In this document: positions 1 to 37,032 of the stretch, piece after piece | Numbering within the stretch: position 1 is the first letter of the stretch | Layout of the letters: every line of letters starts with the position of its first letter | From: a virus | Lineage: Duplodnaviria; Heunggongvirae; Uroviricota; Caudoviricetes | Length of the DNA: 37,032 nucleotides | Strand: one strand, 5' to 3' | Virus record (IMG/VR): IMGVR_UViG_2700989496_000004 | Notes under the pieces: model-generated | Told to the model about the DNA's origin: nothing | Database searches by the model: none | What the model saw: the letters and a program-made list of their open reading frames with translations, nothing else | Program-made: the position numbers and the translations under genes

Positions 1-150
1 CCGATAGAGCGTGGTATCGCGGGCCCCGGATTACTTGCCCGCGTGTTAACGGGAAAATACTGCGAACATCTGCCACTGTATCGTCAGAGTGAAATCTTTG
101 CCCGCCAGGGTGTCGAACTGAGCCGGGCCTTACTCTCCAACTGGGTTGAC
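1..150 (+). pseudogene. IS66-family transposase fragment, interrupted by the prophage end
   Basis: Frame 1 from position 1 translates without stops to PIERGIAGPGLLARVLTGKYCEHLPLYRQSEIFARQGVELSRALLSNWVD, containing the HLPLYRQ motif recalled for IS66 transposases. The frame ends at a TGA (151-153) that is also the start of the Mu-like end sequence. Confidence 0.6.
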
Positions 151-228
151 TGATGCGCCGCGCGATAAATGCACTCTATCTTGTGCGATAAATGGCATCC
201 ACGCGGCGTTTCATTATTTGAAAAAGAA
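151..228. repeat. Prophage terminus (gin-proximal end) with putative transposase-binding repeats
   Basis: Starts 5'-TGATGCGCCGCGCGATAAATG, resembling the Mu R-end TGAAGCGGCGCACGAAAAAC as recalled. GCGATAAATG occurs twice (162-171 and 185-194), 23 bp apart, just outside the gin stop. Confidence 0.5.
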
Positions 229-801
229 TTACATTTCAGGTTGCGTTATGACAGTCCCAACAGGGTGATAGCGGTAGATCGTTGACAGTCCAATATCATA
301 GATAATTGCCAGCCGCTTTCTGTCATACCCTTTCTGGAGCAATCTTGCGATCTGCTCATGCTGCTCCTTCGTCAGTTTCGGGCGACGTCCTCCAACTCTT
401 CCTTGTGCTCGCGCAGCAGCCAGTCCAGCCAGCGTGCGCTCAACTATCAGTTCACGCTCCATTTCTGCCAGTGCACCCATCATATGAAAAAAGAACCTTC
501 CCATCGGAGTGCTGGTATCGATTGAATCCGTCAGACTGCGAAAATTGACACCTTTTGCGCGTAGCTCTTCTGTGAGAGCAATGAGGTGTTTCATTCTTCT
601 ACCCAACCGATCCAGCTTCCAGACCACCAATGTATCCCCTCTTTTAAGGCACTTTAAAGCGCGTTTCAGGCCTGGTCGTTCCGACTTGGTTCCGCTCATT
701 TTGTCCTCAAAAATCTGTTCACATCCTGCGCACATTAATGCATTGCGTTGCAAATCTGTGTTTTGGTCATTTGTTGACACACGTATGTAGCCAATCAGCA
801 T
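229..801 (-). CDS. gin: Serine DNA invertase, Gin/Hin/Pin/Cin family
   Basis: Protein begins MLIGYIRVSTNDQNTDLQRNAL, close to Mu Gin as recalled, about 190 aa. AAGGGAG lies 8 nt upstream of the ATG at 799-801. The 233-aa track ORF carries an unlikely N-terminal extension. Confidence 0.93.
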   Translation of the reverse strand: MLIGYIRVSTNDQNTDLQRNALMCAGCEQIFEDKMSGTKSERPGLKRALKCLKRGDTLVVWKLDRLGRRMKHLIALTEELRAKGVNFRSLTDSIDTSTPMGRFFFHMMGALAEMERELIVERTLAGLAAARAQGRVGGRRPKLTKEQHEQIARLLQKGYDRKRLAIIYDIGLSTIYRYHPVGTVITQPEM

Positions 802-857
802 TAAAAATACTCCCTTTTGAGTGGTTAAAGTACTGAGATAATGTGGGGAGGATTTGA

Positions 858-885
858 GAGATAAACGTTGGTTTGGGGGAAGGCT
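858..885. repeat. cix/gix-like crossover site 1
   Basis: Reverse complement reads CCTTCCCCCAAACCAACGTTTATCTC. It sits at the 5' edge of the conserved fibre segment shared by all three cassettes. Boundaries approximate. Confidence 0.55.
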
Positions 886-1301
886 CGGCGCTGCCCGTTG
901 GTGTACCTGTTCCGTGGCCCACTGCCACACCGCCAGCAGGCTGGTTAAAGTGCGACGGGCGCGCCTTTACAAAAGAACAATATCCTGTTCTGGCCAGAGT
1001 CTACCCGACCCTCCGTCTTCCCGATTTACGCGGTGAGTTTATCCGTGGATGGGACGACGGGCGAAAAGTGGATACAGGGCGCGATCTGCTTTCACGGCAG
1101 GATGGTACAAGTTTTTCTCATTACGCAGGTAATTTTGACATTGGGTCTGGTCATTCAATCAATAACTATGACCAAATCGTTGACAACCAACCTGGATTCT
1201 CCCGTTTTTCATTTGCAGGTCCTTCGCGAGGCGATGGGGTTAATTATGTGACCATTCGTCCCCGTAACATTGCGTTTAATTACATCGTAAGGGCGGCATA
1301 G
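873..1301 (+). CDS. Silent alternative tail-fibre C-terminal cassette 1 (no own start or promoter)
   Basis: First ~70 codons (GEGSALPVGVPVPWPTATPPAGWLKCDGRAFTKEQYPVLARVYPTLRLPDLRGEFIRGWDDGRKVDTGR) are identical to an internal segment of the expressed fibre 2394-3731. The tail then diverges and ends ...RPRNIAFNYIVRAA. Confidence 0.75.
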   Translation: MGEGSALPVGVPVPWPTATPPAGWLKCDGRAFTKEQYPVLARVYPTLRLPDLRGEFIRGWDDGRKVDTGRDLLSRQDGTSFSHYAGNFDIGSGHSINNYDQIVDNQPGFSRFSFAGPSRGDGVNYVTIRPRNIAFNYIVRAA

Positions 1302-1325
1302 AAACGTTGGTTTGGGGGAAGGCTC
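1298..1325. repeat. cix/gix-like crossover site 2
   Basis: AAACGTTGGTTTGGGGGAAGGCTC repeated at 1302-1325, same orientation as site 1. Boundaries approximate. Confidence 0.55.
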
Positions 1326-1773
1326 TGCATTGCCTGTTGGTGTACCGGTTCCATGGCCCACCGCCACACCGCCAGCAGGCTGGTTACAGTGCAACGGAGC
1401 TACGTTCACCAAAGAACAATATCCTGTTCTGGTCAGAGTCTACCCGACCCTCCGTCTTCCCGATTTGCGCGGTGAGTTTATCCGTGGATGGGACGGTGGT
1501 CGCAAGGTTGATACCGGGCGTGCGCTACTTTCATTTCAGGAAGGGACTATCGTATCCGGTTTTGATGATAATGATACCGGAGATATCAGTTCGCTCGGCT
1601 CTACACAATACGGATTTGGTGACGCTTTAACCTCTAATCAACTGGGGGTCTTAAATGGCAAAAAGTGGATATTTGATGCATCCTCTAAAGGTGCACAAAG
1701 ATATGACTGGTGGGCTTATGTATCAGCTCGCCCCCGCAATATCGCATTTAACTATATCGTGAGGGCGGCGTGA
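1312..1773 (+). CDS. Silent alternative tail-fibre C-terminal cassette 2
   Basis: Begins GEGSALPVGVPVPWPTATPPAGWLQCNGATFTKEQYPVLVRVYPTLRLPDLRGEFIRGW, then a distinct tip ending ...RPRNIAFNYIVRAA. No start codon of its own. Confidence 0.75.
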   Translation: MGEGSALPVGVPVPWPTATPPAGWLQCNGATFTKEQYPVLVRVYPTLRLPDLRGEFIRGWDGGRKVDTGRALLSFQEGTIVSGFDDNDTGDISSLGSTQYGFGDALTSNQLGVLNGKKWIFDASSKGAQRYDWWAYVSARPRNIAFNYIVRAA

Positions 1774-1779
1774 TACCGT

Positions 1780-2394
1780 TCAGCCGGCAAGCGCCAGTGG
1801 CGCTTCCGGCCAGCTGATTTCAGGTGCCTTGCTGATATCCAGTGCGTTCAGCTCGTCGATATAATCCAGCACGGCGTTCAGTTTTGCCGTTTCTTCTGGT
1901 TTCAGACTGCGACCAGCACGCAGTTTGAGGTTGATAAGATCGACGGACGCCATCGCCTGTTTCACCCGTTGCTGGCGTTGCTGTCTGGCAACCTCCAGTT
2001 CTGCGGCTCGCTGCCGTTCAGTATCGGTTACCCACGCCTCACCGTTCCAGGTATCCCATGGCGTGGCTGGCTGTTTTGTGGTGGTGTCCGCCGGGTAATC
2101 ACCCGGTTGGGTAATCAGAACGGGGTTACCGTTCTCCGTGCTGTATACCGTCTCGCCGCGGTGATCAGGCACATGCTCCCACCCGTTCAGCGTGGCAGTC
2201 CGGCAAACCACGTAACCCGAAATTGCTTCCGGCGGTGCATCGGCGCACGAATGTGCCGGAGTACCCACCCCAAGGGCGAGATACTCCACAGAGGATGAGG
2301 TGTATTCCCGGGTTTCCTCGTCATAGTGATATACAGTGATATCGCCCGCTACAGTGGCGATACCGTTTTCATCCAGAACTGCAGTGTTACTCAT
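1780..2394 (-). CDS. Tail fibre assembly protein (Tfa, Mu U-like)
   Basis: 204 aa immediately downstream of the fibre gene, start overlapping the fibre stop. Call rests on position and recalled Tfa-like character. Confidence 0.7.
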   Translation of the reverse strand: MSNTAVLDENGIATVAGDITVYHYDEETREYTSSSVEYLALGVGTPAHSCADAPPEAISGYVVCRTATLNGWEHVPDHRGETVYSTENGNPVLITQPGDYPADTTTKQPATPWDTWNGEAWVTDTERQRAAELEVARQQRQQRVKQAMASVDLINLKLRAGRSLKPEETAKLNAVLDYIDELNALDISKAPEISWPEAPLALAG

Positions 2395-3731
2395 TAAACT
2401 GCCCTCACAATGTAATTAAGTGCAATGCTACGGGGTCTGACAGTGATACCCTTCGCATACCCGCTTCTGATAGAGGTCAGAATAGTAGCCTGCATACCAT
2501 TGTCTGACATTGCCACGACAGGATCGCTGAATGTTGTCCCGTCCGGCATTTTAAAGCTGCCCTCACGAAGGTCTGTAATGGAATCTTCATTGTTGAATCC
2601 CATGCCGACTATCCCCGAGGTTCCCGTAGTGTCCTGGTTATAATAATCCAGCATTGCTGTTCTTAACAGCGTTGCCCCTTGTGCGGACAGCAACTTACGT
2701 CCTGTATCAACTTTGCGCCCGTCGTCCCATCCACGGATAAACTCACCGCGTAAATCGGGAAGACGGAGGGTCGGGTAGACTCTGGCCAGAACAGGATATT
2801 GTTCTTTTGTAAAGGCGCGCCCGTCGCACTTTAACCAGCCTGCTGGCGGTGTGGCGGTGGGCCACGGAACAGGCACACCAACGGGTAGCGCCGAGCCTTC
2901 TCCTAAACCAAGGTAATTGAGGACATCTTTTATACTGCCCTTAGCGATAATAGCGCGACCAATAGCTGTAAGGGTTGCCAGCTCTGCGCGGTCTGCTCCG
3001 GTAAAATAAGGCAACCGATCTGCTGCAGTGGCAAGTCCTGCCAGAGCAGTGAGCGTGGCATCTGCCGGTTGTTTTCCGTTTGCCAGATCGTATGCAGCCT
3101 TGACCGCTTTCGGTGTGGCGGCCAGTATTTCAGACGTGCTGTTGATGGCACTGCTCAATTGTACGGTGCCTTTTGCCGTCAGCGAGGCAGCAGGCACTCC
3201 CGTTATCTGACTCCACGGGTGAGTGTGGCTGACGGGCGCCTTGCCGGCTGCAAGGTCGTATGCAGCCTTGACCGCCTTCGGCGTGGCAGCCTCAGTTTCT
3301 GATTGACTGTCCGTGGCGCTGCTCAGTTGTACGGTGCCTTTTGCCGTCAGTGAAGCCGCAGGCACTCCCGTTATCTGACTCCACGGGTGAGTGTGGCTGG
3401 CAGGCGCCTTGCCGGCTGCCAGGTCGTATGCAGCCTTGACCGCTTTTGGTGTGGCGGCCAGCGTTTCAGAGGTGCTGTTGGTGGCACTGCTCAGTTGGGT
3501 GAACCCCTTAGCTGTCAGTGTCGCGTCCGGGTGGTTACGGGAACGTACGTGTTCAGCCAGTGACTGTGCGGCTTCCTCCGTTTTCTTCTTCAGCCATTTC
3601 GTCCTGTTTGCCAGTTGCCGGGGGGCTCGATTTGATATCCCGTCTGCACCACCCAGAACCGGATCTGATGTCTCCAGTTGATAGATATTTTCTTCCCACT
3701 TTTCTGTTTCATTCAGGTTTCCCATAATCAA
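2394..3731 (-). CDS. Tail fibre protein (constant N-terminal part plus currently expressed variable tip)
   Basis: 445 aa with three ~55-aa tandem repeats (TAKG..QLSSA..S.SE..AATPKAVKAAYDLAAGK...HTHPWSQITGVPAASL) followed by the conserved crossover segment and a tip ending ...RPRSIALNYIVRAV. Start overlaps the stop of the upstream gene. Confidence 0.88.
   Translation of the reverse strand: MIMGNLNETEKWEENIYQLETSDPVLGGADGISNRAPRQLANRTKWLKKKTEEAAQSLAEHVRSRNHPDATLTAKGFTQLSSATNSTSETLAATPKAVKAAYDLAAGKAPASHTHPWSQITGVPAASLTAKGTVQLSSATDSQSETEAATPKAVKAAYDLAAGKAPVSHTHPWSQITGVPAASLTAKGTVQLSSAINSTSEILAATPKAVKAAYDLANGKQPADATLTALAGLATAADRLPYFTGADRAELATLTAIGRAIIAKGSIKDVLNYLGLGEGSALPVGVPVPWPTATPPAGWLKCDGRAFTKEQYPVLARVYPTLRLPDLRGEFIRGWDDGRKVDTGRKLLSAQGATLLRTAMLDYYNQDTTGTSGIVGMGFNNEDSITDLREGSFKMPDGTTFSDPVVAMSDNGMQATILTSIRSGYAKGITVRPRSIALNYIVRAV
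2893..2920. repeat. cix/gix-like crossover site 3 (inverted relative to sites 1 and 2, inside the expressed fibre gene)
   Basis: Minus strand reads ACCTTGGTTTAGGAGAAGGCTCGGCG..., i.e. TTCTCCTAAACC-AA-GGT on the complement. Homology to cassettes 1 and 2 begins here. Boundaries approximate. Confidence 0.55.
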
Positions 3732-4306
3732 CTGCTCCCGTGGTTATAACTGCCATCATGGATGGCGGTATTGTTATAGCGAATGGCCACAGACTGATAC
3801 TCCAGGCTGGCCAGATGGCAGCGGGCCGGTGCAAATGCAGCCAGCGTCTGACGCAGCATCGCGGCCTGATCGTTAGTAATGGGCTGTTTCAGAATAACGC
3901 GATAAACTGCCCAGGCGGCTGCATCTCCATGAACAAACAGTCCGTTATAGCTGCGATTGCCGTCGTAACTGAGACGACCTGTGCCTTCAATCAGATCCAC
4001 TTCACCAAAGCCAAAACGGCGGATAACTTCCCGGATTGACCACGGCGTCCCTTTATACCGGTGCAGTTCGATGGCTGCTTTTATAAGCATGCGGCGAACA
4101 TCGTCCGATTCCGCCAGCTCCCAGCCATCGCCAGACAGTGAGAACTGCTCGCCCAGCCATGGCAGCGCGGAACTGTCGACGATATCGACGAGAAAGACCA
4201 TCAGTACGCTCAGGTCGATGTTATCCAGCCGTCCTGCCAGTCTTCCCAGCGTCCTGAGACTGATATCACCCTCAAGCGGTGGCGGGAGTTGTAATGGCTC
4301 AGTCAT
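3728..4306 (-). CDS. Tail protein, P2 gpI / Mu gp48-like
   Basis: 192 aa, position between the baseplate J-like gene and the fibre gene, start and stop overlapping neighbours. Confidence 0.65.
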   Translation of the reverse strand: MTEPLQLPPPLEGDISLRTLGRLAGRLDNIDLSVLMVFLVDIVDSSALPWLGEQFSLSGDGWELAESDDVRRMLIKAAIELHRYKGTPWSIREVIRRFGFGEVDLIEGTGRLSYDGNRSYNGLFVHGDAAAWAVYRVILKQPITNDQAAMLRQTLAAFAPARCHLASLEYQSVAIRYNNTAIHDGSYNHGSS

Positions 4307-5402
4307 CAGACACTCCAGTCATGTTAAGAGTGATTGCCGTACAGTTTGCCCATTCGTTTTCTGCCACCACCCGCAGTGCCGGTGTCACCAGTTCAACCTG
4401 GTACACCCCGGAAACGGACAATGCACTGATAATCTGGCTGGGGACAATATCGCGCCCCAGCGTGGCGGCACGTGATGCCACCCAGTTCTGTATGGCGCTG
4501 TTAGCGGCATCTTTTACAGACCTGGCATCCTGATCACGATAGATCGTAATCCTGGCTTCAATGGTGTAATCCACCTTCACTGGTGTTTTAGCCCGCACTG
4601 TATCAGTGAGTGGCCTGACTTTCTCATCAGAGCAGAAACTCTCTACCAGCGTGAGAACACCGCCGTCCGGCAGACCGGTACTGAGCAGCGGATACAGATC
4701 TACGGTCCCGGGAACCGGGGAAAGCACAGCAACATCGACAATGTTGGGATGGGCCTGCATGGCATGAAAGCGGTATGCGCCACGGCTTCCGGCATTGGTG
4801 AATGACTCCGGGGCCAGCCTGATACGCTCCCGGAGCCTGTCATCGTCTTCCTGTTCTGAACCGCCGGAACTGGCCATCAGATTGCTCACCAGCAGGTTAA
4901 CGTTATCAATCTCATCGAGTAACTGACTGACCTGCGCAGGTTGCCAGCCGTTACCAGCGGTACCGGGTTCGGTACAGGTGGCCGTGACATTGACCAGCAG
5001 CAATCCGGCCTTCAGTACCACATCTGTATCGGTGGCAAAAATAACGCTGTCGGAAGCGCTGACGCGGGTGCCTGCCGGGATCAGCACATCAATGGCCAGT
5101 GCCTCATCTACGGAGAACTGGAGCGTGGTGGTGGCAGGCTGCGCGGCAAGACGGTATACACCGACCAGTTCACCGAGGTAATCAATCATCGGCTCACGGG
5201 CAAAGGCGACCAGATTCTGCTTTGCTGCCTCCTGTACCGCAACCCTGACCAGCATTTCGCGATAGGCCCACAGATCAATCAGCAGACGTTCTGCCTGTGC
5301 CGGGTACAGCGTTTTGCCGGTATCCGCTTCATACTTCGCAATCATTTCTGCCGTGATTTTGTCGGCATCGCGTTCAATAAAATCGGGTTCTGTCAGCGCC
5401 AT
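4299..5402 (-). CDS. Baseplate J-like protein (P2 gpJ / Mu gp47-like)
   Basis: 367 aa, in the V-W-J-I-fibre order typical of P2/Mu baseplate modules. Confidence 0.75.
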   Translation of the reverse strand: MALTEPDFIERDADKITAEMIAKYEADTGKTLYPAQAERLLIDLWAYREMLVRVAVQEAAKQNLVAFAREPMIDYLGELVGVYRLAAQPATTTLQFSVDEALAIDVLIPAGTRVSASDSVIFATDTDVVLKAGLLLVNVTATCTEPGTAGNGWQPAQVSQLLDEIDNVNLLVSNLMASSGGSEQEDDDRLRERIRLAPESFTNAGSRGAYRFHAMQAHPNIVDVAVLSPVPGTVDLYPLLSTGLPDGGVLTLVESFCSDEKVRPLTDTVRAKTPVKVDYTIEARITIYRDQDARSVKDAANSAIQNWVASRAATLGRDIVPSQIISALSVSGVYQVELVTPALRVVAENEWANCTAITLNMTGVSDD

Positions 5403-5740
5403 AGCAGCTCCTGAGTCCGGGTCTGTCCGTCTGAGCCTTTCCAGCTCACCCGGAGCGTAAGATGTTCGCCGTCGACGGCGGGTTTAACTGACATAAGCTG
5501 GCAGCGGGGCTCCCAGCGCCGGATGGCATCGACGGATTCGCGCACCACATGCGGAATGGCCCGGTCTACAGGCCAGTCGATATAAAGATGCAGATTGCTG
5601 CCGAACTCCGGGCGATGCGGGTCGCTGCCGCGGGGAGTCCGCAGGATAATTTGAATCGCCTGCCGGATATCATCCAGCCCCCGGACAATTTCGCCGGGAG
5701 CCTGCAGGGCTGGTTGCCAGAATACTGAGGTTGTTTTCAT
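5393..5740 (-). CDS. Baseplate wedge protein, gpW/gp25-like
   Basis: 115 aa, size and position typical of GPW/gp25 family. Confidence 0.7.
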   Translation of the reverse strand: MKTTSVFWQPALQAPGEIVRGLDDIRQAIQIILRTPRGSDPHRPEFGSNLHLYIDWPVDRAIPHVVRESVDAIRRWEPRCQLMSVKPAVDGEHLTLRVSWKGSDGQTRTQELLWR

Positions 5741-5794
5741 GGGGGCAGTATTGCCCCCGTGCGGGAACGCTGATATTAAAGGCGTTTAAAAAGC

Positions 5795-6391
5795 TCAGTG
5801 GGAGTGGTGGCTGGAGTTTTCGCCATCAGACAACATACTGCCCGTGGCATGGACATTCCCTTTAATCTCGATATTGCCATGGATGGTCGCGGTAACACCT
5901 TCACCACCAGAACCCGCCATGCCTCCTTCGTAAATCAGCTTACCCCTGACACGCAGATCTCCGGTAAGTTCGGTTTCCGGTGCGTCAATCGTGGCTTTCT
6001 GTGTTTTCAATACCACATCAGCACCACACTCAATGACAATATGCTCAATGCCGCCCCGGATGATCAGAGTGTGCGTCTTCCGGTTGTAGCTGTACTCTGC
6101 ACCATCAGCAAACCGGGTTCCCCGGATATTTTTGTCACTGAACGGTGGTTTATCGACGTCTGAATACACCGCGCCCAGAATAACACCATCCTCGCCGTTG
6201 GCATCGAGCAGCACCTCAACCTGCTCCCCCACGTCAGGGAGCCAGTAATCTTTGTTATCCTGGGTATTGCGCTGCAGCACGTTAAGCCAGTTTGTGCGCA
6301 GGTTATCGCATTCAGGCAGACGAACGCGGGCCTGAACCCTGTCGGCATCAACGGCACTGACCGTACCGACCTGACGAGTGACACCAGTCAT
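5795..6391 (-). CDS. Baseplate assembly/spike protein, gpV-like
   Basis: 198 aa with a Gly-rich C-terminus, between the gpD-like and gpW-like genes. Confidence 0.7.
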   Translation of the reverse strand: MTGVTRQVGTVSAVDADRVQARVRLPECDNLRTNWLNVLQRNTQDNKDYWLPDVGEQVEVLLDANGEDGVILGAVYSDVDKPPFSDKNIRGTRFADGAEYSYNRKTHTLIIRGGIEHIVIECGADVVLKTQKATIDAPETELTGDLRVRGKLIYEGGMAGSGGEGVTATIHGNIEIKGNVHATGSMLSDGENSSHHSH

Positions 6392-7542
6392 TTTTTCTTC
6401 TCCTTAATCACCGTCGATGTACTGCCATCCGGGTGATAAACCGTGAGTTTCTGAGTTTTTTGTTTTTTCCCTCTTGTGACTGGCCCCCGTGCCACTTCCA
6501 GCTCTGTGGTGTAGCCGCTGTTACGGTCAAACGCATGGCGGGCAGTGGTTATGAGCCATGGCCCGGATAACTGCCCAAAACTCACCAGTTCAATTTTGTT
6601 GCCTGCTGTCAGTTGAGGTGTTCCCGTCAGCGTCAGGGAGCCGTTCTGCTGGTATTCGTTATGTCTGGCCAGTGCTGAATCCGCTTTAATCCGGGCACTG
6701 TCCGGGTCGCTGACGCGGCTGTTAACTTTAAGTGAGTCAGCGCTGGTAACCTTACCACCTTTGAGCTTTTTGTCGCTTTCACGGGTACCACCATCAGCTT
6801 CGTAGACGATCAGTTTTTTACTGCTGCTTTTCTGGTGTTTTACCTTTGCAGATTTATAGACCCGGTTGATGGTGTCACGCAGGGAAAAGCGGGCCACATC
6901 CTGCGGTTTTAACTGCCTGACCGGCTCCTGACTGCGCAGTGTGGCCAGATGAGAAAAAATCAGCTGGTCACTGACCACTTTCACTGCATAACCATACTCG
7001 CTGGCCAGCCGGCGCAGAAAACCCACGTCGGTTTCAGCATACTGGGTCACCCGGTCGATTCTGATGGACTCAATGCTGCCCACCAGTTTCAGCCGGTGCT
7101 TTCTGGCAATCCGCCCCGCAACAGCTGCCAGCGTGGTGTTCTCAAAACCACGACTGGTTTTAGTCCGCAGGGCACTGTTAACCGAGGTGGCCACCCCACG
7201 GATAGAAACAACGGAAGCGGGCGAACTCACTTCGATCTCGTCTATAGAGAACGTACCGCAGGACAGCAGCTTCTCGCCCTGATAGCCCATTTTCAGCGTC
7301 AGCGTGTCACCCTTGCCCGGATACCATTTATCCAGCCAGCGGCCATCGGTGTCGTCCAGCTCCACCTCAATGGTATCGGACTCATTTTTGATGTTATCGC
7401 TCCAGGTCACACGGGTGACATAAGGCGCGATATCAGAGGTGATGTTTTTCTGCAGATACCACAGAGTGAACACCGGTGTCAGCACATCGCTGACGCCGGT
7501 TAACGCTGATGTGACTTGCGCAGTGCTGTTTATCTCAGCCAT
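6388..7542 (-). CDS. Tail protein, P2 gpD / Mu gp44-like
   Basis: 384 aa, follows the gpX-like gene and precedes the baseplate genes, translationally coupled. Confidence 0.7.
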   Translation of the reverse strand: MAEINSTAQVTSALTGVSDVLTPVFTLWYLQKNITSDIAPYVTRVTWSDNIKNESDTIEVELDDTDGRWLDKWYPGKGDTLTLKMGYQGEKLLSCGTFSIDEIEVSSPASVVSIRGVATSVNSALRTKTSRGFENTTLAAVAGRIARKHRLKLVGSIESIRIDRVTQYAETDVGFLRRLASEYGYAVKVVSDQLIFSHLATLRSQEPVRQLKPQDVARFSLRDTINRVYKSAKVKHQKSSSKKLIVYEADGGTRESDKKLKGGKVTSADSLKVNSRVSDPDSARIKADSALARHNEYQQNGSLTLTGTPQLTAGNKIELVSFGQLSGPWLITTARHAFDRNSGYTTELEVARGPVTRGKKQKTQKLTVYHPDGSTSTVIKEKKK

Positions 7543-7745
7543 GGGGCAATATCCTCTTCTGTACGGGCTTCTTCAGCCTCAATCACCGGGATCAGTAACA
7601 ACAGCCCGGAGGGCAGCACCGGCGTGATGGCCACGTGCGGATTGGCGGCAATAATCCGGGGATAGCCCAGCGGGTCACCGTAGTACTGCCATGCCAGCGA
7701 ATCCCAGCGCTCTCCGTCACGGGTAACATGTTCAAGAAACATCAC
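7530..7745 (-). CDS. Tail protein X-like (LysM-like small tail protein)
   Basis: 71 aa, MMFLEHVTRDGERWDSLAWQYYGDPLGYPRIIAANPHV resembles P2 gpX as recalled. Confidence 0.65.
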   Translation of the reverse strand: MMFLEHVTRDGERWDSLAWQYYGDPLGYPRIIAANPHVAITPVLPSGLLLLIPVIEAEEARTEEDIAPWLR

Positions 7746-8626
7746 ACACTCCTCGTCAGTATTCTGGCGGCCATTGCACTTAATCCCGGAGACATGCGGT
7801 TGAATGCTGTGCCGACGGCGTTAAGCTGCCCGGAAACGGTATCCAGAGCACCTGCAATATTTCTTTTGTCCACACCACTCAGCGCAGACTGTGCCTGCTG
7901 TACATACGTGGCTGCTTCGCTGGCTGTTCTGGCCAGACTGATGGCATCGGGCATGGATTCAGAGAGTGCGTTAAACGCCGGAACACTTTTCCCCAGAGCC
8001 CCGGAGATATTACCCAGTCCGCTCATCAGCCCCGGCACACGGGTCAGTGCGACAACGGGGTTATCCTTCATTTTCTGTGTCACCCGAACGGCGCTGATAG
8101 TGGTCTGGAGTACAGACTGCGCCTGTTTCGCATAGTTGACGCCGTTGCGGATGAACTGCGCCACCCCTGAAGGTGAAGGTATGGCACCGGAGACCGCCCC
8201 GACACCCGGGAGCTTCGTGCGTATTGCCGGTGGTTGCAGAGGATTTTTCGGGTCACCGGTGTATTCCCGGAGAGACACGGTGGCACTGACAGCCAGCACG
8301 TTGCCGGTACTGTCAGTCTGCTCGCTGGTTGCAGTCACATCGGTGATCACGAACCAGCCGCGATAGTCACCGTTGCCGAAGACCAGCGCCAGTGCCTGAT
8401 GGGCTTTCATGGCTGTTCGCAGTCTCGCCAGCTCCACATCGGGTACACAATAATGCTGATGGAAAACCAGAGTTATCTGGATTTCGTCCAGCCTGTCGCC
8501 GACGAACTGCAGACCAGGCTTACCCCCGATGCGGGCATGCTCCGCATAATCGACGCCGAACGTGGCCTCGAAGCCGTCCCAGTAGGTAATCAGCTCAAAC
8601 TCAATATCACCCAGTACGGCAAACAT
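7742..8626 (-). CDS. Tail-associated protein (gpU / DNA-circulation N-domain-like)
   Basis: 294 aa immediately downstream of the tape measure gene. N-terminus MFAVLGDIEFELITYWDGFE...LQFVG resembles gpU-type proteins as recalled. Confidence 0.5.
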   Translation of the reverse strand: MFAVLGDIEFELITYWDGFEATFGVDYAEHARIGGKPGLQFVGDRLDEIQITLVFHQHYCVPDVELARLRTAMKAHQALALVFGNGDYRGWFVITDVTATSEQTDSTGNVLAVSATVSLREYTGDPKNPLQPPAIRTKLPGVGAVSGAIPSPSGVAQFIRNGVNYAKQAQSVLQTTISAVRVTQKMKDNPVVALTRVPGLMSGLGNISGALGKSVPAFNALSESMPDAISLARTASEAATYVQQAQSALSGVDKRNIAGALDTVSGQLNAVGTAFNRMSPGLSAMAARILTRSV

Positions 8627-11577
8627 CAGCGGTACTCCTTACGTTGTTTCTGAGCCAGCAGACGCTCCAGCATTTTTTCCAGCTCATGCAGACTCATATT
8701 CAGGGCACCAGTCAGTCCTGCAGGCGCTGTGGTTTCCCTGCCATTGAGGAAAAACTGAGGATTAAAGCTGACCTGGATACCACCAGACGTTCCACCGCCG
8801 GTTGCAGCTGCACCACGGCCTGAATATCCGGCAGCCAGGATTTCAGGCGAGGGGATACGGGGAACATCCGGTGTCATCTCATTTGCCAGACGTTGCCCTG
8901 GTAAAATCGATGCCCGGGTGGAGAGCGGAATAGCGGGCATGGAAGACAAACTATTGATTACGGCTCCGATCGCATTTTTAGCAGACGACATAAACCCATT
9001 GATATCGGGCAACGGCATACTGAAGCGAACACCTGAAGTGTTATCCCGTATTTCTGGCCCCTGAATGCTCACGGGCATTCTGGGGAGCAGTTCACTGGCC
9101 ATTCGCTGCCCGGCCAGAGCTGCAAGCGGAGTGGTCCGCTGCAGGCCAATGGCGGCCCCCTGCGCGATATTGTCACCAAAGCCCATAAACACGCGGCTCG
9201 GCGAATGAATGCCCAGCTTTTCGCTGAACCAGCCACTGATGCTGTCGCCCATTCCGGTTACACTGGATTTGAGCGACTCCCATTTGTTTTTGATACCGTT
9301 AATCAGACCATCGACAAGATGGCCACCGAAGTCGGTAAACTTTGCCGGCAGATCAACACCAAGATATTTCAGCGCAGCTGCAAAGGCTTTATAGAGCAGA
9401 CCTGCCGGCGACCAGTTAATCAGCAGCTTACCAGTTCCCGCGATACCGCCGTTAAAGGCTTCCTGAATGTCAGCCCAGCATTGTTTAAACCAGCTACTGA
9501 TGCTGTCACCCATTCCGGTTACACTGGATTTGAGCGACCCCCATTTGTTTTTGATACCGTTAATCAAACCGTCGATAAGATGGCCACCGAAGTCGGTGAA
9601 CTTTGCCGGCAGAGTAACGCCGAAATATTTCAGCGCAGCCGCAAAGGCTTTATAGAGCAGGCCTGCCGGCGACCAGTTAATCAGCAGCTTACCAGTTCCC
9701 GCGATACCGCCGTTAAAGGCTTCCTGAATGTCAGCCCAGCGCTGTTTAAACCAGCCACTGACTGCCCCCCAGTTGCGGTAGATAAGGTAAGCTGCTGCCG
9801 CGACAGCGGTGATAACGAGACCGATGGGATTCATCATCAGCGCTCGCCCAATCCAGAGAACGGCACGTGCAGCGCTCATAAAACCGCGAACGAGGCTGCC
9901 CGCCAGAACTTTGCTGAGTTTCAGTCCTCCGCTGGTCAGTCGGCTGAATCCAGTGACAAGCCAGCGTAATTTGCCACCTTCTCCGAGTGCGGTAGTCAGT
10001 CGATGCCAGTTGGTCCGGAGTAAAACAGCAGTTTTCCAGACGTTCACAAAGGGGGAAATAAGGAGATTCAGCCCCAGTTTGAGACCAACAGTCGCTATCT
10101 TAATCGCAAGGAGCGCACTGATGAGCTTAAAAGCCCCACTGACAAATTGCGGGTGAGTCGCCACCCAGTGTTTTGTCCCCTGAATGAGTGGGAGCAAGTC
10201 CTGAGTCAGAGAAATAAAAGATGGAGCTAATTGATCGCCCAGCGTAATTGCCAGATCGCGACTGCTGACCATAAGTGTTTTAGTGGCTTCAAGGGGAGAT
10301 TTCAGCCGCTGATCATAAGCACTGGCAAGCAAATCGTTATCCGCAGCCCTGAGAGCACCGGCACGGATCTCTCGATATCTGTCCATGTTGGCCAGCATCG
10401 GGCGGATAAATGCCATGACCTGCATATCCGCGAACATATCGCCCAGACCAAAGTTTTTCGCCAGAGCCTGAAGTGCCTCATCTCTTGCCGTATCATTCTT
10501 TATTTTCATGGCTGATTTGAAGCCGGCCAGCGCTTCGGGGCTTTTGGCATTGAGGTAACGTTCTATAACACTCAACATCCCTTCAATCGGAGAGATCCCC
10601 GCAGCTTTATAACTCGCAATAGATCCCTGCAAATCAATACCCAGATCAGCAAACTGTTTCTGAGTATCGCGGGCAAAAATTTTGGTAAGAAAGTTTTTAA
10701 AATTATTGGCTGCTTCGTCGGTGGAACCTGCACCGATTTTTGCTATCTGGAGACTGGCCCCGATTTCAGCAACAGCCTCTTTTCCACTGGCAATACCCGC
10801 CATCATTGGGGCCAGGGACTGCATCCACTTGACCTGATCCGGGATTTCAAATGACCCCTGGTCACCGGCATAAGCCATAATATTCTGAACGGCACCAAAA
10901 TCTCTGGCCGCGCCTTTCAGGGAGTTTTGCCAGACTGCGGCCACTTTTGCCCAGTCCTGAGCAGACGTGCGTGTTGCCGTTGCCGCGCGGGCAATATCCG
11001 GCATCAGAAAACCGATATCTGACACATTATCAATATTGTCGCTGATGAGTGAACCCATCGCCTCCTGCAGCTCATCCTGATACTGATTGTATTTAAGCGC
11101 CCAGCCTTTTATCTGTCCGGCAAGTGCATCCCGCGTTTTATTGTCATATTTTGCGGTGATCGACATATCAATCATTTTGTCCTGAAAAGACATGGACTGC
11201 TGAACGGCAGGGGAAACCGTATGATAAACAGTCTGTGCCATGCCATACGCTTCAATCCCCTGACCATACAGCGCCATGCGGTTAGCTTTCAGCGCATCAC
11301 TGGTAGCGGATGCCGCTGACAGACGGCGCTGCTGGCGCTCAATTTGCTCCATGGTGCGGCTTACCCGCAGCAGCTCGCTGTTGAGATGCTGCATCCGGGA
11401 AGAACCCAGTTGACCATAACGTTCTGTTGCACGGGTTAAAGCGTTCTGACGTTCCTGCAGGCGGCGTGAGGTATCGCTCAGGGAATCAAGCGCACGGCGG
11501 GTACCGCTCATTGCAGAACGGAATGTGCTGCCAATCATCCCGCCGATAACAACGCCGACTGAAAACTGTCCCGACAT
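8626..11577 (-). CDS. Tail tape measure protein
   Basis: 983 aa, hydrophobic/Gly-rich segments, internal 86-aa tandem duplication, located after the chaperone pair and before baseplate genes. Confidence 0.9.
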   Translation of the reverse strand: MSGQFSVGVVIGGMIGSTFRSAMSGTRRALDSLSDTSRRLQERQNALTRATERYGQLGSSRMQHLNSELLRVSRTMEQIERQQRRLSAASATSDALKANRMALYGQGIEAYGMAQTVYHTVSPAVQQSMSFQDKMIDMSITAKYDNKTRDALAGQIKGWALKYNQYQDELQEAMGSLISDNIDNVSDIGFLMPDIARAATATRTSAQDWAKVAAVWQNSLKGAARDFGAVQNIMAYAGDQGSFEIPDQVKWMQSLAPMMAGIASGKEAVAEIGASLQIAKIGAGSTDEAANNFKNFLTKIFARDTQKQFADLGIDLQGSIASYKAAGISPIEGMLSVIERYLNAKSPEALAGFKSAMKIKNDTARDEALQALAKNFGLGDMFADMQVMAFIRPMLANMDRYREIRAGALRAADNDLLASAYDQRLKSPLEATKTLMVSSRDLAITLGDQLAPSFISLTQDLLPLIQGTKHWVATHPQFVSGAFKLISALLAIKIATVGLKLGLNLLISPFVNVWKTAVLLRTNWHRLTTALGEGGKLRWLVTGFSRLTSGGLKLSKVLAGSLVRGFMSAARAVLWIGRALMMNPIGLVITAVAAAAYLIYRNWGAVSGWFKQRWADIQEAFNGGIAGTGKLLINWSPAGLLYKAFAAALKYFGVTLPAKFTDFGGHLIDGLINGIKNKWGSLKSSVTGMGDSISSWFKQCWADIQEAFNGGIAGTGKLLINWSPAGLLYKAFAAALKYLGVDLPAKFTDFGGHLVDGLINGIKNKWESLKSSVTGMGDSISGWFSEKLGIHSPSRVFMGFGDNIAQGAAIGLQRTTPLAALAGQRMASELLPRMPVSIQGPEIRDNTSGVRFSMPLPDINGFMSSAKNAIGAVINSLSSMPAIPLSTRASILPGQRLANEMTPDVPRIPSPEILAAGYSGRGAAATGGGTSGGIQVSFNPQFFLNGRETTAPAGLTGALNMSLHELEKMLERLLAQKQRKEYR
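9229..9744. repeat. 258-bp tandem duplication (2 copies plus the start of a third) inside the tape measure gene
   Basis: aaccagcc/tactgatgctgtc...cccattccggttacactggatttgagcga recurs with a 258-bp period. The encoded 86-aa units differ at about 6 residues. Confidence 0.85.
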
Positions 11578-11652
11578 AGTGGTTAACCTCCGGGGAAGGT
11601 GAAAAGACGTGAGGGGATAACGCAGAACAGCCGCTACTGGCGGCTGTCTGTA

Positions 11653-11910
11653 CTATGATTTGTCGCCGTACTCGCTTTTGATTTGCTCTTCAGCCTGCTC
11701 CAGCCACATCTCCAGATCGTCAGTATCGAGGGCATCAATCTCCCCCGGCTGAAACCGGAACCATCTCGCCAGCAGCCCCTGCGCCTGCGTCAGCGCCCTG
11801 GTTGCTCTCACCCATCCCCGTGATGAGCTGAAATCGTTTCTGTAACTGCAGGTAATCAGCCAGATCCATATTGTCGAGATCCTCCGGGAGAAGACCAGTA
11901 CTGCGGGCAA
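11653..11910 (-). CDS. Overlapping extension ORF, possible frameshift product (E'-like)
   Basis: 85-codon ORF in the +1 frame relative to the chaperone, overlapping its 3' half and ending 76 bp before the tape measure start. C-terminus ...DTDDLEMWLEQAEEQIKSEYGDKS. Confidence 0.4.
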   Translation of the reverse strand: MPAVLVFSRRISTIWIWLITCSYRNDFSSSRGWVRATRALTQAQGLLARWFRFQPGEIDALDTDDLEMWLEQAEEQIKSEYGDKS

Positions 11911-12070
11911 TCAGCGGTTCGTCCCAGTCTGCCGGGTTTTTGCTGATTTTGCGCACCTGCTTCAGGTCTTTTACCGTCAGGCGTTTCAGTTCAACCAGCT
12001 CAATTCTGGTGCCTGCAGCAGTGGTGAAGGGATAAGACAATTTAAAAGTATCGGATGGGGTCTGTGACAT
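11735..12070 (-). CDS. Putative tail assembly chaperone (gpE / Mu gp41-like)
   Basis: 111 aa directly upstream of the tape measure gene, acidic Gly/Ala-rich C-terminus, overlapped by an extension ORF. Confidence 0.55.
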   Translation of the reverse strand: MSQTPSDTFKLSYPFTTAAGTRIELVELKRLTVKDLKQVRKISKNPADWDEPLIARSTGLLPEDLDNMDLADYLQLQKRFQLITGMGESNQGADAGAGAAGEMVPVSAGGD

Positions 12071-12167
12071 GATTGTGCTCCTGTGTAAGTTCAGGGCAGT
12101 ATGTCGGGAGAAGCGCGTGACGGATATTAAAGGAGATTAAGAAGAAGGGGCCGGAGCCCCTGTGATG

Positions 12168-12449
12168 TCAGCAAGTGCGAAACCCCTTGCAGTTACGCAG
12201 GAAAGCGATGAGAAGCGTCTTTCCCTCAGATTTGCCGATGCCGGAGAACCAGTGGTCGGGAGGCTCCCATGCTTCAATCAAATCCGCCAGTTTGCGGGCC
12301 TTTGAACGTGTGCAGTCAATCGGGTCATTGGTTTTACGGGTATTAAAAAGGGTTTCCACCCCCGGAATATCAAGGAGGGTAAACCACGTACCATTTGACA
12401 TGCCCAGTGCCGCACATCGTCCTCCTTTATCCGTCAGTTCAACACTCAC
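12168..12449 (-). CDS. Hypothetical protein (possible moron between tail tube and chaperone)
   Basis: 93 codons with a GTG start 2 nt after the tube stop, weak GGGGG ribosome-binding site. Followed (minus sense) by hairpin GGGGCTCCGGCCCC and a T-rich tract at 12150-12163. Confidence 0.4.
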   Translation of the reverse strand: MSVELTDKGGRCAALGMSNGTWFTLLDIPGVETLFNTRKTNDPIDCTRSKARKLADLIEAWEPPDHWFSGIGKSEGKTLLIAFLRNCKGFRTC

Positions 12450-12451
12450 CG

Positions 12452-12973
12452 TCAGCCCCCGATATTGATACGGTAGTCAGTCAGTTGATCAACACCGCCG
12501 ACCCGGAAGATGTTGGCCAGATAGTCCAGTTGCAGCAGCTCTTCACCATCCAGTACCTGTCTGATATACGTGCAGGTGAAGCTACTGGAGAACTCGGCGT
12601 TCTCGTGCTGTTTGAACGTCCCCAGCGGGTTCTTCTTGAACATAATCGTCAGGAAGGTGACCAGCGGGATTTCGTCAATCAGCCCCTGCGAGCTGTAGCG
12701 CTGGACGCTGGAACGACACTGCAGTGCCAGCGACCTGTACGGGTTCGCGGCAGACAGCATCGCATCGCGGTAAAAGCTGTTCCATTTGATTTCGCCTTCC
12801 AGTTTGTCAAAACCAGCCGGGAGTTCCACCTTACCCACCATCCCCAGCGCCTTGTGTTCCTGCATAATCATGGAGACATCGGGGAGTTTAACTTCCTCAG
12901 CCCGTCCCAGCAGGTTAGTACCATCCAGATAGATGTTGGCATTCGTGATGCGGTTTATCTCAATCTTTGACAT
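12452..12973 (-). CDS. Tail tube protein (contractile tail)
   Basis: 173 aa immediately after the sheath gene with start overlapping the sheath stop. Confidence 0.75.
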   Translation of the reverse strand: MSKIEINRITNANIYLDGTNLLGRAEEVKLPDVSMIMQEHKALGMVGKVELPAGFDKLEGEIKWNSFYRDAMLSAANPYRSLALQCRSSVQRYSSQGLIDEIPLVTFLTIMFKKNPLGTFKQHENAEFSSSFTCTYIRQVLDGEELLQLDYLANIFRVGGVDQLTDYRINIGG

Positions 12974-14400
12974 CAGTTGCCCCCTTTCAGGGTTAACAGG
13001 TATTCCGAGGTGATCTCAGTCTCAAACGTCAGTCGCTCCAGCGGCGGTGGTGGCGTATATTTGTAGCTCAGCAACAGGTGCCCGGCGGCCAGCTCCGTCT
13101 CCGGATTGCGGGCCGGATCAAACCAGCAACGGAAGCCCAGTACCGCACCATCACCAGTCATTTTGCGACCGTAGGCGTTGACCGACTCCGTCAGTGCATC
13201 AATCAGCGCCTGAGTAATCGGCATGTCGATGTACTGCTGGCTGAAATAACGAATGGACTCGTTGATCACATCACCGGTGCGGCGAACGTTCTCAAAGTTA
13301 CGCATATGGGTGACCGTTGGCCATGCTGCCGTCCGGTTACCCCACAGACGAAGGCCGCTGCCGTAACTGCTGAATACCGTGGTGATCCCCTGTTCGTTAA
13401 GCAGGTTCACCTCACTCTGCGGGTCATCAATCATCGCGGACAGCTGGCGCTCCACGCCGGTGATCCCCAGAATCTCCTGATTGGAGGATGACCACCAGTA
13501 GCCCTTGTCCAGATCGACTCTGGCACGCAGACCTGCTGCACGCTGGCTGAGCGGCTCCAGACGCTCTGTGTTTGTCACCGGGTCATATACCTTCACATGC
13601 GGATAGCACAGACGGACGCGGTCGGAGCTGGTATTGAAGTTGATGGTGCCTTCCGGGCCACGACCTGCCAGAGCCTGTGCAAAGGTGGTACCGACAGGCG
13701 CATCAATGTAGGTTACCGCGCCCAGCTTCTCTGCCATGGCGATAAGCTCAACTGCGACACTCTTCTGGGTGCAGAACACCGGCGCAATCAGAATTTTGGC
13801 GAAATAGCCGTACAGGTTGAAGCTGTCGTTAAGCAGCTTCATGCCGGTTCGGTTTCCGGCGCTGTTCACCCCGCCGATGATGTCCGCCGCAGTCACCTTC
13901 GACGGGTCCGCGTACTCATAGCTCACCTTCACGCTGCCACCGGCCTCAATAGCCTTGCCCAGGTTCGTGAGCACACCCGCCTGCGCATCAACACGGTAGT
14001 CCGTGTTCGCCGTGTGGGTGGTGCTGCCTTCACTGTTTTTCACCACCACATTAGCGACAACCGGATGCGCCAGTCTGGCCTGCCCTGTCGATTTGTCAAA
14101 GGTAACCACCTCATCCTCGATCGCCGTTTTATGTTTCGCCGGGTCGAGGACGTTAATGACCAGAACGGTGCCTGCACCATGGTCATAAATCGCATCCAGC
14201 GCCTGCGGAATGGTAAAGCCGGTGAACTGGCTGCCAAATGCCGCTGCGTCTTTCTCAGACAGGCACTGTACCAGCGTATTGACATCCCCCATCGGGGCGG
14301 TACCAATCAGGCCAATAACGGCAGATTTCACCGTTTTAACCGGGCGGGCACCGTTTTCCACCTCAATGGTTTCGGGACCATGCAGATAGTTAGCTGCCAT
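12973..14400 (-). CDS. Tail sheath protein
   Basis: 475 aa, typical size and position for a sheath gene upstream of the tube gene. Confidence 0.85.
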   Translation of the reverse strand: MAANYLHGPETIEVENGARPVKTVKSAVIGLIGTAPMGDVNTLVQCLSEKDAAAFGSQFTGFTIPQALDAIYDHGAGTVLVINVLDPAKHKTAIEDEVVTFDKSTGQARLAHPVVANVVVKNSEGSTTHTANTDYRVDAQAGVLTNLGKAIEAGGSVKVSYEYADPSKVTAADIIGGVNSAGNRTGMKLLNDSFNLYGYFAKILIAPVFCTQKSVAVELIAMAEKLGAVTYIDAPVGTTFAQALAGRGPEGTINFNTSSDRVRLCYPHVKVYDPVTNTERLEPLSQRAAGLRARVDLDKGYWWSSSNQEILGITGVERQLSAMIDDPQSEVNLLNEQGITTVFSSYGSGLRLWGNRTAAWPTVTHMRNFENVRRTGDVINESIRYFSQQYIDMPITQALIDALTESVNAYGRKMTGDGAVLGFRCWFDPARNPETELAAGHLLLSYKYTPPPPLERLTFETEITSEYLLTLKGGN

Positions 14401-14644
14401 GGGTGTCCTCCGTTTTCACTTCGCTGTCACTGCTGCTTCTGCGCTTTGGTGACTGCACAGCCGGTGTGCCGGCGGGTTTAGTCTCTTCAGGTACCGGCGT
14501 CAGATGTTTCAGCGCCACCAGTACCTTCACGTAGTCATGCTCCTCCGGCAGGGAAACCGTCTTCCCCGGCCAGAGCAGGATTTCGGTTCCGTCCGACAGC
14601 GTGACGCCGCTGGCCGGGCCGGAATAGCGGTATTCTTTCATCAC
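14390..14644 (-). CDS. Hypothetical virion protein (Mu gp38 position)
   Basis: 84 aa, translationally coupled between the gp37-like and sheath genes. Confidence 0.45.
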   Translation of the reverse strand: MMKEYRYSGPASGVTLSDGTEILLWPGKTVSLPEEHDYVKVLVALKHLTPVPEETKPAGTPAVQSPKRRSSSDSEVKTEDTHGS

Positions 14645-15105
14645 TCGCTTTCCTCATAGTTCACTTCGGTTAACAGCGGGCCGGACGGTAAATCGCTGTC
14701 TTCGATAAAGACGCTTTCAGTCGCGAAGTCGAGGGCGTACTGCCACAGCCCCCTGACTTCACCGATAAACACCTCGCGGGTCAGCCAGATACGGCGGCGG
14801 CAGCCGGGCGGGGTGTGGCCACCGAGAATGCGGCGGACAGCATCCAGGACATTAATCGCCCCTTTTTTACCGTTGAGCTGGCGGAAGACCACCGTGACGC
14901 AGAGCTGGATAGTCTGAGACTGGATCACCGCACCGGTATCATCCGGCCTGTCAAAGCGCGAACCGGCATAGCTCAACAGCAACGCGCCAACCGGATGGTT
15001 CAGGCGATATTCAGCCGGTTTCTCCGGGAAGTACTCCACCTGCAGTTGCGGCAGCTTCTCGCGTAACCGGGCCAGTACCGCATCAAGGACGGGCAGAACG
15101 TTCAT
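14641..15105 (-). CDS. Head-tail joining / tail completion protein (Mu gp37-like)
   Basis: 154 aa, position after the gp36-like gene, coupled on both sides. Confidence 0.5.
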   Translation of the reverse strand: MNVLPVLDAVLARLREKLPQLQVEYFPEKPAEYRLNHPVGALLLSYAGSRFDRPDDTGAVIQSQTIQLCVTVVFRQLNGKKGAINVLDAVRRILGGHTPPGCRRRIWLTREVFIGEVRGLWQYALDFATESVFIEDSDLPSGPLLTEVNYEESE

Positions 15106-15551
15106 CAGTATTTCTCCAGTAAACCGTCACGACCGCCGAAAGTGGCCGGGCGACTGCGTACACGAAACTCGCCAGGCTCAGGCACATCTTTCTGAGTGGA
15201 CGGCAGCCCCAGCGTGAGCCTGTTATCACGTAACTCCCTGAGTTGCCGCAGCGCTTCTTTGTGGTCATCCTTCACCGTATCCGGGAGGTCACCTTCCGGG
15301 CGGCGGGCGTAGAGCCGGTAACGGACCAGCGTGATGGCAATGTCCCGCAGAACAGTCGGTATCTCTGCCAGTGGCAGGATATAGCGTCCGCGCAGATGGG
15401 CATCAATCAGCTCGTCGGCATAGCGGATACAGCTGTCCACCACACGGGTATTCACTGTTGCAGGTGAGTCGAAGTCCATCTCTTCACTGGTGAGCTCGAT
15501 AAGCGTCCGCTCCGGCACCTGCGCAAGCAAATCCTCCAGGGTGCAGTACAT
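15105..15551 (-). CDS. Mu gp36-like protein (DUF1320-type)
   Basis: Start taken at internal Met (MYCTLEDLLAQVPERT...) one nucleotide after the stop of the upstream gene. The 202-aa track ORF is an in-frame upstream extension. Confidence 0.55.
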   Translation of the reverse strand: MYCTLEDLLAQVPERTLIELTSEEMDFDSPATVNTRVVDSCIRYADELIDAHLRGRYILPLAEIPTVLRDIAITLVRYRLYARRPEGDLPDTVKDDHKEALRQLRELRDNRLTLGLPSTQKDVPEPGEFRVRSRPATFGGRDGLLEKY

Positions 15552-15552
15552 G

Positions 15553-15891
15553 TCACACCCCGCGCAGGATACGAATGACGTCGCCTTCACCCCCGGCTTC
15601 ATCAAGTGCAATACCACAGGATTTACCGTCGCCGGACTGCGGCACGGCTCTGGCCTGAGCATCTGACTGAACAGCCACACCACGGCTGACAGCGGCCCCG
15701 GCCTCGACAGCAATAATGCCCAGAACGCTCACCGGCGTGCTGTCGCCGGTAACAGCATCCACTTCGGCAACCCCGAGCGCTGCGGCACCGGCTTTACAGG
15801 GGGTATTATCTGCCCCGACAAAACGCTGCTGTGCCAGTGCTGCCCCTGCCGTTACGGTTGTGATCAGAATGACCTGCTGAGTGGTTCCCAT
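15553..15891 (-). CDS. Hypothetical Ala/Gly/Val-rich head-associated protein
   Basis: 112 aa exactly filling the gap between capsid and gp36-like genes, with AAGGAGG 5 nt upstream of the ATG. Confidence 0.5.
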   Translation of the reverse strand: MGTTQQVILITTVTAGAALAQQRFVGADNTPCKAGAAALGVAEVDAVTGDSTPVSVLGIIAVEAGAAVSRGVAVQSDAQARAVPQSGDGKSCGIALDEAGGEGDVIRILRGV

Positions 15892-15900
15892 AACGCCTCC

Positions 15901-16854
15901 TTATTTACTGATACCGGTAATGAGATACCCGGCATCGCCACCAACCACGGCGACTTTGTAGATATCGGTATAACGGCAGTACTTCACCTTGCCACCGGCT
16001 CCGTCGTATTTGTCGGCAACAGGCATCCCCTTACGACGCAGGGTGTAGCCGAAGGACGGCTCGTTCTCGTCCGCGCTGTCCGCCCCCGGCTGCGGTTTGC
16101 CGACATAGTGCAGCATCAGATTGTCTCCCCAGATATCCGCCGGCACGCTGTTCTTATCCATTGCCGCTTTCATGGACGGCAGGGAGACTGGGGCACCGAT
16201 GACGATCTCTTCGATCTGAAAGAGGTCCTGCAGGATTTCTGTGGTGATGCGCTTGCGTTCGTTGGCTCCGATGGCGGCCTGAATCGCCGGGTGGAACTTC
16301 AGCAGCGCCATCACGCCGGCCCCCATGGTCATCAGGTTAGGACGCAGCCCCGTGGCCGTACGGACCGCTTCCATACCGGCTTCAATCACCCCGATGGGGT
16401 CCCCCTTACCACCGGCCCAGCGATCACTGGCTGTCAGTTTTTTGACGTGCCCGGTACGGTAGACCTTTTCATCCTGAGCCAGACGGGCAGCGATAAGTTC
16501 ACGGCGCAGGTTCACGCCATTCGTGGCGCGACGGATGGCCTTGCTCTCTTCGTTAAACATGGACTCCGCCTGCTCGCGATAGTCCACCGGCGCAGCCAGA
16601 TCGTGTTCACCCAGCACCAGGTCCAGCGTGCCTGTTTTTTCACGGACCAGAACATTGCTGTCCGCCCCGACGGCACGCTCGGTGTCATATTCCACAAAGG
16701 CGGTTTTCCCGAAGGTCGGTACACGCACGCCTTCCTTGTCCGTCAGCACGACGGGGAAAATACGTTCGCCGATGAATGCGGCATTTTTATAGCCACGGGC
16801 GATACTGGTCAGTACCGGATCAACGACACGTTTACCTTTTAAGTAATCAGACAT
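15901..16854 (-). CDS. Major capsid protein (Mu T-like)
   Basis: 317 aa following the protease/scaffold gene, AAGGAGA ribosome-binding site. Confidence 0.8.
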   Translation of the reverse strand: MSDYLKGKRVVDPVLTSIARGYKNAAFIGERIFPVVLTDKEGVRVPTFGKTAFVEYDTERAVGADSNVLVREKTGTLDLVLGEHDLAAPVDYREQAESMFNEESKAIRRATNGVNLRRELIAARLAQDEKVYRTGHVKKLTASDRWAGGKGDPIGVIEAGMEAVRTATGLRPNLMTMGAGVMALLKFHPAIQAAIGANERKRITTEILQDLFQIEEIVIGAPVSLPSMKAAMDKNSVPADIWGDNLMLHYVGKPQPGADSADENEPSFGYTLRRKGMPVADKYDGAGGKVKYCRYTDIYKVAVVGGDAGYLITGISK

Positions 16855-16868
16855 GCTCTCTCCTTAAA

Positions 16869-17984
16869 TTACAGGCAGCGTGCGACAGCAGCCTCATAGC
16901 TGATGCCTTCTTTTTTGGACAGGGCCACTGCTTTCTGATGCAGGGCCAGACGCTCAGGATCGGCTTCCGCAAACTCTGCCACATCCACCTTCACCGTGTC
17001 GCCGACACGCTCTTTTGTGGCCTGTTCGGCGAAATTCATCACCGGCTCCCCGTCGGAGAGCAATGAACGAAAGGCGGTGGCCAGCGGTGTGCGGCTTTCC
17101 CCCTCAGCAAACTCCACCGGCTTGTCGCCACCGGCGACGGCATCCAGCAGGGCAACCACCACGGAGGAGGCGCGGGGAGCCAGACGGCCCTCTGCGACCA
17201 GTTTTTCTGCAAAGGCCACATTGTCCTTATGCAGTTGCTCCTGTCTGACCTGTGCATCACGCGCATCGCGATCAGCAGCCTGCTGCTTCAGGCGGCGGTT
17301 CTCCTCCTGAAGGGCTTCAATCTCTTCTTTTGTCATCGATGATTCCTCGTTACTTGCGGAAGACGGCCCCGGGCCTGTCTCACTGAATTGTGCACCTGCT
17401 GCATCCTGCGACAGTGTGTCGCGGTACGCCTCTTCGCGCAGACTGTTGAGCTGCCATTCCGGCAGGACTTTTTCTGCCTCGTCCAGACTGAAGCGGGCGA
17501 TCAGAAAATCGCGCAGCTTTCCCCACAGGGAGGCATTCGTGATGGCCTGCCAGTCGGCGAACTCCACCACACCTTCTTCCTGCTCACTGAAGGACACCTG
17601 TTTCAGCCCCTTGACGGAAGGTGGCTGTGCCCCGAGAAAGCCCACATGGCGAAGGTAGAGCACGCCGGGCTTCGGATTGGACGGTGAATCCGGGAGGTAG
17701 AAAGAGGCGGACACTTTTTTGAATCGTCCGTCGGTGACCATCTCAGCAAACTGCGGGTCCAGCTGGGCAGGCTCTGCCATCAGATCGACGCCGCTGAGCG
17801 ACAGGGCTTTCACCCAGCCCCACGCCGGGTCTTCCGTTCTGGGATGACCAATCACGAGTGGTGCTTCATGGACGGACGGGTCATAGGCTTTCACGCAGGC
17901 GGCAAGATCGTCTGGCGTGAACGGCAGTTTTTTGCCGTGCATATCGGTATGAGTACCGGCTTTAAAAATGTGAATGGCTGACAT
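16869..17984 (-). CDS. Head maturation protease / scaffold (Mu I-like)
   Basis: 371 aa with an N-terminal domain and an acidic coiled-coil-like C-terminal half (EEIEALQEENRRLKQQAADRDARDAQVRQEQLHK), upstream of the capsid gene. Confidence 0.75.
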   Translation of the reverse strand: MSAIHIFKAGTHTDMHGKKLPFTPDDLAACVKAYDPSVHEAPLVIGHPRTEDPAWGWVKALSLSGVDLMAEPAQLDPQFAEMVTDGRFKKVSASFYLPDSPSNPKPGVLYLRHVGFLGAQPPSVKGLKQVSFSEQEEGVVEFADWQAITNASLWGKLRDFLIARFSLDEAEKVLPEWQLNSLREEAYRDTLSQDAAGAQFSETGPGPSSASNEESSMTKEEIEALQEENRRLKQQAADRDARDAQVRQEQLHKDNVAFAEKLVAEGRLAPRASSVVVALLDAVAGGDKPVEFAEGESRTPLATAFRSLLSDGEPVMNFAEQATKERVGDTVKVDVAEFAEADPERLALHQKAVALSKKEGISYEAAVARCL

Positions 17985-18112
17985 TTTGCTGTCCCGCGTT
18001 ATGTTGTCGGAGACAGTTTGTGAGAAATGCAGGCCCGGCGATTTTAATCTGCTTTAGAAAACATCAGGGGAGAAGGACAGGGAAAGCAATGCGGTGAACC
18101 GGAGGCGGTTAT

Positions 18113-18152
18113 AAAACAGAGGCTGTAAAGCCTTTATAAAGGTAATACAGCC
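18113..18152 (-). terminator. Rho-independent terminator-like palindrome after the G-like gene
   Basis: GGCTGTA-aag-CCTTTATAAAGG-taa-TACAGCC (18121-18152) followed on the minus strand by TGTTTTAT. The core CCTTTATAAAGG is a perfect 12-bp palindrome. Confidence 0.5.
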
Positions 18153-18198
18153 CCTCATTCGCTGGCAATGATAAATCACCCGCCTGAAGAGAGAAAAC

Positions 18199-18657
18199 TC
18201 AGCGACGGGCCGCTGATTCAAGATGGCGGACAATGGTATCGAGGATGGGGATTACCACTTCAGGCTGTAGTTCTCCATCCCCCGTCACCGGCAGGAACGG
18301 GCGGGCCGGAAGTTCAACAGACTCATTACGCCCCGTTTTACCCCCGAACTGGTGAATGGCACCGTAAACAACGTTGGTCCCCACAACAGCCTGCCGGTCG
18401 TCATGGTCGGTTGATACTGACCCCATCAGACGCCCGGTATCCTGCAGTGTCTGCCCGTCACGTTCTTCCGCTGCCAGCGAGGGCATCCACCCCGGACGCC
18501 CCTCATCAAGAAAGTTAAACTGTGTTTCCGCCAGCAGGGTTCCGGCGATTTTGCGCATCGCGGGCTCCAGGTCTGTGGCAGCAAGATCCAGCGCACGGAG
18601 GCTCCGGCGCAGGGACTTATCGTTAATGGTGATACTGACCAGGTTATCGGAAGCCAT
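18199..18657 (-). CDS. Virion morphogenesis protein (Mu G-like)
   Basis: 152 aa immediately downstream of the F-like gene. Confidence 0.65.
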   Translation of the reverse strand: MASDNLVSITINDKSLRRSLRALDLAATDLEPAMRKIAGTLLAETQFNFLDEGRPGWMPSLAAEERDGQTLQDTGRLMGSVSTDHDDRQAVVGTNVVYGAIHQFGGKTGRNESVELPARPFLPVTGDGELQPEVVIPILDTIVRHLESAARR

Positions 18658-18659
18658 TG

Positions 18660-19481
18660 TTATCCTCTCAGTTCCTGTTGTGCCAGTGGCTGAAGCGTAC
18701 CCTGATAGCGGGCCAGGTCGGGACGGTATGCTGCCCCCGGAGCATAAGACCAGCCGACGTCGGTGGTCACCTTCGTGGTGCCGGTATTAAAGGTGGCCAC
18801 GTTCCGCATTTCGCCGGTTTTCTCTGAGACCAGTTTCAGTTCCTGGCCCATGGCAGAGCCGGAGCTGATAACCTTCAGGCCACGGGCACGTACATCCGCC
18901 GCACTCAGGGCAATAACACTACAGCGGCAGCGCCAGCCGTTCGGCGGGTAAAATGCCTGCCAGAACGGGTCATCCCAGCGCAGCACCAGACCATGCAGCG
19001 CCAGATGGCTCCTGCGGGTATGGCTGTCGTTGATGCCGGTATACATCCAGTACGGCCTGTCGTCGACGTTTTCCATCTGTTCCGCCCAACGACCGGCGCT
19101 GTAGAGTACGGACATATTGGTGCGAAAGATGGTATCGAGCCGCCACGGACTGCCCTGCTGAATGGTGACCGGCTCACCCGTTACCGGGTCAGTCGTGTCA
19201 CGTGGTCCCCACCATCCCTTACGCTTCAGCACCGGCTCCAGCTCCTGCCGGAACCAGCGATCGGTTTTTCCTTCATCGACAGCCTGCTGCAGTGCCCCGC
19301 GAATATCTTCCAGGATATCCAGGCGGGTCACTTTAGCAACGGTAAAGGCGCGGGCATGGGCCTCCTGCCACATTTCTTCCCAGTCCCAGGTAATCTGATA
19401 TCCTTTGGACTTCAGGTAGTTGATTGCCCGCTTCGGGGGAAGCGTCATGCAGTACGCCAGTTCAGCCGTTGTCACGCTCAT
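18660..19481 (-). CDS. Head morphogenesis protein (Mu F-like minor head protein)
   Basis: About 273 aa downstream of the portal gene. Start placed at an internal Met; exact start uncertain between 19481 and 19508. Confidence 0.7.
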   Translation of the reverse strand: MSVTTAELAYCMTLPPKRAINYLKSKGYQITWDWEEMWQEAHARAFTVAKVTRLDILEDIRGALQQAVDEGKTDRWFRQELEPVLKRKGWWGPRDTTDPVTGEPVTIQQGSPWRLDTIFRTNMSVLYSAGRWAEQMENVDDRPYWMYTGINDSHTRRSHLALHGLVLRWDDPFWQAFYPPNGWRCRCSVIALSAADVRARGLKVISSGSAMGQELKLVSEKTGEMRNVATFNTGTTKVTTDVGWSYAPGAAYRPDLARYQGTLQPLAQQELRG

Positions 19482-20958
19482 GCAGACGTCCCCGGATATT
19501 TGCCACAAAGAGAATGCGGGCCAGCCGCTCCTGCAGATCGTCCGTGTTCATCTGAGGGTAGAGCTCCGCCAGTTCGCCCAGCAGCTCAGACGGGTTAACC
19601 CCGTTTTCGACCCGCCTGAACAGAGGTGCCAGGACGGGTTCCAGCGTGCCATTTAACGCGCCTCCGTTCATCAGAATGTCCAGCGCGTCGTCAAGCTGCT
19701 GCTGAGCCTGAATATCAGCATCAATCGCCTCGGCAAATGACAGCGGCAGCATGTTATTCTGGCGTTCCGACGGTGGTGTCTCGTCAATATCGCCGTCCTG
19801 CAGTTGGTACTCACGCTTGAAGTACTGCGGGGTCAGACGCAGACCCGCCCGGGTGAGTTTTTCGTCGCGGGTGGCACGGGTGTCATCAATGGCCTCCTGT
19901 TCCCACATGGCCCAGACCGGACACGGCACATCGCCGAAGTTCAGGGTGACCACCGTTCTGATGACCTGATTCACTGCCGCCTGAATGATGTCCGCATCCG
20001 CATCGCGGATATCAGCCGTTACCTCCAGCCCGGCCTGTGCAGAGGCCTTGTTACTGTTCGCTTCCGTGGTCTGATTCTGACCGAGTAATGCAATGGAGAT
20101 CTCACTGCGTGACAGTGTGATCAGCTCGCGAAATACCTCGCTGCTGTCTGCCTTGCCATCCGCTGCCCTGAGCTCAATACTGCTGTCATCGGGGATGGCG
20201 GCCACCGCGTCCTCCACCATCTGCTCCATGGAGTCCAGCAGTTTTTCAATCTCTGCATCATTTGCGCCCCTCGGGTGCTTACCGATCACCCACGGGGAGC
20301 CAAACTTTTCGGCAAAGCGGAGCCAGAATTTCATCCCGCCTTTCTTGAAGGCGACCGGCCAGAAGCACATGGACAGGTCCGGGAAACCGTAAGGATTGTC
20401 ATACGAGGCATCCTGTGCCGGCACCACGAATTTTGACGGTGACAGCAGCTCACCCTCCACACCCGCATCACGCGCCCGAAAGCGCAGGCAGTTGTCCGTA
20501 TCAAACTGAAACCACTCAGGCGGTTTGCCGACAATATCCGTCACCGCCCACGACCTGACCGAACGGCCCCACATGATTTCACAGGGCTGATACCCGTAGA
20601 GCACGGCATCGCTCATTTCACCGATGATGCGGGACAGATCCAGATCGTCGAGCATGTCGCGGATGAAACGGAAGACCCGGGCAGAGGCGTGACCACGCTC
20701 CAGTCCACGCTCCAGCGATTTGAGCGCTGCTTTACGTCTGCGGATACAGCCCCCGACCAGCGGGTCGGTGCGCAGTTCGCGGTAGATACGGATATCCCGT
20801 CCCTGAGCCTTGAGAATGGGATCAGGATTGGGCAGATACATGCCCAGTCCGTAAAAGTCGATCGCGCGGCTGCGGGAGGCAATCTGCGCGGTCAGTGATT
20901 TCTGAGGCTCAGAAAAAGCAACAAATTCATCGGGTGAAACCCAGATACCCCTCGCCAT
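19462..20958 (-). CDS. Portal protein (Mu gp29-like)
   Basis: 498 aa, start overlapping the large terminase stop, typical portal size and position. Confidence 0.8.
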   Translation of the reverse strand: MARGIWVSPDEFVAFSEPQKSLTAQIASRSRAIDFYGLGMYLPNPDPILKAQGRDIRIYRELRTDPLVGGCIRRRKAALKSLERGLERGHASARVFRFIRDMLDDLDLSRIIGEMSDAVLYGYQPCEIMWGRSVRSWAVTDIVGKPPEWFQFDTDNCLRFRARDAGVEGELLSPSKFVVPAQDASYDNPYGFPDLSMCFWPVAFKKGGMKFWLRFAEKFGSPWVIGKHPRGANDAEIEKLLDSMEQMVEDAVAAIPDDSSIELRAADGKADSSEVFRELITLSRSEISIALLGQNQTTEANSNKASAQAGLEVTADIRDADADIIQAAVNQVIRTVVTLNFGDVPCPVWAMWEQEAIDDTRATRDEKLTRAGLRLTPQYFKREYQLQDGDIDETPPSERQNNMLPLSFAEAIDADIQAQQQLDDALDILMNGGALNGTLEPVLAPLFRRVENGVNPSELLGELAELYPQMNTDDLQERLARILFVANIRGRLHERDNG

Positions 20959-22553
20959 CAGAATCCCTCCAGCATACGGGCCGCCTGACGACGACGGCGT
21001 GAGCTTGCCTTCACCGGCCCTTTGTTAATTTCACGGCTGGCGAAATACGCCAGCGCCAGTGCGATGGCTGAATCCCCGTGGCGTTTACCACCGTCAGCCT
21101 TTGCTTTTGAGCGTTGCTCCGGTACGCGGGGGACACCGTTCACCACCTGAACGGCCCGCAGGTCATCCAGTGTGTCTTCATCCTTTGGTAAGTCCACCAG
21201 GTTGCCGTCTTCCAGTGCAGCTTTGACCGGAGGCATATGCTCCCGGTACCAGCCTTCGGTTGGCATCACCTGCTGAACCCGGCCGGAGCCGTAGCGCTGC
21301 ATGGCGTATTCAGCCAGATAGGCACCATTACCACGGGCATCAAACGCTGCACCCAGCAGACCGGGCAGGCCATCCATCAGATACCAGGTGATTTGCTCCT
21401 GCTGTCTGAACGGCACGTTACGCAGCTCCAGTACGAATGGCACGCGTCGTACCAGGTTCTTCTCCTGCAGCAGGGGATAGTCCACCGACAAATCACCGCT
21501 ACGGCCAAAGTCGCGCCCCAGGAAAGAGCGGGCATCAGTGGGGAGTGCCTCCAGCAATGGTTTCAGATACTCATCAAGCCAGTCCTGCGTCTCGCGGAAG
21601 CGAACCTCATCAGACAGCAGTTCATAACCTTCCTTGCAGGTCAGACGCAATACCGGCGTATCAGCGGACATGCGGGACTCTATCAGGGCACGGGACAGCC
21701 AGGCACCGCCACCGTTGGCCGGAATACAGTCAAGCTCTTCGGATGCGCCGGCACCGTAGAATTTGTACACCGATGCCATCCAGGCCTGCTCGGATGCCTC
21801 CGACCATTCCTTCCCGGTGCGCAGACAGACGCGCCGGAACAGCCCCTCAGATACGGCTTCCCGGAAAGTGATGCGATGTATGCTGCCTCCCTGACGTCCG
21901 GCACGGATATCCCCGATAAGCGTATTGAACGGATTGTCGTCACCGTCATGGGTGGAGATAACGCGTACCTTTCCCCCCCAGATAAGCATCGCCAGCGCCG
22001 CTTTCAGCAGTTCGTCCAGTTGCTCATGGAACGCCGCTTCGTCGATAACAATAATACCCTGACGGCCACGCAGGTTAGACGGGCGGCTGGAGAGCGCAAC
22101 AATACGAAAGCCGGAGTCAGGAAATTTGATGGTGTAAGTCTTGATGTGTTTGTCGTCGTCGTCCTCTTCCCAGAATCCTTCTTCAATTTCACTGGCCGCA
22201 TAGTTGAATGCCCGTGCCCACATCGCACACGCCTGAATGTATTCGACGGTCATGTCCTGGTTATAAGCGATGTAATACACATTCATCCCGCCTGCTGGCG
22301 CAGAAGAGGCGGCGGTCAGTACGTTATCGGATGCCTCAGCCCATGTAATACCGGTACGACGGCTCTTTTCTATCACCTTAAGCGGAGAGGTGTCTGCCAC
22401 CCAGCGCTGCTGGTAAGGCAACAGAACGGGAGGGGCATCCAGCGCCGAGGTATCAGGCAAAACGGGAGCAAGGTTATTCCTCCCGTCCATGGGACTCATC
22501 CCTTCGGGGCCGCCGCCAGCGGCGTTTAAAATCACTCCGGATGATTTTGTCAT
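20958..22553 (-). CDS. Terminase large subunit (Mu gp28-like)
   Basis: 531 aa following the gp27-like gene, overlapping start and stop. Confidence 0.85.
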   Translation of the reverse strand: MTKSSGVILNAAGGGPEGMSPMDGRNNLAPVLPDTSALDAPPVLLPYQQRWVADTSPLKVIEKSRRTGITWAEASDNVLTAASSAPAGGMNVYYIAYNQDMTVEYIQACAMWARAFNYAASEIEEGFWEEDDDDKHIKTYTIKFPDSGFRIVALSSRPSNLRGRQGIIVIDEAAFHEQLDELLKAALAMLIWGGKVRVISTHDGDDNPFNTLIGDIRAGRQGGSIHRITFREAVSEGLFRRVCLRTGKEWSEASEQAWMASVYKFYGAGASEELDCIPANGGGAWLSRALIESRMSADTPVLRLTCKEGYELLSDEVRFRETQDWLDEYLKPLLEALPTDARSFLGRDFGRSGDLSVDYPLLQEKNLVRRVPFVLELRNVPFRQQEQITWYLMDGLPGLLGAAFDARGNGAYLAEYAMQRYGSGRVQQVMPTEGWYREHMPPVKAALEDGNLVDLPKDEDTLDDLRAVQVVNGVPRVPEQRSKAKADGGKRHGDSAIALALAYFASREINKGPVKASSRRRRQAARMLEGF

Positions 22554-23095
22554 GTGGCAATCCCCAGAATCTCGCGACGAAGCGCCTGTACTGCGTCGCT
22601 TGACAGTCCCCCCTTACGGGCAATTTTCTCGGCGTTGCTGGCTGCCTGCTGCGCTCTGGCCCGTACTTCAGACTGGAACTTTTTGAGGTTGACGGACGCG
22701 CGGGACAGCGTAGCCACATTCTTCGCCACCTTCGACAGCAGGGCCACGCGTTCTTTAGGATCGACTTCGCCTTCTTCCGCCTCCTGCAACTGGACAATAC
22801 TCTCGAACAGCTCGGTCTGAATAAGGGCTATCACAGCCTCCGAACGCGCATCCTGATCGTCTGCTGCGCCTTCGGTCAGCATGCGGGCCGCTTCTGTTGC
22901 CGCACGGATAGCACCATAGCGGCGCTCAATCTTCTGTCCATAGCGATGGATAGCGGATTTGCTGATGACGTACCCCCGCTCACGCAACAGTGACTCCAGC
23001 TCGTTATACCCGCTGAAGCCGGATTCAGTCAGCGCCCGTTCAAGCCAGCGGCGCACGTCTTCCGGCAGCTTTTCTATTGTGCTGCGTCTGGCCAT
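22550..23095 (-). CDS. Mu gp27-like protein (DUF3486-type, probable small terminase or DNA-binding packaging protein)
   Basis: 181 aa immediately upstream of the large terminase gene. Confidence 0.6.
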   Translation of the reverse strand: MARRSTIEKLPEDVRRWLERALTESGFSGYNELESLLRERGYVISKSAIHRYGQKIERRYGAIRAATEAARMLTEGAADDQDARSEAVIALIQTELFESIVQLQEAEEGEVDPKERVALLSKVAKNVATLSRASVNLKKFQSEVRARAQQAASNAEKIARKGGLSSDAVQALRREILGIAT

Positions 23096-23406
23096 TATTC
23101 ACTCCAGTACTTTTCCGGGCGGGCAATACCCGGACCACATTCCACGGTGTATTCCACCAGGTCTACGCCGAGGCGGGTCAGGTCAGCAAACCAGTCGCCA
23201 GAAGGTTTTTTCTCCAGCTCAACCATTTTACGGTCAGCCAGATAATCCAGTTCGCGGCGCAGTTCCAGCGGTGTGGTGTCCGGGTAGATGGCACGGGACA
23301 CATCCAGCAGCAGCGTCTCGCTGGCGGTGTAAGGGCGGGTCTTGTTCAGGGCAACCAGCAGACTCCAGCGCAGGGATTCGCGGCGTACCCGGGTAATATC
23401 GACCAT
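23095..23406 (-). CDS. Hypothetical phage protein (Mu gp26 position)
   Basis: 103 aa, translationally coupled. Confidence 0.5.
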   Translation of the reverse strand: MVDITRVRRESLRWSLLVALNKTRPYTASETLLLDVSRAIYPDTTPLELRRELDYLADRKMVELEKKPSGDWFADLTRLGVDLVEYTVECGPGIARPEKYWSE

Positions 23407-23732
23407 TATTGACCTCCGGTATTGCGGTACTGCTGTACCACTTCCAGTTTGTTATAAAGCGCGTCCAGTTTGGCCTCAATGACTGTCTGGCCACGGATAT
23501 AATCCTCTCGACGGACATAATTCAGCGGTAAATCCGCTTTAAATCGCATAAATTCTTTTTCCAGCTCGCCCCAGTTGGAGGCGGATTGTTGCAGGGCCTG
23601 TTCAAGGGAGGCGAATCGTGCCGCCTGGCGTTCTTCTGTTTTACTGAACAACCATTTGGCGAGCCCTCCCACAAACCTCATGAAGGTGAGCAGAAAACTC
23701 ACCACCGTCCAGAATTCAACCTGCAGTGTCAT
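23406..23732 (-). CDS. Small membrane protein (possible Mu gp25-like lysis accessory / releasin)
   Basis: 108 aa with one N-terminal transmembrane segment (FWTVVSFLLTFMRFVGGLAKWLF) and a soluble helical C-terminus, directly after the spanin genes. Confidence 0.4.
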   Translation of the reverse strand: MTLQVEFWTVVSFLLTFMRFVGGLAKWLFSKTEERQAARFASLEQALQQSASNWGELEKEFMRFKADLPLNYVRREDYIRGQTVIEAKLDALYNKLEVVQQYRNTGGQ

Positions 23733-24379
23733 TTCTGTAATCCTTCCCGTTCATCCAGCAGCGCGTTTATCTGGTTCCGCCAGCGACGACATTGCCATGC
23801 GTTGTCGATGATGTTGGCGAGAACGTCACGCTGGGAGACACCCGAATCGCGTAACCGGGTGTCAGTGGTTTCAGGTTGCCCGGTCGCTGTGCCAGAGCGG
23901 GTGCCAGTGGCGGCAACTGAGTCTGAATGACCGGTGTCGACGGATGCGTTGTCATATCCGAGTGCGGCGTTGTACTGGCGCACGAAACCGCGAGTAAACA
24001 CGCACTCAATGGGATGACTCTTACCTTTTTCATCAATCCAGCGCTGTGTGACATCGTTAATTTGCCCCTGTAGTTGTTTGTTCCGGCTCTCCAGTTGAGC
24101 AATCTGCTCAAGATAACCGGCTTCAGCCCGCTGCCCGGCGGCCACCTGCTCCTGATACCGTCTGGCCCAGGCCCGCAGCGCAGCATTCTCAAGCGTTGCC
24201 TGCTCCGTTTTGTACGCGTCAAATGCTGACTGCAACTGACTTAGCGCGGTATCACCGTCACGCTTTGCAGAGTCATGACCACTTCTGTATCCCATGGCAT
24301 ACAGGCCGACCAGAAAGGCATTGATAAGAATGGCCAGCAGAATGCCGCGCCACGGCAGCTTTTTAACCAGATGCCACAC
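23729..24379 (-). CDS. i-spanin (Rz-like)
   Basis: GTG start (V35 of the 250-aa track ORF) preceded by GGGGAGG. N-terminal transmembrane segment LPWRGILLAILINAFLVGLYAMGY then a long helical periplasmic domain. An o-spanin is embedded in another frame. Confidence 0.6.
   Translation of the reverse strand: MWHLVKKLPWRGILLAILINAFLVGLYAMGYRSGHDSAKRDGDTALSQLQSAFDAYKTEQATLENAALRAWARRYQEQVAAGQRAEAGYLEQIAQLESRNKQLQGQINDVTQRWIDEKGKSHPIECVFTRGFVRQYNAALGYDNASVDTGHSDSVAATGTRSGTATGQPETTDTRLRDSGVSQRDVLANIIDNAWQCRRWRNQINALLDEREGLQK
23767..24033 (-). CDS. o-spanin (Rz1-like outer-membrane lipoprotein), embedded in the i-spanin gene
   Basis: Internal Met of the 151-aa alternate-frame ORF gives MKKVRVIPLSACLLAVSCAS... 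with a lipobox (LSAC) followed by a Pro-rich mature region, the classic embedded Rz1 arrangement. Confidence 0.6.
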   Translation of the reverse strand: MKKVRVIPLSACLLAVSCASTTPHSDMTTHPSTPVIQTQLPPLAPALAQRPGNLKPLTPGYAIRVSPSVTFSPTSSTTHGNVVAGGTR

Positions 24380-25103
24380 AACTGCTGCCTCCCCATGTGA
24401 GATATCGCGGTGCCAGTTCGCGCAGGATGCGCTGCGGATAATGGCGGTTCTCCCGCCAGCTGGCCGCATTGCGTCCGGCATTCACCGTGGCGACATGTCC
24501 GAACCAGCGGGTGCTGTCCAGACCTTTCTGTGATGCAAGCCGCCTGTCCCGTTGTACCCAGCCCAGACCACCGTTATAGCCCGACAGTGTCATGGCCATA
24601 CGCTCGCAGTCACTGGCGGCGCTGACACGCTGCCACAGCCAGCGGTCATAGCTGACCAGCGCCCGGATAGCCCATGCCGGATTAAACGGCTCACGACTGC
24701 TCAGCATCGGTATCAACTGGCTTATCCAGTCGGCAGTGGCAGGCATGAACTGCGCCAGTCCCTGAGCGCCAGCCGGCGAGATCGCATCAGGTCGCCAGCC
24801 GCTTTCCTGATGCAGTTGCGCGGCGAAATCGGCCACCGGCGCAGACAGTCCCCATTCAAGCCGGGCATTACGGATCACATCATCGCGATACTGCAGCGCA
24901 GCCTGCGGAGGTTGTGCTGCGCATGCCTGGCTGAAAAAGCCGCCACACCAGAGCAACATTGCGACAAAGAATACCCATGCCATATGAACCAGAAAGGTCC
25001 CGGCGCGGACTGACAGGCGTTCGGTTCTGATGAAGACCCGAAAGGCTTCGAAAGCCAGTTTCAGGGACATGCATACAATCCAGGTGATCTGCGGCCAGTT
25101 CAT
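24363..25103 (-). CDS. Endolysin, lytic transglycosylase (SLT domain), with N-terminal hydrophobic signal-anchor
   Basis: Motif ESGWRPDAISPAGAQGLAQFMPATA fits the lytic transglycosylase family. Hydrophobic N-terminal segment MAWVFFVAMLLWCGGFF, start 2 nt after the upstream stop. Confidence 0.8.
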   Translation of the reverse strand: MNWPQITWIVCMSLKLAFEAFRVFIRTERLSVRAGTFLVHMAWVFFVAMLLWCGGFFSQACAAQPPQAALQYRDDVIRNARLEWGLSAPVADFAAQLHQESGWRPDAISPAGAQGLAQFMPATADWISQLIPMLSSREPFNPAWAIRALVSYDRWLWQRVSAASDCERMAMTLSGYNGGLGWVQRDRRLASQKGLDSTRWFGHVATVNAGRNAASWRENRHYPQRILRELAPRYLTWGGSSCVASG

Positions 25104-25105
25104 GA

Positions 25106-25456
25106 TTAAAGCCCCATCGCAACAGCCAGGCAGACCGCTGCAACAATCAGTGCACGGCGGATTAACGCAGCAGAAAACACCAGGTGAAGGCCGGTCTGTA
25201 CCGGGAAACGCCCTTCAGCCATCAGCCTGTCGTCATGTTTCAGGTACTGACCGGGACGGGCTTTGGGGAAGAGCGAACGGTCAAGCCAGTAACCCAGCAC
25301 TGCTGCCAGCGTGATGAGTGCCAGCTTGTAGATCACAACAGGCAGCTGCTGTGGTGAGACCAGAGCGATGGTGCCCAGCAACAGCACTGAGGTCAGCAGC
25401 CAGCCGCTGAGGCGAGGTTTTTTAACAGGGGGAATGAATTTTTTCAGGTTTTTCAT
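25106..25456 (-). CDS. Three-transmembrane membrane protein, first gene of the late operon (holin-like)
   Basis: Start at internal Met (MKNLKKF...) with AAGGAGA 6 nt upstream. Three predicted hydrophobic helices. Confidence 0.5.
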   Translation of the reverse strand: MKNLKKFIPPVKKPRLSGWLLTSVLLLGTIALVSPQQLPVVIYKLALITLAAVLGYWLDRSLFPKARPGQYLKHDDRLMAEGRFPVQTGLHLVFSAALIRRALIVAAVCLAVAMGL

Positions 25457-25586
25457 GTGTGTCTCCTTATCTGGTGGAGACAGCATCACAAATACAGGGC
25501 GCGAAGGATTTTAAAGCGCGTTAAGAGAGCCGGGGATACGGGATGTGCAGGATAAACGATGAATTATTCACAGAGGAGAATACGAT

Positions 25587-26315
25587 ATGACGCAGACACT
25601 GAATCCGGTCATCACTGTCACCGTGTCCGGTCCTGTGGGCAGCGGTAAAAGTTACGTACTGGCGCGAATAGAGGAAGTGGTGAAACAGGAATTCGGAAAC
25701 AGCGTCATTGTCGACGCCGCAGACGTGGACGGTGAGCGCCGTATGAGTGGGGATGATCTGAGCACATGGCAGAAACCACGGGCTGGCACAGTGATCAGGC
25801 TGGAGGAATACACGGGACAGGGCCTGTTGTCATACGGCGAGGAGCGTATCTGTCGGACGAATGAGCTGCTGGATGTTATATGCCCCACGGGCCGGCAACC
25901 CTGGATACTGCCCGATGCACTGCATGCCACCATTGCGGCACTGATGACAGTTTACGATCAGGAGCTGCTCATGAAGGAGTTACGTAAACTCACTGGTCAG
26001 TCAACAGAATGTTGTTCGTCCCCGAAGTACGGCAAACAGGAACACATCCCGATTAACCAGCCTCCCCGGTTCTTCGACGAATACCTTCTGACACCGGAAA
26101 ATAAAGCTGAGCATGAAGAGATCAAAGCGGCGTTGTTCCGGGAAATCAGGAAGATTGCTGAAATGCAACTGGAGGGCGGGCTGGACAGAGTGATGGCGAG
26201 AGGAGAATGGGCATCGCTGTTTGAAAGAGTTTCCCCGGAATTACTTCCCCTCGCACTGGCTATCGGGATTATGCAGACAGCGGATAAACCTCACTTACGT
26301 TCATTAAACACGTAA
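25587..26315 (+). CDS. Walker-A (P-loop) protein of unknown function
   Basis: 242 aa with GPVGSGKS at residues 15-22 and a possible short Walker-B-like VIVDAAD. AGGAGA ribosome-binding site 7 nt upstream. Transcribed divergently from the late operon. Confidence 0.65.
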   Translation: MTQTLNPVITVTVSGPVGSGKSYVLARIEEVVKQEFGNSVIVDAADVDGERRMSGDDLSTWQKPRAGTVIRLEEYTGQGLLSYGEERICRTNELLDVICPTGRQPWILPDALHATIAALMTVYDQELLMKELRKLTGQSTECCSSPKYGKQEHIPINQPPRFFDEYLLTPENKAEHEEIKAALFREIRKIAEMQLEGGLDRVMARGEWASLFERVSPELLPLALAIGIMQTADKPHLRSLNT

Positions 26316-26695
26316 CGCATAATCCGGGATACGCATTCAGCGATGACTGCATTTTCACCGGTTTTTACTGCATCCAGAAGTGACTCTTTAAATGGTACGG
26401 GCCGGGGCTGCAGAAAGGTCGGCATGGCATTGAGCAGACAGAGCGTTTTTTCCGTGAGGACGACATCAGCCGCTCCCACAGCCAGCAACTGAGAGTAACG
26501 AATATAGCTGTTATCCCGAAGCCATATCAGCGTATCAATAAAACACCGGCACTTTTTCTGGTCGTGATCAACCTGGTCCGGGATATCGAAAAAACCAGAA
26601 TAAATCAAAACCTGAGGTGCCGGATGCGTGTTCAGTAATCGGCAGAATATTTTGCCGGTGAGTACATAAAAATCATCATTTAAGGAGTGCATCAT
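26291..26695 (-). CDS. Hypothetical protein
   Basis: 134 aa, 3' end overlaps the Walker-A gene by 25 bp (convergent), start overlaps the start of the next gene on a CATG. Lower GC than the structural genes. Confidence 0.5.
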   Translation of the reverse strand: MMHSLNDDFYVLTGKIFCRLLNTHPAPQVLIYSGFFDIPDQVDHDQKKCRCFIDTLIWLRDNSYIRYSQLLAVGAADVVLTEKTLCLLNAMPTFLQPRPVPFKESLLDAVKTGENAVIAECVSRIMRYVFNERK

Positions 26696-26909
26696 GAATC
26701 CCCGATTAACGTTAACAGAACATCAGCGCCGTGCTGAAGCAGTGAACAATGTTCTGGAAGATATTATCCGGTTATACCGCGGAGAACTGAGTGTCTGTCG
26801 TGCCGCTTTTCATTTTCAGGGAATACAAAAGCAGTTTGATACTTCTGTTTTTGCAGAAGGTATTACTTATGCCCTGGACCGGATAAGGTCAGAAAATCGC
26901 CCCGGATAA
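26694..26909 (+). CDS. Hypothetical small protein
   Basis: 71 aa with AAGGAG 7 nt upstream of the ATG. Confidence 0.5.
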   Translation: MNPRLTLTEHQRRAEAVNNVLEDIIRLYRGELSVCRAAFHFQGIQKQFDTSVFAEGITYALDRIRSENRPG

Positions 26910-26963
26910 TCCCTAAACCACATTAACAGAAATCCCGCCATCCCTGCCGCATCATGAAAGAAC

Positions 26964-26995
26964 GACCAGCCCGGCACCCGAAAGCCGGGCTGGTC
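26964..26995. other. Stable GC-rich hairpin (12-bp stem, 8-nt loop)
   Basis: GACCAGCCCGGC-acccgaaa-GCCGGGCTGGTC between the 71-aa gene and dam. No U-tract on the plus side, weakly U-rich on the minus side. Confidence 0.6.
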
Positions 26996-27099
26996 ATCGC
27001 CCCACAGGAATGCGCTGTGAGCCGACCAAGGTTCAGTCAGTCTCGCGAGACCTGACCAGACTGCCATATTTTTTAATAATTGTAAAAGGCTTGCAGATT

Positions 27100-27864
27100 A
27101 TGAAAATGCAGACATTACCCATCGTGCCGTGGATTGGTGGCAAACGCCGCCTTGCAAAACACATTCTGCCGCTGTTTCCGGCGCATGAATGTTATGTGGA
27201 GCCGTTTTGTGGGGCAGCAGCGCTCTATTTTCTTAAGACACCCGGCAAGATCGAAGTCATCAATGATATCAACGGTGAACTGGTGAATCTGTACCGGGTG
27301 GTAAAGCATCACCTGGAAGAATTTGTCCGCCAGTTCAAATGGGCGCTGGTCAGCCGTCAGATCTACAAATGGCTGCAGATCACCCCGGAAGAAACACTGA
27401 CGGATATCCAGCGTGCGGCACGGTTCTACTACCTTCAGAAGCAGGCGTTTGGCGGCAAGGTGGCAGAGCACAGCTTCGGTACCTCCACCACATCCCCGCC
27501 ACGCTTCAACCTGCTACGTATTGAAGAAGAACTGTCAGCGGCACACCTGCGGCTTTCCAGAACAGTCATAGAACACATGGACTGGCAACAGTGCATTGAG
27601 CGTTATGATCGTCCGCACACGCTGTTCTACTGCGACCCACCGTACCTGGGTACGGAAGGCTATGGTGTGGATTTTCCTGAAGGGAACTACTCGCGGCTGG
27701 CAGAGCTGGCCCGGTGCATCAGAGGAAAAATGATAATTTCGGTGAACGACATCCCGCAGATGCGCGAGGTGTTCACTGGACTGAACATACAGACAGTGAA
27801 TATCAACTACAGTCTGGCGGGTAAACCCACGCCGCGCCGTGAACTGCTAATCTGCAACTTCTGA
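27100..27864 (+). CDS. dam: DNA N6-adenine methyltransferase (Dam-like, DPPY class)
   Basis: N-terminal WIGGKRRL and catalytic DPPY (FYCDPPYLGT). Start taken at ATGAAAATG with AAAGG upstream; the track ORF carries a 30-aa N-terminal extension. Confidence 0.85.
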   Translation: MKMQTLPIVPWIGGKRRLAKHILPLFPAHECYVEPFCGAAALYFLKTPGKIEVINDINGELVNLYRVVKHHLEEFVRQFKWALVSRQIYKWLQITPEETLTDIQRAARFYYLQKQAFGGKVAEHSFGTSTTSPPRFNLLRIEEELSAAHLRLSRTVIEHMDWQQCIERYDRPHTLFYCDPPYLGTEGYGVDFPEGNYSRLAELARCIRGKMIISVNDIPQMREVFTGLNIQTVNINYSLAGKPTPRRELLICNF

Positions 27865-27871
27865 AACAAAA

Positions 27872-27894
27872 CCGGAAAGCACAATGCTTTCCGG
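27872..27894 (-). terminator. Rho-independent terminator (repressor transcript; possibly bidirectional)
   Basis: Perfect 10-bp stem CCGGAAAGCA/TGCTTTCCGG with 3-nt loop, followed on the minus strand by TTTTGTTT. Confidence 0.65.
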
Positions 27895-27980
27895 TAAACC
27901 AAACAACTTCCACTATGTCACTGGCGATGTTTTCTGAAAGCATCCAGATCAACCACCTGTCCTTTGTGTCCGGGTCAGTA

Positions 27981-28337
27981 TCAGCCTGCGATTTTTCCTG
28001 GTTTTGGCTGAGTATAGAATCGCCCAATCTCAAGAAATGAGCGTTGTTGGTCTGGTGTCATGTCGTCAAAAGTATCTATTAGTTTTTGTTTTTCTGGGGA
28101 AATTTGATTCTGGTTTCTAGTCATACCATCTGTGCTCATTCCAGTGAGCAACCAATTTACATCAACATTAAACTCTTGATGCATCTTTAACAGAAACTCC
28201 CCTCCAGGCATCGCCTTTCCATTTTCAATCTGACTGATACCACCATTAGAAATACCTAAACGAGCTGCAAATTCTCTCTGGTTCAACCCTGCTTTCTTCC
28301 TCACAGAAATAACGCGCTCTCCTATATCTTTGCTCAT
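27981..28337 (-). CDS. XRE-family HTH repressor (CI-like immunity repressor)
   Basis: 118 aa with N-terminal HTH (GLNQREFAARLGISNGGISQIENGK). AT-rich gene (~40% GC), divergent from the early operon. Confidence 0.8.
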   Translation of the reverse strand: MSKDIGERVISVRKKAGLNQREFAARLGISNGGISQIENGKAMPGGEFLLKMHQEFNVDVNWLLTGMSTDGMTRNQNQISPEKQKLIDTFDDMTPDQQRSFLEIGRFYTQPKPGKIAG

Positions 28338-28354
28338 AAAAGTGAATCTCTATC

Positions 28355-28383
28355 TTGATATGCTCATAATTATGAGCAATAAT
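28355..28383 (+). promoter_or_regulatory. Early promoter with an 18-bp perfect palindromic operator in the spacer
   Basis: -35 TTGATA (28355-28360), 17-bp spacer, -10 AATAAT (28378-28383). Operator TGCTCATAATTATGAGCA (28361-28378) is a perfect palindrome, and a further TGCTCATAA half-site overlaps the repressor start codon (28331-28339). Confidence 0.6.
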
Positions 28384-28430
28384 CTAACACATATAAGGCA
28401 AACATCATTGCATCAACAAAGGAGACAACG

Positions 28431-28619
28431 ATGACTGCAGAACAAGTCAAAGCTCTCTTCCGCCAGCGCGGGATCACTTTCACCCGCTGGGCAGAAGAAA
28501 ACGGCTACAACCGCAATGAGGTATACCGCGTTCTCAACGGGCAGACCAAAGCCCGTTACGGTAAATCCCATGAAATCGCCGTGAAGTTGGGACTGAAATC
28601 AACAGCTCAGGCGGCCTAA
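28431..28619 (+). CDS. Small Cro/Ner-like DNA-binding protein (first early gene)
   Basis: 62 aa with AAGGAGA 5 nt upstream, positioned as cro/ner relative to the repressor. Confidence 0.6.
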   Translation: MTAEQVKALFRQRGITFTRWAEENGYNRNEVYRVLNGQTKARYGKSHEIAVKLGLKSTAQAA

Positions 28620-28671
28620 ATATTTTGAGTCTTTGTAAAAGGTTATCACATATCGCAAAAGAGGTATGCAG

Positions 28672-28980
28672 ATGAGTAAGACGAATGTTTCAAGCTCCGG
28701 CAGTCGCATCCTCCGGGTACTCAAAGCGCTGCGCGGTCATGCCCTGAACGGTATTTCTAACGGTGAACTGGCGACAGCACTGCACGAGTCACCGGCAAAC
28801 ATCAACCGGGCACTCAACACCCTCATTGAAGAAGGGCTGGCTCTGAAACTGGAGAACGGACGTTTTGCACCGGGCATCCAGTTACTGCAGATCGCCATGG
28901 CCCACAGTAACGAGATGGCACGTGCACAGGATCGTATTAACGAAATTAACCAACGTGTCATTTCAGGTAGTCGTTTGTAA
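28672..28980 (+). CDS. Putative winged-helix DNA-binding protein
   Basis: About 102 aa, start at the second ATG, which has better spacing from AAGAGG. Sequence ILRVLKALRGHALNGISNGELATALHESPANINRALNTLIEEGLA is wHTH-like. Confidence 0.5.
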   Translation: MSKTNVSSSGSRILRVLKALRGHALNGISNGELATALHESPANINRALNTLIEEGLALKLENGRFAPGIQLLQIAMAHSNEMARAQDRINEINQRVISGSRL

Positions 28981-28990
28981 GGAGTAATCA

Positions 28991-29911
28991 ATGGGACGTA
29001 CCAAATCACCGATTAACACTGAACTGAACGCCGATGTACCGCTGTCGGATGATCTCAACGTCAGCCTGAATGCCATGACACAGCATCGCATGGAGATCAT
29101 GCAGCAGTTTGGTGATGGACTGCCTTATGAACGTGAACGCATCGTTCACGAAGCACGTTTTTATATGGCGCAGAGTGCTGAATCTATGTTGGAAGCGGGT
29201 AAGCGGCTGATCATCTTAAAAGAAAATGAACCGCATGGTGATTTCACAAATATTCTGGAAAACGACCTCGGATTAGCACCACAGGTAGCTCGTCGCATGA
29301 TGCAGGCCAGCGTGAAATTTCTCGGCAATGGAGATGAACAGCCAAAACGCTCAGCGCTGAGCGTTTTGGGAAAAACCAAGTTATATGAACTGATGGTTCT
29401 GGATGACGAAGAACTCGACGCATTAGCTGATGGTGGAACCGTCGCCGGTGCAACGCTTGATGATATTGATCGCATGACCAGCCGCGAACTGAAGGCCGCC
29501 CTGCGTGAAGCGCGCGAAACCAACGCAGCTCAGCAACAGGTGCTTGCCGGAAAGGACGAAAAAATCAACGAACTGGCCACAAAACTGGAGAAGAAATCGC
29601 GCCTGCAACCTCCGCCGCCAGACGAAGAACTGAAAAAATTGCGGGCGGAAGTGACGGCATTAGCGGTTGAGGCCGAATCGGCTATCGCCGTCCGGCTGTC
29701 CAGTGTTTTTGAGACCCTGTGTGAATACTGCACCAAAAACATGATCGATACCCCCAGAGATTTCATGGCCGGTCTGGTCTGCCAGATTGAACGCAGTGTT
29801 CATGCATTACGTGAGACGTTTGACCTTGAGGCCGCTCCATCGGGTAACGATGCCCCCGCCTGGCTGACCGAACCGGAACCTGAAATCAACCGACCGGAGG
29901 ATATGCAGTAA
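28991..29911 (+). CDS. Hypothetical early protein
   Basis: 306 aa, acidic and helical, in the early operon. Confidence 0.5.
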   Translation: MGRTKSPINTELNADVPLSDDLNVSLNAMTQHRMEIMQQFGDGLPYERERIVHEARFYMAQSAESMLEAGKRLIILKENEPHGDFTNILENDLGLAPQVARRMMQASVKFLGNGDEQPKRSALSVLGKTKLYELMVLDDEELDALADGGTVAGATLDDIDRMTSRELKAALREARETNAAQQQVLAGKDEKINELATKLEKKSRLQPPPPDEELKKLRAEVTALAVEAESAIAVRLSSVFETLCEYCTKNMIDTPRDFMAGLVCQIERSVHALRETFDLEAAPSGNDAPAWLTEPEPEINRPEDMQ

Positions 29912-30228
29912 TGAATACGAATAACACACAAAATACCCTGATGGACAGCCCGGAGGCACTGGGGCACGCACTGTGTAATCTGCTGCCGGAGATGGTGCAG
30001 GGTTTCCGCGTGGTGACCCCTTCCGGTGAAATCTGCGTACCCGCACAGGAGACGCACCCGTTTGTACTGACGATGGAGGTGATGCTGATGCAGCAGATAA
30101 GACGTCTGCAGAATCAGTCAGCATTACGCCCGGTAGTTGCACCGCAACCGGTAAATACCGTGGTGAAAACCTGCGATGGCGAAACACTGTGCGACCTCGC
30201 CAGAAAAATTGCCGCCAGAATCGGATAA
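29911..30228 (+). CDS. Hypothetical early protein
   Basis: 105 aa, start overlaps the upstream stop. Confidence 0.45.
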   Translation: MNTNNTQNTLMDSPEALGHALCNLLPEMVQGFRVVTPSGEICVPAQETHPFVLTMEVMLMQQIRRLQNQSALRPVVAPQPVNTVVKTCDGETLCDLARKIAARIG

Positions 30229-30243
30229 CAGGGAAGACAAGCT

Positions 30244-32013
30244 ATGACCCCGGCACTGACTGAAAAACTGGTTGAAACAGCCCGCGCGGCACGTGACGCG
30301 GGGCATGGTAAACGCGGTGCAATATACGACGCTGCCTGTGCTGAACTTGGCATGTCCCGCGCCACTCTGCTGCGCAGGCTGAAGGAGGTATCTGTGACTG
30401 ATAAACGCAAAAAACGCGCCGATGCCGGGCGCAGCGCCCTGACCCGCGACGAAGCCGCGCTGATATCTGCCACACTGCGTGAGGCCACCCGCAAGAACGG
30501 TAAGCGTCTCTATTCCATCGCAGATGCAGTGGAAACCCTGCGGGCTAACGGCTTTATCACCGCAGGCAGAACAGATGAAACCACCAGTGAGTTTTTCCCG
30601 TTGTCTGAAGATGCCATCAGCCGTGCTCTGCGTAACTATGGCCTGCACCCGGAACAACTGGATGCCCCTGCACCACATACCGAAGTGGCCAGTCTGCATC
30701 CCAATCATGTCTGGCAGATTGACGCCTCACTCTGCACGCTTTACTACCTGAGCAATGGACATAAAGGGCTGCAGGTGATGGACAGCGCGAAGTTCTACAA
30801 GAACAAGCCCGCTAACCTTGCCCGTATCGCCAGTGACCGCGTGTGGAGTTACGAGATTACCGACCATGCCAGCGGCTGGATTTACGTTGAGTATGTGACG
30901 GGCGCGGAATCAGGTGAGAACCTGTGTTCTGTGCTTATCAACGCCATGCAGGAGCGTGGCGGCGCAGACGTGCTGCACGGCGTGCCGAAAATACTCTATC
31001 TCGACCCCGGCTCGGCAAACACCGCGGGTATGACGAAAAACATGTGCCGCTCACTGGGCATCGACCTGATAGCGCACAAGCCGCATAACGCCCGCGCCAC
31101 CGGACAGGTGGAAAAGGCGCGTGACATTATCGAACGCAAGCTGGAGCCGGGTCTGAAGTTCCGGCCGGTTCACAGTCTGGAAGAACTCAACGCGCTGGCC
31201 GCGAAATGGCGCAGCCACTTTAACGCCACGGCTGTTCACAGCCGCCACGGTAAAACCCGCACGGATATCTGGCTGAAGATTACTGCTGAGCAGCTGAAAA
31301 AAGCGCCTTCCGTTGAGGTATGTCGTGAACTGGCTGTGGCGGCACCAGAACTCCGCAAAGTCACGCCAAAACTTCGTGTCTCGTTCCGGGGCACTGAATT
31401 TGACGTATCAACGGTACCGGGCGTACTGGTTGGTGAAAAACTGATGATTACCCGTAACCCATGGCGCAGCGATGTGGCACAGGTGGTTCTGACCGGTGAG
31501 GACGGCCACGAGACGTTCTTCCTGGTCGAAGAGGTCAGAAAGAACGAGTTTGGCTTTGCTGAAGGCGCGGCGGTATTTGGCGAAAGTTACAAAGCCCTGC
31601 CGGAAACCCCGGCACAGATGGCGGCAAAAGAAACCGAAGCGCTGGTTACCGGTACAGACAACGCCGCAGATGCAGCCGCCGCACGCAAGGCGAAGGCGCT
31701 GCCGTTCGGCGGGCGGCTTGACCCGTATAAACATATCGACGACACCACACTTCCGGCCTATATGCCGAAGCGTGGTCAGGCCTCTGACGTACGCGGGCCG
31801 CGCACTGAACAACGTCCCATGACTCATGTGGAGGCCGCGAAAGCCCTGCGCGATAAGTTCAGCGCCGACGGCCTTACCTGGACGCCGGAACATTACCGCC
31901 AGTTAACGGCACAGTACCCGGACGGCGTACCGGAAGCCGCACTGGATGAAGTCATGGCCACGCTGACCACACCGGCCCGCAGCAGTGTTATCAGCATTGT
32001 TAACGGCAACTGA
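30244..32013 (+). CDS. DDE transposase (Mu A-like)
   Basis: 589 aa with candidate DDE residues in WQIDAS, LYLDPGS and GQVEKARD, directly upstream of the MuB-like ATPase. Confidence 0.8.
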   Translation: MTPALTEKLVETARAARDAGHGKRGAIYDAACAELGMSRATLLRRLKEVSVTDKRKKRADAGRSALTRDEAALISATLREATRKNGKRLYSIADAVETLRANGFITAGRTDETTSEFFPLSEDAISRALRNYGLHPEQLDAPAPHTEVASLHPNHVWQIDASLCTLYYLSNGHKGLQVMDSAKFYKNKPANLARIASDRVWSYEITDHASGWIYVEYVTGAESGENLCSVLINAMQERGGADVLHGVPKILYLDPGSANTAGMTKNMCRSLGIDLIAHKPHNARATGQVEKARDIIERKLEPGLKFRPVHSLEELNALAAKWRSHFNATAVHSRHGKTRTDIWLKITAEQLKKAPSVEVCRELAVAAPELRKVTPKLRVSFRGTEFDVSTVPGVLVGEKLMITRNPWRSDVAQVVLTGEDGHETFFLVEEVRKNEFGFAEGAAVFGESYKALPETPAQMAAKETEALVTGTDNAADAAAARKAKALPFGGRLDPYKHIDDTTLPAYMPKRGQASDVRGPRTEQRPMTHVEAAKALRDKFSADGLTWTPEHYRQLTAQYPDGVPEAALDEVMATLTTPARSSVISIVNGN

Positions 32014-32023
32014 GGAGGGAAAC

Positions 32024-33190
32024 ATGCTGGTACTGAAGCAGCAACTGAAAGAGGCCCGTATTCCACAGGCGGTGGTGGCGAGAGCTGTCGATGTTTCTGA
32101 GGCCACGCTGGCCCAGATTGTGAATCATAACGCGTGGCCCCGCACCAGCCCCGGAGAAGTGCGCCGGCGTCTTGCGTCCTGGCTGGAAAGTCAGGGGATT
32201 GATACAACGAAGAGTTTTGATGCTGTACAGGGCGCGGCCACGCCCCGTACAGCGGGTACCACAGATAAAACGAGCCTCAGTGAGGAAGAGAATATGTTAC
32301 TCAAAAAACAGGTGTTATTTCCAGCAACCAAAAAAGCGTTTGGTCTTTTCCGTGACCCGTTCGCCGACGAAGCCATGCAGGGTTCTGATGATGTGTTCAC
32401 CACCCCGGACATTCGCTACGTGCGTGAGGCGCTGTACCAGACAGCCCGTCATGGTGGGTTTATGGCCGTCATCGGTGAGTCCGGTGCGGGTAAATCCACG
32501 CTGCGCCGCGACCTGACTGAACGTATCAACCGCGAGAATGCGCCGGTAATTGTTATCGAGCCATACATCATCGCTATGGAAGACAACGATGTGAAAGGGA
32601 AAACCCTGAAGGCAGCAGCTATTGCCGAAGCCATTATCAGTACCATCGCACCACTGGAAAGCATCAGACGCAGTCAGGACGCCCGTTTTCGCCAGTTGCA
32701 TCGCGTCCTGAAAGACAGCAGCCAGGCGGGGTTCAGCCACGTTCTGGTGATTGAGGAGGCCCACAGTCTGCCCATTCCGACACTGAAACACCTCAAACGC
32801 TTTTTTGAGCTGGAGTCCGGTTTCAAAAAACTGCTGTCCATCGTGCTGATTGGCCAGCCGGAACTGGCGACAAAACTGTCTGAACGCAATATGGAAGTCC
32901 GTGAAGTCGTTCAGCGCTGTGAGGTGGTCGAACTTCTGCCTCTGGACAATAACCTTGAAGAATTTCTGACGTTCAAACTGCAACGGGCCGGTAAACAGCT
33001 GACGGACATTATGGACGCCGGTGCAGTGGATGCCATACGTGCCCGCCTGAGCAATCCGGGAAGTCACCGTAAAAATATGGTCAGCCTGCTGTATCCGCTG
33101 GCCGTCAGTAACCTGGTAATAGCCGCCATGAATCTGGCCGCTGAAATCGGGGTTCCACAGGTCAACGCTGACGTTGTCAAAGGGGTTTAA
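32024..33190 (+). CDS. Transposition ATPase (Mu B-like AAA+)
   Basis: Walker A GESGAGKST and Walker B VLVIEEAH. Start at ATG 32024 after GGAGG; the track ORF includes a 13-aa upstream extension. Confidence 0.8.
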   Translation: MLVLKQQLKEARIPQAVVARAVDVSEATLAQIVNHNAWPRTSPGEVRRRLASWLESQGIDTTKSFDAVQGAATPRTAGTTDKTSLSEEENMLLKKQVLFPATKKAFGLFRDPFADEAMQGSDDVFTTPDIRYVREALYQTARHGGFMAVIGESGAGKSTLRRDLTERINRENAPVIVIEPYIIAMEDNDVKGKTLKAAAIAEAIISTIAPLESIRRSQDARFRQLHRVLKDSSQAGFSHVLVIEEAHSLPIPTLKHLKRFFELESGFKKLLSIVLIGQPELATKLSERNMEVREVVQRCEVVELLPLDNNLEEFLTFKLQRAGKQLTDIMDAGAVDAIRARLSNPGSHRKNMVSLLYPLAVSNLVIAAMNLAAEIGVPQVNADVVKGV

Positions 33191-33192
33191 TA

Positions 33193-33462
33193 ATGAAATC
33201 CACCACAGGTATCAACCAGCAAATCAGCAAAGTGCAGTCAGCCATTATGGCGCTTAAGGCGACGAACACGGATGTACAAAGCATCACCATCAGGGGTAAC
33301 AAACCTGTCATCCGCGTTTCCCGGAGTGCGCATTGCATGCGCATGCTTGAGCAGGGAAAGGCCTGTTATCTGTATACCGGACATGACCACAGGGGATATT
33401 TCCGTCAGGGCGTTTTCGAACTGCACGGCTGTCGCGTCGTGTGGCCGGAATCTTTGTGGTAA
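33193..33462 (+). CDS. Hypothetical early protein
   Basis: 89 aa, tightly following the MuB-like gene. Confidence 0.45.
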   Translation: MKSTTGINQQISKVQSAIMALKATNTDVQSITIRGNKPVIRVSRSAHCMRMLEQGKACYLYTGHDHRGYFRQGVFELHGCRVVWPESLW

Positions 33463-33489
33463 TCAGCACAACTGGAGAAATCATAAAAA

Positions 33490-34020
33490 ATGGCAAAAAG
33501 TACAAAAGGTGCAAAACGTATCAAGGCCGCAGCAGCACTCTGGGTGCCGGGGACACGTGAAGAGGTCATTGAGGGAATCAGACTACTCGGTGACGCACAA
33601 CGTGAACTGGTCAGGGCTGAAACAGAAATGAATGACGCCATTGGCGATATCACCGCACGTTATGCCCCGCTCACCGAGAGCCTGAAAAAACGCATGGCCG
33701 AACTGCAGTCCGGTATTCAGACATGGTGTGAGGCACACCGTGATGAACTGACCGGCAACGGGAAGGTGAAGTTCGCTAACCTCACCACCGGCGAGGTGCA
33801 GTGGCGAAACCGTCCGCCATCAGTCAGTATCCGTGGGGCGGATAATGTTATTGAATTACTGAGACGTCTGGGGCTTGAGCGCTTTATTCGTGTAAAAGAG
33901 GAAATAAATAAAGACGCTATCCTGAATGAAAAAGAGGCCGTGAAAAATATTCCCGGTATTTCCATTAAAAGCGACATTGAGGATTTTTCAATAATTCCTT
34001 TTGAGCAGGATGTGCAGTAA
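33490..34020 (+). CDS. gam: Gam-like host-nuclease inhibitor (DNA end-binding)
   Basis: 176 aa, MAKSTKGAKRIKAAAALWVPGTREEV... resembles Mu Gam as recalled. Position after A and B. Confidence 0.7.
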   Translation: MAKSTKGAKRIKAAAALWVPGTREEVIEGIRLLGDAQRELVRAETEMNDAIGDITARYAPLTESLKKRMAELQSGIQTWCEAHRDELTGNGKVKFANLTTGEVQWRNRPPSVSIRGADNVIELLRRLGLERFIRVKEEINKDAILNEKEAVKNIPGISIKSDIEDFSIIPFEQDVQ

Positions 34021-34117
34021 ACACACCACGTTAATTATTTAATAAAAACATTTTCTTTTTTATTCCGACGTCAGCGCCGCGGGCTTCTGCACGCCGGAAA
34101 CAGAGGAGAATTAAATC

Positions 34118-34312
34118 ATGATATTTAAATGTATTCAGTGCGAGAGGGATATAACAGCCCTGCGTTTTCACAGCGCCATCGCCGTGATGTCCGGTAAATA
34201 CCACATCCCTGCGGTACGCGTCACCCTGGTCTGCCCGTACTGCAGCCAGCATTTTTCGGCAGACGTGCCCGTCATGGAATTCTCCCGCCCTGACAGGGAG
34301 GACTCGCAATGA
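34118..34312 (+). CDS. Zinc-ribbon small protein
   Basis: 64 aa with CxxC (C5, C8) and CxxC (C39, C42) pairs. Confidence 0.5.
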   Translation: MIFKCIQCERDITALRFHSAIAVMSGKYHIPAVRVTLVCPYCSQHFSADVPVMEFSRPDREDSQ

Positions 34313-34581
34313 TTACCCCACAGGAAGCACGACAGCGCACCCGAACCCTTGTTGAACACTATGTCAACGAGTGTGAATGCCGCGACCTCACCGATGTGAA
34401 GCACGTCCTGACGGCGCTAATCAGCATGGCCACACAGGCCATTGTGGCGACCAACGGAAAGGAGGCTGCCCTGCAGGTACTGATGAACACACTCACCCAC
34501 ACGGCAGAGCATGAGGTGCCGTACCGGATGGAAACCACTGCAGAAGGCGGCCTGCACATCACCGTCAGCCGGAAGCACTGA
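34309..34581 (+). CDS. Hypothetical early protein
   Basis: 90 aa, start overlaps the upstream stop. Confidence 0.45.
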   Translation: MITPQEARQRTRTLVEHYVNECECRDLTDVKHVLTALISMATQAIVATNGKEAALQVLMNTLTHTAEHEVPYRMETTAEGGLHITVSRKH

Positions 34582-34590
34582 GGGCGCGGC

Positions 34591-34887
34591 ATGACACGAA
34601 ACACCGAACTCACCCGCACCGCCCTCTACCGTCTGGCCCTGCAGCGTTTCGGGCCGGACGCACAGGCCCTGAAACTGGCAGAAGAGGCCGCTGAACTGGC
34701 GGCCAGTGCCGCCCGCAACCTGAACGGACAGGGCAGCGAAAGTGACCTCGCGGCAGAGCTGGCAGACGTGGAAATCATGACAGAGCAACTGCGCCTTCAG
34801 GGGATGGACCGGCTGATTGACTTCCACAAACAGAAAAAACTGGAACGTCTGGCTGCACGACTGGGCGTGATTTACACGAACGAGTAA
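34591..34887 (+). CDS. Small helical protein, possibly MazG-like
   Basis: 98 aa with KLAEEAAELAASAARNL...AAELADVEIMTEQL, a pattern reminiscent of MazG-type all-alpha NTP pyrophosphohydrolases. Weak assignment. Confidence 0.35.
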   Translation: MTRNTELTRTALYRLALQRFGPDAQALKLAEEAAELAASAARNLNGQGSESDLAAELADVEIMTEQLRLQGMDRLIDFHKQKKLERLAARLGVIYTNE

Positions 34888-34901
34888 CCGGGAGGCATTC
34901 A

Positions 34902-35117
34902 ATGGCTGACATACTCAGGGAAATCACCGCATGGACACTGATTCTTACTGGCCTGGCGACATGCCTCAGTGCGGGGGCAGCCCTGGCTGCCCTGCTGATG
35001 CACATAACAACACAGTGGTTATGGGAAAAGCTTAAAGCAGCATACAGCCTGAAAGAGCTGTCCGACGCTGTCCGGGCATGGAAACGGCAGAAAAATACCG
35101 GAGATACAGAACAATGA
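34902..35117 (+). CDS. Small membrane protein
   Basis: 71 aa with a hydrophobic N-terminal segment (ITAWTLILTGLATCLSAGAALAALLM). Confidence 0.45.
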   Translation: MADILREITAWTLILTGLATCLSAGAALAALLMHITTQWLWEKLKAAYSLKELSDAVRAWKRQKNTGDTEQ

Positions 35118-35797
35118 CAGACCAGAATAAACACATTGAGAAACTGAAAAAGTTGCTGGCGCTGGCCGCATCCGGCAACCCGCACGAGGCCGCTCTGGCA
35201 CTGCGCCGAGCCCGTAAACTGATGGATGTTCACGGCATCACACATTCCGACATTGCTATGAGTGATATTGATGAAACCATCAGTCACTACTGGCCGACAG
35301 GCAGTCTCCGTCCACCGCGCTACATGCTGGGCCTGATGAACATCATCCGCGAGGTATTTGGTGTTAACTCCATCATTCACCCCGGCACGCATCCGTCTGT
35401 GGGGTTCTACGGCAACCGGGAACGTGCGGCACTGGCTGCATACACCTGGGAAGTGCTGGCCCGTCAGCTGAAAAAGGCGCGTCAGCAGTATATCAGTGCA
35501 CAGAACAAAAGAATAAAAACCGCCACCCGCACCAGCCGTGGAGACCAGTTTGCCGAAGGCTGGGTGCTGGCCGTTATCAGTGAAATACAGTCCTTTGCCC
35601 TGACCGATGATGAGCGTGAACTGATGCAGCAGTGGCTGGAACATAAATACCCGCAGACGCAAACCACCAGGGCGCGTAAACCGGGAAGAAGCCGCAATGG
35701 CGACGCCTCGCGCTATGCGGGGTTTCGTGAAGGGCAGAACGTCAGACTGCACCGCCCGGTCAGTGGGCAGGAACAACAGAAACTGGAGGCCAGATGA
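35114..35797 (+). CDS. Conserved phage early protein (DUF2786-like)
   Basis: Start at ATG 35114 (MTDQNKHIEKLKKLLALAASGNPHEAALALRRARKLM...), overlapping the upstream stop (ATGA). Confidence 0.5.
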   Translation: MTDQNKHIEKLKKLLALAASGNPHEAALALRRARKLMDVHGITHSDIAMSDIDETISHYWPTGSLRPPRYMLGLMNIIREVFGVNSIIHPGTHPSVGFYGNRERAALAAYTWEVLARQLKKARQQYISAQNKRIKTATRTSRGDQFAEGWVLAVISEIQSFALTDDERELMQQWLEHKYPQTQTTRARKPGRSRNGDASRYAGFREGQNVRLHRPVSGQEQQKLEAR

Positions 35798-36024
35798 TTA
35801 CGCTATCAGGTAAAAGCCGGAAATTAAAAGCCTGCCGAATATCTGCCAGATACCTTTTTGCCCGCGCCTTTTTTAAGAACGTCAGGCCGGGGATCACAAT
35901 TGGTGTTATTGCCGGACGCGAACAGGTTGAAAAATACATGTCAGGTGCATGGTGGAATAACGACCCTGTCATTGCTGCCCGTAATATTCATATCGAATGG
36001 GGAGGTATTCAGAATGACTACTGA
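35794..36024 (+). CDS. Hypothetical small protein
   Basis: 76 aa, overlapping start and stop with neighbours. Confidence 0.4.
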   Translation: MITLSGKSRKLKACRISARYLFARAFFKNVRPGITIGVIAGREQVEKYMSGAWWNNDPVIAARNIHIEWGGIQNDY

Positions 36025-36220
36025 AACCATTGTCTGTTTTCTTTTCTGGTATATGTACGCAGGATCATGCAGCGCAAGACTTCATCGTTCCCTGGGCTAT
36101 GGCAGGCACTACGACACCGCGCATTACATCCTGTACATGACCGCCGTCATGTTGTTCTGGCCAGTCACCCTGCCAGCTGCAACCGACATTGTTGCCGACA
36201 GACTGAAAAAAAGGAGATGA
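36014..36220 (+). CDS. Small membrane protein
   Basis: 68 aa from an internal Met (MTTETIVCFLFWYMYAGSC...), GGAGG 9 nt upstream, two hydrophobic segments. Confidence 0.4.
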   Translation: MTTETIVCFLFWYMYAGSCSARLHRSLGYGRHYDTAHYILYMTAVMLFWPVTLPAATDIVADRLKKRR

Positions 36221-36221
36221 T

Positions 36222-36671
36222 ATGCAGAAAAAACGCCTGATACAGCTTATCCATATTGCCCGTAATGAACTGGGTATGGATGAAGACACCTACCGCCAGA
36301 TGTTACAGGGGCTGACCGGTAAAGCCTCAACCAAAGGAATGGATACCACACAACTAAACTGCGTGCTGGAATCCATGAAAAAGAAAGGCTTTCGCGTTAA
36401 ACCAGCCAGAAAAGCCAGCTCCGGTTTACCGCTTGATAACCATCCGCAGTCCAGGAAAATTCGTGCGCTATGGCTTGAAATGGCTGCTGCCGGCATTGTT
36501 CGTGACCGTTCAGAAAATGCATTAGCGAGGTGGATCAAGCGGGAAACGGGCATCAGCGCCCTGCGCTGGCTCAGTACTGAACAGGCAAGCAGTGTTATTG
36601 AGAAACTGAAGAAGTGGCAGCGCAGAGCTGCGGGAGTCAAACATGAGCGACCTGAATCAGTTTCGAAGTAA
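36222..36671 (+). CDS. GemA-like protein (Mu gp16, DUF1018-type)
   Basis: 149 aa, N-terminus MQKKRLIQLIHIARNELGMDEDTYRQMLQGLTGK resembles the gp16/GemA family as recalled. AGGAGA ribosome-binding site. Confidence 0.6.
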   Translation: MQKKRLIQLIHIARNELGMDEDTYRQMLQGLTGKASTKGMDTTQLNCVLESMKKKGFRVKPARKASSGLPLDNHPQSRKIRALWLEMAAAGIVRDRSENALARWIKRETGISALRWLSTEQASSVIEKLKKWQRRAAGVKHERPESVSK

Positions 36672-37032
36672 GGGGCCGGAACTCCTGGTGGAACTGGCAC
36701 AGCATACCTCTGAGACCGTTCGCGAGATTATTGATATTGAGCCCGAAGTTGCCGACCAGATTGGTCAGGCCGTCGCGAACCGAATGATGCAGGTCTGGGG
36801 CGGGCAAAACGTTTATTTCCCGATGGGCATGGTATGGAAGGTCAGTCAGCGCGACCGGGAAATCTTCAGGGAGTTTAACGGACGCAACCACCACGAACTG
36901 GCCCGCAAATTTGGTGTTTCGCTTCAGTGGGTCTACAGCGTGGTTAAGCGGGTAAGAAAAGAAGAACTGGATCGGATGCAGGGCAAGCTATTTGCTGATG
37001 AACCCGATGCAGATACGGAGAAAAAAGAGTAA
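36643..37032 (+). CDS. Mor/C-family transcriptional activator (middle/late operon regulator)
   Basis: 129 aa; C-terminal FNGRNHHELARKFGVSLQWVYSVVKRVRK resembles Mu Mor/C HTH as recalled. Window ends at its stop codon. Confidence 0.65.
   Translation: MSDLNQFRSKGPELLVELAQHTSETVREIIDIEPEVADQIGQAVANRMMQVWGGQNVYFPMGMVWKVSQRDREIFREFNGRNHHELARKFGVSLQWVYSVVKRVRKEELDRMQGKLFADEPDADTEKKE

Follow-up and report, generated by a model that had tools for sequence, protein, structure and literature searches.

The window analysed here, a stretch of 37,032 nt of viral DNA, opens with 150 bp of an IS66-family transposase gene that ends abruptly against a phage, and this raises the question of what kind of phage it is and how the two elements came to be joined. 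Our reading, to which we give a probability of about 85%, is that a Bcepmuvirus phage of 37,045 bp inserted by transposition in a copy of ISEc23, where it interrupts tnpC after codon 242. This is a real but ordinary case of mobile-element nesting, the value of which lies mainly in annotation. The junction places one prophage boundary with single-base precision and corrects the expected target duplication to 6 bp, the element is identified as a known and widespread E. coli Bcepmuvirus prophage, not Mu, for which the insertion site alone is new, and the nesting of a phage in an IS both inactivates that IS copy and indicates insertion regardless of target.

The IS side of the junction is straightforward. 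Positions 1-150 (plus strand) are open in frame 1, yield exactly the peptide quoted in the first-pass annotation and are followed by a TGA at 151-153, which closes the truncated tnpC frame. The assignment of this peptide to an IS66 transposase was correct. Its 50 residues match the Pfam family PF03050 (DDE_Tnp_IS66, E=5.3e-15, 56 bits for a cutoff of 23.1) and the NCBIfam IS66 transposase model NF033517 (E=1.1e-15, which is under the full-length cutoff solely because 50 aa are present), while the DNA is 100% identical (150/150 nt) to ISEc23 tnpC, a gene that thousands of E. coli records list under the name "IS66-like element ISEc23 family transposase". Measured on an intact reference copy (L003) with the organization tnpA-tnpB-tnpC, window base 1 is tnpC nt 577 and base 150 is nt 726, which corresponds to residues 193-242 of the 537-aa TnpC and includes the start of the DDE_Tnp_IS66 domain with its HLPLYRQ motif; the upstream tnpA and tnpB genes and the IS ends fall outside the window. 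The two sequences are thus the same over nt 577-726, but here the gene is cut after codon 242: downstream of ...GGGTTGAC the intact IS reads GCGTGCTGCC, whereas the window reads TGATGCGCCG. Homology to ISEc23 ends exactly at 150/151 and nothing more of the IS is found in the rest of the window. An alignment of TnpC by tblastn that reached window position 273 was rejected because it crosses two stop codons and the portion past residue 242 has, by itself, a best E of 9.6, so the IS66 homology does not continue past position 151. The truncated TnpC retains the leucine zipper and the zinc finger of its N-terminal portion, but of the DDE domain just the first ~46 of 284 profile positions, and since nearly all of that domain is lost, the interrupted ISEc23 copy is inactivated.

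The phage side of the junction is equally sharp, and comparison with other copies identifies position 151 as the true prophage terminus. Positions 151-228 (plus strand) form a terminal non-coding segment on the tail-fibre/invertase side, which starts with 5'-TGA and extends up to the stop codon of the minus-strand invertase gene. The same terminus, TGATGCGCC, with the same first base, adjoins aroA, ppiC, an amidohydrolase gene and ompF elsewhere, hence at least four unrelated E. coli chromosomal sites, and it is also present as an isolated end in a P1-like plasmid. A terminus at 146-148, where some BLAST matches start, was rejected because these alignments are chance extensions into the flanks (GAA, TGA), and ranking BLAST matches by coverage favours precisely those with such extensions. 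The precise junction proposed from the sequence is therefore at 150/151, where identity to ISEc23 stops and the phage terminus starts. Furthermore, the direction of the event can be read from this arrangement. The IS is broken inside tnpC while the phage is present at its canonical TG terminus, and this terminus lies against four other unrelated flanks and forms the end found in the P1-like plasmid, which argues that the phage entered the IS and not the reverse. The idea that a transposable phage had landed in another mobile element is thereby borne out.

Within the terminal segment, the two repeats reported to lie 23 bp apart are exact copies of GCGATAAATG at 162-171 and 185-194 (both plus strand, positions 12-21 and 35-44 from the terminus), with 23 bp from start to start and 13 bp between copies. 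These are the only two exact occurrences of GCGATAAATG in the 37-kb window, for a chance expectation of ~0.07. Position, conservation and analogy with Mu R1/R2 suggest that they are probably transposase-binding sites. Read inward, the fibre-side end of the prophage is TGATGCGCCGC-GCGATAAATG-N13-GCGATAAATG and the Mor-side end is TGATTAGACTT-GAGATAAATG-N13-GAGATATTTA, while the right end of BcepMu is TGAAGCGCGGC-GCGATATTTC-N13-GCGATAAATT and its left end is TGAAGAGAGGT-GAGATATTTC-N13-GCGATATTTC. An architecture TGA-N8-G[A/C]GATAWWT-N14-G[A/C]GATAWWT is common to both prophage ends and both BcepMu ends, with the 23-bp period kept in all four, and TG...CA termini are characteristic of BcepMu-related elements (PMC2628397). 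A scan of positions 1-1000 for promoters and terminators found none.

The window displays the tail-fibre/invertase-side junction, and because the other prophage end lies outside it, the target duplication and the remaining part of tnpC are out of view. Sister copies of the prophage supply what can be expected there. In the reference copy (L001), the opposite end, ...CATTTATCTCAAGTCTAATCA, is found 163 bp past the stop codon of the Mor gene; across loci the distance is 162-163 bp, a range due to a T-run whose length differs by one base. The complete prophage is therefore 37,045 bp long with TG...CA ends, its second end being 163 bp beyond window position 37032. This Mor-side end was located in 11 loci that represent 10 distinct genomic contexts, which points to near-random transposition, and the insertion sites (10 Mor-side flanks, ompF, the amidohydrolase gene and, in the window, ISEc23) are unrelated. 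Direct repeats of 6 bp flank all four complete sister copies—GAAGAA (aroA/ycaL), CTTGAA (ppiC/rep), CAAGAC (ompF) and TCTGAC (amidohydrolase)—and neither 5-bp nor 7-bp repeats fit; two of these four copies interrupt annotated genes, ompF and the amidohydrolase gene. The 5-bp duplication expected in the first-pass annotation must consequently be replaced by one of 6 bp, which agrees with the published distinction between B3/Tn552-family transposases, which generate 6-bp duplications, and Mu, which generates 5 bp (PMC8705779). TG...CA ends are likewise a property of B3/Tn552-family elements (PMC8705779, PMC2628397). On the basis of the four sister copies and PMC8705779, the predicted target sequence in the window is GTTGAC at 145-150, with its second copy outside the window. 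From this we infer that the other junction would read ...TCTAATCA-GTTGAC-GCGTGCTGCC, the last element being the remainder of tnpC, and for a simple insertion the expected order across the Mor-side junction is ...CATTTATCTCAAGTCTAATCA, GTTGAC and GCGTGCTGCCAGTTAATGACACC. Put in gene coordinates, the Mor-side end ...CAAGTCTAATCA should be followed by GTTGAC and then by tnpC from nt 727 onward.

The description of position 151 as a "Mu-type end" holds in one respect, as this is a TG terminus of a transposable phage, but fails as an assignment to the Mu family, because the transposase is a Tn552-related rve enzyme of the B3/BcepMu group and not MuA. Gene content and sequence similarity identify the prophage as a BcepMu/B3-like transposable phage of the genus Bcepmuvirus, "Mu-type" by analogy only. 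The predicted DDE transposase (589 aa, 30244-32013, plus strand) has rve (PF00665) as its sole Pfam match. Over 98-100% of its length in tblastn, it shares 68% identity with BcepMu gp09, which bears the annotation "Tn552/IS1604 rve transposase," and 56% with B3 transposase A, and it is 100% identical to the transposase of Escherichia phage PhiKM, a near-identical phage that is placed under Bcepmuvirus at NCBI. In the phage collection its tblastn matches all fall under Pseudomonas, Burkholderia, Stenotrophomonas, Klebsiella, Ralstonia, cyanobacterial and two Escherichia names, and the matches listed are of BcepMu/B3 type (PhiKM, Phi06_2974 B). The adjacent gene (32024-33190, plus strand) encodes a predicted ExeA-like AAA+ transposition ATPase (Pfam AAA_22, E=3.6e-20), which occupies the position of BcepMu gp08 and is the counterpart of MuB. 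A Gam homologue is encoded downstream of these two genes (Pfam), and the genes for GemA and Mor (36222-37032, plus strand; Pfam E=8e-41 and E=1e-43, respectively) are the last before the other prophage end. The early genes are on the plus strand (~28.4-37.0 kb) and the late genes on the minus strand (~1.8-25.5 kb), the two groups diverging from about 25.5-28.4 kb. The early operon therefore runs opposite to the late genes, with GemA-Mor closing it next to one terminus, in a gene order that mirrors BcepMu; an inverted early operon is a feature of the B3-like layout (PMC5977238). In addition to the related transposase with its adjacent ATPase, the inverted early operon and the late/tail gene order, BcepMu shares the TG...CA termini and the two subterminal G[A/C]GATAWWT sites in identical register, and the 6-bp duplication, as deduced here from sister copies, is a likeness to the B3/Tn552 family. 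The differences from BcepMu are the host, which is here E. coli, and the fibre-side end, where BcepMu has an acyltransferase gene whereas this prophage has a Gin/Cin-type invertase and an invertible tail-fibre segment.

Three other explanations of the junction deserve to be weighed, the first of which concerns the phage itself. If this were a true Mu-family phage, it would have a MuA transposase and a 5-bp duplication. The resemblance to Mu is genuine as far as it goes: a TG terminus followed by tandem subterminal repeats is reminiscent of Mu R1/R2, and the two phages have in common transposition, TG...CA ends, tandem transposase-binding sites (predicted here), homologues of Gam, GemA and Mor, and a serine invertase next to a fibre segment that can be inverted. 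Nevertheless, the transposase matches rve only and Pfam finds no Mu-transposase (MuA) domains in it, Mu is absent among the tblastn matches listed, the early region has the opposite orientation to the late genes, and all four complete copies show a duplication of 6 bp, not 5 bp. Taken together, transposase domains, relatives, operon orientation and duplication length refute a Mu-family identity and leave it a negligible probability. In the second explanation the junction exists but did not arise by simple insertion. Intramolecular replicative transposition, with deletion or inversion of adjacent DNA, would have produced it, or else two prophage copies would have recombined, and the other prophage end would then adjoin something other than the remaining ISEc23. 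Transposable phages do produce such rearrangements, as established for Mu, and the flank in the window is only 150 bp long; moreover, some complete E. coli genomes have two to three Mor-side matches, and the 100% identity of the prophage to the ST131 aroA-ycaL copy would fit a recent intragenomic event. We consider this improbable all the same, as the four complete copies are without exception simple insertions with matching 6-bp repeats and the window itself shows no sign of rearrangement.

The third explanation is that the junction is an artefact: a multi-copy IS and a multi-copy phage end could have been fused into a chimera during assembly, or host DNA attached to packaged phage genomes could have been assembled as though it belonged to the chromosome. 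Both partners are repeated in many E. coli genomes, just 150 bp of the IS are present, and the junction occurs in no other record in the collections searched. A megablast search with positions 1-1000 in 5,426 complete E. coli genomes did not find it (coverage at most 86%), nor was the IS-phage junction found in PLSDB or INPHARED, and exact and degenerate junction patterns had no match in IMG/VR, GTDB representative genomes or JGI metagenomes. The second junction, between the Mor side and tnpC, was likewise not found in those genome, plasmid, phage and metagenome collections. An exact-protein look-up of the 50-aa TnpC fragment returned no record, and there are no junction-spanning ORFs with a start codon upstream of the junction other than tnpC. 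An artefact is nonetheless very unlikely, considering that the break falls exactly at the terminal base of the phage, with the frame and sequence of the IS undisturbed before it, which is the product of transposition but is rare for random chimeras, and that the joined sequences share no microhomology (TTGAC|TGATG compared with the IS continuation GCGTG). Two sets of candidate junction records were discarded during these searches. The 242-aa N-terminal fragment of TnpC is encoded, with the product cut at nt 726-728, in 22 contigs from unrelated assemblies (NCBI, ENA and Logan; L017-L026). In all 10 of these 22 that were read, the contig ends within the gene, and any trailing bases (G or GC) are those of the intact IS, so they were rejected as phage junctions, and their cut at the phage insertion point is most likely a selection effect of querying the 242-aa product. 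A 290-aa C-terminal ORF that was also looked up was set aside because it occurs only in frameshifted copies of ISEc23.

Simple insertion of a Bcepmuvirus phage into ISEc23 is thus the reading we retain, and a plausible course of events can be outlined. The rve transposase and its AAA+ partner would bind the two G[A/C]GATAWWT sites that lie near each end, at positions 12 and 35 from the terminus, after which the transposase would cut at the terminal TG/CA and join the phage ends to target strands staggered by 6 bp. The terminal TGA of the phage serves as the stop codon of the truncated TnpC, with inactivation of this ISEc23 copy as the outcome.

The prophage is not confined to this window. Its body in the window (151-37032, 36,882 of 37,045 bp) is identical to the prophage of the ST131 strain 4/1-1 (L001), and in a 36,885-bp alignment of the two the lone mismatch is flank base 150. 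In ST131 this prophage lies between aroA and ycaL, in strains such as 4/1-1 and EC958, and it is also represented by the INPHARED entry "Entero_P88..." (PV468777.1) and by phage PhiKM. The difference is that the fibre-side end adjoins ISEc23 tnpC here, but the aroA side of the intergenic region there. The Mor-side region of the prophage is matched in ~640 of the 5,426 complete E. coli genomes. According to a preprint on ST131 bone isolates, Bcepmuvirus is among the prophage genera and reversible inversions occur in "Entero_P88" (10.1101/2022.05.07.487787), a name also borne by PV468777.1, which matches this prophage. Since no base of the prophage differs from the ST131 aroA-ycaL copy, the window might record that the ST131 prophage transposed only very recently into a copy of ISEc23, a more specific scenario that we put forward tentatively and think doubtful. 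On sequence grounds, the 100% identity and the two to three places in some complete genomes that match the Mor-side region would fit a phage that is still transposing. If this scenario is true, the Bcepmuvirus prophage of ST131 retains the ability to transpose, and such an event could bring an entire phage into an IS or onto a conjugative plasmid; ISEc23 also occurs on F-type plasmids and is beside traC in one contig. Should the source strain retain the aroA-ycaL copy as well, the window would be evidence that the ST131 prophage still transposes.

A separate observation concerns P1-like phage-plasmids. About 17-19 such plasmids in PLSDB (87-96 kb) contain the terminal 78 bp of the prophage with both GCGATAAATG sites, together with the identical invertase and the invertible fibre segment, at 97-100% identity. 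The match covers window positions 151 to ~3500, copies being found at L002 (4004-5370) and L029 (NZ_CP032875.1), and homology begins exactly at the phage terminal TG, adjoining the P1 holin gene. Two plasmids match only the first 111 bp of the prophage terminus. Because BcepMu has the same end architecture, this terminus is native to the transposable phage. It thus seems that a single phage end has persisted in the P1-like lineage, perhaps because a phage inserted near cin and the invertase/fibre modules then recombined.

Finally, the fibre-side region and the tape-measure gene show several forms of internal variation. The invertase gene (229-801, minus strand) encodes a 190-aa serine invertase of the Gin/Cin type (Pfam Resolvase, E=8e-51, and HTH_7), listed as WP_000904922.1 (recombinase family protein) in the identical copy L001. 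It is followed by an invertible tail-fibre segment at 865-2914, bounded by 229-bp inverted arms (865-1093 and 2686-2914) that are 94% complementary. A third arm at 1304-1532 makes more than one inversion possible, and positions 868-2914 are in the opposite orientation in strain JMK_KBN3987, which indicates that the fibre switch is active. The tail-fibre gene contains three tandem 168-bp units (window 3073-3576), and the tape-measure gene contains an internal duplication of ~260 bp (window 9227-9779). The length of the tape-measure CDS varies among near-identical prophages, being 2,952 nt here, 2,691 nt in one copy (L014) and 3,213 nt in another (L015).

Follow-up and report, generated by a model that had tools for sequence, protein, structure and literature searches.

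A BcepMu-type transposable prophage with divergent gene arms and a predicted Mor-driven late cascade

In the 37,032-nt stretch of viral DNA analysed here (the window), genes of Mu-like character run away from each other: the early genes occupy the plus strand from 28431 to 37032, and the lysis, head and tail genes the minus strand from 25456 to 1780. Is this one element or two, is the arrangement genuine, and how are the late genes switched on? The original prediction, which described divergent arms unlike those of Mu with a repressor and accessory genes between them, is borne out by the open reading frames and Pfam, and the Mu genome is indeed co-linear, running from c on the left to gin on the right. 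The window from 151 to 37032 is a single 37,045-bp BcepMu-type transposable prophage minus its last 163 bp. Divergent arms that flank the immunity region are the usual, already known layout of the BcepMu group of Mu-like myoviruses and no oddity. The best explanation of the locus is, very probably, a single transposable unit of this type with a two-tier cascade driven by Mor.

Ends, insertion sites and integrity of the element

The first 150 nt of the window (plus strand) are outside the prophage. They encode the beginning of a DDE domain (Pfam DDE_Tnp_IS66, E 5e-15, profile positions 1-46) from an IS66-family transposase gene that the insertion has split, and match mobile-element genes of other records at 100%. 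The left end of the prophage (151-200, plus strand) starts with 5'-TG and carries two GCGATAAATG boxes, found by motif search as GATAAATG at 164-171 and 187-194, which are likely to be transposase-binding subsites. The junction falls at the identical base in two other copies, L002 and L007, and the genes that flank the left end are many and differ between genomes. The second end had been expected beyond 37032; it was read from an identical copy of the prophage, 163 bp past that position, so that the termini are TG...CA. In L002 the right end is an inverted, imperfect copy of the left one (TGAT-N8-GAGATAAATG...).

Comparison with the empty site of K-12 shows that a 6-bp target duplication, GAAGAA, brackets the whole element at the aroA/ycaL site. 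In an independent insertion, at the eamA site, the duplication around the whole element is TTGGAC. The prophage thus has the terminal TG...CA, the many insertion sites and the short target duplication (at two independent sites) of the BcepMu group, and its ends and duplication suggest Mu-like replicative transposition.

The P2-like character of the tail genes, the Mu-like character of the early genes and a GC content which falls to 0.46-0.52 at 26-29 kb might point to two adjacent elements, a P2-like tail/head remnant and a separate Mu-like element, with a boundary near 25.5-28.4 kb. This reading is refuted because, in both independent insertions, all 37 kb lie between the copies of one target duplication. 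The end motif GATAAATG was not found by motif search from 10413 to the end of the window, hence not in the centre, and near 27900, where a second Mu-type end would have betrayed two elements, there is a terminator-like hairpin with a T-run (27871-27895, minus strand), downstream of the repressor gene. The packaged genome of BcepMu shows this mosaic as well, and 45 loci from other genera share the arrangement; two elements are thus exceedingly improbable.

A chimeric assembly at 25500-28400, or an inversion, specific to this strain, in a prophage that was once co-linear like Mu, could be suspected from the unfamiliar layout and from the invertase encoded at 229-801. However, the region is contiguous in closed, complete genomes, and L002 is colinear with the window base for base over 36,882 nt, the differences beginning at 875, in the tail-fibre/invertible region. 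The layout is shared by L007, BcepMu and the 45 relatives, and the partial PhiKM and KP12 records agree as far as they are covered. The inverted repeats that Gin could use are found only within 865-2914. An artefact or a strain-specific inversion has a negligible probability.

The 45 related loci come from Enterobacterales, Burkholderia, Chromobacterium, Zoogloea and Dechloromonas. Their late genes are on one strand, and homologues of the early genes are on the opposite strand for ner (26/26), the IclR-type HTH gene (26/26), DUF3102 (22/23) and the transposase (3/3). In E. coli this is a common prophage: of 5426 complete genomes, 640 carry a related one.

Gene content of the two arms and of the central region

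The early arm (28431-37032, plus strand) is colinear with BcepMu gp16 to gp1. It opens with a ner/cro-like HTH gene (28431-28619; open reading frame listing and Pfam), followed, according to Pfam, by HTH_IclR (28666-28980), DUF3102 (28991-29911), a transposase recognised by its rve domain only (30244-32013), an AAA_22 ATPase (32024-33190) and Gam (33490-34020, E 1e-40). Small genes and a DUF2786 gene separate Gam from GemA (36222-36671, E 8e-41), and the last gene of the arm is mor (36643-37032, E 1e-43). Upstream of the arm, a candidate early promoter, Pe (28355-28383, plus strand), consists of TTGATA, 17 nt and AATAAT; its spacer is filled by an 18-bp perfect palindrome, TGCTCATAATTATGAGCA, at 28361-28378, which is likely the operator. 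We infer both assignments from the sequence.

The repressor gene (27981-28337, minus strand) encodes an HTH protein of the cI type (Pfam HTH_3, E 5e-15, and Phage_CI_repr). It occupies the position of BcepMu gp17, although tblastn gives no sequence match to it in BcepMu. Ten of the 45 related loci have a recognisable repressor homologue, oriented as here in every case. The adjoining accessory region (25587-27864, both strands) contains a 242-aa gene (plus), a 134-aa gene (minus), a 71-aa gene (plus) and a Dam methylase gene (plus) that ends at 27864 (Pfam MethyltransfD12, E 9e-29). The first three belong to PHROGs without assigned function, and a defence-system search of the region matched methyltransferase models only.

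The late arm (1780-25456, minus strand) is colinear with BcepMu gp21-gp52 and comprises, from Pfam and PHROG matches, a lysis cassette, a Mu-type head, a P2-type contractile tail and a tail fibre. Profile searches identify the holin (25106-25456), the SLT endolysin (24363-25103) and the spanin. The head genes are those for Mu gp27 TerS, TerL, the Mu portal, Mu F, G, the protease and the capsid, and the tail genes those for the sheath, tube, tape measure, gpD, V, W, J and I; the tail fibre (2394-3731) and fibre assembly (1780-2394) genes complete the arm. A Mu-type terminase/portal/F head with a P2-type tail cassette, in BcepMu order, is another trait of the BcepMu group, seen here in the Pfam families Phage_Mu_Gp27, Portal_Mu and Phage_Mu_F on the one side and Phage_tube (FII), GPD, GPW and Baseplate_J on the other.

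A Gin-like serine invertase (229-801, minus strand; Pfam Resolvase and HTH_7) is 77% identical in amino acids to Mu Gin. The repeat search delimits an invertible tail-fibre segment at 865-2914: a 229-nt stretch of the tail-fibre gene (2686-2914) has inverted copies at 865-1093 and 1304-1532, which are 94% and 85% complementary to it, respectively. Two open reading frames, at 873-1301 and 1312-1773, are alternative C-terminal fibre cassettes.

A conserved palindrome (18121-18154, core CTTTATAAAG at 18132-18141), about 48% along the genome, occupies the gap that separates the G-like gene from the protease gene. In 37 of 40 relatives, and in BcepMu, the palindrome is located at most 170 nt upstream of the predicted promoter PI described below.

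Mor and the predicted late promoters

As originally described, mor is distant from the first late gene and faces outward: its start is 11,187 bp from that of the holin gene. The protein matches PF08765 over its full length (E 1.3e-43, profile positions 1-107 of 107), which places it in the Mor/C family, and the open reading frame matches Mu Mor and Mu C equally well (54.3 and 53.9 bits, respectively). The original prediction saw no C-type activator beside the lysis genes, and tblastn detected no second Mor/C-family open reading frame in any frame of the window, the next-best E-value being 0.5 or worse.

The Mor-dependent promoter of Mu, Pm, has a 16-bp dyad with 5-bp arms and a G/C-rich 6-nt spacer, centred at -43.5, and a -10 hexamer without a -35 hexamer (PMC4390567, PMC4287176). 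Our numbering of Pm was checked against the published permanganate-sensitive positions and the -51 to -36 dyad (PMC4390567, PMC4287176). The same geometry, TAA-N6-TTAA followed after 23 nt by a -10 hexamer, is found at four late-arm sites. Expressed as TAA-N6-TTAA-N23-NANNCT, the pattern has four matches in the window, all on the late strand, one per late-arm intergenic gap, and none in 100 shuffles of the window. It was first derived from these four gaps, and its independent support comes from the match with Mu Pm and from distant relatives.

All four predicted promoters are on the minus strand. The first, Plys (25482-25523), has the hexamer GATGCT; transcription would start near 25474, with the holin ATG 18 nt further on. 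PI (18015-18056) precedes the head protease/scaffold gene (ATG 17984), and the third site (12098-12139) the tail chaperone/tape-measure operon (ATG 12070). The fourth (5747-5788) is upstream of the baseplate gene W, whose ATG (5740) comes 7 nt after the -10-like hexamer. The strict pattern also identifies four equivalent sites in KP12, and exactly one site in Mu, which is Pm. In BcepMu a relaxed pattern has three matches, upstream of gp21, gp32 and gp49, as equivalents of Plys, PI and the 5747-5788 site; the fit is poor at a fourth site of BcepMu, upstream of gp41.

Three of the four promoter positions could be examined in the 45 related beta- and gamma-proteobacterial prophages, where the sites recur: there are 37 equivalents of Plys, 40 of PI and 34 of the 12098-12139 site. 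The relatives have 113 late-strand matches in total, versus about 3 expected, and all three sites reachable in the fetched flanks are present in 29 of 35 full-length loci. A weaker candidate (26914-26955, plus strand), found with the relaxed pattern, lies upstream of the Dam methylase gene; KP12 has a similar dyad upstream of dam, and this site would be the counterpart of the activator-dependent mom promoter of Mu.

Geometry and conservation together suggest that Mor binds and activates the predicted sites, and the late operons are probably its direct targets, reached in trans. Where mor lies and which way it points would then be irrelevant, because Mor is a diffusible activator.

Alternatively, the layout could be that of BcepMu while the late arm is switched by an unrecognised second activator, or the dyads could bind another factor. 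In such a scheme, the IclR-type HTH protein or the product of one of two central genes (242 aa and 71 aa) might play the role of C. A number of early and central proteins are without functional assignment, and the dyad of Plys is also compatible with a promoter that faces the 242-aa gene, so that a "middle" transcript of the central genes, dependent on Mor, is conceivable. However, the 242-aa, 134-aa and 71-aa genes are absent from KP12 and BcepMu, where the late sites persist. The sites also reproduce the dyad, spacing and -10 position of Mor-dependent Pm exactly and, in Mu, select Pm alone, and the tblastn search in any frame gave no second homologue of Mor/C. This alternative is unlikely, if less so than the two considered above.

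In the preferred, Mor-driven reading, the cI-type repressor (27981-28337) would keep Pe shut in the lysogen through the 18-bp palindromic operator. Upon induction, Pe would drive one 8.6-kb rightward operon, the last gene of which encodes the only activator of the Mor/C family. Mor would then diffuse and bind TAA-N6-TTAA dyads at about -43.5 of at least four promoters devoid of a -35 element. Its predicted targets, on the opposite strand, are the lysis/packaging genes, the head and proximal tail genes, the tape-measure group and the baseplate/fibre genes, and a fifth promoter of the same type probably serves dam. As a single activator would drive the late promoters directly, the cascade would have two tiers (early, late), where that of Mu has three (early, Mor, C, late).

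Comparison with BcepMu, Mu and KS10

Escherichia phage PhiKM (PQ738613) is 100% identical to the window over the regions that it covers; its record is partial and permuted, with a sequencing gap, and the gene order is as here so far as covered. Identity is 83-88% for Klebsiella phage KP12 clone KP12_2 (OM835952) and Escherichia phage Phi06_2974 B, in both of which the gene order and the four promoter sites recur. The KP12 record is partial and its central accessory genes differ from those of the window; the Phi06_2974 B records are also partial (28.5 and 5.6 kb).

The two-cluster layout of BcepMu was reportedly published by Summer et al. in 2004. It has two gene clusters with lysogeny control at their interface (Lavigne et al. 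2009, PMC2771037), as does the present prophage; the named relatives of BcepMu include phiE255 and vB_CB2b. The divergent layout that the original prediction ascribed to a BcepMu-like group is confirmed: NC_005882 shows the order in mirror image, and its Mor (gp1) is the outermost gene and faces outward. One arm of BcepMu holds, as here, Mor, GemA and, further on, the ATPase, rve transposase, DUF3102, HTH and ner-like genes, and the repressor is in the centre. The other arm has the holin, SLT endolysin, spanin, Mu-type TerS/TerL/portal/F/G, protease and capsid, then the P2-type sheath, tube, tape measure, U, X, D, V, W, J, I and fibre.

By tblastn, 37 of 55 open reading frames of the window match BcepMu (31-76% amino acid identity) in strict mirror order; only about 11 match Mu. 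The Tn552/IS1604-type rve transposase is 68% identical to gp9 and the ExeA-like AAA ATPase 59% to gp8, while neither protein has a tblastn match to Mu A or MuB. Both phages have TG...CA ends and similar sizes (37.0 kb here, 36.7 kb for BcepMu), and BcepMu likewise has Mor-type dyads upstream of the equivalent late genes. Unlike BcepMu (PMC2771037), the present phage has a Mu-type Gin invertase and an invertible tail-fibre segment. It also has a Mu-type Gam (62% identical to that of Mu) and the Dam methylase as extra genes, and is devoid of the BcepMu terminal acyltransferase gp53 and of gp3-gp6.

In ICTV practice, members of a genus share about 70% nucleotide identity or more over the whole genome. 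PhiKM is filed in GenBank under Bcepmuvirus; BcepMu, the type species, gives no megablast match to the window, and an alignment of the best-conserved 8 kb covers 49% of it at 68.7% identity, below that threshold. By nucleotide criteria the label is therefore doubtful and a separate genus in the same group fits better, while the relationship to the BcepMu group itself is not in doubt.

The prophage does not have the features of Muvirus, namely a co-linear early-to-late order, Mu A/MuB, and Mor plus C. Mu (NC_000929) shares with it homologues of Gam, GemA, Mor, TerS/TerL/portal/F/G and Gin, and likewise has mor as the last gene of a long early operon; its several dispersed, activator-dependent late promoters without a -35 element have their predicted counterparts here. 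The predicted dyads and their spacing are identical to those of Mu Pm. Mu differs in being co-linear, with the repressor at the left end, and in using two activators, Mor then C, versus one here. The tail module here is P2-like, not Mu-like, and the target duplication is 6 bp versus 5 bp in Mu.

Burkholderia phage KS10 is also transposable, with about 17 kb inverted relative to Mu (PMC2628397). It differs, by its published description, in that integration and regulation genes interrupt the head module (PMC2628397). The inversion in KS10 means that module orientation is variable among Mu-like phages.

Gene arms, ends and unity of the element

The six-frame ORF list and the Pfam and PHROG scans of the window, from which the arms were established, agree with the original observation: the early genes lie on the plus strand and the late genes on the minus strand, around a centre that holds the repressor and accessory genes. 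The early arm (28431-37032) starts with ner/cro-like HTH, IclR-type HTH and DUF3102 proteins, followed by an rve-type transposase (30244-32013) and an AAA_22 ATPase (32024-33190). Next come Gam (33490-34020), a number of small genes, a DUF2786 gene and GemA (36222-36671), and the arm closes with Mor (36643-37032, Pfam E-value of 1e-43). The late arm, which runs from 25456 down to 1780, encodes the holin, SLT endolysin and spanin, Mu-type TerS, TerL, portal, F and G, the protease and capsid, P2-type sheath, tube, tape measure, gpU, X, D, V, W, J and I, and a tail fibre with a fibre-assembly gene. Between the arms are a cI-type repressor (27981-28337, minus strand), a Dam methylase gene (plus strand, ending at 27864) and three genes without assigned function; the PADLOC and PHROG scans of the central accessory genes found no function beyond the methylase. 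Mor is indeed remote from the late arm: its start is 11.2 kb from that of the holin gene, and it points away from it. This layout is unlike that of phage Mu, which is co-linear by comparison.

The genome of E. coli O25b:H4 (locus L002) carries, between aroA and ycaL, a prophage which is colinear base for base with positions 151-37032 of the window (1209 mismatches over 36,882 nt, the first at 875 in the tail-fibre/invertible region). Comparison of this locus with the empty site of K-12 places the left end at the counterpart of window position 151 (5'-TGATGCGCC...) and the right end (...TCTAATCA-3') 163 bp past the Mor stop codon, where the window stops; a second end had been expected beyond 37032, and this copy provides it. 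The whole 37,045 bp is bracketed by a 6-bp duplication, GAAGAA. An independent insertion in another E. coli genome (L007) splits eamA and is flanked by the duplication TTGGAC, and many different host genes adjoin the left end across genomes. The motif GATAAATG is repeated at this end (164-171 and 187-194). A tRNA scan of the window found none, so integration is not tRNA-linked. In ST131-type genomes the prophage interrupts ycaL 8 nt after the start of its coding sequence (L002 3950-3970/40990-41030), the early operon is oriented towards ycaL, and the RefSeq start of ycaL is re-annotated within the phage end.

A second Mu-type end near 27900 would split the sequence into two adjacent elements. 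No copy of GATAAATG, and hence no second transposon end, was found in the central region, and the feature present there, at 27871-27895, is a strong terminator-like hairpin downstream of the repressor gene. The single 6-bp duplication around the whole element, in two independent insertions, leads us to reject the two-element reading. A chimeric assembly at 25500-28400, or a local inversion, is likewise rejected, since this interval is contiguous in the colinear L002 copy and the same layout recurs in 45 related loci from other species (taxa including Erwinia, Pantoea, Photorhabdus, Xenorhabdus, Pectobacterium, Dickeya, Burkholderia, Chromobacterium, Zoogloea and Dechloromonas). The late genes of these loci lie on a single strand, and the opposite strand carries the ner-like gene (26/26), the IclR-HTH gene (26/26), the DUF3102 gene (22/23) and the transposase (3/3). 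The two-arm layout is ordinary for a known phage group, and both the original observation and its interpretation are supported.

The element is a single, intact transposable prophage of the BcepMu type, common among E. coli genomes, those of ST131 type included; 640 of the 5426 complete E. coli genomes match the rightmost 4 kb of the window. Its correct annotation as such, with exact boundaries (left 151, right +163 bp), is of practical use. Positions 1-150 of the window belong to an IS66-family transposase gene and cover the beginning of its DDE domain; the TG end of the prophage interrupts this gene directly. The window's copy thus transposed into an IS element. This junction occurs in no complete E. 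coli genome of the collection. At the other end, a variant from a chicken E. coli isolate carries two additional genes, spanning about 1 kb, between mor and its right terminus (L007 37328-38450), and in Klebsiella phage KP12 the Mor-like gene is followed by an additional ORF. Cargo genes appear to be gained at the right end.

Predicted late promoters and a single Mor/C gene

tblastn searches of the window with Mu Mor, Mu C, BcepMu gp1 and the window's own Mor detected a single ORF of the Mor/C family and no second paralogue, in line with the earlier remark that no C-type activator is seen near the lysis genes. The similarity of this 129-aa protein to the two Mu activators is even (54.3 bits to Mor, 53.9 bits to C).

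Alignment of the four late-arm intergenic gaps gave a common element, composed of a TAA-N6-TTAA dyad, 23 nt and a hexamer NANNCT. The pattern occurs just four times in the window, always on the late strand, and not once in 100 shuffles. These predicted Mor-type sites are found upstream of the holin (25482-25523, predicted start ~25474), protease (18015-18056, ~18007) and tail chaperone (12098-12139, ~12090) genes and, in the baseplate region, upstream of gpW (5747-5788, ~5739). For the first three, the predicted start is 18-23 nt 5' of the start codon. A candidate site of this type (26914-26955, plus strand) may serve the Dam methylase gene.

KP12 has four equivalent matches, and Mu has exactly one, at 9175-9216, which is Pm, its Mor-dependent middle promoter. 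The numbering of Pm was checked by setting TATCCT at -13 to -8 and comparing with published positions: the top-strand A residues at -12, -4, -1, +1, +3 and +4 coincide with the published permanganate-sensitive positions, and the dyad AGTAA-AGCCGG-TTAAT falls at -51 to -36, where the Pm dyad has been located (centre -43.5) (PMC4287176, PMC4390567). Because this numbering agrees with the published data, the four sites of the window reproduce the geometry of a Mor site exactly. Mu C-type sites (TTAT-N6-ATAA, as at Pmom) were rejected as a model, since the window's sites fit the Pm geometry; the pattern matches no C-dependent promoter in Mu.

With a relaxed pattern, BcepMu has three matches, upstream of gp21, gp32 and gp49, and the 45 relatives have 113 on the late strand (about 3 expected). 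The latter cluster at the three positions that the fetched flanks cover, with 37, 40 and 34 sites and 93 different sequences, and all three sites are present in 29 of the 35 full-length loci.

This geometry and its conservation suggest that the Mor-like protein, which would be the last product of an 8.6-kb early operon, acts in trans on Pm-type late promoters, in a two-tier cascade without C. It seems somewhat probable that, throughout the BcepMu group, a single Mor/C protein directly fires four to six dispersed promoters of this type. This prediction would account for the control of the late arm by a remote, outward-facing mor, and suggests that the Mor-to-C relay of Mu is a lineage-specific elaboration. 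No description of Pm-type late sites in the BcepMu group was found in the literature searched, which did not include the original BcepMu paper; such family-wide promoters would be a modest, testable addition.

Alongside this cascade there may be a bidirectional holin/dam dyad, a leaderless gpW message and a palindrome with a function at the genome centre. The dyad upstream of holin (25510-25553) is symmetric, and its opposite strand matches the promoter pattern too; minus-strand matches also occur in related loci (L014, L015, L019-L024, L027, L031, L034, L052), and in the Photorhabdus and Xenorhabdus relatives the opposite strand leads directly to dam, so the Mor box between the two genes may be bidirectional. 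The gpW start codon is 7 nt past the -10-like hexamer in both the window (5738-5788) and BcepMu (L005 30775-30825); its transcript would begin at or beside the AUG, and may be leaderless.

Palindromes and the invertible tail fibre

A palindrome with the core CTTTATAAAG (18121-18154; ~18735-18770 in BcepMu, L005) lies between the G-like gene and the protease gene, some 48% of the way along the genome. Of 40 relatives, ranging from Enterobacterales to Burkholderia and Zoogloea, 37 retain it, while its flanks diverge. The strong gyrase site of Mu lies in the same gene interval; the palindrome might have a comparable genome-centre function. The spacer of the candidate early promoter Pe (28355-28383) is filled by an 18-bp perfect palindrome, TGCTCATAATTATGAGCA, a plausible operator.

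The Gin-like invertase (229-801, minus strand) is 77% identical in amino acids to Mu Gin. Beside it, within 229-2914, are three copies of a 229-nt inverted repeat, two in silent tail-fibre C-terminal cassettes (865-1093 and 1304-1532) and one in the expressed tail-fibre gene (2686-2914), which implies a three-way invertible host-range switch.

Relation to BcepMu and Mu

The architecture is already known, and the same phage has already been deposited: Escherichia phage PhiKM, a partial record which GenBank labels Bcepmuvirus, is 100% identical to the window. Klebsiella phage KP12 clone KP12_2 and Escherichia phage Phi06_2974 B are 83-88% identical. The KP12_2 record (L004, OM835952) is labelled Vequintavirinae, though its sequence is that of a BcepMu-type prophage, probably co-assembled with a lytic phage.

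When the 55 window ORFs were compared with BcepMu, KP12 and Mu by tblastn, 37 had BcepMu homologues (31-76% identity), arranged as a strict mirror image that begins with Mor (gp1, outermost) and finishes with gp51, a tail protein. Matches to Mu were limited to about 11 ORFs: Gin (77%), Gam (62%), TerL (49%), F (47%), GemA (36%), Mor (30%), portal, G, baseplate J and a short N-terminal stretch of the tail fibre. At the nucleotide level, 49% of the best-conserved 8 kb aligns with BcepMu, at 68.7%. On these comparisons the group relationship is secure and, given the low nucleotide similarity, the genus label is generous.

The architecture of BcepMu is said to have been described in 2004 by Summer et al. 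Its annotation has the same divergent clusters, so the BcepMu-like layout named when the arrangement was first noticed was right. In BcepMu, lysogeny control is located at the cluster interface, the transposase is of the Tn552/IS1604 type, and the tail is P2-like, without a tail-fibre inversion system (Lavigne et al. 2009, PMC2771037). Compared with BcepMu, which has no invertible host-range switch, the phage of the window adds a Gin-like invertase with an invertible fibre segment, a Dam methylase and a Gam of the Mu type.

Follow-up and report, generated by a model that had tools for sequence, protein, structure and literature searches.

Three crossover sites and four DNA isomers in a Gin/Pin-type tail-fibre inversion switch of the Mu-like prophage Phi2

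Two studies published in 2014 describe the systems closest to the locus analyzed here. In the part of Forde 2014 (PLoS One, PMC4134206) considered here, PacBio reads of Escherichia coli EC958 reveal the inversion of a 2067-bp segment of the Phi2 prophage, between the sites designated 3 and 1 below. Goldberg 2014 (Genome Med, PMC4272514) reported a module with three repeats and three C-termini in a P2-like prophage of EPEC strain E2348/69, with all four variants detected by PCR. Both the locus and the three-site design were therefore already known. The present analysis adds that the middle site of Phi2 works as a crossover site, that all four isomers are common and occur in comparable numbers among roughly 390 complete genomes, and that a three-tip module with one tfa gene is common to Mu-like and P2-like prophages. 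These additions are modest and leave the understanding of such switches unchanged.

The window, the whole 37,032-nucleotide stretch of viral DNA that was analyzed, corresponds over positions 148–4300 to the tail-fibre end of the EC958 Phi2 prophage (E. coli ST131), from which it differs by 1 base; this is the locus treated in Forde 2014. It very probably carries a multiple DNA-inversion switch of the Gin/Pin/Cin/Min kind, belonging to a Mu-like transposable prophage. The module order is that of E2348/69 (PMC4272514): after the constant part with tip 1 come tip 2, then tfa and tip 3 on the opposite strand, and last the invertase. In the E2348/69 module the nested inversions measure ~2.0 and 1.6 kb, with an offset of 432 bp; the predicted inversions here are 2042 bp (sites 1 and 3) and 1603 bp (sites 2 and 3), offset by 439 bp. 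Both modules share the site sequence ACC-TT-GGTTTGGGGGAA, and each has one tfa gene for three tips. Cassette 1 is the orthologue of E2348/69 tip 1, with 90% identity in the variable part. However, the E2348/69 phage is P2-like rather than Mu-like, its other two tips are of different types, and its tfa-linked tip is not tip A.

The features of the locus are collected in Table I. The IS66 fragment is a host or plasmid flank that received the Mu-like prophage and lies outside the switch; identity to EC958 Phi2 begins at position 148, and the junction of fragment and prophage is absent from all complete genomes in the collection. At the other end, the baseplate gene lies upstream of the fibre gene in one late operon.

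Table I. Features of the inversion locus and its flanks (window coordinates)
Feature	Position	Strand	Basis or sequence
IS66-family transposase gene fragment	1–147	+	Pfam DDE_Tnp_IS66, E = 5e-15
Serine DNA invertase, Gin/Pin/Cin/Hin family, 190 aa	229–801	-	Resolvase and HTH_7 domains
Candidate recombinational enhancer, two Fis-like 15-mers (694–708, 648–662)	648–708		Sequence resemblance
Crossover site 1, adjoining the invertase	856–881	-	TTCCCCCAAACC-AA-CGTTTATCTCTC; core 868–869
Silent tip cassette 1, 143 codons and stop	870–1301	+	Collar domain; tail-collar-fibre PHROGs
Crossover site 2 (middle)	1295–1320	-	TTCCCCCAAACC-AA-CGTTTCTATGCC; core 1307–1308
Silent tip cassette 2, 154 codons and stop	1309–1773	+	Collar domain; PHROG match
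Tfa tail fibre assembly protein, 204 aa	1780–2394	-	Caudo_TAP, E = 6e-27; phrog_105
Tip A, C-terminal 171 codons, expressed in the window's isomer	2394–2909	-	Three-tip alignment
Crossover site 3, in the fibre gene at the constant/variable boundary	2898–2923	+	TTCTCCTAAACC-AA-GGTAATTGAGGA; core 2910–2911
Constant fibre N-terminal part, ~273 codons	2912–3731	-	Phage_fiber_2 domain, three stretches
P2 gpI-type baseplate protein	3728–4306	-	Tail_P2_I domain; RefSeq annotation

A preliminary description of the window had placed a Gin-type invertase beside three copies of a ~90-bp fibre segment. All of these elements lie essentially where it put them, but the shared, conserved collar-domain block measures 229 nt (76 codons) and is headed in each copy by a crossover site. 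Its two plus-strand copies (865–1093 and 1304–1532) are direct repeats 439 nt apart, and form inverted repeats with the copy at 2686–2914, with 94% and 85% complementarity, respectively. A second shared block comprises the last ~12 codons of each tip (1260–1294 vs. 2401–2435). Within the 37-kb window, the motif TTCYCCYAAACCAASGT is present at exactly three places (865–881 and 1304–1320 on the minus strand, 2898–2914 on the plus strand), and not once in 100 shuffles. All three 26-bp sites share an AA/TT core between two imperfect inverted half-sites, as expected of crossover sites of the Gin/Pin/Cin/Hin/Min (Din) systems. The half-sites had been likened to cix and gix; the crossover sites are real, but their sequences are closer to e14 pix, with its TT core, than to Mu gix. 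Site 2 overlaps the stop codon of cassette 1. In Forde 2014 (PMC4134206), the sequence of site 1 appears in Table 3 as Phi2_3prime and that of site 3 as Phi2_5prime; site 2 is missing from the table.

The constant part of the fibre contains three 168-nt Phage_fiber_2 repeats (tandem repeat 3073–3576), which weakly match the N-terminal repeats of Mu S, and the Collar domain of tip A spans fibre residues 285–332. As had been proposed, the two silent cassettes are open frames that lack a normal start codon; both match tail-collar-fibre families to the C-terminal end of the profiles, cassette 1 over its full length. In each tip, a variable head lies between a conserved collar domain and a C-terminal strand that is also conserved, a layout found in cassette 1, where the collar block extends to 1093. 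The variable heads (~55–85 residues) presumably bind the receptor, and from the divergence of the variable parts the three tips are assumed to differ in receptor specificity. The start codon of tfa overlaps the tip A stop codon (TAATG, read from the sequence). This is the only Caudo_TAP gene, in keeping with the earlier claim that the sole Tfa gene adjoins the expressed tip, and RefSeq shows no further gene for tail fibre assembly elsewhere in the EC958 prophage. Phages pro483 and SKA5 carry related short collar tips each accompanied by tfa, whereas cassettes 1 and 2 have none of their own; the Tfa-less fibres are predicted from reading frames, and their assembly into working fibres is putative. 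As the preliminary description supposed, the two short tips may fold with no dedicated chaperone.

In the proposed mechanism, the invertase would pair site 3 with the oppositely oriented site 1 or site 2 and cut at the shared AA/TT core, followed by strand rotation and religation. The core occupies positions 2–3 of the same Leu/Val codon in every copy and, because its codon position is identical, each inversion would join the 273-codon N-terminus to another tip in frame. In-silico exchange at the core yields open in-frame fibres of 445 (tip A), 417 (cassette 1) and 428 aa (cassette 2). These fusions and the natural isomers described below support the suggestion that either silent tip can be fused to the constant N-terminus. 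The preliminary description had also considered that the cassettes might be decayed or out of frame; the fusions are in frame, and cassette 1 evolves under purifying selection (dN/dS of 0.14 against its E2348/69 orthologue). Three sites generate four DNA isomers and three fibres. In arrangement 0, that of the window, tip A would be expressed with tfa translationally coupled, arrangement C would express cassette 2, and arrangements B and D would both express cassette 1. Four DNA isomers thus encode three proteins, a correction to the earlier reading. Of the two isomers that fuse cassette 1 to the constant part, one has tfa downstream and equally oriented; because B and D encode the same fibre and differ in downstream tfa, the four isomers could represent four functional states rather than three.

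A search for inversion isomers had been recommended, and all four predicted isomers are present in complete E. coli genomes. They match the in-silico isomers over ~4.15 kb with 0–2 mismatches, none of them at junctions: EC958 has arrangement 0 (4153 nt, 1 mismatch), R7 arrangement B (4150 nt, 1 mismatch), LS4 arrangement C (4153 nt, 2 mismatches), and strains 1435 and AR_0086 arrangement D (100%). The locus thereby has the attributes of a multiple-inversion system, with more than two functional sites, one invertase and four isomers in nature. This is a genuine, working switch. With the prophage at the same rare insertion point in ompF, strains 1435 (D) and 1436 (0) carry different isomers, suggesting recent switching. 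Identical loci elsewhere make it probable that inversion also takes place in the window's own strain.

The portion of Forde 2014 considered here (PMC4134206) assigns Phi2 two sites and a single invertible segment of 2067 bp, as would befit a classical two-site Mu-like switch that uses sites 1 and 3, with the middle site and the cassette downstream of it an inert duplicate. Such a switch is extremely unlikely here, and is refuted by three observations. The junction of the cassette-1 3′ end, site and tip A arises solely via site 2, yet it is matched at 100% over 731 nt in at least 30 complete genomes, and its coverage reaches at least 80% in 185 genomes (C + D). Arrangements C and D are verified by full-length alignments over ~4.15 kb, and the constant part is fused to cassette 2 in many genomes. 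That portion of Forde 2014 does not describe the middle site, the second silent cassette, or arrangements C and D. Genomes with the constant part fused to cassette 1 number 157 (B + D), 202 genomes represent C + B (one-piece matches to the constant part–cassette 2 fusion plus state-B genomes matched in two pieces), and 205 represent 0 + B. Solved from these sums, roughly 118, 87, 115 and 70 genomes have arrangements 0, B, C and D, counts that apply an 80% coverage cut-off and are approximate because some P2-like prophages with the same cassettes are included.

The sites differ at the base immediately 5′ of the core and, on its other side, at a position 7 nt into the tip; because these differences flank the core, the exchange maps to TTGGTTT, a breakpoint at the core between inverted sites as in Din systems. 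RecA-dependent homologous recombination between the 229-nt inverted repeats, with no part for the invertase, would instead spread breakpoints over all 229 nt. All isomers that were checked retain each cassette's own conserved block, intact from 7 nt past the core onward, and for junction queries with the exchange placed precisely at the core, dozens of genomes give 100% matches. The length of the repeats and their 85–94% identity would suit RecA, as would traces of gene conversion between them, namely a C-to-T change within the cassette 2 conserved block in strain R7 and, in strain 4/0, cassette X2, which combines a cassette-1-type conserved block with a tip-A-type head. But with an intact Gin/Pin-type invertase and sites with matching cores present, RecA is very unlikely to be the source of the isomers.

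Inverted repeats can mislead assemblers, and spurious extra contigs from this region are reported in the part of Forde 2014 considered here (PMC4134206), raising the question of whether the arrangements are assembly artefacts. There is next to no likelihood of this, as the repeat is just 229 nt, far below long-read length, and each arrangement recurs in tens of complete genomes from many laboratories. The PacBio reads in the same part of Forde 2014 show the extra contig to reflect real mixed orientations, and the homologous EPEC module was verified by PCR (PMC4272514). The inversion switch itself explains the spurious extra contigs from long-read assemblers, as well as the assembly differences in this region between near-identical strains and the entries in which RefSeq treats the fibre as fragments or pseudogenes.

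The predicted invertase has the N-terminal catalytic domain with Ser9 and the C-terminal helix-turn-helix domain that characterize the small serine recombinases of Din systems. It matches the Mu Gin structures 4M6F and 3UJ3 with E ~1e-92 (4M6F, 9e-93), with both Ser9 and Met114 present in the alignment to 4M6F. Its identity is 73% with Mu Gin, 75% with Pin of e14 (PinE), and 84% with the corresponding enzymes of the P2-like prophages carried by E2348/69 and strain 4/0. The model presumes that this protein itself catalyzes the inversion. In strain S5, ISEc23 lies within the invertase gene, making this strain a natural candidate for a locked isomer. Din-type systems have a Fis-dependent enhancer in cis, usually in the 5′ part of the invertase gene, and the spacing of Fis sites in the Hin and Gin enhancers is 48 bp. 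Both Fis-like 15-mers here lie within the 5′ part of the invertase gene, with a spacing of 46 bp; the gene aligns with Mu gin in this region with no indels, and the 15-mers are at nt 94 and 140 of each. The resemblance suggests that this segment may be an enhancer and the switch Fis-dependent.

By this switch, a temperate phage of the pandemic ST131 lineage would hedge among three receptor-binding tips. It is possible, if somewhat doubtful, that the three-tip module is a shared tip library that invertases recombine between prophages of one chromosome. In strain 4/0, ~45 kb is inverted (aroA to dmsA and most of a P2-like prophage), with one end at the site adjoining the Mu-like Phi2 invertase and the other at a site of the same type in the fibre gene of the P2-like prophage. 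The P2-like fibre has therefore acquired a tip of the Phi2 type, and between the two invertase genes lies a segment lacking a fibre N-terminus. If this event was site-specific, the switch also transfers tips from one phage to an unrelated one and causes rearrangement of the host chromosome.

Among the other related systems, the Mu G segment with Gin likewise has a serine invertase adjoining the segment, 26-bp sites at the constant/variable boundary, and an in-frame C-terminal swap in a Mu-type transposable phage. However, the Mu segment has two sites, and each of its two tips is paired with a separate Tfa (S-U, S′-U′), compared with three sites, three tips and one tfa here; in place of the mirror-image Sv-U / U′-Sv′ layout there are two tandem silent cassettes and a single tfa. 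The core is GA/TC in Mu and TT/AA here, and the tips are of the collar type, like T4 gp37/gp12 and unlike the Mu S tip. The e14 P segment with Pin has the same core and nearly the same variable-side half-site (AAACC-TT-GGTTTGGGAGAA), but has two sites and two tfa genes (tfaP, tfaE). In plasmid p15B, as Sandmeier and colleagues reportedly found (Sandmeier 1994, as cited in Forde 2014), one invertase, Min, shuffles several fibre C-termini through six sites. The p15B system resembles this locus in having one invertase of the same family and more than two sites, with many more isomers. The R64 shufflon uses the tyrosine recombinase Rci and 19-bp sfx sites in the pilV gene. There, too, several inversions give alternative C-termini of a surface-recognition protein, whereas the present locus has a serine resolvase/invertase and targets a phage tail fibre. 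"Shufflon", the label first given to this locus, does not apply in the strict sense, since a serine invertase rather than Rci is the recombinase here.

The tail-fibre end of the window carries a serine invertase, a fibre gene and two silent plus-strand fibre tips (cassettes 1 and 2), and the mechanism proposed for it in the preliminary description, a fibre switch with a Gin-type invertase and three crossover sites, is right in its essentials. The observation itself is confirmed. The term "shufflon" used there fits a serine-invertase system only loosely, and the conserved segment put at about 90 bp extends over 229 nt in the repeat search, so that the block common to the tips comprises 76 codons, which belong to the phage tail Collar domain. 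The two plus-strand copies of this repeat are spaced 439 nt apart.

Features of the tail-fibre switch locus and the adjoining prophage end
Feature	Position	Strand	Description
IS66-family transposase fragment	1-147		Breaks off abruptly at the prophage end
Serine invertase	229-801	minus	190 aa
Site 1	856-881		26 bp, outer edge of repeat block; TTCCCCCAAACC-AA-CGTTTATCTCTC
Inverted repeat	865-1093 x 2686-2914		229 nt, 94% pairing (repeat search)
Cassette 1	870-1301	plus	Open, without a normal start codon
Site 2 (middle)	1295-1320		26 bp, outer edge of repeat block; TTCCCCCAAACC-AA-CGTTTCTATGCC
Inverted repeat	1304-1532 x 2686-2914		229 nt, 85% pairing (repeat search)
Cassette 2	1309-1773	plus	Open, without a normal start codon; in tandem with cassette 1
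Tail fibre assembly gene (tfa)	1780-2394	minus
Fibre gene	2394-3731	minus	445 aa; followed by P2-type baseplate genes
Site 3	2898-2923		26 bp, outer edge of repeat block; TTCTCCTAAACC-AA-GGTAATTGAGGA
Shaft repeats	3073-3576		Three tandem 168-nt copies (100%, 84%, and 61% identity to the first)

At protein level the shaft repeats correspond to the Phage_fiber_2 repeats in the constant shaft of the fibre. The fibre of a P2-like prophage in strain 4/0 has one such repeat more, and shaft length may vary through repeat number. A sigma-70 scan found no promoter-like sites in 1-4300, a result that weighs little because Mu-type late promoters require an activator; terminator-like sites in the same interval did not exceed chance. 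In every isomer examined (comparison loci L001-L007; window 2394-3731), RefSeq splits the intact fibre reading frame (445, 417, or 428 aa) into two or three fragments or "incomplete" pseudogenes, and it occasionally calls genes in the silent cassettes, starting them at internal GTG or TTG codons. The fragmented fibre calls are an annotation artefact, not decay.

Isomers were built in silico by exchange at the core dinucleotides, with L as the fixed left flank containing the invertase gene, R the fixed right flank containing the constant fibre part, segment a cassette 1, and segment b cassette 2, tfa, and tip A, the C-terminal part expressed in the window. The window itself is arrangement 0 (L a b R), with a 445-aa fibre ending in tip A. 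Arrangement C (L a b' R) yields a 428-aa fibre ending in cassette 2, while B (L b' a' R) and D (L b a' R) both yield a 417-aa fibre ending in cassette 1. The three tips initially envisaged thus correspond to three fibres, but the DNA isomers number four.

Junctions were searched in 5,426 complete E. coli genomes with a cut-off of at least 80% coverage, and all four of the inversion arrangements sought are present. The junction joining the cassette-1 3' end, a site, and tip A, which requires exchange at the middle site, marks C and D and occurs in 185 genomes; in all matches listed (at least 30 genomes) it is 100% identical over 731 nt. The parental middle junction of 0 and B occurs in 205. As had been predicted, inversion fuses either silent tip in frame to the constant N-terminus: the constant part is joined to cassette 1 in 157 genomes (B and D) and to cassette 2 in 202 (C in one piece, B in two). 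Counts from single searches do not separate 0 from D or B from C, because pieces one 439-nt cassette apart are joined. Per-isomer numbers were therefore derived by solving the four pairwise junction counts, giving about 118 genomes for 0, 87 for B, 115 for C, and 70 for D; the figures are approximate, since these cassettes also occur in a few P2-like prophages. Full-length checks assigned EC958 to arrangement 0, R7 to B (4150 nt, 1 mismatch), LS4 to C (4153 nt, 2 mismatches), and 1435 and AR_0086 to D (100%), with no mismatch at any junction.

The 37-kb window contains three copies of the conserved 17-mer of the sites (none in any of 100 shuffles), and in each of them the core dinucleotide occupies codon positions 2-3. 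Site sequences diverge at the base immediately 5' of the core, and the next difference lies 7 nt inside the tip, which maps the exchange to TTGGTTT. Homologous recombination along the 229-nt repeat could also be invoked as the source of the isomers, but it would not confine exchange to this heptamer; such confinement is the pattern of a site-specific enzyme. The invertase matches Mu Gin crystal structures with E = 1e-92 and retains both Ser9 and Met114. In Gin, Ser9 is the catalytic residue and M114V confers Fis independence (PMC3575834). The enzyme is 73% identical to Mu Gin, 75% to e14 PinE, and 84% to its counterparts in the P2-like prophages of EPEC E2348/69 and strain 4/0. The sites, described earlier as cix/gix-like, do share a common core, but they are closer to e14 pix (AAACC-TT-GGTTTGGGAGAA), whose core and variable-side half-site resemble theirs, than to Mu gix, which has a GA/TC core. 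The 5' part of the invertase gene aligns without gaps with Mu gin, two Fis-like 15-mers occupying the same positions in both, and from this alignment may contain a candidate enhancer. In strain S5 (NZ_CP107137.1, L004 5385-7731) the IS66-family element ISEc23 interrupts the invertase gene at the equivalent of about 585 in the window. The S5 module has arrangement D and may be a naturally locked isomer.

The repeat search and tip alignment show that the three tips have in common, besides the 76 N-terminal collar residues, their final dozen codons and the C-terminal motif RPR(N/S)IA(F/L)NYIVRA; the differing middle part spans about 55-85 residues. The collar matches T4 gp37 and short-tail-fibre structures, whereas Mu S is matched only by the N-terminal repeats of the window fibre. 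Both silent cassettes match tail-collar-fibre families up to the final profile position. Cassette 1 is an orthologue of E2348/69 tip 1, with an overall dN/dS of 0.14 and a value of 0.08 for the variable part, and is therefore maintained by selection. Together with the in-frame fusions, this disposes of the concern that the cassettes might be decayed duplicates. For the cassette-1 tip, AlphaFold2 gave no usable model from an alignment of three sequences (mean pLDDT 39). One idea is that the conserved strand at the C-terminus packs against the collar domain by turning back on the tip.

The tfa start overlaps the tip A stop. Isomer geometry places tfa downstream of the fibre gene in 0 and D and antisense to it in B and C. 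No match for Tfa was found in a PDB search. Phages pro483 and SKA5 each have a related short collar tip with its own tfa. With one tfa for three tips, the window module thus truly departs from that layout, and so do the modules of E2348/69 and 4/0. The short tips could possibly fold unaided, use the module's own Tfa via the conserved C-terminal strand, or depend on the Tfa of another prophage.

Cassettes were compared over L008 5668-7780 (4/0), L011 2631-4210 (E2348/69), and window 856-2923. At least seven different tip heads occur over the three modules, all with the collar and C-terminal strand in common. Cassette X2 of 4/0 joins a cassette-1-type conserved block (196 nt identical) to a tip-A-type head, and in R7 cassette 2 a single base has been converted to the one found in cassette 1 and tip A. 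Such mosaicism suggests that gene conversion and exchange of cassettes are superimposed on inversion.

In strain 4/0 (NZ_CP023849.1; L002 3700-7200, L008 5000-8500), about 45 kb, from aroA to dmsA plus most of the P2-like prophage, is inverted relative to EC958. The inversion ends at the site beside the invertase of Phi2, the Mu-like prophage of EC958, and at a TT-core site of the same type in the P2-like fibre gene. The P2-like fibre (571 aa) now terminates in cassette 2, and between the two invertase genes lies a set of cassettes (X1, X2 with tfa, and X3) that lacks a fibre N-terminus. Cassettes 2 and X3 are identical for 126 nt past the core, which bounds the breakpoint only to the core plus 126 nt and fits site-specific and homologous exchange alike. 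Strains 4/0 and 4/1-1 were rejected as an isogenic pair for dating this inversion, as the fibre modules of their P2-like prophages differ.

Window 148-4300 corresponds to the chromosome of EC958 (E. coli ST131) beside aroA (4153 nt, 1 mismatch). The remainder of the EC958 element encodes a DDE transposase, MuB-like ATPase, Gam, Mor, and Mu-type head genes, identifying it as a Mu-like transposable prophage, together with P2-type tail genes. A Mu-type TG end with repeated GCGATAAATG motifs lies at about 151. The junction of IS66 fragment and prophage end has no match among the complete E. coli genomes of the collection; the identical prophage end abuts ompF, zntB, yeiB, irp1, and further genes in other genomes, which suggests that the phage is still transposing. 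In strains 1435 (NZ_CP184025.1, L007 6563-7459) and 1436 the prophage lies inside ompF, annotated as a truncated pseudogene, so that phage insertion has inactivated a major porin gene. These two strains share this unusual insertion, yet have arrangements D and 0, respectively, indicating recent switching.

The switch has been described before. In p15B Min, too, a single invertase of the same family is known to carry out multiple inversion, which is reportedly covered in a 1994 review by Sandmeier. For the present locus, an alternative orientation was found in PacBio contigs by Forde et al. 2014 (PMC4134206), whose table gives the outer pair of sites and an invertible segment of 2067 bp, the middle site being absent from that table. 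For the P2-like prophage of E2348/69, Goldberg et al. 2014 (PMC4272514) reported that there are three homologous inverted repeats and three alternative C-termini, and they confirmed four coexisting variants by PCR. That module has nested inversions offset by 432 bp, and its site sequence and gene layout are the same as in the window. Added here are that the middle site of Phi2 is functional, that all four isomers are spread population-wide, and that the module is common to Mu-like and P2-like prophages.

Follow-up and report, generated by a model that had tools for sequence, protein, structure and literature searches.

The prophage studied here carries two tandem copies of one in-frame unit inside what profile matches identify as its tail tape measure gene, and this raises the question of whether the copies are genuine, how they arose and whether they set the length of the tail. 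The window, meaning the whole stretch of 37,032 nucleotides that was analysed, had been given a preliminary description from its letters, which proposed a recent 258-bp duplication with the start of a third copy, expected a longer tail than in one-copy relatives and left room for an assembly artefact. We consider it likely that unequal recombination on the two in-frame units alters the length of the ruler. The outline of that description is right; corrections concern its period and strand, the supposed third copy and the word "recent".

The array is spanned by only one long open reading frame, which lies on the minus strand (Table 1). Its product scored 74.6 bits with Pfam PF10145 (PhageMin_Tail; cut-off 33.2) and matched PHROG 28, "tail length tape measure protein", with an E-value of 1e-135; PHROG 794, PHROG 58 and other tape measure PHROGs also matched. 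These profiles agree with synteny in identifying the product as a tape measure protein, and the earlier naming of the gene thereby holds. An antisense frame of 254 aa at 9205–9969 (+) was also considered and taken as non-coding, as its best Pfam match stayed below threshold (23.1 versus 29.9 bits) and the substitution pattern suits the minus-strand frame.

The tape measure gene is 100% identical to that of Escherichia coli ST131 genomes including EC958 and JJ1886. In EC958, the prophage is located between aroA and ycaL, and its annotation runs from sheath and tube through the tail assembly protein and the tape measure to tail/baseplate genes. At the tail assembly chaperone gene, a GpE-family overlapping frame is annotated in strain E30. 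The annotations of EC958 and of the phage PhiKM list a DDE transposase, a MuB-like ATPase, Gam, GemA/gp16, a Mor/C activator and Mu-type head morphogenesis genes. Going by these annotations, the element is probably a Mu-like, contractile-tailed prophage of E. coli ST131. The PhiKM record, which is classified as Bcepmuvirus, has 99.3% DNA identity to it; a literature search on PhiKM and Bcepmuvirus found no paper describing this phage or the length of its tail.

Table 1. Coordinates of the repeat array, the tape measure gene and the neighbouring tail genes in the window
Feature	Position	Strand	Details
Tail tape measure protein gene	8626..11577	-	ORF of 983 aa; PF10145, PHROG 28; RefSeq WP_000016538.1 in EC958
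Repeat unit 1	9493..9753	-	aa 609-695 (WFKQRWADIQ...GDSISS), 261 nt
Repeat unit 2	9232..9492	-	aa 696-782 (WFKQCWADIQ...GDSISG), 261 nt, 94% identical to unit 1
13-nt direct repeat AACCAGCCACTGA, gene-proximal edge of the array	9749..9761		encodes the ..SGWF junction
13-nt direct repeat AACCAGCCACTGA, gene-distal edge of the array	9227..9239		read off the sequence
79-nt stretch of unit 1, identical to 9401-9479	9662..9740	-	from the list of differences between the units
79-nt partner stretch in unit 2	9401..9479	-	from the list of differences between the units
Second segment of variable length in the tape measure gene	8899..9111	-	71 aa (aa 823-893), GQR[ML]A motifs at its bounds; from alignments
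Tail assembly chaperone gene, just upstream of the tape measure gene	11735..12070	-	PHROG 166; RefSeq "phage tail assembly protein"
Tail tube gene	12452..12973	-	RefSeq annotation
Tail sheath gene	12973..14400	-	RefSeq annotation; PHROG 23 tail sheath

Between 7 and 13 kb, TRF detected a sole tandem array, at 9227–9761, with a period of 261, 2.0 copies, 93% matches, no indels and a score of 958. A direct-repeat search placed the two copies at 9227–9487 and 9488–9748 with 94% identity, and the remaining direct repeats within the tape measure gene were just 16–23 nt each. The tandem repeat is far above chance expectation. Its period equals 87 codons and the reading frame stays open throughout, with no stop codons. 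Thus, a tandem in-frame repeat in an intact gene, with copies more than 90% identical and with the peptide that had been quoted for it, is what the locus contains; the period is one codon longer than the 258 bp and 86 aa first proposed. The supposed start of a third copy turned out to be just the 13-nt direct repeat AACCAGCCACTGA, which flanks the unit in one-copy alleles too and because of which the TRF array end reaches 9761. This short repeat occurs a third time, with one mismatch, at 9488–9500, where it marks the junction of units 1 and 2. Past the second unit, the protein reads Trp-Phe and continues as WFSEK, versus WFKQR in the unit.

We then compared the two units with each other. Their 16 nucleotide differences changed 6 amino acids and left 8 further codons synonymous, and the Nei–Gojobori estimates were dS 0.168, dN 0.036 and dN/dS 0.21. 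The low ratio indicates that both copies have been selected as coding sequence, that is, under purifying selection. A dS of about 0.17 between the copies, together with a two-copy state common to alleles diverged by up to ∼3%, makes the duplication much older than the 0–3% divergence of the relatives that have it, and therefore "recent" is unsupported for the duplication itself. Only the later changes of copy number are recent events.

Next, the lengths of the tape measure protein were compared among relatives. The gene family was present in 636 of 5,426 complete E. coli genomes, and in 371 of the 636 the match was at least 99% identical; the rows sampled from these were exactly 2952 bp in a single piece. 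Residue-level alignments placed one unit in E30 (896 aa) and three units in both EC13 and SCU-101 (1070 aa), compared with two in the window prophage (983 aa). IAL7250 (825 aa) and JNEC-KY180 (821 aa) also have one unit and are without a further 71 aa, and it is the segment at aa 823–893 that is missing in these more distant one-copy alleles. In a database of 5.8 billion proteins, lengths clustered at 896, 983 and 1070 aa, and no four-unit allele was found among the close-homologue lengths. About 122 complete genomes have three units, a number obtained as the difference of two counts at ≥80% coverage (586 records with the three-unit query minus 464 with the two-unit query), where coverage alone did not separate the copy numbers; a similar share, 6 of 30 rows, was three-unit in an evenly spaced sample. 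Clonal ST131 dominates all these genome counts, which do not represent independent events.

The tail genes around the array hardly differ between these strains. The sheath (WP_000729834.1) and tube (WP_162832341.1) proteins were identical in the one-copy E30, the two-copy EC958 and the three-copy EC13 and SCU-101, and the tube of the one-copy IPCEC48 also matched WP_162832341.1 (here, the fetched stretch covered the tube, not the sheath). Hence, copy number is naturally polymorphic, with one, two or three units in otherwise near-identical tail clusters. The one-copy relatives foreseen in the preliminary description do exist, and three-copy relatives exist as well.

Evidence for how the number changes came from alleles on near-identical backgrounds, on which expansion (P0001 versus P0027) as well as contraction (IPCEC48 versus the window) was observed. 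The complete genomes of IPCEC48, TUM14759 and AVS0947, which originate from Cambodia, Japan and Switzerland, have a one-unit allele, WP_032190072.1, that is a clean 261-bp deletion with the rest of the gene identical to the window. Its single unit is in the unit 1 state (CAGCGC) before the 79-nt identical stretch and in that of unit 2 beyond it, which indicates homologous recombination between the units with the crossover inside this stretch. A collapsed assembly is conceivable in principle for one-copy alleles otherwise identical to the window, against which stand three complete genomes from three countries; collapse is unable to account for the one-copy state of E30, IAL7250 and KY180, because these alleles are diverged.

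Shuffling among units was also evident. Unit 1 of the window is a mosaic, with a 5′ part typical of last units and a 3′ part typical of internal units, the single unit of E30 joins an EC13-like head to a body like unit 2 of the window, and signature residues occur in many combinations across 76 close homologues. In some three-unit alleles, the two leading units are identical, which indicates recent expansion in those alleles. With in-frame head-to-tail copies, differing copy number and chimeric units all present, the array is a VNTR-like intragenic repeat.

From these data, the following course of events can be proposed. The first duplication would most likely have resulted from mispairing between the 13-bp direct repeats beside a single unit. 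Afterwards, unequal homologous recombination and gene conversion between the units led to repeated gain, loss and shuffling. The tape measure protein would in turn fix how many rings of tube and sheath are polymerised before the tail is capped. Using the textbook values of ∼1.5 Å per residue and ∼4 nm per ring, and by extension from lambda gpH, TP901-1 and T4 gp29, each unit would add 87 × 1.5 Å = ∼13 nm of tail, or approximately three rings. The rulers predicted in this way are ∼134, 147 and 160 nm for the proteins of 896, 983 and 1070 aa. It is thus reasonable to expect, as first suggested for this locus, that the tail would be longer than in relatives with one copy.

How far this estimate may be shifted depends chiefly on the fold of the module. 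An AlphaFold2 model of the monomer, built from 56 distant homologues, was nearly all alpha-helical, with 35 helices, no strands and a mean pLDDT of 70; a sequence search of PDB chains with the tape measure protein gave no match at E ≤ 0.01. Helices were predicted at residues 603–622, 624–634, 637–651 and 660–676 for unit 1 and at 690–709, 711–721, 724–738 and 747–788 for unit 2, and the pLDDT was ∼70–80 across roughly the first two-thirds of each unit and low in the last third. The 87-residue module is therefore predicted, at moderate confidence, to be helical. There are several Gly/Pro breaks inside the unit, which was modelled as four short helices and not as a single long one. If such an interrupted module is not fully extended in the tube, its contribution could be less than 1.5 Å per residue.

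The same features bear on the strongest competing explanation, according to which the duplication is real and leaves tail length nearly or wholly unchanged, the module being a compact or non-ruler part of the protein, for example one that acts in envelope penetration after ejection, and its copy number being nearly neutral. The Gly/Pro-rich breaks, the short helices and the low pLDDT in the last third of the unit would fit such a part, and so would the position of the units right after hydrophobic segments at about aa 480–600. In TP901-1, moreover, some residues of the tape measure protein add nothing to tail length, with ∼127 residues extrapolating to zero length (PMC5099701), and the persistence of one-, two- and three-copy states in nature is what near-neutrality would allow. 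However, deletions and one duplication in the TP901-1 protein scaled the tail length, and the hydrophobic region adjoining its repeats also counted towards length (PMC5099701). Every in-frame deletion or duplication of helical tape measure segments tested in lambda, TP901-1 and T4 changed tail length proportionally (PMC5099701, PMC13585406). Purifying selection on both copies also argues against a neutral surplus. On balance, we regard this explanation as unlikely, and prefer that recombination between the units alters the ruler.

Mahony et al. (2016) put forward repeats as natural aids to duplication and deletion, and proposed a role for them in host adaptation (PMC5099701). Applied to this locus, copy number would be an adaptive, switch-like trait by which prophages sample tail lengths suited to differing capsule, O-antigen or periplasm thickness. 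Gain and loss on near-identical backgrounds, as well as independent duplication of the same module in distant lineages, would agree with this; yet the copy number changed in just 3 of ∼371 ST131-type complete genomes, a low rate that is not switch-like, and this makes such a trait highly improbable.

The weakest alternative, that the second copy was created by expansion during assembly of the source genome, draws on the array length of 522 bp, which exceeds short reads, and on the gap at this place in PhiKM, but it can practically be dismissed given that ∼370 complete genomes, assembled independently in many laboratories, match at ≥99% identity with two copies, that 16 differing positions make the copies distinguishable, and that the reading frame is open and under selection.

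The module was also traced across the wider tape measure family. Among 1.84 billion proteins, the 87-aa unit matched 591 representative proteins at E ≤ 1e-3, and nearly all of the full-length matches had the size of a tape measure protein. A local domain search of the distant proteins revealed one to four tandem copies of the module in addition to half-unit repeats. In five lineages, the copies were closest to their own siblings, which points to either independent duplication or concerted evolution. To judge from these matches, the 87-residue module is an old, repeatedly amplified building block of this tape measure family.

We compared the locus with the systems in which rulers have been described. 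It resembles lambda gpH and the TP901-1 tape measure protein in being a long helical ruler with gain or loss of in-frame segments (Katsura and Hendrix, 1984; Pedersen, 2000; PMC5099701). Those are laboratory constructs in non-contractile siphoviruses, whereas here the alleles are natural and belong to a contractile-tailed, probably Mu-like prophage. Natural tandem units whose past duplications and losses can be traced were described by Belcaid, Bergeron and Poisson (2011), where the unit has 11 residues and is marked by Trp/Phe (PMC3271669), in contrast to the 87 residues found here. A regular-expression search of the 983-aa protein for their Pattern 1 ([FW]-x10 seven times) and Pattern 2 (11-11-18 spacing) found neither, and the only enriched aromatic spacing was 87.

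For contractile tails, the closest precedent is T4, in which gp29 is the length determinant, so that the ruler principle holds with a sheath (Abuladze et al., 1994, as cited in PMC13585406). T4 gp29 has no sequence relationship to the protein studied here and the T4 variants were engineered; our literature search for ruler experiments on contractile tails found nothing beyond Abuladze et al. (1994). A 2026 survey describes myovirus tape measure proteins as mostly without tandem repeats (PMC13585406), and the repeat reported here is therefore mildly atypical for its morphotype. The nearest relatives are tape measure proteins in PHROG 5690 and PHROG 28, from Mu-like and P2-like tails, such as that of PhiKM, which belong to the same protein family; the PHROG 5690 profile (907 positions) has one unit and the window protein two. 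Internal duplications of tape measure proteins that alter tail length are an already known kind, and in this respect the feature is fairly ordinary.

The region is technically troublesome, as had been anticipated. In the PhiKM record, a "sequencing gap" falls exactly within the array, and the intact three-copy gene of SCU-101 was split by PGAP into two partial pseudogenes, even though its translation aligns end-to-end without stops. The repeat thus breaks short-read assemblies and misleads automatic annotation, and calls of prophage completeness at this locus need care.

What is useful is a natural series of one, two and three copies in a temperate phage whose tail is contractile and whose sheath and tube proteins stay the same, in sequenced and available clinical E. 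coli strains. This series would permit a direct test of the ruler in a sheathed tail, giving nanometres for each residue and rings for each unit, and of whether tail length is relevant to infection. A further and more speculative idea, to which we give only a slight chance, is that Mu-like and P2-like tails of many lineages use the module as a dedicated length cassette, prone to recombination, which changes the tail in steps of about three rings and whose copy number tracks the thickness of the envelope or capsule. If this is true, these phages would have a heritable and reversible form of host adaptation that works through tail length and not through receptor-binding proteins.

The tandem repeat array in the tape measure gene coincides with trouble in other deposited records. 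In E. coli SCU-101, whose locus carries three of the 87-aa units, the tape measure ORF (L004, 1501-4713) is intact, and PGAP has split it into two partial pseudogenes, labelled 'missing C-terminus' and 'missing N-terminus'. The calls are artefactual and stem from the additional repeat unit. In the record of phage PhiKM (PQ738613), a sequencing gap at 13434-13760 sits precisely where the repeat array lies, and the annotation gives the tape measure gene in two pieces.

We also considered a 254-aa antisense ORF (9205-9969, plus strand) that traverses the repeat. As its sole Pfam match, IpaB_EvcA, was sub-threshold (23.1 against 29.9 bits), no evidence supports this ORF as a gene.

Away from the tape measure gene, the region 229-3731 is a multi-cassette invertible tail-fibre switch, parts of which are labelled as pseudogenes in RefSeq in the ST131 genome EC958.

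Components of the invertible tail-fibre region (window coordinates)
Feature	Position	Strand	Remarks
Invertase ORF	229-930	minus	resolvase family
Tail fibre gene	2394-3731	minus	fibre-repeat and Collar domains
Two alternative C-terminal cassettes	873-1301 and 1312-1773	opposite to tail fibre gene	Collar domain
Inverted repeat, 229 nt	865-1093		partner 2686-2914, 94%
Inverted repeat, 229 nt	1304-1532		partner 2686-2914, 85%

Two close homologues of the tape measure protein showed further, rare length changes. The 1084-aa protein P0006 carries a 101-aa duplication, in which GKLL within the unit is joined back to EGGKLRW ∼100 residues upstream, and P0053 has a 12-aa duplication, GDSISSWFKQCW, located at a unit junction. 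As each was seen in a single contig, these could be either true variants or assembly errors.

A second segment of variable length was observed in the same gene, namely the 71 residues of aa 823-893 (8899-9111), which are absent from the more distant IAL7250 and JNEC-KY180 alleles. GQR[ML]A..E motifs lie at both of its edges, and this arrangement suggests another old duplication or deletion.

Comparison of the JNEC-KY180 tape measure gene (L006, 1489-3954) with that of the window (8626-11577) revealed a mosaic: identity to the window exceeds 90% at both ends, with the repeat region included, whereas nt ∼330-1480 have only distant similarity to it. This pattern of sequence identity points to intragenic recombination between different phages.

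Follow-up and report, generated by a model that had tools for sequence, protein, structure and literature searches.

Two overlapping reading frames between the tail tube and tape measure genes of a BcepMu-like prophage very probably encode a frameshift-linked tail assembly chaperone pair, the counterpart of E and E+E' of phage P2. In the model we propose, the majority of ribosomes would stay in the zero frame and produce the 111-aa protein E, of which only the first 87 or so residues would be important. A minority would slip at Phe codon 80, in the context CGA_UUU_CAG (11836-11828). There the peptidyl-tRNA-Phe on the P-site UUU would re-pair one base forward on UUC, and +1-frame translation would go on until the stop codon at 11655-11653. 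The predicted fusion has 138 aa and consists of E residues 1-80 followed by 58 E' residues (SSSRGW...GDKS), and how often ribosomes slip would determine the relative amounts of the two. If the pair works like lambda G/GT and P2 E/E+E', the N-terminal part common to both products may coat the tape measure protein, and the rare C-terminal E' part may recruit the tube protein. A +1 slip of the P-site tRNA-Phe at UUU_C is probably the event that joins the two frames; we infer both its direction and its exact site from sequence comparison among relatives.

Genomic context of the chaperone pair

The window, by which we mean the whole 37,032-nucleotide stretch of DNA analysed here, is a BcepMu-like prophage that combines a Mu-type head with a P2-type tail. 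The 1-kb region around the pair (11500-12500) showed 100% identity to Escherichia phage PhiKM, a Bcepmuvirus member whose record annotates Mu-type head genes alongside P2-type tail genes (E, U, X and D). The region of the pair was also present in 641 of 5,426 complete E. coli genomes, ST131 strains among them, with at least 99% identity in 573 of the 641. Roughly one complete E. coli genome in eight carries the locus.

All genes of the locus lie on the minus strand (Table 1). Their order, namely sheath, tube, a 93-aa ORF, E/E', tape measure, U, X and D, is that of P2-type tails, and the 93-aa ORF also occurs in KP12 and in the E. coli relatives. The PhiKM counterpart of the tape measure gene is annotated as a tape measure protein. 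The pair thus has the tube gene on one side and the tape measure gene on the other, a location that is characteristic of tail chaperone pairs. A sequence-only reading of the window had proposed a chaperone gene overlapped by an extension ORF that ends before the tape measure gene, and all of its coordinates were correct.

Table 1. Coordinates of the chaperone pair, its neighbouring tail genes and the sites discussed in the text
Feature	Position	Strand	Match or remark
Tail sheath	12973-14400	minus	
Tail tube (P2 FII type), upstream of the pair	12452..12973	minus	PF04985, 2.9e-53
Conserved 93-aa ORF, function unknown, between the tube gene and E	12168..12449	minus	phrog_1239, 4.7e-48
Gene E, tail assembly chaperone, 111 aa, zero-frame product	12070..11735	minus	PF10109, phrog_166
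Overlapping extension ORF	11910..11653	minus	+1/-2 frame relative to E
CGA (Arg79), E-site codon during the proposed slip, possible stimulator	11834..11836	minus	putative role
Proposed +1 shift site UUU_C	Phe codon 80 = 11833-11831, following C = 11830	minus	conserved TTT_C
E' coding part after the proposed slip, 58 codons SSSRGWVRATRALTQAQGLLARWFRFQPGEIDALDTDDLEMWLEQAEEQIKSEYGDKS	11656..11829	minus	+1 frame
GGG_A, E codon 85, secondary candidate +1 site in the enteric clade	11815..11818	minus	
G5 run (GCC GGG GGA GAT TGA) just ahead of the E stop	11742..11746	minus	resembles a Mu-type site
E' stop	11653-11655	minus	
Tape measure gene, 983 aa, directly downstream of the pair	8626..11577	minus	PF10145 at 1.3e-20

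Gene E, the extension and their frame relationship

The E ORF has an AGGAG Shine-Dalgarno sequence upstream of its start. Its product matched PF10109 (Phage_TAC_7, 'E, or 41 or 14') with an E-value of 5.5e-21 and 74.8 bits, against a cut-off of 25 bits, and it matched phrog_166 at 2.8e-32. PF10109 was the only Pfam family reported for the window protein at E <= 0.01; the Mu family PF23746 was not matched. The extension stops 75 nt ahead of the tape measure ATG (11577). The TTG listed as the start of the extension ORF (11910) is without significance, and the functional part begins well inside the ORF.

On the minus strand, the codons of E start at 1 mod 3 and those of the extension at 0 mod 3. 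This places the extension one base downstream, in the +1 (equivalently -2) frame relative to E, as the sequence-only reading had stated in preference to -1. That reading had also reported no canonical slippery heptamer in the overlap, and we found none either. The scan of the whole E ORF for X_XXY_YYZ gave a single in-phase instance, A_AAC_CCG at codon 44 (11939), which is outside the overlap and would lead into the wrong frame. T6G is absent from gene E, so the -1 site T_TTT_TTG used by P2 is not available there.

The frame relationship was the same in all relatives of the locus. We gathered 240 related loci from the viral contig collection using three different E' queries, and located the E gene in each of them by profile. 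The extension was in the +1 frame in 240 of 240, and likewise in every named relative examined, namely KP12, Phi06_2974B, a Salmonella Infantis prophage, Ralstonia YO107_2, Pseudomonas Komp_PAO1_1 and BcepMu. A scan of genome contigs with E gave 9 close relatives and nothing further. The E' of a P2-like Pasteurella phage was in the -1 frame.

This uniformity bears on the idea that the frame relationship is an artefact, either of a sequencing indel or of a decaying pseudogene in a defective prophage. Several database proteins do differ by single bases where this gene has homopolymer runs. However, an indel that restores a -1 relationship, which the sequence-only reading had named as a possible refutation, is ruled out because the same frame is shared by all the viral loci, from enterobacteria to Burkholderia. 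The +1 relationship is also seen in the isolated phages PhiKM, KP12 and BcepMu and in the 641 complete E. coli genomes, and the +1 frame is under purifying selection. An artefact can for practical purposes be dismissed.

Bounds on the position of the shift

Minor-allele counts at zero-frame positions 1, 2 and 3 were compared along the gene in 57 unique enteric sequences. Over E codons 1-79 the counts were 457/284/1157, a distribution that indicates selection in the zero frame. Over E codons 80-87 they were 58/14/54, a mixed pattern that points to constraint on both frames. Over codons 95-137 they were 233/40/56; zero-frame position 1 is position 3 of the +1 frame, and this segment is under +1-frame selection by the same measure. 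At codons 80-88 the synonymous-site signal in these sequences left the zero frame and passed to the +1 frame. Judged from this distribution, zero-frame selection is limited to about the first 87 codons of E, and the remainder of the ORF is an unconstrained tail. The zero-frame stop is found at codon 112, 105 or 91, differing among close relatives, and the changes that create the stops at codons 91 and 105 leave the +1-frame protein unaltered.

Stop codons in the relatives set limits on both sides. In 21 loci a +1-frame stop lies only 4 codons upstream of the conserved Phe, and in 10 loci a zero-frame stop lies 6-7 codons downstream of it. A site used by every locus is thus confined to about ten codons surrounding the terminal Phe of the E domain.

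These limits weigh on a shift at the G5 run (GCC_GGG_GGA_G), which could be either a Mu-like -2 event (GGA to GGG) or a +1 event (GGG to GGG) and would give ...VSAG(G)EIDALD... at the junction. The run lies at the very end of the overlap, which is the usual place of lambda-type sites, and it allows cognate re-pairing in both directions; in Mu, a -2 shift has been verified on a run of G, CGG_GGG_CGA. Furthermore, G5-to-G4 versions in database proteins and in an Erwinia tracheiphila contig join E to E' exactly there. We first took the run as a Mu-like site ourselves, and rejected it on account of the zero-frame TAG upstream of it in KP12, Phi06 and many relatives. In the KP12 type this TAG precedes the run by seven codons and does not alter the +1-frame protein; the run lies beyond such a TAG in most relatives, and beyond a codon-91 stop in some, among them one closely related to the window. 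In locus L013 the run is interrupted, and it is absent in the Brenneria, Salmonella, Ralstonia and BcepMu-type loci, so that a conserved G run for -2 re-pairing of tRNA-Gly, as in Mu, was not found in the overlap. Moreover, codons 95-108 are under +1-frame selection, with TTC CGG, TTT AGA and TTC AGG being synonymous in that frame, and with a shift at the run the opening third of the conserved E' domain would be lost. As for the fused database proteins, their joins are at homopolymer runs and probably reflect indels from assembly. A shift at the G5 run thus appears highly improbable. The run itself arises from Pro-Gly-Glu codons of the +1 frame.

Two other candidates in the same part of the overlap were excluded, namely GCA GGG GCT (a G4 run at codon 98) and GGC_GCA (a possible -2 move at codon 97). 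Relatives with a zero-frame stop at codon 91 would never reach them, and +1-frame synonymous changes occur in the 'QAQG' codons. Natural in-frame fusions from a 5.8-billion-protein database were also tried as a guide to the junction. Their joins fell at G4, G5 or A5 runs or were scattered, and they probably represent assembly indels that are uninformative on the junction.

The proposed UUU_C site

The conserved Phe at the end of the E domain was encoded by TTT and followed by C in 222 of the 222 loci that keep this residue, and in none of them by TTC. In all of these loci the codon falls inside the region that the stop codons allow. At the other Phe codons of the same loci, TTT made up 24-55%, the value being 24% in loci at 60-65% GC. 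TTTC was present throughout in 26 of 29 clusters at 80% identity, and two apparent exceptions have an insertion, with TTT_C 32 codons downstream. In 17 loci from 10 clusters, TTT_C was the sole codon in the allowed region that could re-pair with a cognate codon in either the +1 or the -2 direction. Within codons 71-91 of the window's own gene, only TTT (codon 80) and GGG (codon 85) are cognate +1 candidates.

At TTT, a -2 move has nothing to pair with. This leaves a +1 slip, UUU to UUC, at 11833-11830 as the likely event, and from there the +1 frame is open for 58 codons. The sequence-only reading had allowed a +1 shift, a -2 shift or some different way of translating the extension; as between +1 and -2, the comparative data favour the former, at the conserved UUU_C. 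TTT_C thus behaves as a conserved shift-prone sequence inside the overlap, albeit not as a -1 heptamer, and UUU_Ynn is prone to +1 shifting in bacteria (PMC5009743). The invariance of TTT could partly reflect dual coding if the shift took place one to three codons upstream; no re-pairing codon is found at those positions.

One clade of 16 loci has TTG instead of the TTT of its sister loci, and its E' is still in the +1 frame. In this clade an 18-nt block, GAG GTG TTG CGG GAA ATG, was invariant at every position in 15 unique sequences, and four of the loci had no cognate re-pairing codon in the whole allowed region. Either UUU_C is not strictly universal or another mechanism operates in the TTG clade, perhaps involving CGG_G or out-of-frame entry into the A site.

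The second cognate codon, GGG_A at E codon 85, would allow a +1 slip of tRNA-Gly and yield ...QLITG-WVRATR.... The GGG is invariant at all three positions in the 57 unique enteric sequences, even though Gly would always be retained with GGA, GGC or GGG, and both flanking codons vary. It is the sole other cognate +1 site in the allowed region of the window lineage, and the next +1-frame residue, a Trp, is conserved between clades. However, the Salmonella, Ralstonia and BcepMu-type loci have no Gly codon at the aligned position, and GGG_A is missing in the loci whose zero-frame stop lies 6-7 codons past the Phe. A slip at this codon would also leave the frozen synonymous sites upstream of it unexplained. 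These are TTT (222/222), CGA (155/156) and the third base of codon 83, which is invariant in the 57 sequences and at which A or G would introduce a stop into the +1 frame. The invariance of GGG, for its part, is explained by dual coding after a shift at codon 80. We consider GGG_A unlikely to be the shift site, though it may serve as a second site within the enteric clade.

The extent of the open +1 frame is relevant to a further possibility, that an internal start yields E' alone, as a small protein of about 45-52 aa, in the manner of the 'GpE family phage tail protein' of RefSeq. RefSeq calls a 45-aa ORF from an ATG in relatives, and members of phrog_8286 start at a GTG equivalent to 11812, with GGGGA just upstream. 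However, no start codon is conserved: the KP12-type ATG is ACG in the window, and the window GTG is GCA or GCG in the KP12 type. The +1-frame conservation reaches upstream of both candidate starts, as far as the Phe. Every TTT_C locus keeps its +1 frame open from the Phe onwards, even where stops are located just 4 codons further upstream, which argues against a free-standing E'. The colinearity of the whole fusion with P2 E+E', itself annotated as a frameshift product, argues in the same direction, and separate synthesis of E' seems decidedly unlikely. Fusion through a +1 slip at UUU_C remains our preferred reading.

The predicted fusion product and its homology to P2 E+E'

The predicted 138-aa fusion has a mass of about 15.5 kDa and the junction ...LQLQKRF-SSSRGW.... 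The extension matched phrog_8286 at 7.9e-34. Its match to PF06528 ('Phage P2 GpE'), a Pfam family derived from the E' part of P2, was weak, with an E-value of 0.0015 and 18.4 bits, below the 23-bit cut-off. We aligned 23 predicted fusions taken from different clusters, and the Phe was invariant among them. All 23 family representatives matched PF10109, and 7 of the 23 matched PF06528 at E <= 0.01, the best at 1.5e-5.

The fusion family aligned with P2 E+E' over 122 columns spanning the junction, with an hhalign probability of 84% and an E-value of 7.6e-6. In this alignment Phe80 fell within two residues of the P2 slip site T_TTT_TTG, an equivalence that comes from one profile alignment and is approximate. 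The scan with P2 E+E' returned near-identical P2 copies only, so no P2-side profile was available. A search for solved structures matching the fusion family found none. The PF10109 and phrog_8286 matches, the weak PF06528 match and the alignment with P2 E+E' together uphold the proposal, made in the sequence-only reading, of an E/E'-type chaperone pair.

Possible modulators of the proposed slip

The codon preceding UUU_C is also unusually uniform. Where the residue before the Phe is Arg, it was encoded by CGA in 155 loci and by CGG in 1. CGA is rare in E. coli, at 3.8 per 1000 (table in PMC3498833). This conservation is unexplained by coding, because the +1 frame would be unread there under the model. 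Weak E-site pairing has been reported to favour +1 shifts (PMC5009743), and on that basis CGA in the E site is a possible stimulator of the slip.

Other stimulators were looked for around the site. The zero-frame A-site codon is CAG, which is not rare, and no upstream Shine-Dalgarno-like element was seen near the slip site. Conserved downstream RNA structure was not found, the alifold values being -0.07 and 0.0 on 92 and 54 unique sequences. Single-sequence folding gave z = -1.9, and Rfam gave no match. Given the common A-site codon and the lack of an SD-like element and of RNA structure, the efficiency of the slip may be low.

Consequences for annotation

Chaperone frameshifts of the -1, -2 and +1 kinds are already known, and the locus in the window is a further case that is unannotated in its group. 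The PhiKM record has 'tail protein E' alone, and RefSeq has either E alone or E together with a separate 45-aa ORF of the 'GpE family'. In the BcepMu reference record, slippage is assigned to the gp42/gp43 pair, not to gp41 and gp42. No paper on a +1 UUU_C shift in BcepMu-like phages was found, although absence from the literature searched is not proof. An E+E' model joined at UUU_C would correct the annotation of this phage group and of the tailocin-like Salmonella remnants.

If the model is true, the locus would provide a well-conserved bacterial example of +1 shifting at UUU_C with an E-site codon that is conserved to a striking degree. A single protein family would then illustrate that the requirement for two chaperone forms persists while the shift direction changes. 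How tail assembly is viewed in general is unaffected.

Comparison with known frameshift systems

Frameshifting in the tail chaperone gene occurs in most long-tailed phages, and it is -1, -2 or +1 depending on the phage (PMC5009743). All three kinds are likewise listed among tailed phages in PMC3498833, and 350 forward frameshifts, in tail chaperone genes of actinobacteriophages, have been annotated in SEA-PHAGES genomes (PMC10274946). The sequence-only reading had called the frame relationship atypical. This is true relative to lambda and P2, but it does not hold more widely, since the -2 shift of Mu and other +1 chaperone shifts are known.

Lambda G/GT is the founding case of tail chaperone frameshifts. 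The lambda gpG and gpGT proteins have a common N-terminus and are produced in a fixed ratio; tail assembly requires them, and virions do not contain them (PMC5009743). The logic of two products is the same as that proposed here. In contrast, lambda uses a -1 heptamer and builds a siphovirus tail, and no sequence similarity to its proteins was detected in the searches run.

In Mu, the chaperone gp41 is also encoded upstream of the tape measure gene and its extension is also in the +1/-2 frame, and the phage in the window has a Mu-type head module. However, the verified Mu event is a -2 shift on CGG_GGG_CGA, in which GGG re-pairs on GGG, and the window's family has no conserved in-phase run of this kind. 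The proteins differ as well. Mu gp41 belongs to PF23746 (8e-34), which the window protein does not match, and it matched PF10109 at 4.6e-5; the Mu extension gave no match to PF06528.

A +1 shift in the same or related tail genes is also known from actinobacteriophages, haloarchaeal HSTV-2, Listeria phage PSA and SPP1. These cases involve unrelated protein families and hosts, and no description of UUU_C as the site was found for them.

The closest resemblance is to gpE and gpE+E' of P2, in the FETUD operon. In both phages the pair lies between the tube (FII) and tape measure (T) genes, E carries the PF10109 domain, the extension appears related to PF06528 and the fusion is colinear. The P2 products have 91 and 142 aa (PMC3091744), similar in size to the 111 and predicted 138 aa of the window. 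Both shifts would also use a TTT codon, that of the Phe closing the E domain. The P2 shift is -1 on T_TTT_TTG, annotated at 19685 in the P2 record, whereas the one proposed here is +1 on the tetranucleotide UUU_C. The two families also differ in that the zero-frame tail after the shift is long in the window (31 codons) and unconstrained, and in that the window's PF06528 match is below the Pfam cut-off. On the evidence of the alignment, the P2 and window families seem to use a TTT codon at roughly equivalent positions and to shift there in opposite directions.

A mechanistic parallel is found outside phages. Influenza A PA-X is produced by a +1 shift on UCC_UUU_CGU (PMC3498833). PA-X and the E. 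coli UUU_Ynn sites share with the proposed site the tetranucleotide, the proposed movement of tRNA-Phe from UUU to UUC and a conserved E-site codon. The BcepMu-type sequence TCC_TTT_CGC, carried by BcepMu itself, is almost the PA-X motif. The window site differs from PA-X in being read by a bacterial ribosome in a phage gene, with CGA in the E site and the common codon CAG in the A site.

These comparisons suggest a wider interpretation, for and against which we find the case evenly balanced. Bcepmuvirus and its relatives, from E. coli to Burkholderia, may have reversed the ancestral P2 E/E' shift, replacing the -1 event on T_TTT_TTG by a +1 event on UUU_C at essentially the same Phe codon, and the near-invariant rare CGA may act as a stimulator in many lineages. 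Were this so, the TTG clade would indicate a second mechanism that works without re-pairing. The family as a whole would then be a natural and widespread bacterial counterpart of the PA-X site UCC_UUU_CGU, and a tractable one for the study of E-site effects on +1 shifting.

Variation at the proposed shift position and E-E' fusions

At the position aligned with the Phe codon of the proposed +1 shift site, TTG replaced TTT in one clade of 16 related loci (L132, L161, L166, L174, L175, L177 and ten more). The TTG codon of this clade lay within an 18-nt block, GAG GTG TTG CGG GAA ATG, that was invariant at every position, and the frame of E', the extension of the tail assembly chaperone gene E, was +1 as elsewhere. 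A cognate codon for re-pairing after a slip was absent from the allowed window, bounded by stop codons, in 4 of the 16 loci.

In-frame E-E' fusions were present in several assemblies, including the Erwinia tracheiphila ICMP 5845 locus (L018, about 1800-1830) and the database proteins P0001-P0009. The fusions arise from single-base differences at G5, G4 or A5 runs, and the normal G5 run was present in viral contigs belonging to this Erwinia-type lineage. The fusions are probably homopolymer assembly errors, but some may be real mutants.

Features flanking E and E'

The 91-nt intergenic region between E' and the tape measure gene showed a fold z of -3.9. In the related phages KP12 and Phi06_2974B, the loop of its hairpin differs in sequence but the stem was retained. 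As this stem is not followed by a U run, a classical terminator was rejected. The hairpin may have a role in mRNA stability or translational coupling. For the hairpin upstream of E, the evidence for a terminator was weak, because the two overlapping calls of the terminator scan both corresponded to this one structure, with 1.2 calls expected in shuffles.

Features of the tail region outside E and E'
Feature	Coordinates	Strand	Description
Tandem duplication in tape measure gene (8626-11577)	9227-9761	-	261 nt, 2.0 copies, 93% identical
G+C-rich hairpin	11624-11646	-	ACAGCCGC - loop - GCGGCUGU; between E' stop and tape measure start
Terminator-like hairpin	12146-12161	-	AGGGGCUCCGGCCCCU then UCUUCUU; within tail operon, between 93-aa ORF and E
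Conserved 93-aa ORF	12168-12449	-	phrog_1239 at 4.7e-48; weak DUF7739 match; between tube gene and E

The tandem duplication repeats 87 aa of the tape measure protein, which was 983 aa long in the window. In KP12 and the E. coli relatives the gene measures 2,466 nt and encodes 821 aa. The length of a phage tail is determined by that of its tape measure protein, so the tail of this variant may be longer. We also noted that the GenBank record of the related phage PhiKM has a sequencing gap at the place of the duplication.

Comparison with P2 and BcepMu

The 93-aa ORF was also found in KP12 and the E. coli relatives. P2 has no gene at this place. The BcepMu record (AY539836, 4603-5364; our locus L009) equates gp42, the E' ORF, with lambda G and gives gp43 as the frameshift extension of gp42. 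Homology and conservation assign the BcepMu E/E' pair to gp41 and gp42, rather than to the annotated gp42 and gp43, and TCC_TTT_CGC is situated in gp41.

Follow-up and report, generated by a model that had tools for sequence, protein, structure and literature searches.

The window, meaning the whole stretch of DNA that was analysed, comprises 37,032 nucleotides of IMG/VR virus record IMGVR_UViG_2700989496_000004, and the block described here occupies positions 25457-27900. It matches phage PhiKM, which is a Bcepmuvirus in the GenBank classification, and prophage Phi2 of Escherichia coli EC958 with 100% identity. Bcepmuvirus-like phages were defined by early transposition genes and late genes that diverge around the repressor, along with a Mu-type portal, terminase, Mor and GemA. 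The gene layout of the window agrees with that of BcepMu, and an rve transposase, Gam, GemA and a Mor-family gene (36643-37032) are present. An earlier sequence-only reading had used Mu as the comparator, which is misplaced because the identity to PhiKM and the BcepMu-type layout mark the phage as BcepMu-like. The features that this reading had named were all found where it had located them, and they are given below with the additional elements of the region.

25509..25527, no strand: late-promoter core, left edge of the variable region, containing the dyad TTAAAGCGCGTTAA at 25511-25524
25547..25552, plus strand: CAnnAT (-10-like) hexamer, ~30 nt right of the dyad
25550..26950, no strand: three-gene cassette, approximate limits, present or absent as a unit in comparison with KE50-type prophages
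25587-26315, plus strand: ORF242, mosaic protein of 242 aa with GPVGSGKS and VIVDAAD
25587-25820, plus strand: N-terminal Walker-A mini-domain of ORF242, ~75 aa
26291-26695, minus strand: ORF134, winged-helix protein with a C-terminal helical pair, 134 aa, antisense between ORF242 and ORF71
26694-26909, plus strand: ORF71, small protein, head to head with ORF134
26954..27102, plus strand: structured Dam leader, defined by a covariance model and covariation
26966-26973 with 26986-26993, plus strand: leader helix 1
27015-27023 with 27088-27096, plus strand: leader helix 2, long-range, covering the Dam Shine-Dalgarno region
27029-27038 with 27054-27062, plus strand: leader helices 3/4
27070-27075 with 27081-27087, plus strand: leader helix 5
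27100..27864, plus strand: orphan Dam-family N6-adenine DNA methyltransferase, M.EcoMIV of EC958 Phi2
27871..27895, minus strand: repressor terminator between Dam and the repressor, an 11-bp hairpin followed by a T-run on the minus strand
27981..28337, minus strand: HTH_3 repressor, right boundary of the variable region

The block had been read as one accessory locus of about 2.4 kb. Its accessory nature stands, but it is not a single module: it consists of a ~1.4-kb three-gene cassette and a Dam gene that forms, with its hairpin, a separate and more widely conserved unit. The limits of the cassette are discrete when compared with KE50-type prophages, and in the alignment with KE50 the late-promoter core is joined straight to sequence beginning at window position ~26955. 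The reported local drop in GC content is modest but real (0.510 for the block versus 0.559 for the late genes), with values of 0.462 for ORF134 and 0.444 for ORF71. At the right end, the terminator hairpin fills a Dam-repressor slot that is otherwise empty, and other genes are located there in KE50, KP12 and one further relative. Operator-like palindromes are found at 28323-28386, near the HTH_3 repressor.

The late-promoter core is invariant in relatives from E. coli, Klebsiella, Salmonella and Serratia, and divergence starts to its right. Its dyad is the candidate site at which a Mor/C-type activator would act on the lysis operon. There are four TTAA-N6-TTAA sites in the window versus 0.17 expected, and three of them reside in gaps upstream of minus-strand late operons. 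The C, A, A and T of the CAnnAT hexamer are invariant in 7 of 7 aligned relatives, including KE50, wherein Dam follows directly, and the hexamer is a putative start site for rightward transcription of the cargo and Dam. A search of 25457-25586 for a sigma-70 consensus promoter found none. The plus-strand genes appear to be driven by a promoter that adjoins the late lysis promoter in a back-to-back arrangement. This arrangement, together with the low transcription of M.EcoMIV in the lysogen (PMC4659465), favours expression during lytic growth over expression from the resting prophage.

The sequence-only reading had proposed that the locus be compared across related prophages for cargo swapping. 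The comparison reveals a non-core region whose contents are swapped among otherwise collinear prophages, with the cassette missing or replaced by other genes, including one Kiwa-like alternative cargo. The contents in representative relatives are as follows.

KE50 and AREA_C483: holin, Dam, KwaA-like gene plus NA37
Strain 10034292-3: truncated ORF242 and two other genes
Strain 503829 and KP12: DUF2441
Serratia: 89-aa C-module protein and the ORF134/ORF71 pair
Salmonella: 258-aa protein and the ORF134/ORF71 pair; no Dam

Divergence between neighbouring genes is mosaic. There are 492 intact copies of the cassette among 5426 complete E. coli genomes (~9%), a count that is dominated by clonal ST131. 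The ORF134/ORF71 pair is also found in the gpA-portal hotspot of P2/186-like prophages with the same abutting head-to-head layout. In P2 this hotspot is an experimentally established defence reservoir (PMC9122126; bioRxiv 10.1101/2022.05.12.491691).

Membership of the D12 (Dam) class of methyltransferases was judged by a full-length PF02086/TIGR00571 match above curated cutoffs and a DPPY catalytic motif. In agreement with the earlier assignment as Dam-like, the protein matches PF02086 with an E value of 6e-29 (102 bits versus a cutoff of 22) and TIGR00571 with 116.6 bits versus 114.85, and its translation carries CDPPYLG. The start codon common to homologues is at 27100 (254 aa) rather than 27010, and dN/dS is 0.04-0.09. 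In the simplest relatives, Dam and its leader reside directly beside the late lysis promoter and diverge from it, and in distant Mu-like phages Dam is located at the end of the late operon.

The strong hairpin that had been pointed out between ORF71 and Dam is present at 26964-26995, with a 12-bp perfect stem, a dG of -28.9 kcal/mol and a z-score of -5.8 versus shuffles. It is helix 1 of a structured leader of ~150 nt, which a covariance model locates ahead of Dam in over 40 Mu-like viral contigs. The structure is supported by covariation: double changes occur at 24 of 31 pairs, and 90.9% of cells are paired versus at most 48% in slid controls, although these counts were made on an alignment fitted to the model, which favours the structure. 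Helix 2 stops 3 nt before the Dam ATG and exhibits double changes in 7 of its 9 pairs among 44 distinct sequences. There is no Rfam match in 25200-28500. As in control of the Mu Com/mom type, an RNA helix, here helix 2, would occlude the ribosome-binding region. Unlike in that system, no Com-like zinc-finger activator is encoded just upstream of Dam. ORF71 was considered for this role and rejected because it has one Cys and because the leader is kept in KE50-type prophages that have no ORF71.

The 3' ends of ORF134 and ORF242 overlap by 25 nt, and the ATG codons of ORF134 and ORF71 share one CATG. The ORF134 protein begins with MM, and its second ATG may be the real start, in which case the two genes abut with a 1-nt gap as they do in Serratia. 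A strong Shine-Dalgarno sequence for ORF71 (AAGGAG) sits within ORF134 codons, and an ORF of 63-73 codons occupies the relative position of ORF71 in the homologous pairs from E. coli, Serratia, Salmonella and P2-like phages. No conserved sigma-70 promoter around the junction is consistent across homologues. A scan of genome contigs for ORF134 relatives identified only three loci. ORF134 and ORF71 are a self-contained mobile pair.

ORF134 has a winged-helix fold, with an H-S-H-H-S-S topology that matches solved winged-helix domains. This domain is slightly acidic (pI 5.8), and therefore it may bind protein instead of DNA. A Foldseek comparison with viral models gave no significant match for ORF134. 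The name DUF2513, carried by a UniRef relative, was not borne out: none of the family members match PF10711, and there are only weak RecJ_C matches.

ORF242 is composed of the N-terminal mini-domain, a middle module and a C-terminal module (residues ~177-240). The latter travels with the ORF134/ORF71 pair, and the two co-occur in four lineages. With a Walker A motif taken as GxxxxGK[ST] at a beta-strand/helix junction, GPVGSGKS qualifies, and G15, G20 and K21 show little or no variation among 28 diverse domain sequences, although a minority of relatives, forming one subgroup, have GKN instead of GK[ST]. The proposed Walker B-like VIVDAAD does not hold up, because D43 is not conserved and varies among D, E, V, T, S and C across the domain family. 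The sole conserved acid is E50, which is located in a loop. The conserved unit spans ~75 aa with three predicted strands, and stand-alone homologues have 70-90 aa. PDB profile matches are weak and confined to beta1-loop-alpha1, and an AF2 model built from a shallow alignment (pLDDT 42) is too poor for judging whether there is a complete alpha/beta core with at least five strands. The N-domain was rejected as a fixed backbone gene because it is absent from KP12, KE50, 503829, Serratia and BcepMu.

The three small ORFs look like real genes, as judged from PGAP annotation, membership of PHROGs 3787, 2266 and 4490, and pairwise dN/dS values of 0.16-0.6 computed from few substitutions (about 0.2 for ORF242 and 0.3-0.6 for ORF71). 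As the sequence-only reading had noted, none matches a recognised family: there is no curated-family match in Pfam, NCBIfam or PADLOC, and nothing beyond P-loop noise when PDB is included. In PADLOC-DB v2.0.0, ORF134 and ORF71 have no match at E values up to 1, and the best E value for ORF242 is 0.003, again P-loop noise. An annotation in phage Midge had suggested T7 gp5.5/5.7, a lead that was rejected at hhalign probabilities of 0.1% and 0.3%. The literature, queried with locus tags, protein accessions and PHROG numbers, yielded no mention. Of the proposal that the locus carries defence, anti-defence or toxin-antitoxin-like cargo, the accessory cargo part is upheld by swapping and by the pair in the P2 hotspot, but membership of a defence or toxin-antitoxin family is not.

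The explanation that we prefer, with a probability of roughly 0.5, is that the block is a two-layer accessory-cargo slot of a BcepMu-like transposable prophage, flanked by the lysis/late operon and the repressor, and that the cassette most likely has a dispensable phage-conflict function. The first layer is the orphan Dam with its conserved leader, one helix of which pairs with the Shine-Dalgarno region. Because Dam and its leader either adjoin the late promoter or end the late operon, this enzyme most likely provides a late-expressed, translationally gated DNA-modification function that follows the logic of Mu mom. The second layer is the 1.4-kb cassette, an insertion that separates the late promoter from the Dam leader. 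The C-terminal module of ORF242 would be a lineage-specific third component of the ORF134/ORF71 pair, and the three proteins would interact. A single rightward transcript would cover ORF242, ORF71 and Dam, with ORF134 read from the opposite strand, such that both sets would interfere with each other's expression. The conflict function could be exclusion of or defence against other phages, or counter-defence. If the plus-strand genes are expressed late, a classical prophage-state defence is less likely.

That the cassette is accessory cargo is well supported. The swapping, discrete limits, presence of the pair in the P2 hotspot, co-occurrence of the C-module, lower GC, purifying selection and mosaic divergence all favour the two-layer explanation as a whole, as do the prevalence of 492/5426, the winged-helix fold, the leader covariation, the dyad enrichment, the position of Dam after late genes in distant relatives and the poor transcription of M.EcoMIV in the lysogen. 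Counting against it are the acidity of the ORF134 domain, a Walker-A domain that is too small for a canonical NTPase core and has GKN in some relatives, a diverged C-module that exists in one relative without the ORF134/ORF71 pair, and the lack of database matches.

We consider it unlikely that the cassette is instead a regulatory module for the development of the phage itself, wherein ORF134 is a winged-helix DNA-binding regulator, ORF71 is its modulator, and the two tune the late/lysis promoter, Dam expression or the lysis-lysogeny decision. The winged-helix domain is closest to MarR-type regulators and Z-DNA-binding domains, the cassette adjoins the late-promoter dyad upstream of the Dam leader, the sense/antisense nesting is switch-like, and in P2/186-like phages the pair adjoins DinI/Tum-like SOS genes. 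However, many near-identical prophages without the cassette keep the late promoter, Dam leader and lysis genes, and there are natural variants in which only ORF134 is deleted. Furthermore, the domain is not basic, and the pair works in two phage backbones that are unrelated and regulated by different circuits.

Loss of ORF134 bears also on an addiction or abortive-infection pair of the toxin-antitoxin kind that would stabilise the prophage, ORF134 being the toxin that ORF71 counteracts. ORF134 is lost and ORF71 kept at two loci and in about 7 of 499 genomes, which is the direction expected if ORF134 is harmful, and a mobile unit of two genes for small proteins in phage hotspots would fit as well. 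We nevertheless judge this quite improbable. A type II system was taken to be two genes in one co-directional operon, with a toxin or antitoxin of a recognisable family, whereas these genes are divergent and head to head, do not form a co-directional autoregulated operon, and match no such family. ORF134 lacks a catalytic domain, a solo ORF134-like paralogue without a partner exists at two loci, and on one contig it is the partner that is shortened, the ORF134 homologue being intact.

It is very improbable that ORF242, ORF134 and ORF71 are decaying recombination debris without current function that is carried along with Dam, as the extreme mosaicism of ORF242, its common truncated versions of 141-182 aa and the uneven divergence between neighbouring genes might suggest, because dN/dS is below 1 for all three genes, the cassette is intact in 492 of the 499 genomes carrying it, the frames of ORF134 and its partner are kept at 20-30% identity across genera and two phage backbones, and the G-x4-GK of the ORF242 N-domain is invariant across distant phages.

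Returning to the accessory-cargo slot, two further proposals are tentative. First, the cassette might be a new three-component phage-conflict system. Such a system would be recognisable from a winged-helix gene on the opposite strand, nested between the genes for a mosaic protein and for a small partner that it abuts. At its head would stand a Walker-A mini-domain of ~70 aa that is natural and free-standing, representing a minimal phosphate- or nucleotide-binding family spread through phages. Second, the Dam leader might act in cis as a new regulatory RNA that controls whether phage DNA methylases are translated, which would make it a Com-independent analogue of Mu mom control. The covariation-supported leader is a testable new RNA element. 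The enzyme that it would regulate modifies DNA and is expected to do harm if expressed at the wrong time. The cassette offers phage-conflict screens a concrete 1.4-kb candidate that can be cloned; its proteins belong to no described family, and the prophage is Phi2 of the pandemic E. coli ST131 clone. A cargo hotspot is hereby defined in BcepMu-like transposable phages, with a portable gene pair common to the P2 defence hotspot.

Several known systems resemble parts of this locus. With P-loop NTPases, among them designed minimal P-loop proteins (PDB 6c2u, 9jix), ORF242 shares a beta1-GxxxxGK[ST]-alpha1 element that has invariant G, G and K, but its conserved unit spans only ~75 aa, exists as stand-alone proteins, lacks a conserved Walker B and includes the GKN subgroup. 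This domain family could inform how minimal P-loop proteins work in nature. Compared with MarR/PadR-type winged-helix regulators, Z-alpha/Z-beta and kleisin winged-helix domains, ORF134 has no sequence-family match, an acidic-to-neutral surface charge and an additional C-terminal helical pair, and its family is restricted to Enterobacterales prophages.

The Mu com-mom operon is a late, C-dependent, translationally gated DNA-modification operon. Here, too, a DNA-modification gene is located downstream of a Mor/C-type late promoter with RNA structure over the ribosome-binding region, and the placement of Dam after the late genes in distant relatives adds to the likeness. However, the enzyme is a Dam-family methylase instead of Mom, there is no Com-like zinc-finger protein, and the leader is unrelated to anything in Rfam.

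In BcepMu, the type phage of its genus, gp18-gp20 are likewise small uncharacterised genes at the equivalent position, between repressor gp17 and holin gp21, but they are co-directional with the late operon, BcepMu as a whole has no N-domain ORF, and the region annotation contains no Dam. The gpA-portal hotspot of P2-like phages, which houses tin, old and many other systems (PMC9122126), differs in its backbone, which here is BcepMu-like and transposable, with a slot flanked by the late promoter and the repressor. Here, the cargo matches no validated system, and its plus-strand genes are probably served by a late-type promoter rather than expressed from the prophage. Nevertheless, both are fixed slots in temperate phages whose contents are swapped between near-identical phages, and the P2-like hotspot itself contains the ORF134/ORF71 pair.

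The ORF map and family searches identify the window as a complete transposable prophage, wherein a block at 25457-27900 lies between the holin and repressor genes. This 2.4-kb block shows 100% identity to Escherichia phage PhiKM, a Bcepmuvirus in the GenBank classification, and it also has matches in several hundred E. coli chromosomes, including many from ST131. Its Dam gene is M.EcoMIV (EC958_1101) of prophage Phi2 from E. coli EC958. Thus BcepMu is the right comparator for this locus, and not Mu, against which the sequence-only reading had set it.

Main features of the prophage and its block
Left end: Gin-type invertase and invertible tail-fibre segment
Up to 25456, - strand: late and lysis genes, ending with the holin (25106-25456)
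25587-26315, + strand: ORF242 (242 aa), carrying GPVGSGKS and VIVDAAD
26291-26695, - strand: ORF134 (134 aa), 3' end overlapping ORF242 by 25 nt
26694-26909, + strand: ORF71 (71 aa), its start sharing CATG with that of ORF134
26964-26995: hairpin, 12-bp perfect stem, dG -28.9 kcal/mol, z -5.8
27100: start of the Dam-family methylase gene, as placed by homologues
27981-28337, - strand: HTH_3 repressor
Right of the repressor, + strand: early operon (Ner-like, IclR-HTH, DUF3102, rve transposase, B-like ATPase, Gam, GemA, Mor)

Two other regions of the prophage carry repeats. The tail-fibre segment (229-3731) holds the invertase gene (229-930), alternative Collar-domain fibre ends on the + strand, and 229-nt inverted repeats, 94% complementary, at 865-1093 and 2686-2914, plus a third copy (1304-1532); an inversion has been reported in Phi2 of EC958 (PMC4134206), and this segment matches it. 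Operator-like palindromes at 28323-28386, between the repressor and Ner-like genes, comprise a TGCTCATAA/TTATGAGCA palindrome at 28361-28378 and a 17-nt inverted repeat (28323-28339/28370-28386), and they overlap a promoter-like site at 28355-28383.

All of the block features listed in the sequence-only reading are present, including the two gene overlaps, the strong hairpin, the Dam-like methyltransferase and the local drop in GC content (0.510 for the block versus 0.559 for the late genes; 0.462 for ORF134 and 0.444 for ORF71). The three small ORFs belong to PHROGs 3787, 2266 and 4490, all functionally unannotated, and have pairwise dN/dS values of 0.16-0.6 (0.04-0.09 for Dam).

Comparison of the locus across related prophages reveals the cargo swapping that had been suspected: the lysis cassette and early operon are the same, and the contents between them differ.

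Contents of the slot in relatives
KE50 (E. coli) and AREA_C483: holin, then Dam, then a 401-aa protein whose C-terminus is KwaA-like and an NA37 nucleoid-associated protein, then repressor
Strain 10034292-3: truncated ORF242 and two unrelated genes
Strain 503829 and Klebsiella KP12: DUF2441 protein
IMG/VR relatives: various small genes, lipoprotein genes among them
Serratia: 89-aa protein with ORF134 and ORF71 homologues, then Dam
Salmonella: 258-aa ORF242 relative with the ORF134/ORF71 pair, without Dam

In BcepMu, the equivalent interval between repressor gp17 and holin gp21 is filled by gp18-gp20. An alignment of holin-proximal DNA shows that a core at 25474-25530, holding the dyad TTAAAGCGCGTTAA and then an invariant CAnnAT, is conserved in every relative, and that sequences diverge past this point. 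Because the KE50 core is joined straight to sequence beginning at window ~26955 (the hairpin and remaining Dam upstream region), ORF242, ORF134 and ORF71 form a discrete cassette of ~1.4 kb (~25550-26950), an insertion with a conserved promoter region on its left and a separate Dam unit on its right. These observations provide good support for the block as dispensable, mobile cargo. It had been proposed to be a defence, anti-defence or toxin-antitoxin-like module, and the mobility stands; the three proteins match no known family of any of these three kinds.

ORF242 has close homologues only in E. coli, and in an exhaustive profile search only its first ~75 residues are widely shared. This N-domain heads mosaic proteins (150-364 aa) that continue C-terminally in shuffled short modules. 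It also occurs on its own, as small proteins (70-90 aa) of unrelated phages (P0143, P0146, P0152 and others), some on contigs of >100 kb (among L039-L048), and fused behind a PG_binding_1 domain in the 159-aa protein P0164. Among 28 diverse copies, the Walker A G, G and K and a loop glutamate (E50) are invariant or nearly so, whereas D43 of VIVDAAD is not conserved, and the suggestion that this string is a Walker B therefore fails. PDB profile matches cover only a strand-loop-helix, and the AF2 model is not of usable quality. The N-domain is itself accessory, being absent from KP12, KE50, 503829, Serratia and BcepMu. Residues ~177-240 form a C-terminal module that has its homologue in the 89-aa protein of Serratia and accompanies the ORF134/ORF71 pair in four lineages; a diverged copy without the pair is found in one related locus (L015).

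The dyad in the conserved core is one of four TTAA-N6-TTAA sites in the window (644-657, 5776-5789, 12127-12140 and 25511-25524), where 0.17 are expected. Three of them (5776, 12127 and 25511) occupy intergenic gaps upstream of - strand late operons, and all are candidate binding sites for the Mor-family activator, whose gene lies at the right end (36643-37032). At 25511, the dyad would be the site from which the late activator drives the lysis promoter. In Mu, Mor/C sites are centred near -43.5, and this geometry predicts a start near 25474 for leftward transcription, 18 nt ahead of the annotated holin ATG, and a possible start near 25560 for rightward transcription, just past CAnnAT and 26 nt ahead of the ORF242 ATG. 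The gap between holin and ORF242 has no sigma-70 consensus promoter. An inverted repeat, TCTCC-N9-GGAGA (25463-25481), overlaps the holin ribosome-binding site on the - strand.

The ORF134/ORF71 family is confined to Enterobacterales prophages. Homologues with ~30% identity reside in P2/186-like prophages, at the gpA-portal hotspot, which experiments have established as a reservoir of anti-phage systems (PMC9122126). Each is paired with a divergent partner of 63-64 aa, the two starts overlapping by 2 nt as they do in the window. On both backbones the small partner runs in the direction of the genes upstream of it, and ORF134 is encoded antisense in between, so read-through transcription may extend to the partner, and the two strands may interfere with each other; a search for conserved internal promoters yielded none for the pair. 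The cassette could also serve to regulate the development of the phage itself, which we consider unlikely. A toxin-antitoxin-like pair is less probable still. Natural variants that have lost codons 19-134 of ORF134 but keep ORF242 and ORF71 whole are L024 and L028 (~6746-6799 in both) and NZ_CP051738 (H191); among the 499 complete E. coli genomes carrying the region, at most 7 have this deletion. Non-functional debris is very improbable. The flanks occur in 636 complete E. coli genomes and the ORF134/ORF71 region in 499, at 80% or more of its length in 492, counts that are inflated by clonal ST131.

A role in phage conflict is instead suggested by the context, the lower GC content, the sharing of the pair with the P2 hotspot and one alternative cargo, the KwaA-like (PADLOC E 8e-5) and NA37 proteins, which may be a Kiwa-like defence pair. 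We assign this reading a probability of about 0.5. The + strand cargo genes would likely be expressed late, and the block could exclude competitors, counter host defences or tune the phage's own late functions. The KwaA-like and NA37 genes lie between Dam and the repressor in KE50 (L007, 4063-6278) and in L010. Some variants (L059, 6188-6970; L027, 7528-8168) carry, in the interval from ORF71 to Dam, a second, solo ORF134-like paralogue (126 aa, hhalign 98.5%); on its flanks are a duplicate of the Dam leader and a Dam 5' fragment, which look like an insertion footprint.

The hairpin had been counted with the cargo, but it is part of a separate leader: together with ~110 nt downstream, it is conserved 5' of Dam in all Dam-carrying relatives, with compensated changes visible. 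A covariance model built on 12 sequences matches directly upstream of Dam in >40 further Mu-like viral contigs (E 1e-42 to 4e-3), and Rfam contains no match. In an alignment that was itself fitted to the model, 90.9% of cells are paired, 24 of the 31 pairs have double changes, and the covariation score is 0.347 versus at most 0.073 with partners slid. Helix 1 is the hairpin; helix 2 pairs 27015-27023 with 27088-27096, a stretch that includes the Shine-Dalgarno GG and stops 3 nt short of the Dam ATG. In distant relatives, leader and Dam stand directly behind a co-directional late gene. GATC is under-represented in the whole window (95 sites versus ~145 expected), and the phage encodes its own Dam-family methylase.

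Forde et al. (PMC4659465) found little transcription of M.EcoMIV in the lysogen and could not assign the enzyme a separate motif. Given this low transcription and the leader features, Dam would fit a late, translationally gated DNA-modification gene following the logic of Mu mom. Unlike mom, it has no Com-like partner here; ORF71 was rejected for this role, since it has only one Cys and the leader occurs without it. Dam homologues with 65-75% identity and the same leader are present in IMG/VR Mu-like contigs (L082-L144), often close to a contig end (within ~2 kb) and immediately behind a late gene of the same orientation, a placement reminiscent of mom, which lies at the right end of Mu.

Follow-up and report, generated by a model that had tools for sequence, protein, structure and literature searches.

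The window, by which we mean the whole stretch of 37,032 nucleotides analysed here, is a BcepMu-like transposable prophage of E. coli with 100% identity to phage PhiKM, a member of Bcepmuvirus by classification. We found copies of its 901-bp switch region, at least 99% identical, in 391 of 5,426 complete E. coli genomes (~7%). PhiKM was deposited as a phage of a uropathogenic strain, and several of the listed carriers are ST131-labelled or human clinical isolates. The early operon runs rightward in the order ner-like gene, IclR-like HTH gene, DUF3102 gene, DDE transposase gene and MuB-like ATPase gene; a domain search placed an rve domain in the open reading frame at 30244-32013 of this operon. 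As in the immunity regions of BcepMu/B3-like phages, the repressor gene is divergent from an adjoining gp16-family gene that heads the transposition operon. We found no description of this immunity region in the literature on PhiKM or on BcepMu-like prophages of ST131, and the repressor gene is absent from the annotation of the PhiKM record. The features of the region are as follows.

27871-27895, minus strand: terminator-like hairpin, an 11-bp stem followed by TTTGTTT (terminator scan; inverted repeat 100% complementary)
27981-28337, minus strand: predicted repressor gene, 118 aa (open reading frame)
~28100-28378, no strand: proposed immunity-specificity cassette, extending from the DNA-binding-domain codons and O3, through the 5'UTR and start of the repressor (with O2), to the -35 and O1
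28133-28150, no strand: O3, TGCTCAttccagTGAGCA, predicted operator with both arms at full consensus, within repressor codons L63-T69 (LLTGMST), 228 bp from O1
28331-28348, no strand: O2, predicted weak, asymmetric operator TGCTCAtaaaagTGAatc, left arm consensus and right arm 3/6, 30 bp from O1
28355-28360, plus strand: -35 of the predicted early promoter Pe, TTGATA (sigma-70 scan)
28361-28378, no strand: O1, predicted main operator TGCTCATAATTATGAGCA, a perfect 18-bp palindrome with core GCTCA-N6-TGAGC
28378-28383, plus strand: -10 of Pe, AATAAT (sigma-70 scan); the right-hand recombination boundary of the cassette lies here
28381-28389, minus strand: candidate proximal repressor promoter, extended -10 TGT-TAGATT (score 8 on a loose scale)
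28384-28430, plus strand: conserved early-transcript leader, common to several immunity types, with Shine-Dalgarno sequence AAGGAG at 28419-28424
28431-28619, plus strand: gene for a Ner-like/BcepMu gp16-family DNA-binding protein, 62 aa, first early gene (TIGR04111, phrog_925)

The original prediction held that the palindrome fills the 17-bp spacer of a promoter for rightward early transcription. This proved correct, the last A of TGCTCATAATTATGAGCA being also the first base of the -10 hexamer (1-bp overlap). Apart from Pe, neither strand of the 37-kb window has a sigma-70 match that reaches 10/12, and a scan of 27700-28800 matched no other promoter. The 37 kb contain two perfect palindromes whose arms reach 9 bp or more, O1 being one of them; in composition-preserving shuffles, such a palindrome arose in 41 of 300 trials. 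Taken by itself, the O1 palindrome is suggestive rather than decisive, a chance origin not being very improbable, and the case rests on comparison. Among homologues whose repressors are 57-78% identical, the arms of O1 are kept and the centre drifts (TAATTA, AAATAA, TTATTG, TAATAA, CATTAA and TTTAAA were seen). The position of Pe and its 16-18-bp spacing are conserved in all relatives, as well as in Fc02 and BcepMu. The -35 equivalents in other immunity types are TTTACA, TTGACT, TTGACA, TTGCTC and TTGATC, and the five E. coli immunity types all have a -10 of the form (A/C)ATAATC.

The repressor had been described as an XRE-type HTH protein and not a Mu c-type repressor, and both statements hold. 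PF01381 (HTH_3) matches residues 12-63 with 55.8 bits (cut-off 23); every matching model is an XRE-type HTH, none a Mu-type domain at E<=0.01. The protein consists of an N-terminal five-helix HTH of the XRE/434/P22 c2 type (aa 5-65), joined by a disordered linker (aa 66-80) to two C-terminal helices at aa 81-109 (81-91 and 95-109), coded by 28011-28097. An AF2 model has pLDDT >90 in the HTH, and the C-terminal part of the modelled monomer is the two helices only. The model superimposes on P22 c2 with an rmsd of 1.2 A; taken together, the 434 and P22 c2 domains lie within 1.2-1.6 A at 33-42% identity, and sequence searches matched both 434 repressor (E=3e-8) and P22 c2. Fc02 RepC is 31% identical over 100% of the query (E=1e-10). 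We found no Peptidase_S24 match in the repressor, which places it outside the lambda CI/LexA-type self-cleaving repressors; RecA-stimulated self-cleavage is therefore not expected as a route of induction. Over its whole length the chain is similar to SinR and the Phi106 repressor, family membership being unsupported; for SinR the whole-chain superposition is poor (rmsd 10.6 A). Membership of the RstR family (NF041951) is likewise unsupported, at 40.4 bits against a cut-off of 80.

Within one phage backbone the comparison gave six immunity types, which keep the -10 and the ner leader, each with its own spacer inverted repeat and its own repressor N-terminal domain. The operators by type are TGCTCA-N6-TGAGCA; TATCCCA-N4-TGGGATA; GGTGAGGAAATCTGCACC; ATGAGAAC-N4-GTTCTCAT; TGTCTAAA-NN-TTTAGACA; and TATACAC-N6-GTGTATA, with the type 3 spacer a dyad of 5/7 only. 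L047, an unrelated pRha-type phage, has the same DNA-binding domain as the window, the same palindrome and the same half-site at the start codon. Herbaspirillum loci from a genome scan (L028-L038) differ in recognition helix and in context and gave no information. The DNA-binding domain and the palindrome co-vary, and the comparison of six types supports reading the promoter-spacer palindrome as a repressor operator. Most likely, the small repressor silences Pe by binding O1 between the -35 and the -10.

We defined the boundaries of the exchanged segment by identity in 40-nt bins against the heteroimmune E. coli relatives L003, L004, L005 and L022. Left of ~28100, identity is 78-100% in most bins, with single bins down to 62-65%; across ~28100-28380 it is 32-68%; in the first right-hand bin (28380-28419) it returns to 85-95%, and beyond that point it is 92-100% in L003 only. 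The C-terminal two-helix domain is common to at least five of the six types. The proposal of a swapped immunity module thus stands as regards an exchangeable cassette of ~280 bp, and fails as regards the whole gene, since the cassette ends inside the repressor gene. The features first taken as signs of a swap fare differently. The gene is indeed AT-rich, its 40.9% GC falling in the bottom 0.6% of 357-nt windows (54.9% GC overall) and its GC3 being 35% against 60-63% in neighbouring genes, but five other alleles have 42-48% GC and the conserved C-terminal part is AT-rich too, so that composition does not mark the exchange. Nor does the XRE fold, because in BcepMu/B3-like phages the repressor that diverges from the gp16/Ner-like gene is normally of XRE type. 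We tentatively suggest that immunity specificity resides in a self-contained cassette of ~280 bp, in which the domain codons are bracketed by their own operators (O3 on one side, O1/O2 on the other). A single recombination between the -10/leader and the C-terminal codons might then move the protein specificity together with all of its DNA targets, and the shared C-terminal domain might serve as a module for oligomerisation or antirepressor docking. If so, one shared signal could induce heteroimmune relatives, or let them cross-talk.

A half-site had been predicted at the start of the repressor gene, and we found it there: TGCTCATAA at 28331-28339 overlaps the CAT of the start codon (28335-28337). 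Exact copies of TGCTCATAA number three, all inside 48 bp. In each of the six types, an extra copy of one operator arm lies left of the main operator, at -29/-30 or -20/-21. The left arm of O2 is partly dictated by Met-Ser coding. O3 had been missed by the first reading of the sequence. Exact matches to TGCTCA-N6-TGAGCA are confined, in the whole window, to O1 and O3. We aligned 10 homologues with a median DNA identity of 69% and 10% invariance at third codon positions; the O3 arms are invariant at 12/12 positions, and O3 is the only one of 336 6-N6-6 layouts to be invariant across these sequences. We searched L004/L005 and L007/L008 for second sites resembling O3, with up to three arm mismatches, and found none. 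Since other types have no obvious O3, the design does not in general require looping. No IHF consensus was found between O1 and O3, and their spacing of 227-228 bp corresponds to 21.7 turns of 10.5 bp, which is not integral. We conclude that conservation of O1 and O3 acts at the nucleotide level.

Could the palindrome be a site for the Ner-like protein (a Cro analogue) or another early protein, rather than the operator of the leftward XRE repressor? It lies directly upstream of ner, and Mu Ner binds between divergent promoters. Yet the window and L003 encode Ner proteins of 100% identity despite unrelated spacer sequences, and Ner stays unchanged across types in which the spacer repeat and the repressor N-terminal domain differ. 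Similarly, the IclR-like protein has one RefSeq accession in L003, L004 and L005, which represent two immunity types. The palindrome co-varies with the repressor N-terminal domain only, and accompanies that domain into L047, which lacks ner. We therefore regard a Ner or other early-protein site as very improbable. The palindromes are just as improbable as nucleic-acid hairpins, whether a cruciform in the DNA or a stem in the 5'UTR of the repressor transcript, acting otherwise than as sequence-specific protein sites. Dyad symmetry does persist across types while the sequence changes, as would be expected of a structural element. Within a type, however, the arm sequence itself is invariant, beyond what pairing demands; it recurs at O3, and unpaired as the O2 half-site; and the centre varies freely, often without being self-complementary. 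Also against a hairpin are the imperfect dyad of type 3, the short, AT-rich stem that O1 would form, and an Rfam scan of 27500-29500 that gave no match at E<=1.

A different doubt concerns the auxiliary sites, which might be by-products of coding beside a genuine O1: O3 from a WLLTG(M/V)S peptide combined with codon preference, and O2 from the Met-Ser start. The switch would then have a single operator, with no looping and no operator-mediated autoregulation. O2 and O3 both overlap coding sequence, other types have no recognisable O3, and the reading frame alone would fix the 227/228-bp spacing. The pattern of substitution argues otherwise. The four third-position bases in the O3 arms are all invariant in 10 sequences where 90% of such positions vary (~1e-4 assuming independence, an assumption that related sequences violate), and the arms outlast amino-acid substitutions on either side (T to S; M to V; T to N, S or M) as the centre drifts synonymously. 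L027, which lacks O1, has lost O3 from the same peptide region by decay. (That L027 has an identical helix-3 sequence with no such operator nearby counts, on the other hand, against the operator model as a whole.) At O2, TGCTCA is kept in every homologue, even in L047 with its GTG start, and the Ser2 codon is type-specific, always AGC in the immunity type of the window and TCA or TCC in other types. Together with the extra arm copy found in all six types, these observations make a coding by-product unlikely.

We propose, with a probability of roughly 80%, that the region is a lysis-lysogeny switch in which the repressor on O1 blocks Pe, with O2 and O3 as auxiliary sites and a swappable specificity cassette. 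A repressor dimer would bind O1 through GCTCA-N6-TGAGC; because O1 fills the 17-bp spacer of Pe, the bound repressor would exclude RNA polymerase, and the rightward early operon, whose transcription would start from Pe at about 28389-28391, would be silenced. O2 would offer one consensus arm over the ribosome-binding site and start codon of the repressor's own gene. O2 and O3 most likely raise the occupancy of O1, by cooperative binding or DNA looping, and most likely also give negative autoregulation. Related phages would swap the cassette by recombining in the -10/ner leader at one end and in the linker/C-terminal-domain codons at the other.

The product of the first early gene, the Ner-like protein, scores 97.4 bits against TIGR04111 (cut-off 34), and homologues of it occur in transposable phages of the B3-like group, of Ralstonia and of Burkholderia. 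Because its leader is common to several immunity types, we take leader and ner to be co-inherited, and the leader probably holds the binding site of the Ner-like protein. On the opposite strand, the terminator-like hairpin lies ~86 nt downstream of the repressor stop codon and is likely the 3' end of the repressor transcript. Candidates for the promoter of that transcript are weaker, scoring only 8 on the loose scale; a proximal one would map at about 28374, a distal one beyond 28980. TGT-TAGATT overlaps the Pe -10 on the other strand, in a manner analogous to the overlapping pC2/pE of Fc02 (PMC9936078), and is kept in all types, which Pe itself could explain. Another weak leftward candidate, CTTATA-17-CATAAT, ends at 28369. 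At the place of the distal pC1-type promoter of Fc02, the window has a weak candidate only, ATGGCA-16-GATCAT (29076-29049, minus strand). We rejected TTGATG-17-TATGTG (28416-28388, minus strand), whose -10 turns into TGTGTG in homologues.

The closest known systems are Fc02 and BcepMu, whose genes are arranged as in the window: a gp16/Ner-like gene comes first among the early genes, with the transposase genes behind it, and a small XRE repressor is encoded divergently from it. In BcepMu, the annotation gives gp17 as a protein of cro/cI type. In Fc02, the role of RepC as repressor and the derepression of pE were established with a temperature-sensitive mutant and RNA-seq (PMC9936078); the mutation, G64E, lies just past the last helix of the HTH motif, and the first gene of pE is ner (PMC9936078). 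Operators were not described in that paper (PMC9936078); we find a TGGGAC-N6-GTCCCA palindrome in the spacer of the TTGACT promoter of Fc02 and an extra arm nearby, as in the window. Fc02 and BcepMu differ from the window in host and operator sequence, and we saw the intragenic O3 and the domain-level cassette exchange in the enterobacterial group only.

The switch itself is of an ordinary kind; what distinguishes it is the conserved intragenic operator and the swapped cassette of roughly 280 bp. Knowledge of operator, promoter and cassette provides a starting point for predicting superinfection immunity groups from sequence, and the anatomy of the switch should help in building inducible or heteroimmune derivatives. 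It also supports an annotation fix, adding the repressor gene to the PhiKM record. O3 offers a clean natural case of a regulatory site maintained within coding sequence, a principle that is textbook. Comparable sites are lac O2 in lacZ, gal OI in galE and the OD site of TP901-1 CI, each an intragenic consensus operator a few hundred bp away, selected on top of coding; unlike these, O3 sits where the DNA-binding-domain codons end, in the gene of the repressor itself, and its looping is presumptive.

Further likenesses are partial. The window repressor shares with 434 and P22 c2 the fold of the DNA-binding domain and the use of short dyad operators in which the outer arms are conserved and the centre, which is not contacted, varies; P22 c2 operators are 18-bp dyads. 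Unlike those repressors, it has a C-terminal domain of two helices (~40 aa) in place of the S24 self-cleavage/oligomerisation domain, and there is a single strong operator in the promoter spacer where 434 and P22 have three tandem operators over two promoters. With Mu, the region shares a repressor gene pointing leftward, an early operon that runs rightward from ner, several operators and possible looping. The Mu c repressor is nonetheless unrelated (a winged-helix domain shared with MuA, against HTH_3 in the window), the switch described here is without an IHF consensus, and it lies in the interior, between the late and early arms, whereas that of Mu is at the left end. The RstR/ig-2 system of CTXphi likewise has an XRE repressor of ~110 aa without a protease, and its immunity variants change the repressor together with the adjacent operator region.

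The window is an E. coli prophage of the BcepMu-like, transposable kind. Its 27800-28700 segment (901 bp) matches Escherichia phage PhiKM, classed as a Bcepmuvirus, at 100% identity, and approximately 390 of the 5,426 complete E. coli genomes carry it at 99% identity or more. The switch region is situated between an accessory region and the early genes, in the layout usual for BcepMu/B3-like transposable phages:

about 1-25,500, minus strand: late genes
directly after the late genes: small accessory region, including a D12-class adenine methylase
27981-28337, minus strand: repressor ORF, 118 aa
28133-28150: O3, TGCTCAttccagTGAGCA, inside the repressor gene (codons LLTGMST, end of the HTH domain)
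28331-28339: consensus arm of O2, TGCTCATAA, overlapping the repressor start codon
28361-28378: O1, TGCTCATAATTATGAGCA, in the early promoter Pe
from 28431, plus strand: ner, first gene of the early operon, encoding a gp16/Ner-like protein of 62 aa (TIGR04111, 97.4 bits)
after ner, plus strand: genes for an IclR-like HTH protein, a DUF3102 protein, a DDE (rve) transposase and an AAA+ MuB-like protein

The PhiKM GenBank record (PQ738613) lacks the repressor gene and carries instead a hypothetical 41-aa ORF (27915-28040, plus strand); the 118-aa HTH repressor is annotated in RefSeq genomes as WP_000031013.

The original prediction was of a compact immunity switch in which an operator palindrome fills the spacer of the early promoter, and all the features it described are present where it placed them. 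O1 lies in the 17-bp spacer between TTGATA (28355-28360) and AATAAT (28378-28383), the final base of the palindrome being the first base of the -10. Across both strands of the 37-kb window, Pe alone reaches a sigma-70 match of 10/12 or better. O1 is one of two perfect palindromes in the window whose arms measure 9 bp or more; since shuffled sequence gave such a palindrome in 41 of 300 trials, the palindrome by itself is only suggestive.

Relatives with conserved flanks but a replaced middle occur in E. coli genomes and in viral and metagenomic contigs. Together with the window they form six immunity types. Every type pairs a distinct inverted repeat in this spacer with a distinct repressor N-terminal domain; the -10 and the ner leader are common to them.

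Early promoters of the immunity types, window orientation (type; -35; spacer; -10 region)
window; TTGATA; TGCTCATAATTATGAGCA; ATAATC
L004/L005/L024/L044; TTTACA; TATCCCATTATTGGGATA; ATAATC
L003/L006; TTGACT; GGTGAGGAAATCTGCACC; ATAATC
L007-L009; TTGACA; ATGAGAACAATGGTTCTC; ATAATC
L021-L023; TTGCTC; TGTCTAAATTTTTAGACA; ATAATC
L045; TTGATC; TATACACGAATGTGTGTA; TAATC

Ner has the same sequence (100% identity) in the window and in L003, and the IclR-like protein has a single RefSeq accession across L003, L004 and L005, which represent two immunity types; because these proteins are unchanged while the spacer repeats differ, they are excluded as specific binders. Repeat and repressor N-terminal domain differ type by type, which ties the palindrome to the DNA-binding domain of the repressor. 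The same domain (57% identity) is found in an unrelated pRha-type phage (L047), in a repressor with a different C-terminal domain; there, TTGACT is followed by TGCTCATTTAAATGAGCA, and a TGCTCAC half-site lies over the GTG start codon. Window-type repressors that are 57-78% identical occur in Klebsiella, Citrobacter, Serratia, Pluralibacter and Symbiopectobacterium. Among these homologues the arms of O1 are retained while its centre drifts, and the outermost base is altered in two, so that the operator core is GCTCA-N6-TGAGC. On this comparative evidence O1 is very probably the operator of Pe.

As predicted originally, the repressor is an XRE-type HTH protein (HTH_3 match), and its DNA-binding domain matches those of 434 repressor and P22 c2 both by sequence and by fold (1.2-1.6 A). 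An AlphaFold model (mean pLDDT 80.5) has a five-helix HTH (aa 5-65), a disordered linker (aa 66-80) and helices at aa 81-91 and 95-109. Whole-chain Foldseek neighbours include SinR, the AimX-bound Phi106 repressor and DdrO, with poor global superposition, and a domain search gave no match to an S24 domain. Of the six types, at least five have the C-terminal ~40 residues (..EKQKLxDxFDxMTPEQxRxxLExG..QPKP) in common; the repressor of L007-L009 departs from this, its C-terminus having no obvious similarity. The RefSeq starts of two heteroimmune repressors (L003 780-1238, E. coli 83972; L007-L009 1041-1502) seem over-extended: WP_224154089 (L003, 152 aa) starts within ner while its L006 orthologue begins MIGLRIKE (112 aa), and the start of the 153-aa L007-type ORF falls in its own operator palindrome.

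We measured sliding identity in 40-nt bins against four heteroimmune E. coli relatives (L003, L004, L005 and L022). Left of about 28100 most bins are 78-100% identical, with single bins as low as 62-65%; between about 28100 and 28380 identity is 32-68%; and in the first bin on the right (28380-28419) it is 85-95%. Beyond 28419, only L003 is at 92-100%, the other three being at 62-88% until about 28660. The cassette is thus ~280 bp long. It takes in the codons for the DNA-binding domain (O3 lying just within its left edge), the 5'UTR and start that carry O2, and the -35 together with O1. The proposal of a swapped immunity module is thus upheld by the drop in identity, but not by the base composition that was taken as consistent with it. 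The repressor gene is indeed AT-rich (40.9% GC against 54.9% for the window; GC3 35% against 60-63% in neighbouring genes). However, five other repressor alleles have 42-48% GC, and in the window allele the shared C-terminal part has 40.1%, so AT-richness is a trait of this gene family rather than a mark of the swap.

O3, which the original prediction did not mention, is with O1 the only exact TGCTCA-N6-TGAGCA site in the window. We compared ten homologous genes with a median pairwise DNA identity of 69%, in which only 10% of third codon positions never vary. The 12 arm positions of O3 are identical throughout the ten genes, despite amino-acid replacements (T>S, M>V, T>N/S/M), while the six central bases vary synonymously (ACT/ACA/ACG/ACC/AGT; GGA/GGG/GGT). 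Among 336 layouts of the 6-N6-6 form in the repressor gene, O3 is the only one that is fully invariant, and its distance from O1 is constant at 227-228 bp. Coding constraint alone does not account for this, because a homologue with the same helix 3 in another context that lacks O1 (L027) has two arm mismatches at the equivalent position. We found no equivalent of O3 in the other immunity types searched (L004/L005 and L007/L008). O3 is probably a functional auxiliary operator, and we infer looping or cooperative occupancy. By analogy with 434 and P22 c2, the repressor would be expected to bind O1, with its AT-rich centre, more tightly than O3, whose centre contains G/C.

The half-site predicted at the repressor start is also present. 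Its consensus arm is retained in every window-type homologue, and the Ser2 codon is AGC throughout this type and TCA or TCC in others; the right arm (TGAATC) is degenerate. In all six types one arm of O1 has a further copy (6/7 or better) to the left of O1, at -29/-30 (window, L045, L022) or -20/-21 (L004, L006, L007), and in L045 this copy likewise overlaps the start codon. Shuffling gave P values of 0.009-0.29 per type (approximately 7e-4 when combined by hand with Fisher's method). Support for O2 is weaker than for O1 and O3, and the chances that it is a functional weak site are about even; its role would most simply be cooperative binding and negative autoregulation.

With the corrections described here, our analysis supports the original reading, and we assign a probability of roughly 0.8 to the overall account of the switch given here. 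In the most likely mechanism, repressor dimers on O1 would fill the entire -35/-10 spacer and keep RNA polymerase off Pe, with O2 and O3 stabilising occupancy and restricting repressor synthesis. Once Pe has fired, the Ner-like protein would act at the conserved leader, as suggested by Mu and by the co-inheritance of leader and ner. Because the repressor lacks an S24 domain, induction is expected to depend on proteolysis or on an antirepressor, and not on self-cleavage stimulated by RecA.

Mu c/Pe/Ner is a functional parallel, although the repressor is unrelated to Mu c. Operators in promoter spacers, auxiliary operators within genes and mosaic immunity regions are already established. In the searchable literature we came across no account of the operators in this enterobacterial group; the points of modest interest are that the intragenic operator is conserved and that the cassette is exchanged at the level of a domain. 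Experimental support for the mechanism is limited to a homologous system, the Pseudomonas B3-like phage Fc02, in which pE is derepressed by a ts mutation in RepC, just past the final helix of the HTH motif (PMC9936078). The early genes of Fc02 begin with ner, and repc has two promoters, pC2, overlapping pE, and the distal pC1; operators are not described (PMC9936078). We noted the same design in the Fc02 promoter, with TGGGAC-N6-GTCCCA. In the window, a weak promoter-like extended -10 site on the minus strand (ATGGCA-16-TG-n-GATCAT, 29049-29076) lies just past the IclR-like gene, a position analogous to pC1, and its transcript would be antisense to the first early genes.

Similar motifs with the core A[A/T]CACATAT occur just 3' of the Pe -10 (28384-28396, CTAACACATATAA) and in the spacer between ner and the next gene (28643-28655, TTATCACATATCG), and a related TCACAC follows the -10 in Fc02 and in the Burkholderia phage BcepMu; the motif could be a site for the Ner-like protein or another early regulator. 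In some relatives a Mor-domain (PF08765) gene of 182 aa lies between repressor and ner (L041 859-1407, L045 594-1142; also L024), with the same promoter, leader and Shine-Dalgarno (...AAGGAGACAATCATGCTT), which makes the conserved leader a portable expression module for any first early gene. The heteroimmune relative L006 was deposited as a circular 'plasmid' of 40,540 bp (NZ_CP132021.1, E. coli JCH8249); the circle may be phage DNA in an excised or replicating state, or may be an artefact of assembly. Lastly, the longest perfect palindrome of the window (28 bp, CCAAAACGCTCAGCGCTGAGCGTTTTGG, 29342-29369) lies inside the DUF3102 gene (28991-29911, plus strand). Relatives retain a perfect 24-28-bp palindrome with both arms changed (L007, CCAAATGTGCCAACGTTGGCACATTTGG; L008/L044, CAAAACGCTCAACGTTGAGCGTTTTG; L020, CAAAACGGCAAGCGCTTGCCGTTTTG; L024, CCAAAAGCGACAACGTTGTCGCTTTTGG; L025, AAAAGCGAAAACGTTTTCGCTTTT), within the annotated DUF3102 gene in L006-L008; it looks like a co-evolving intragenic site for a dimeric protein (parS-like), or a hairpin.
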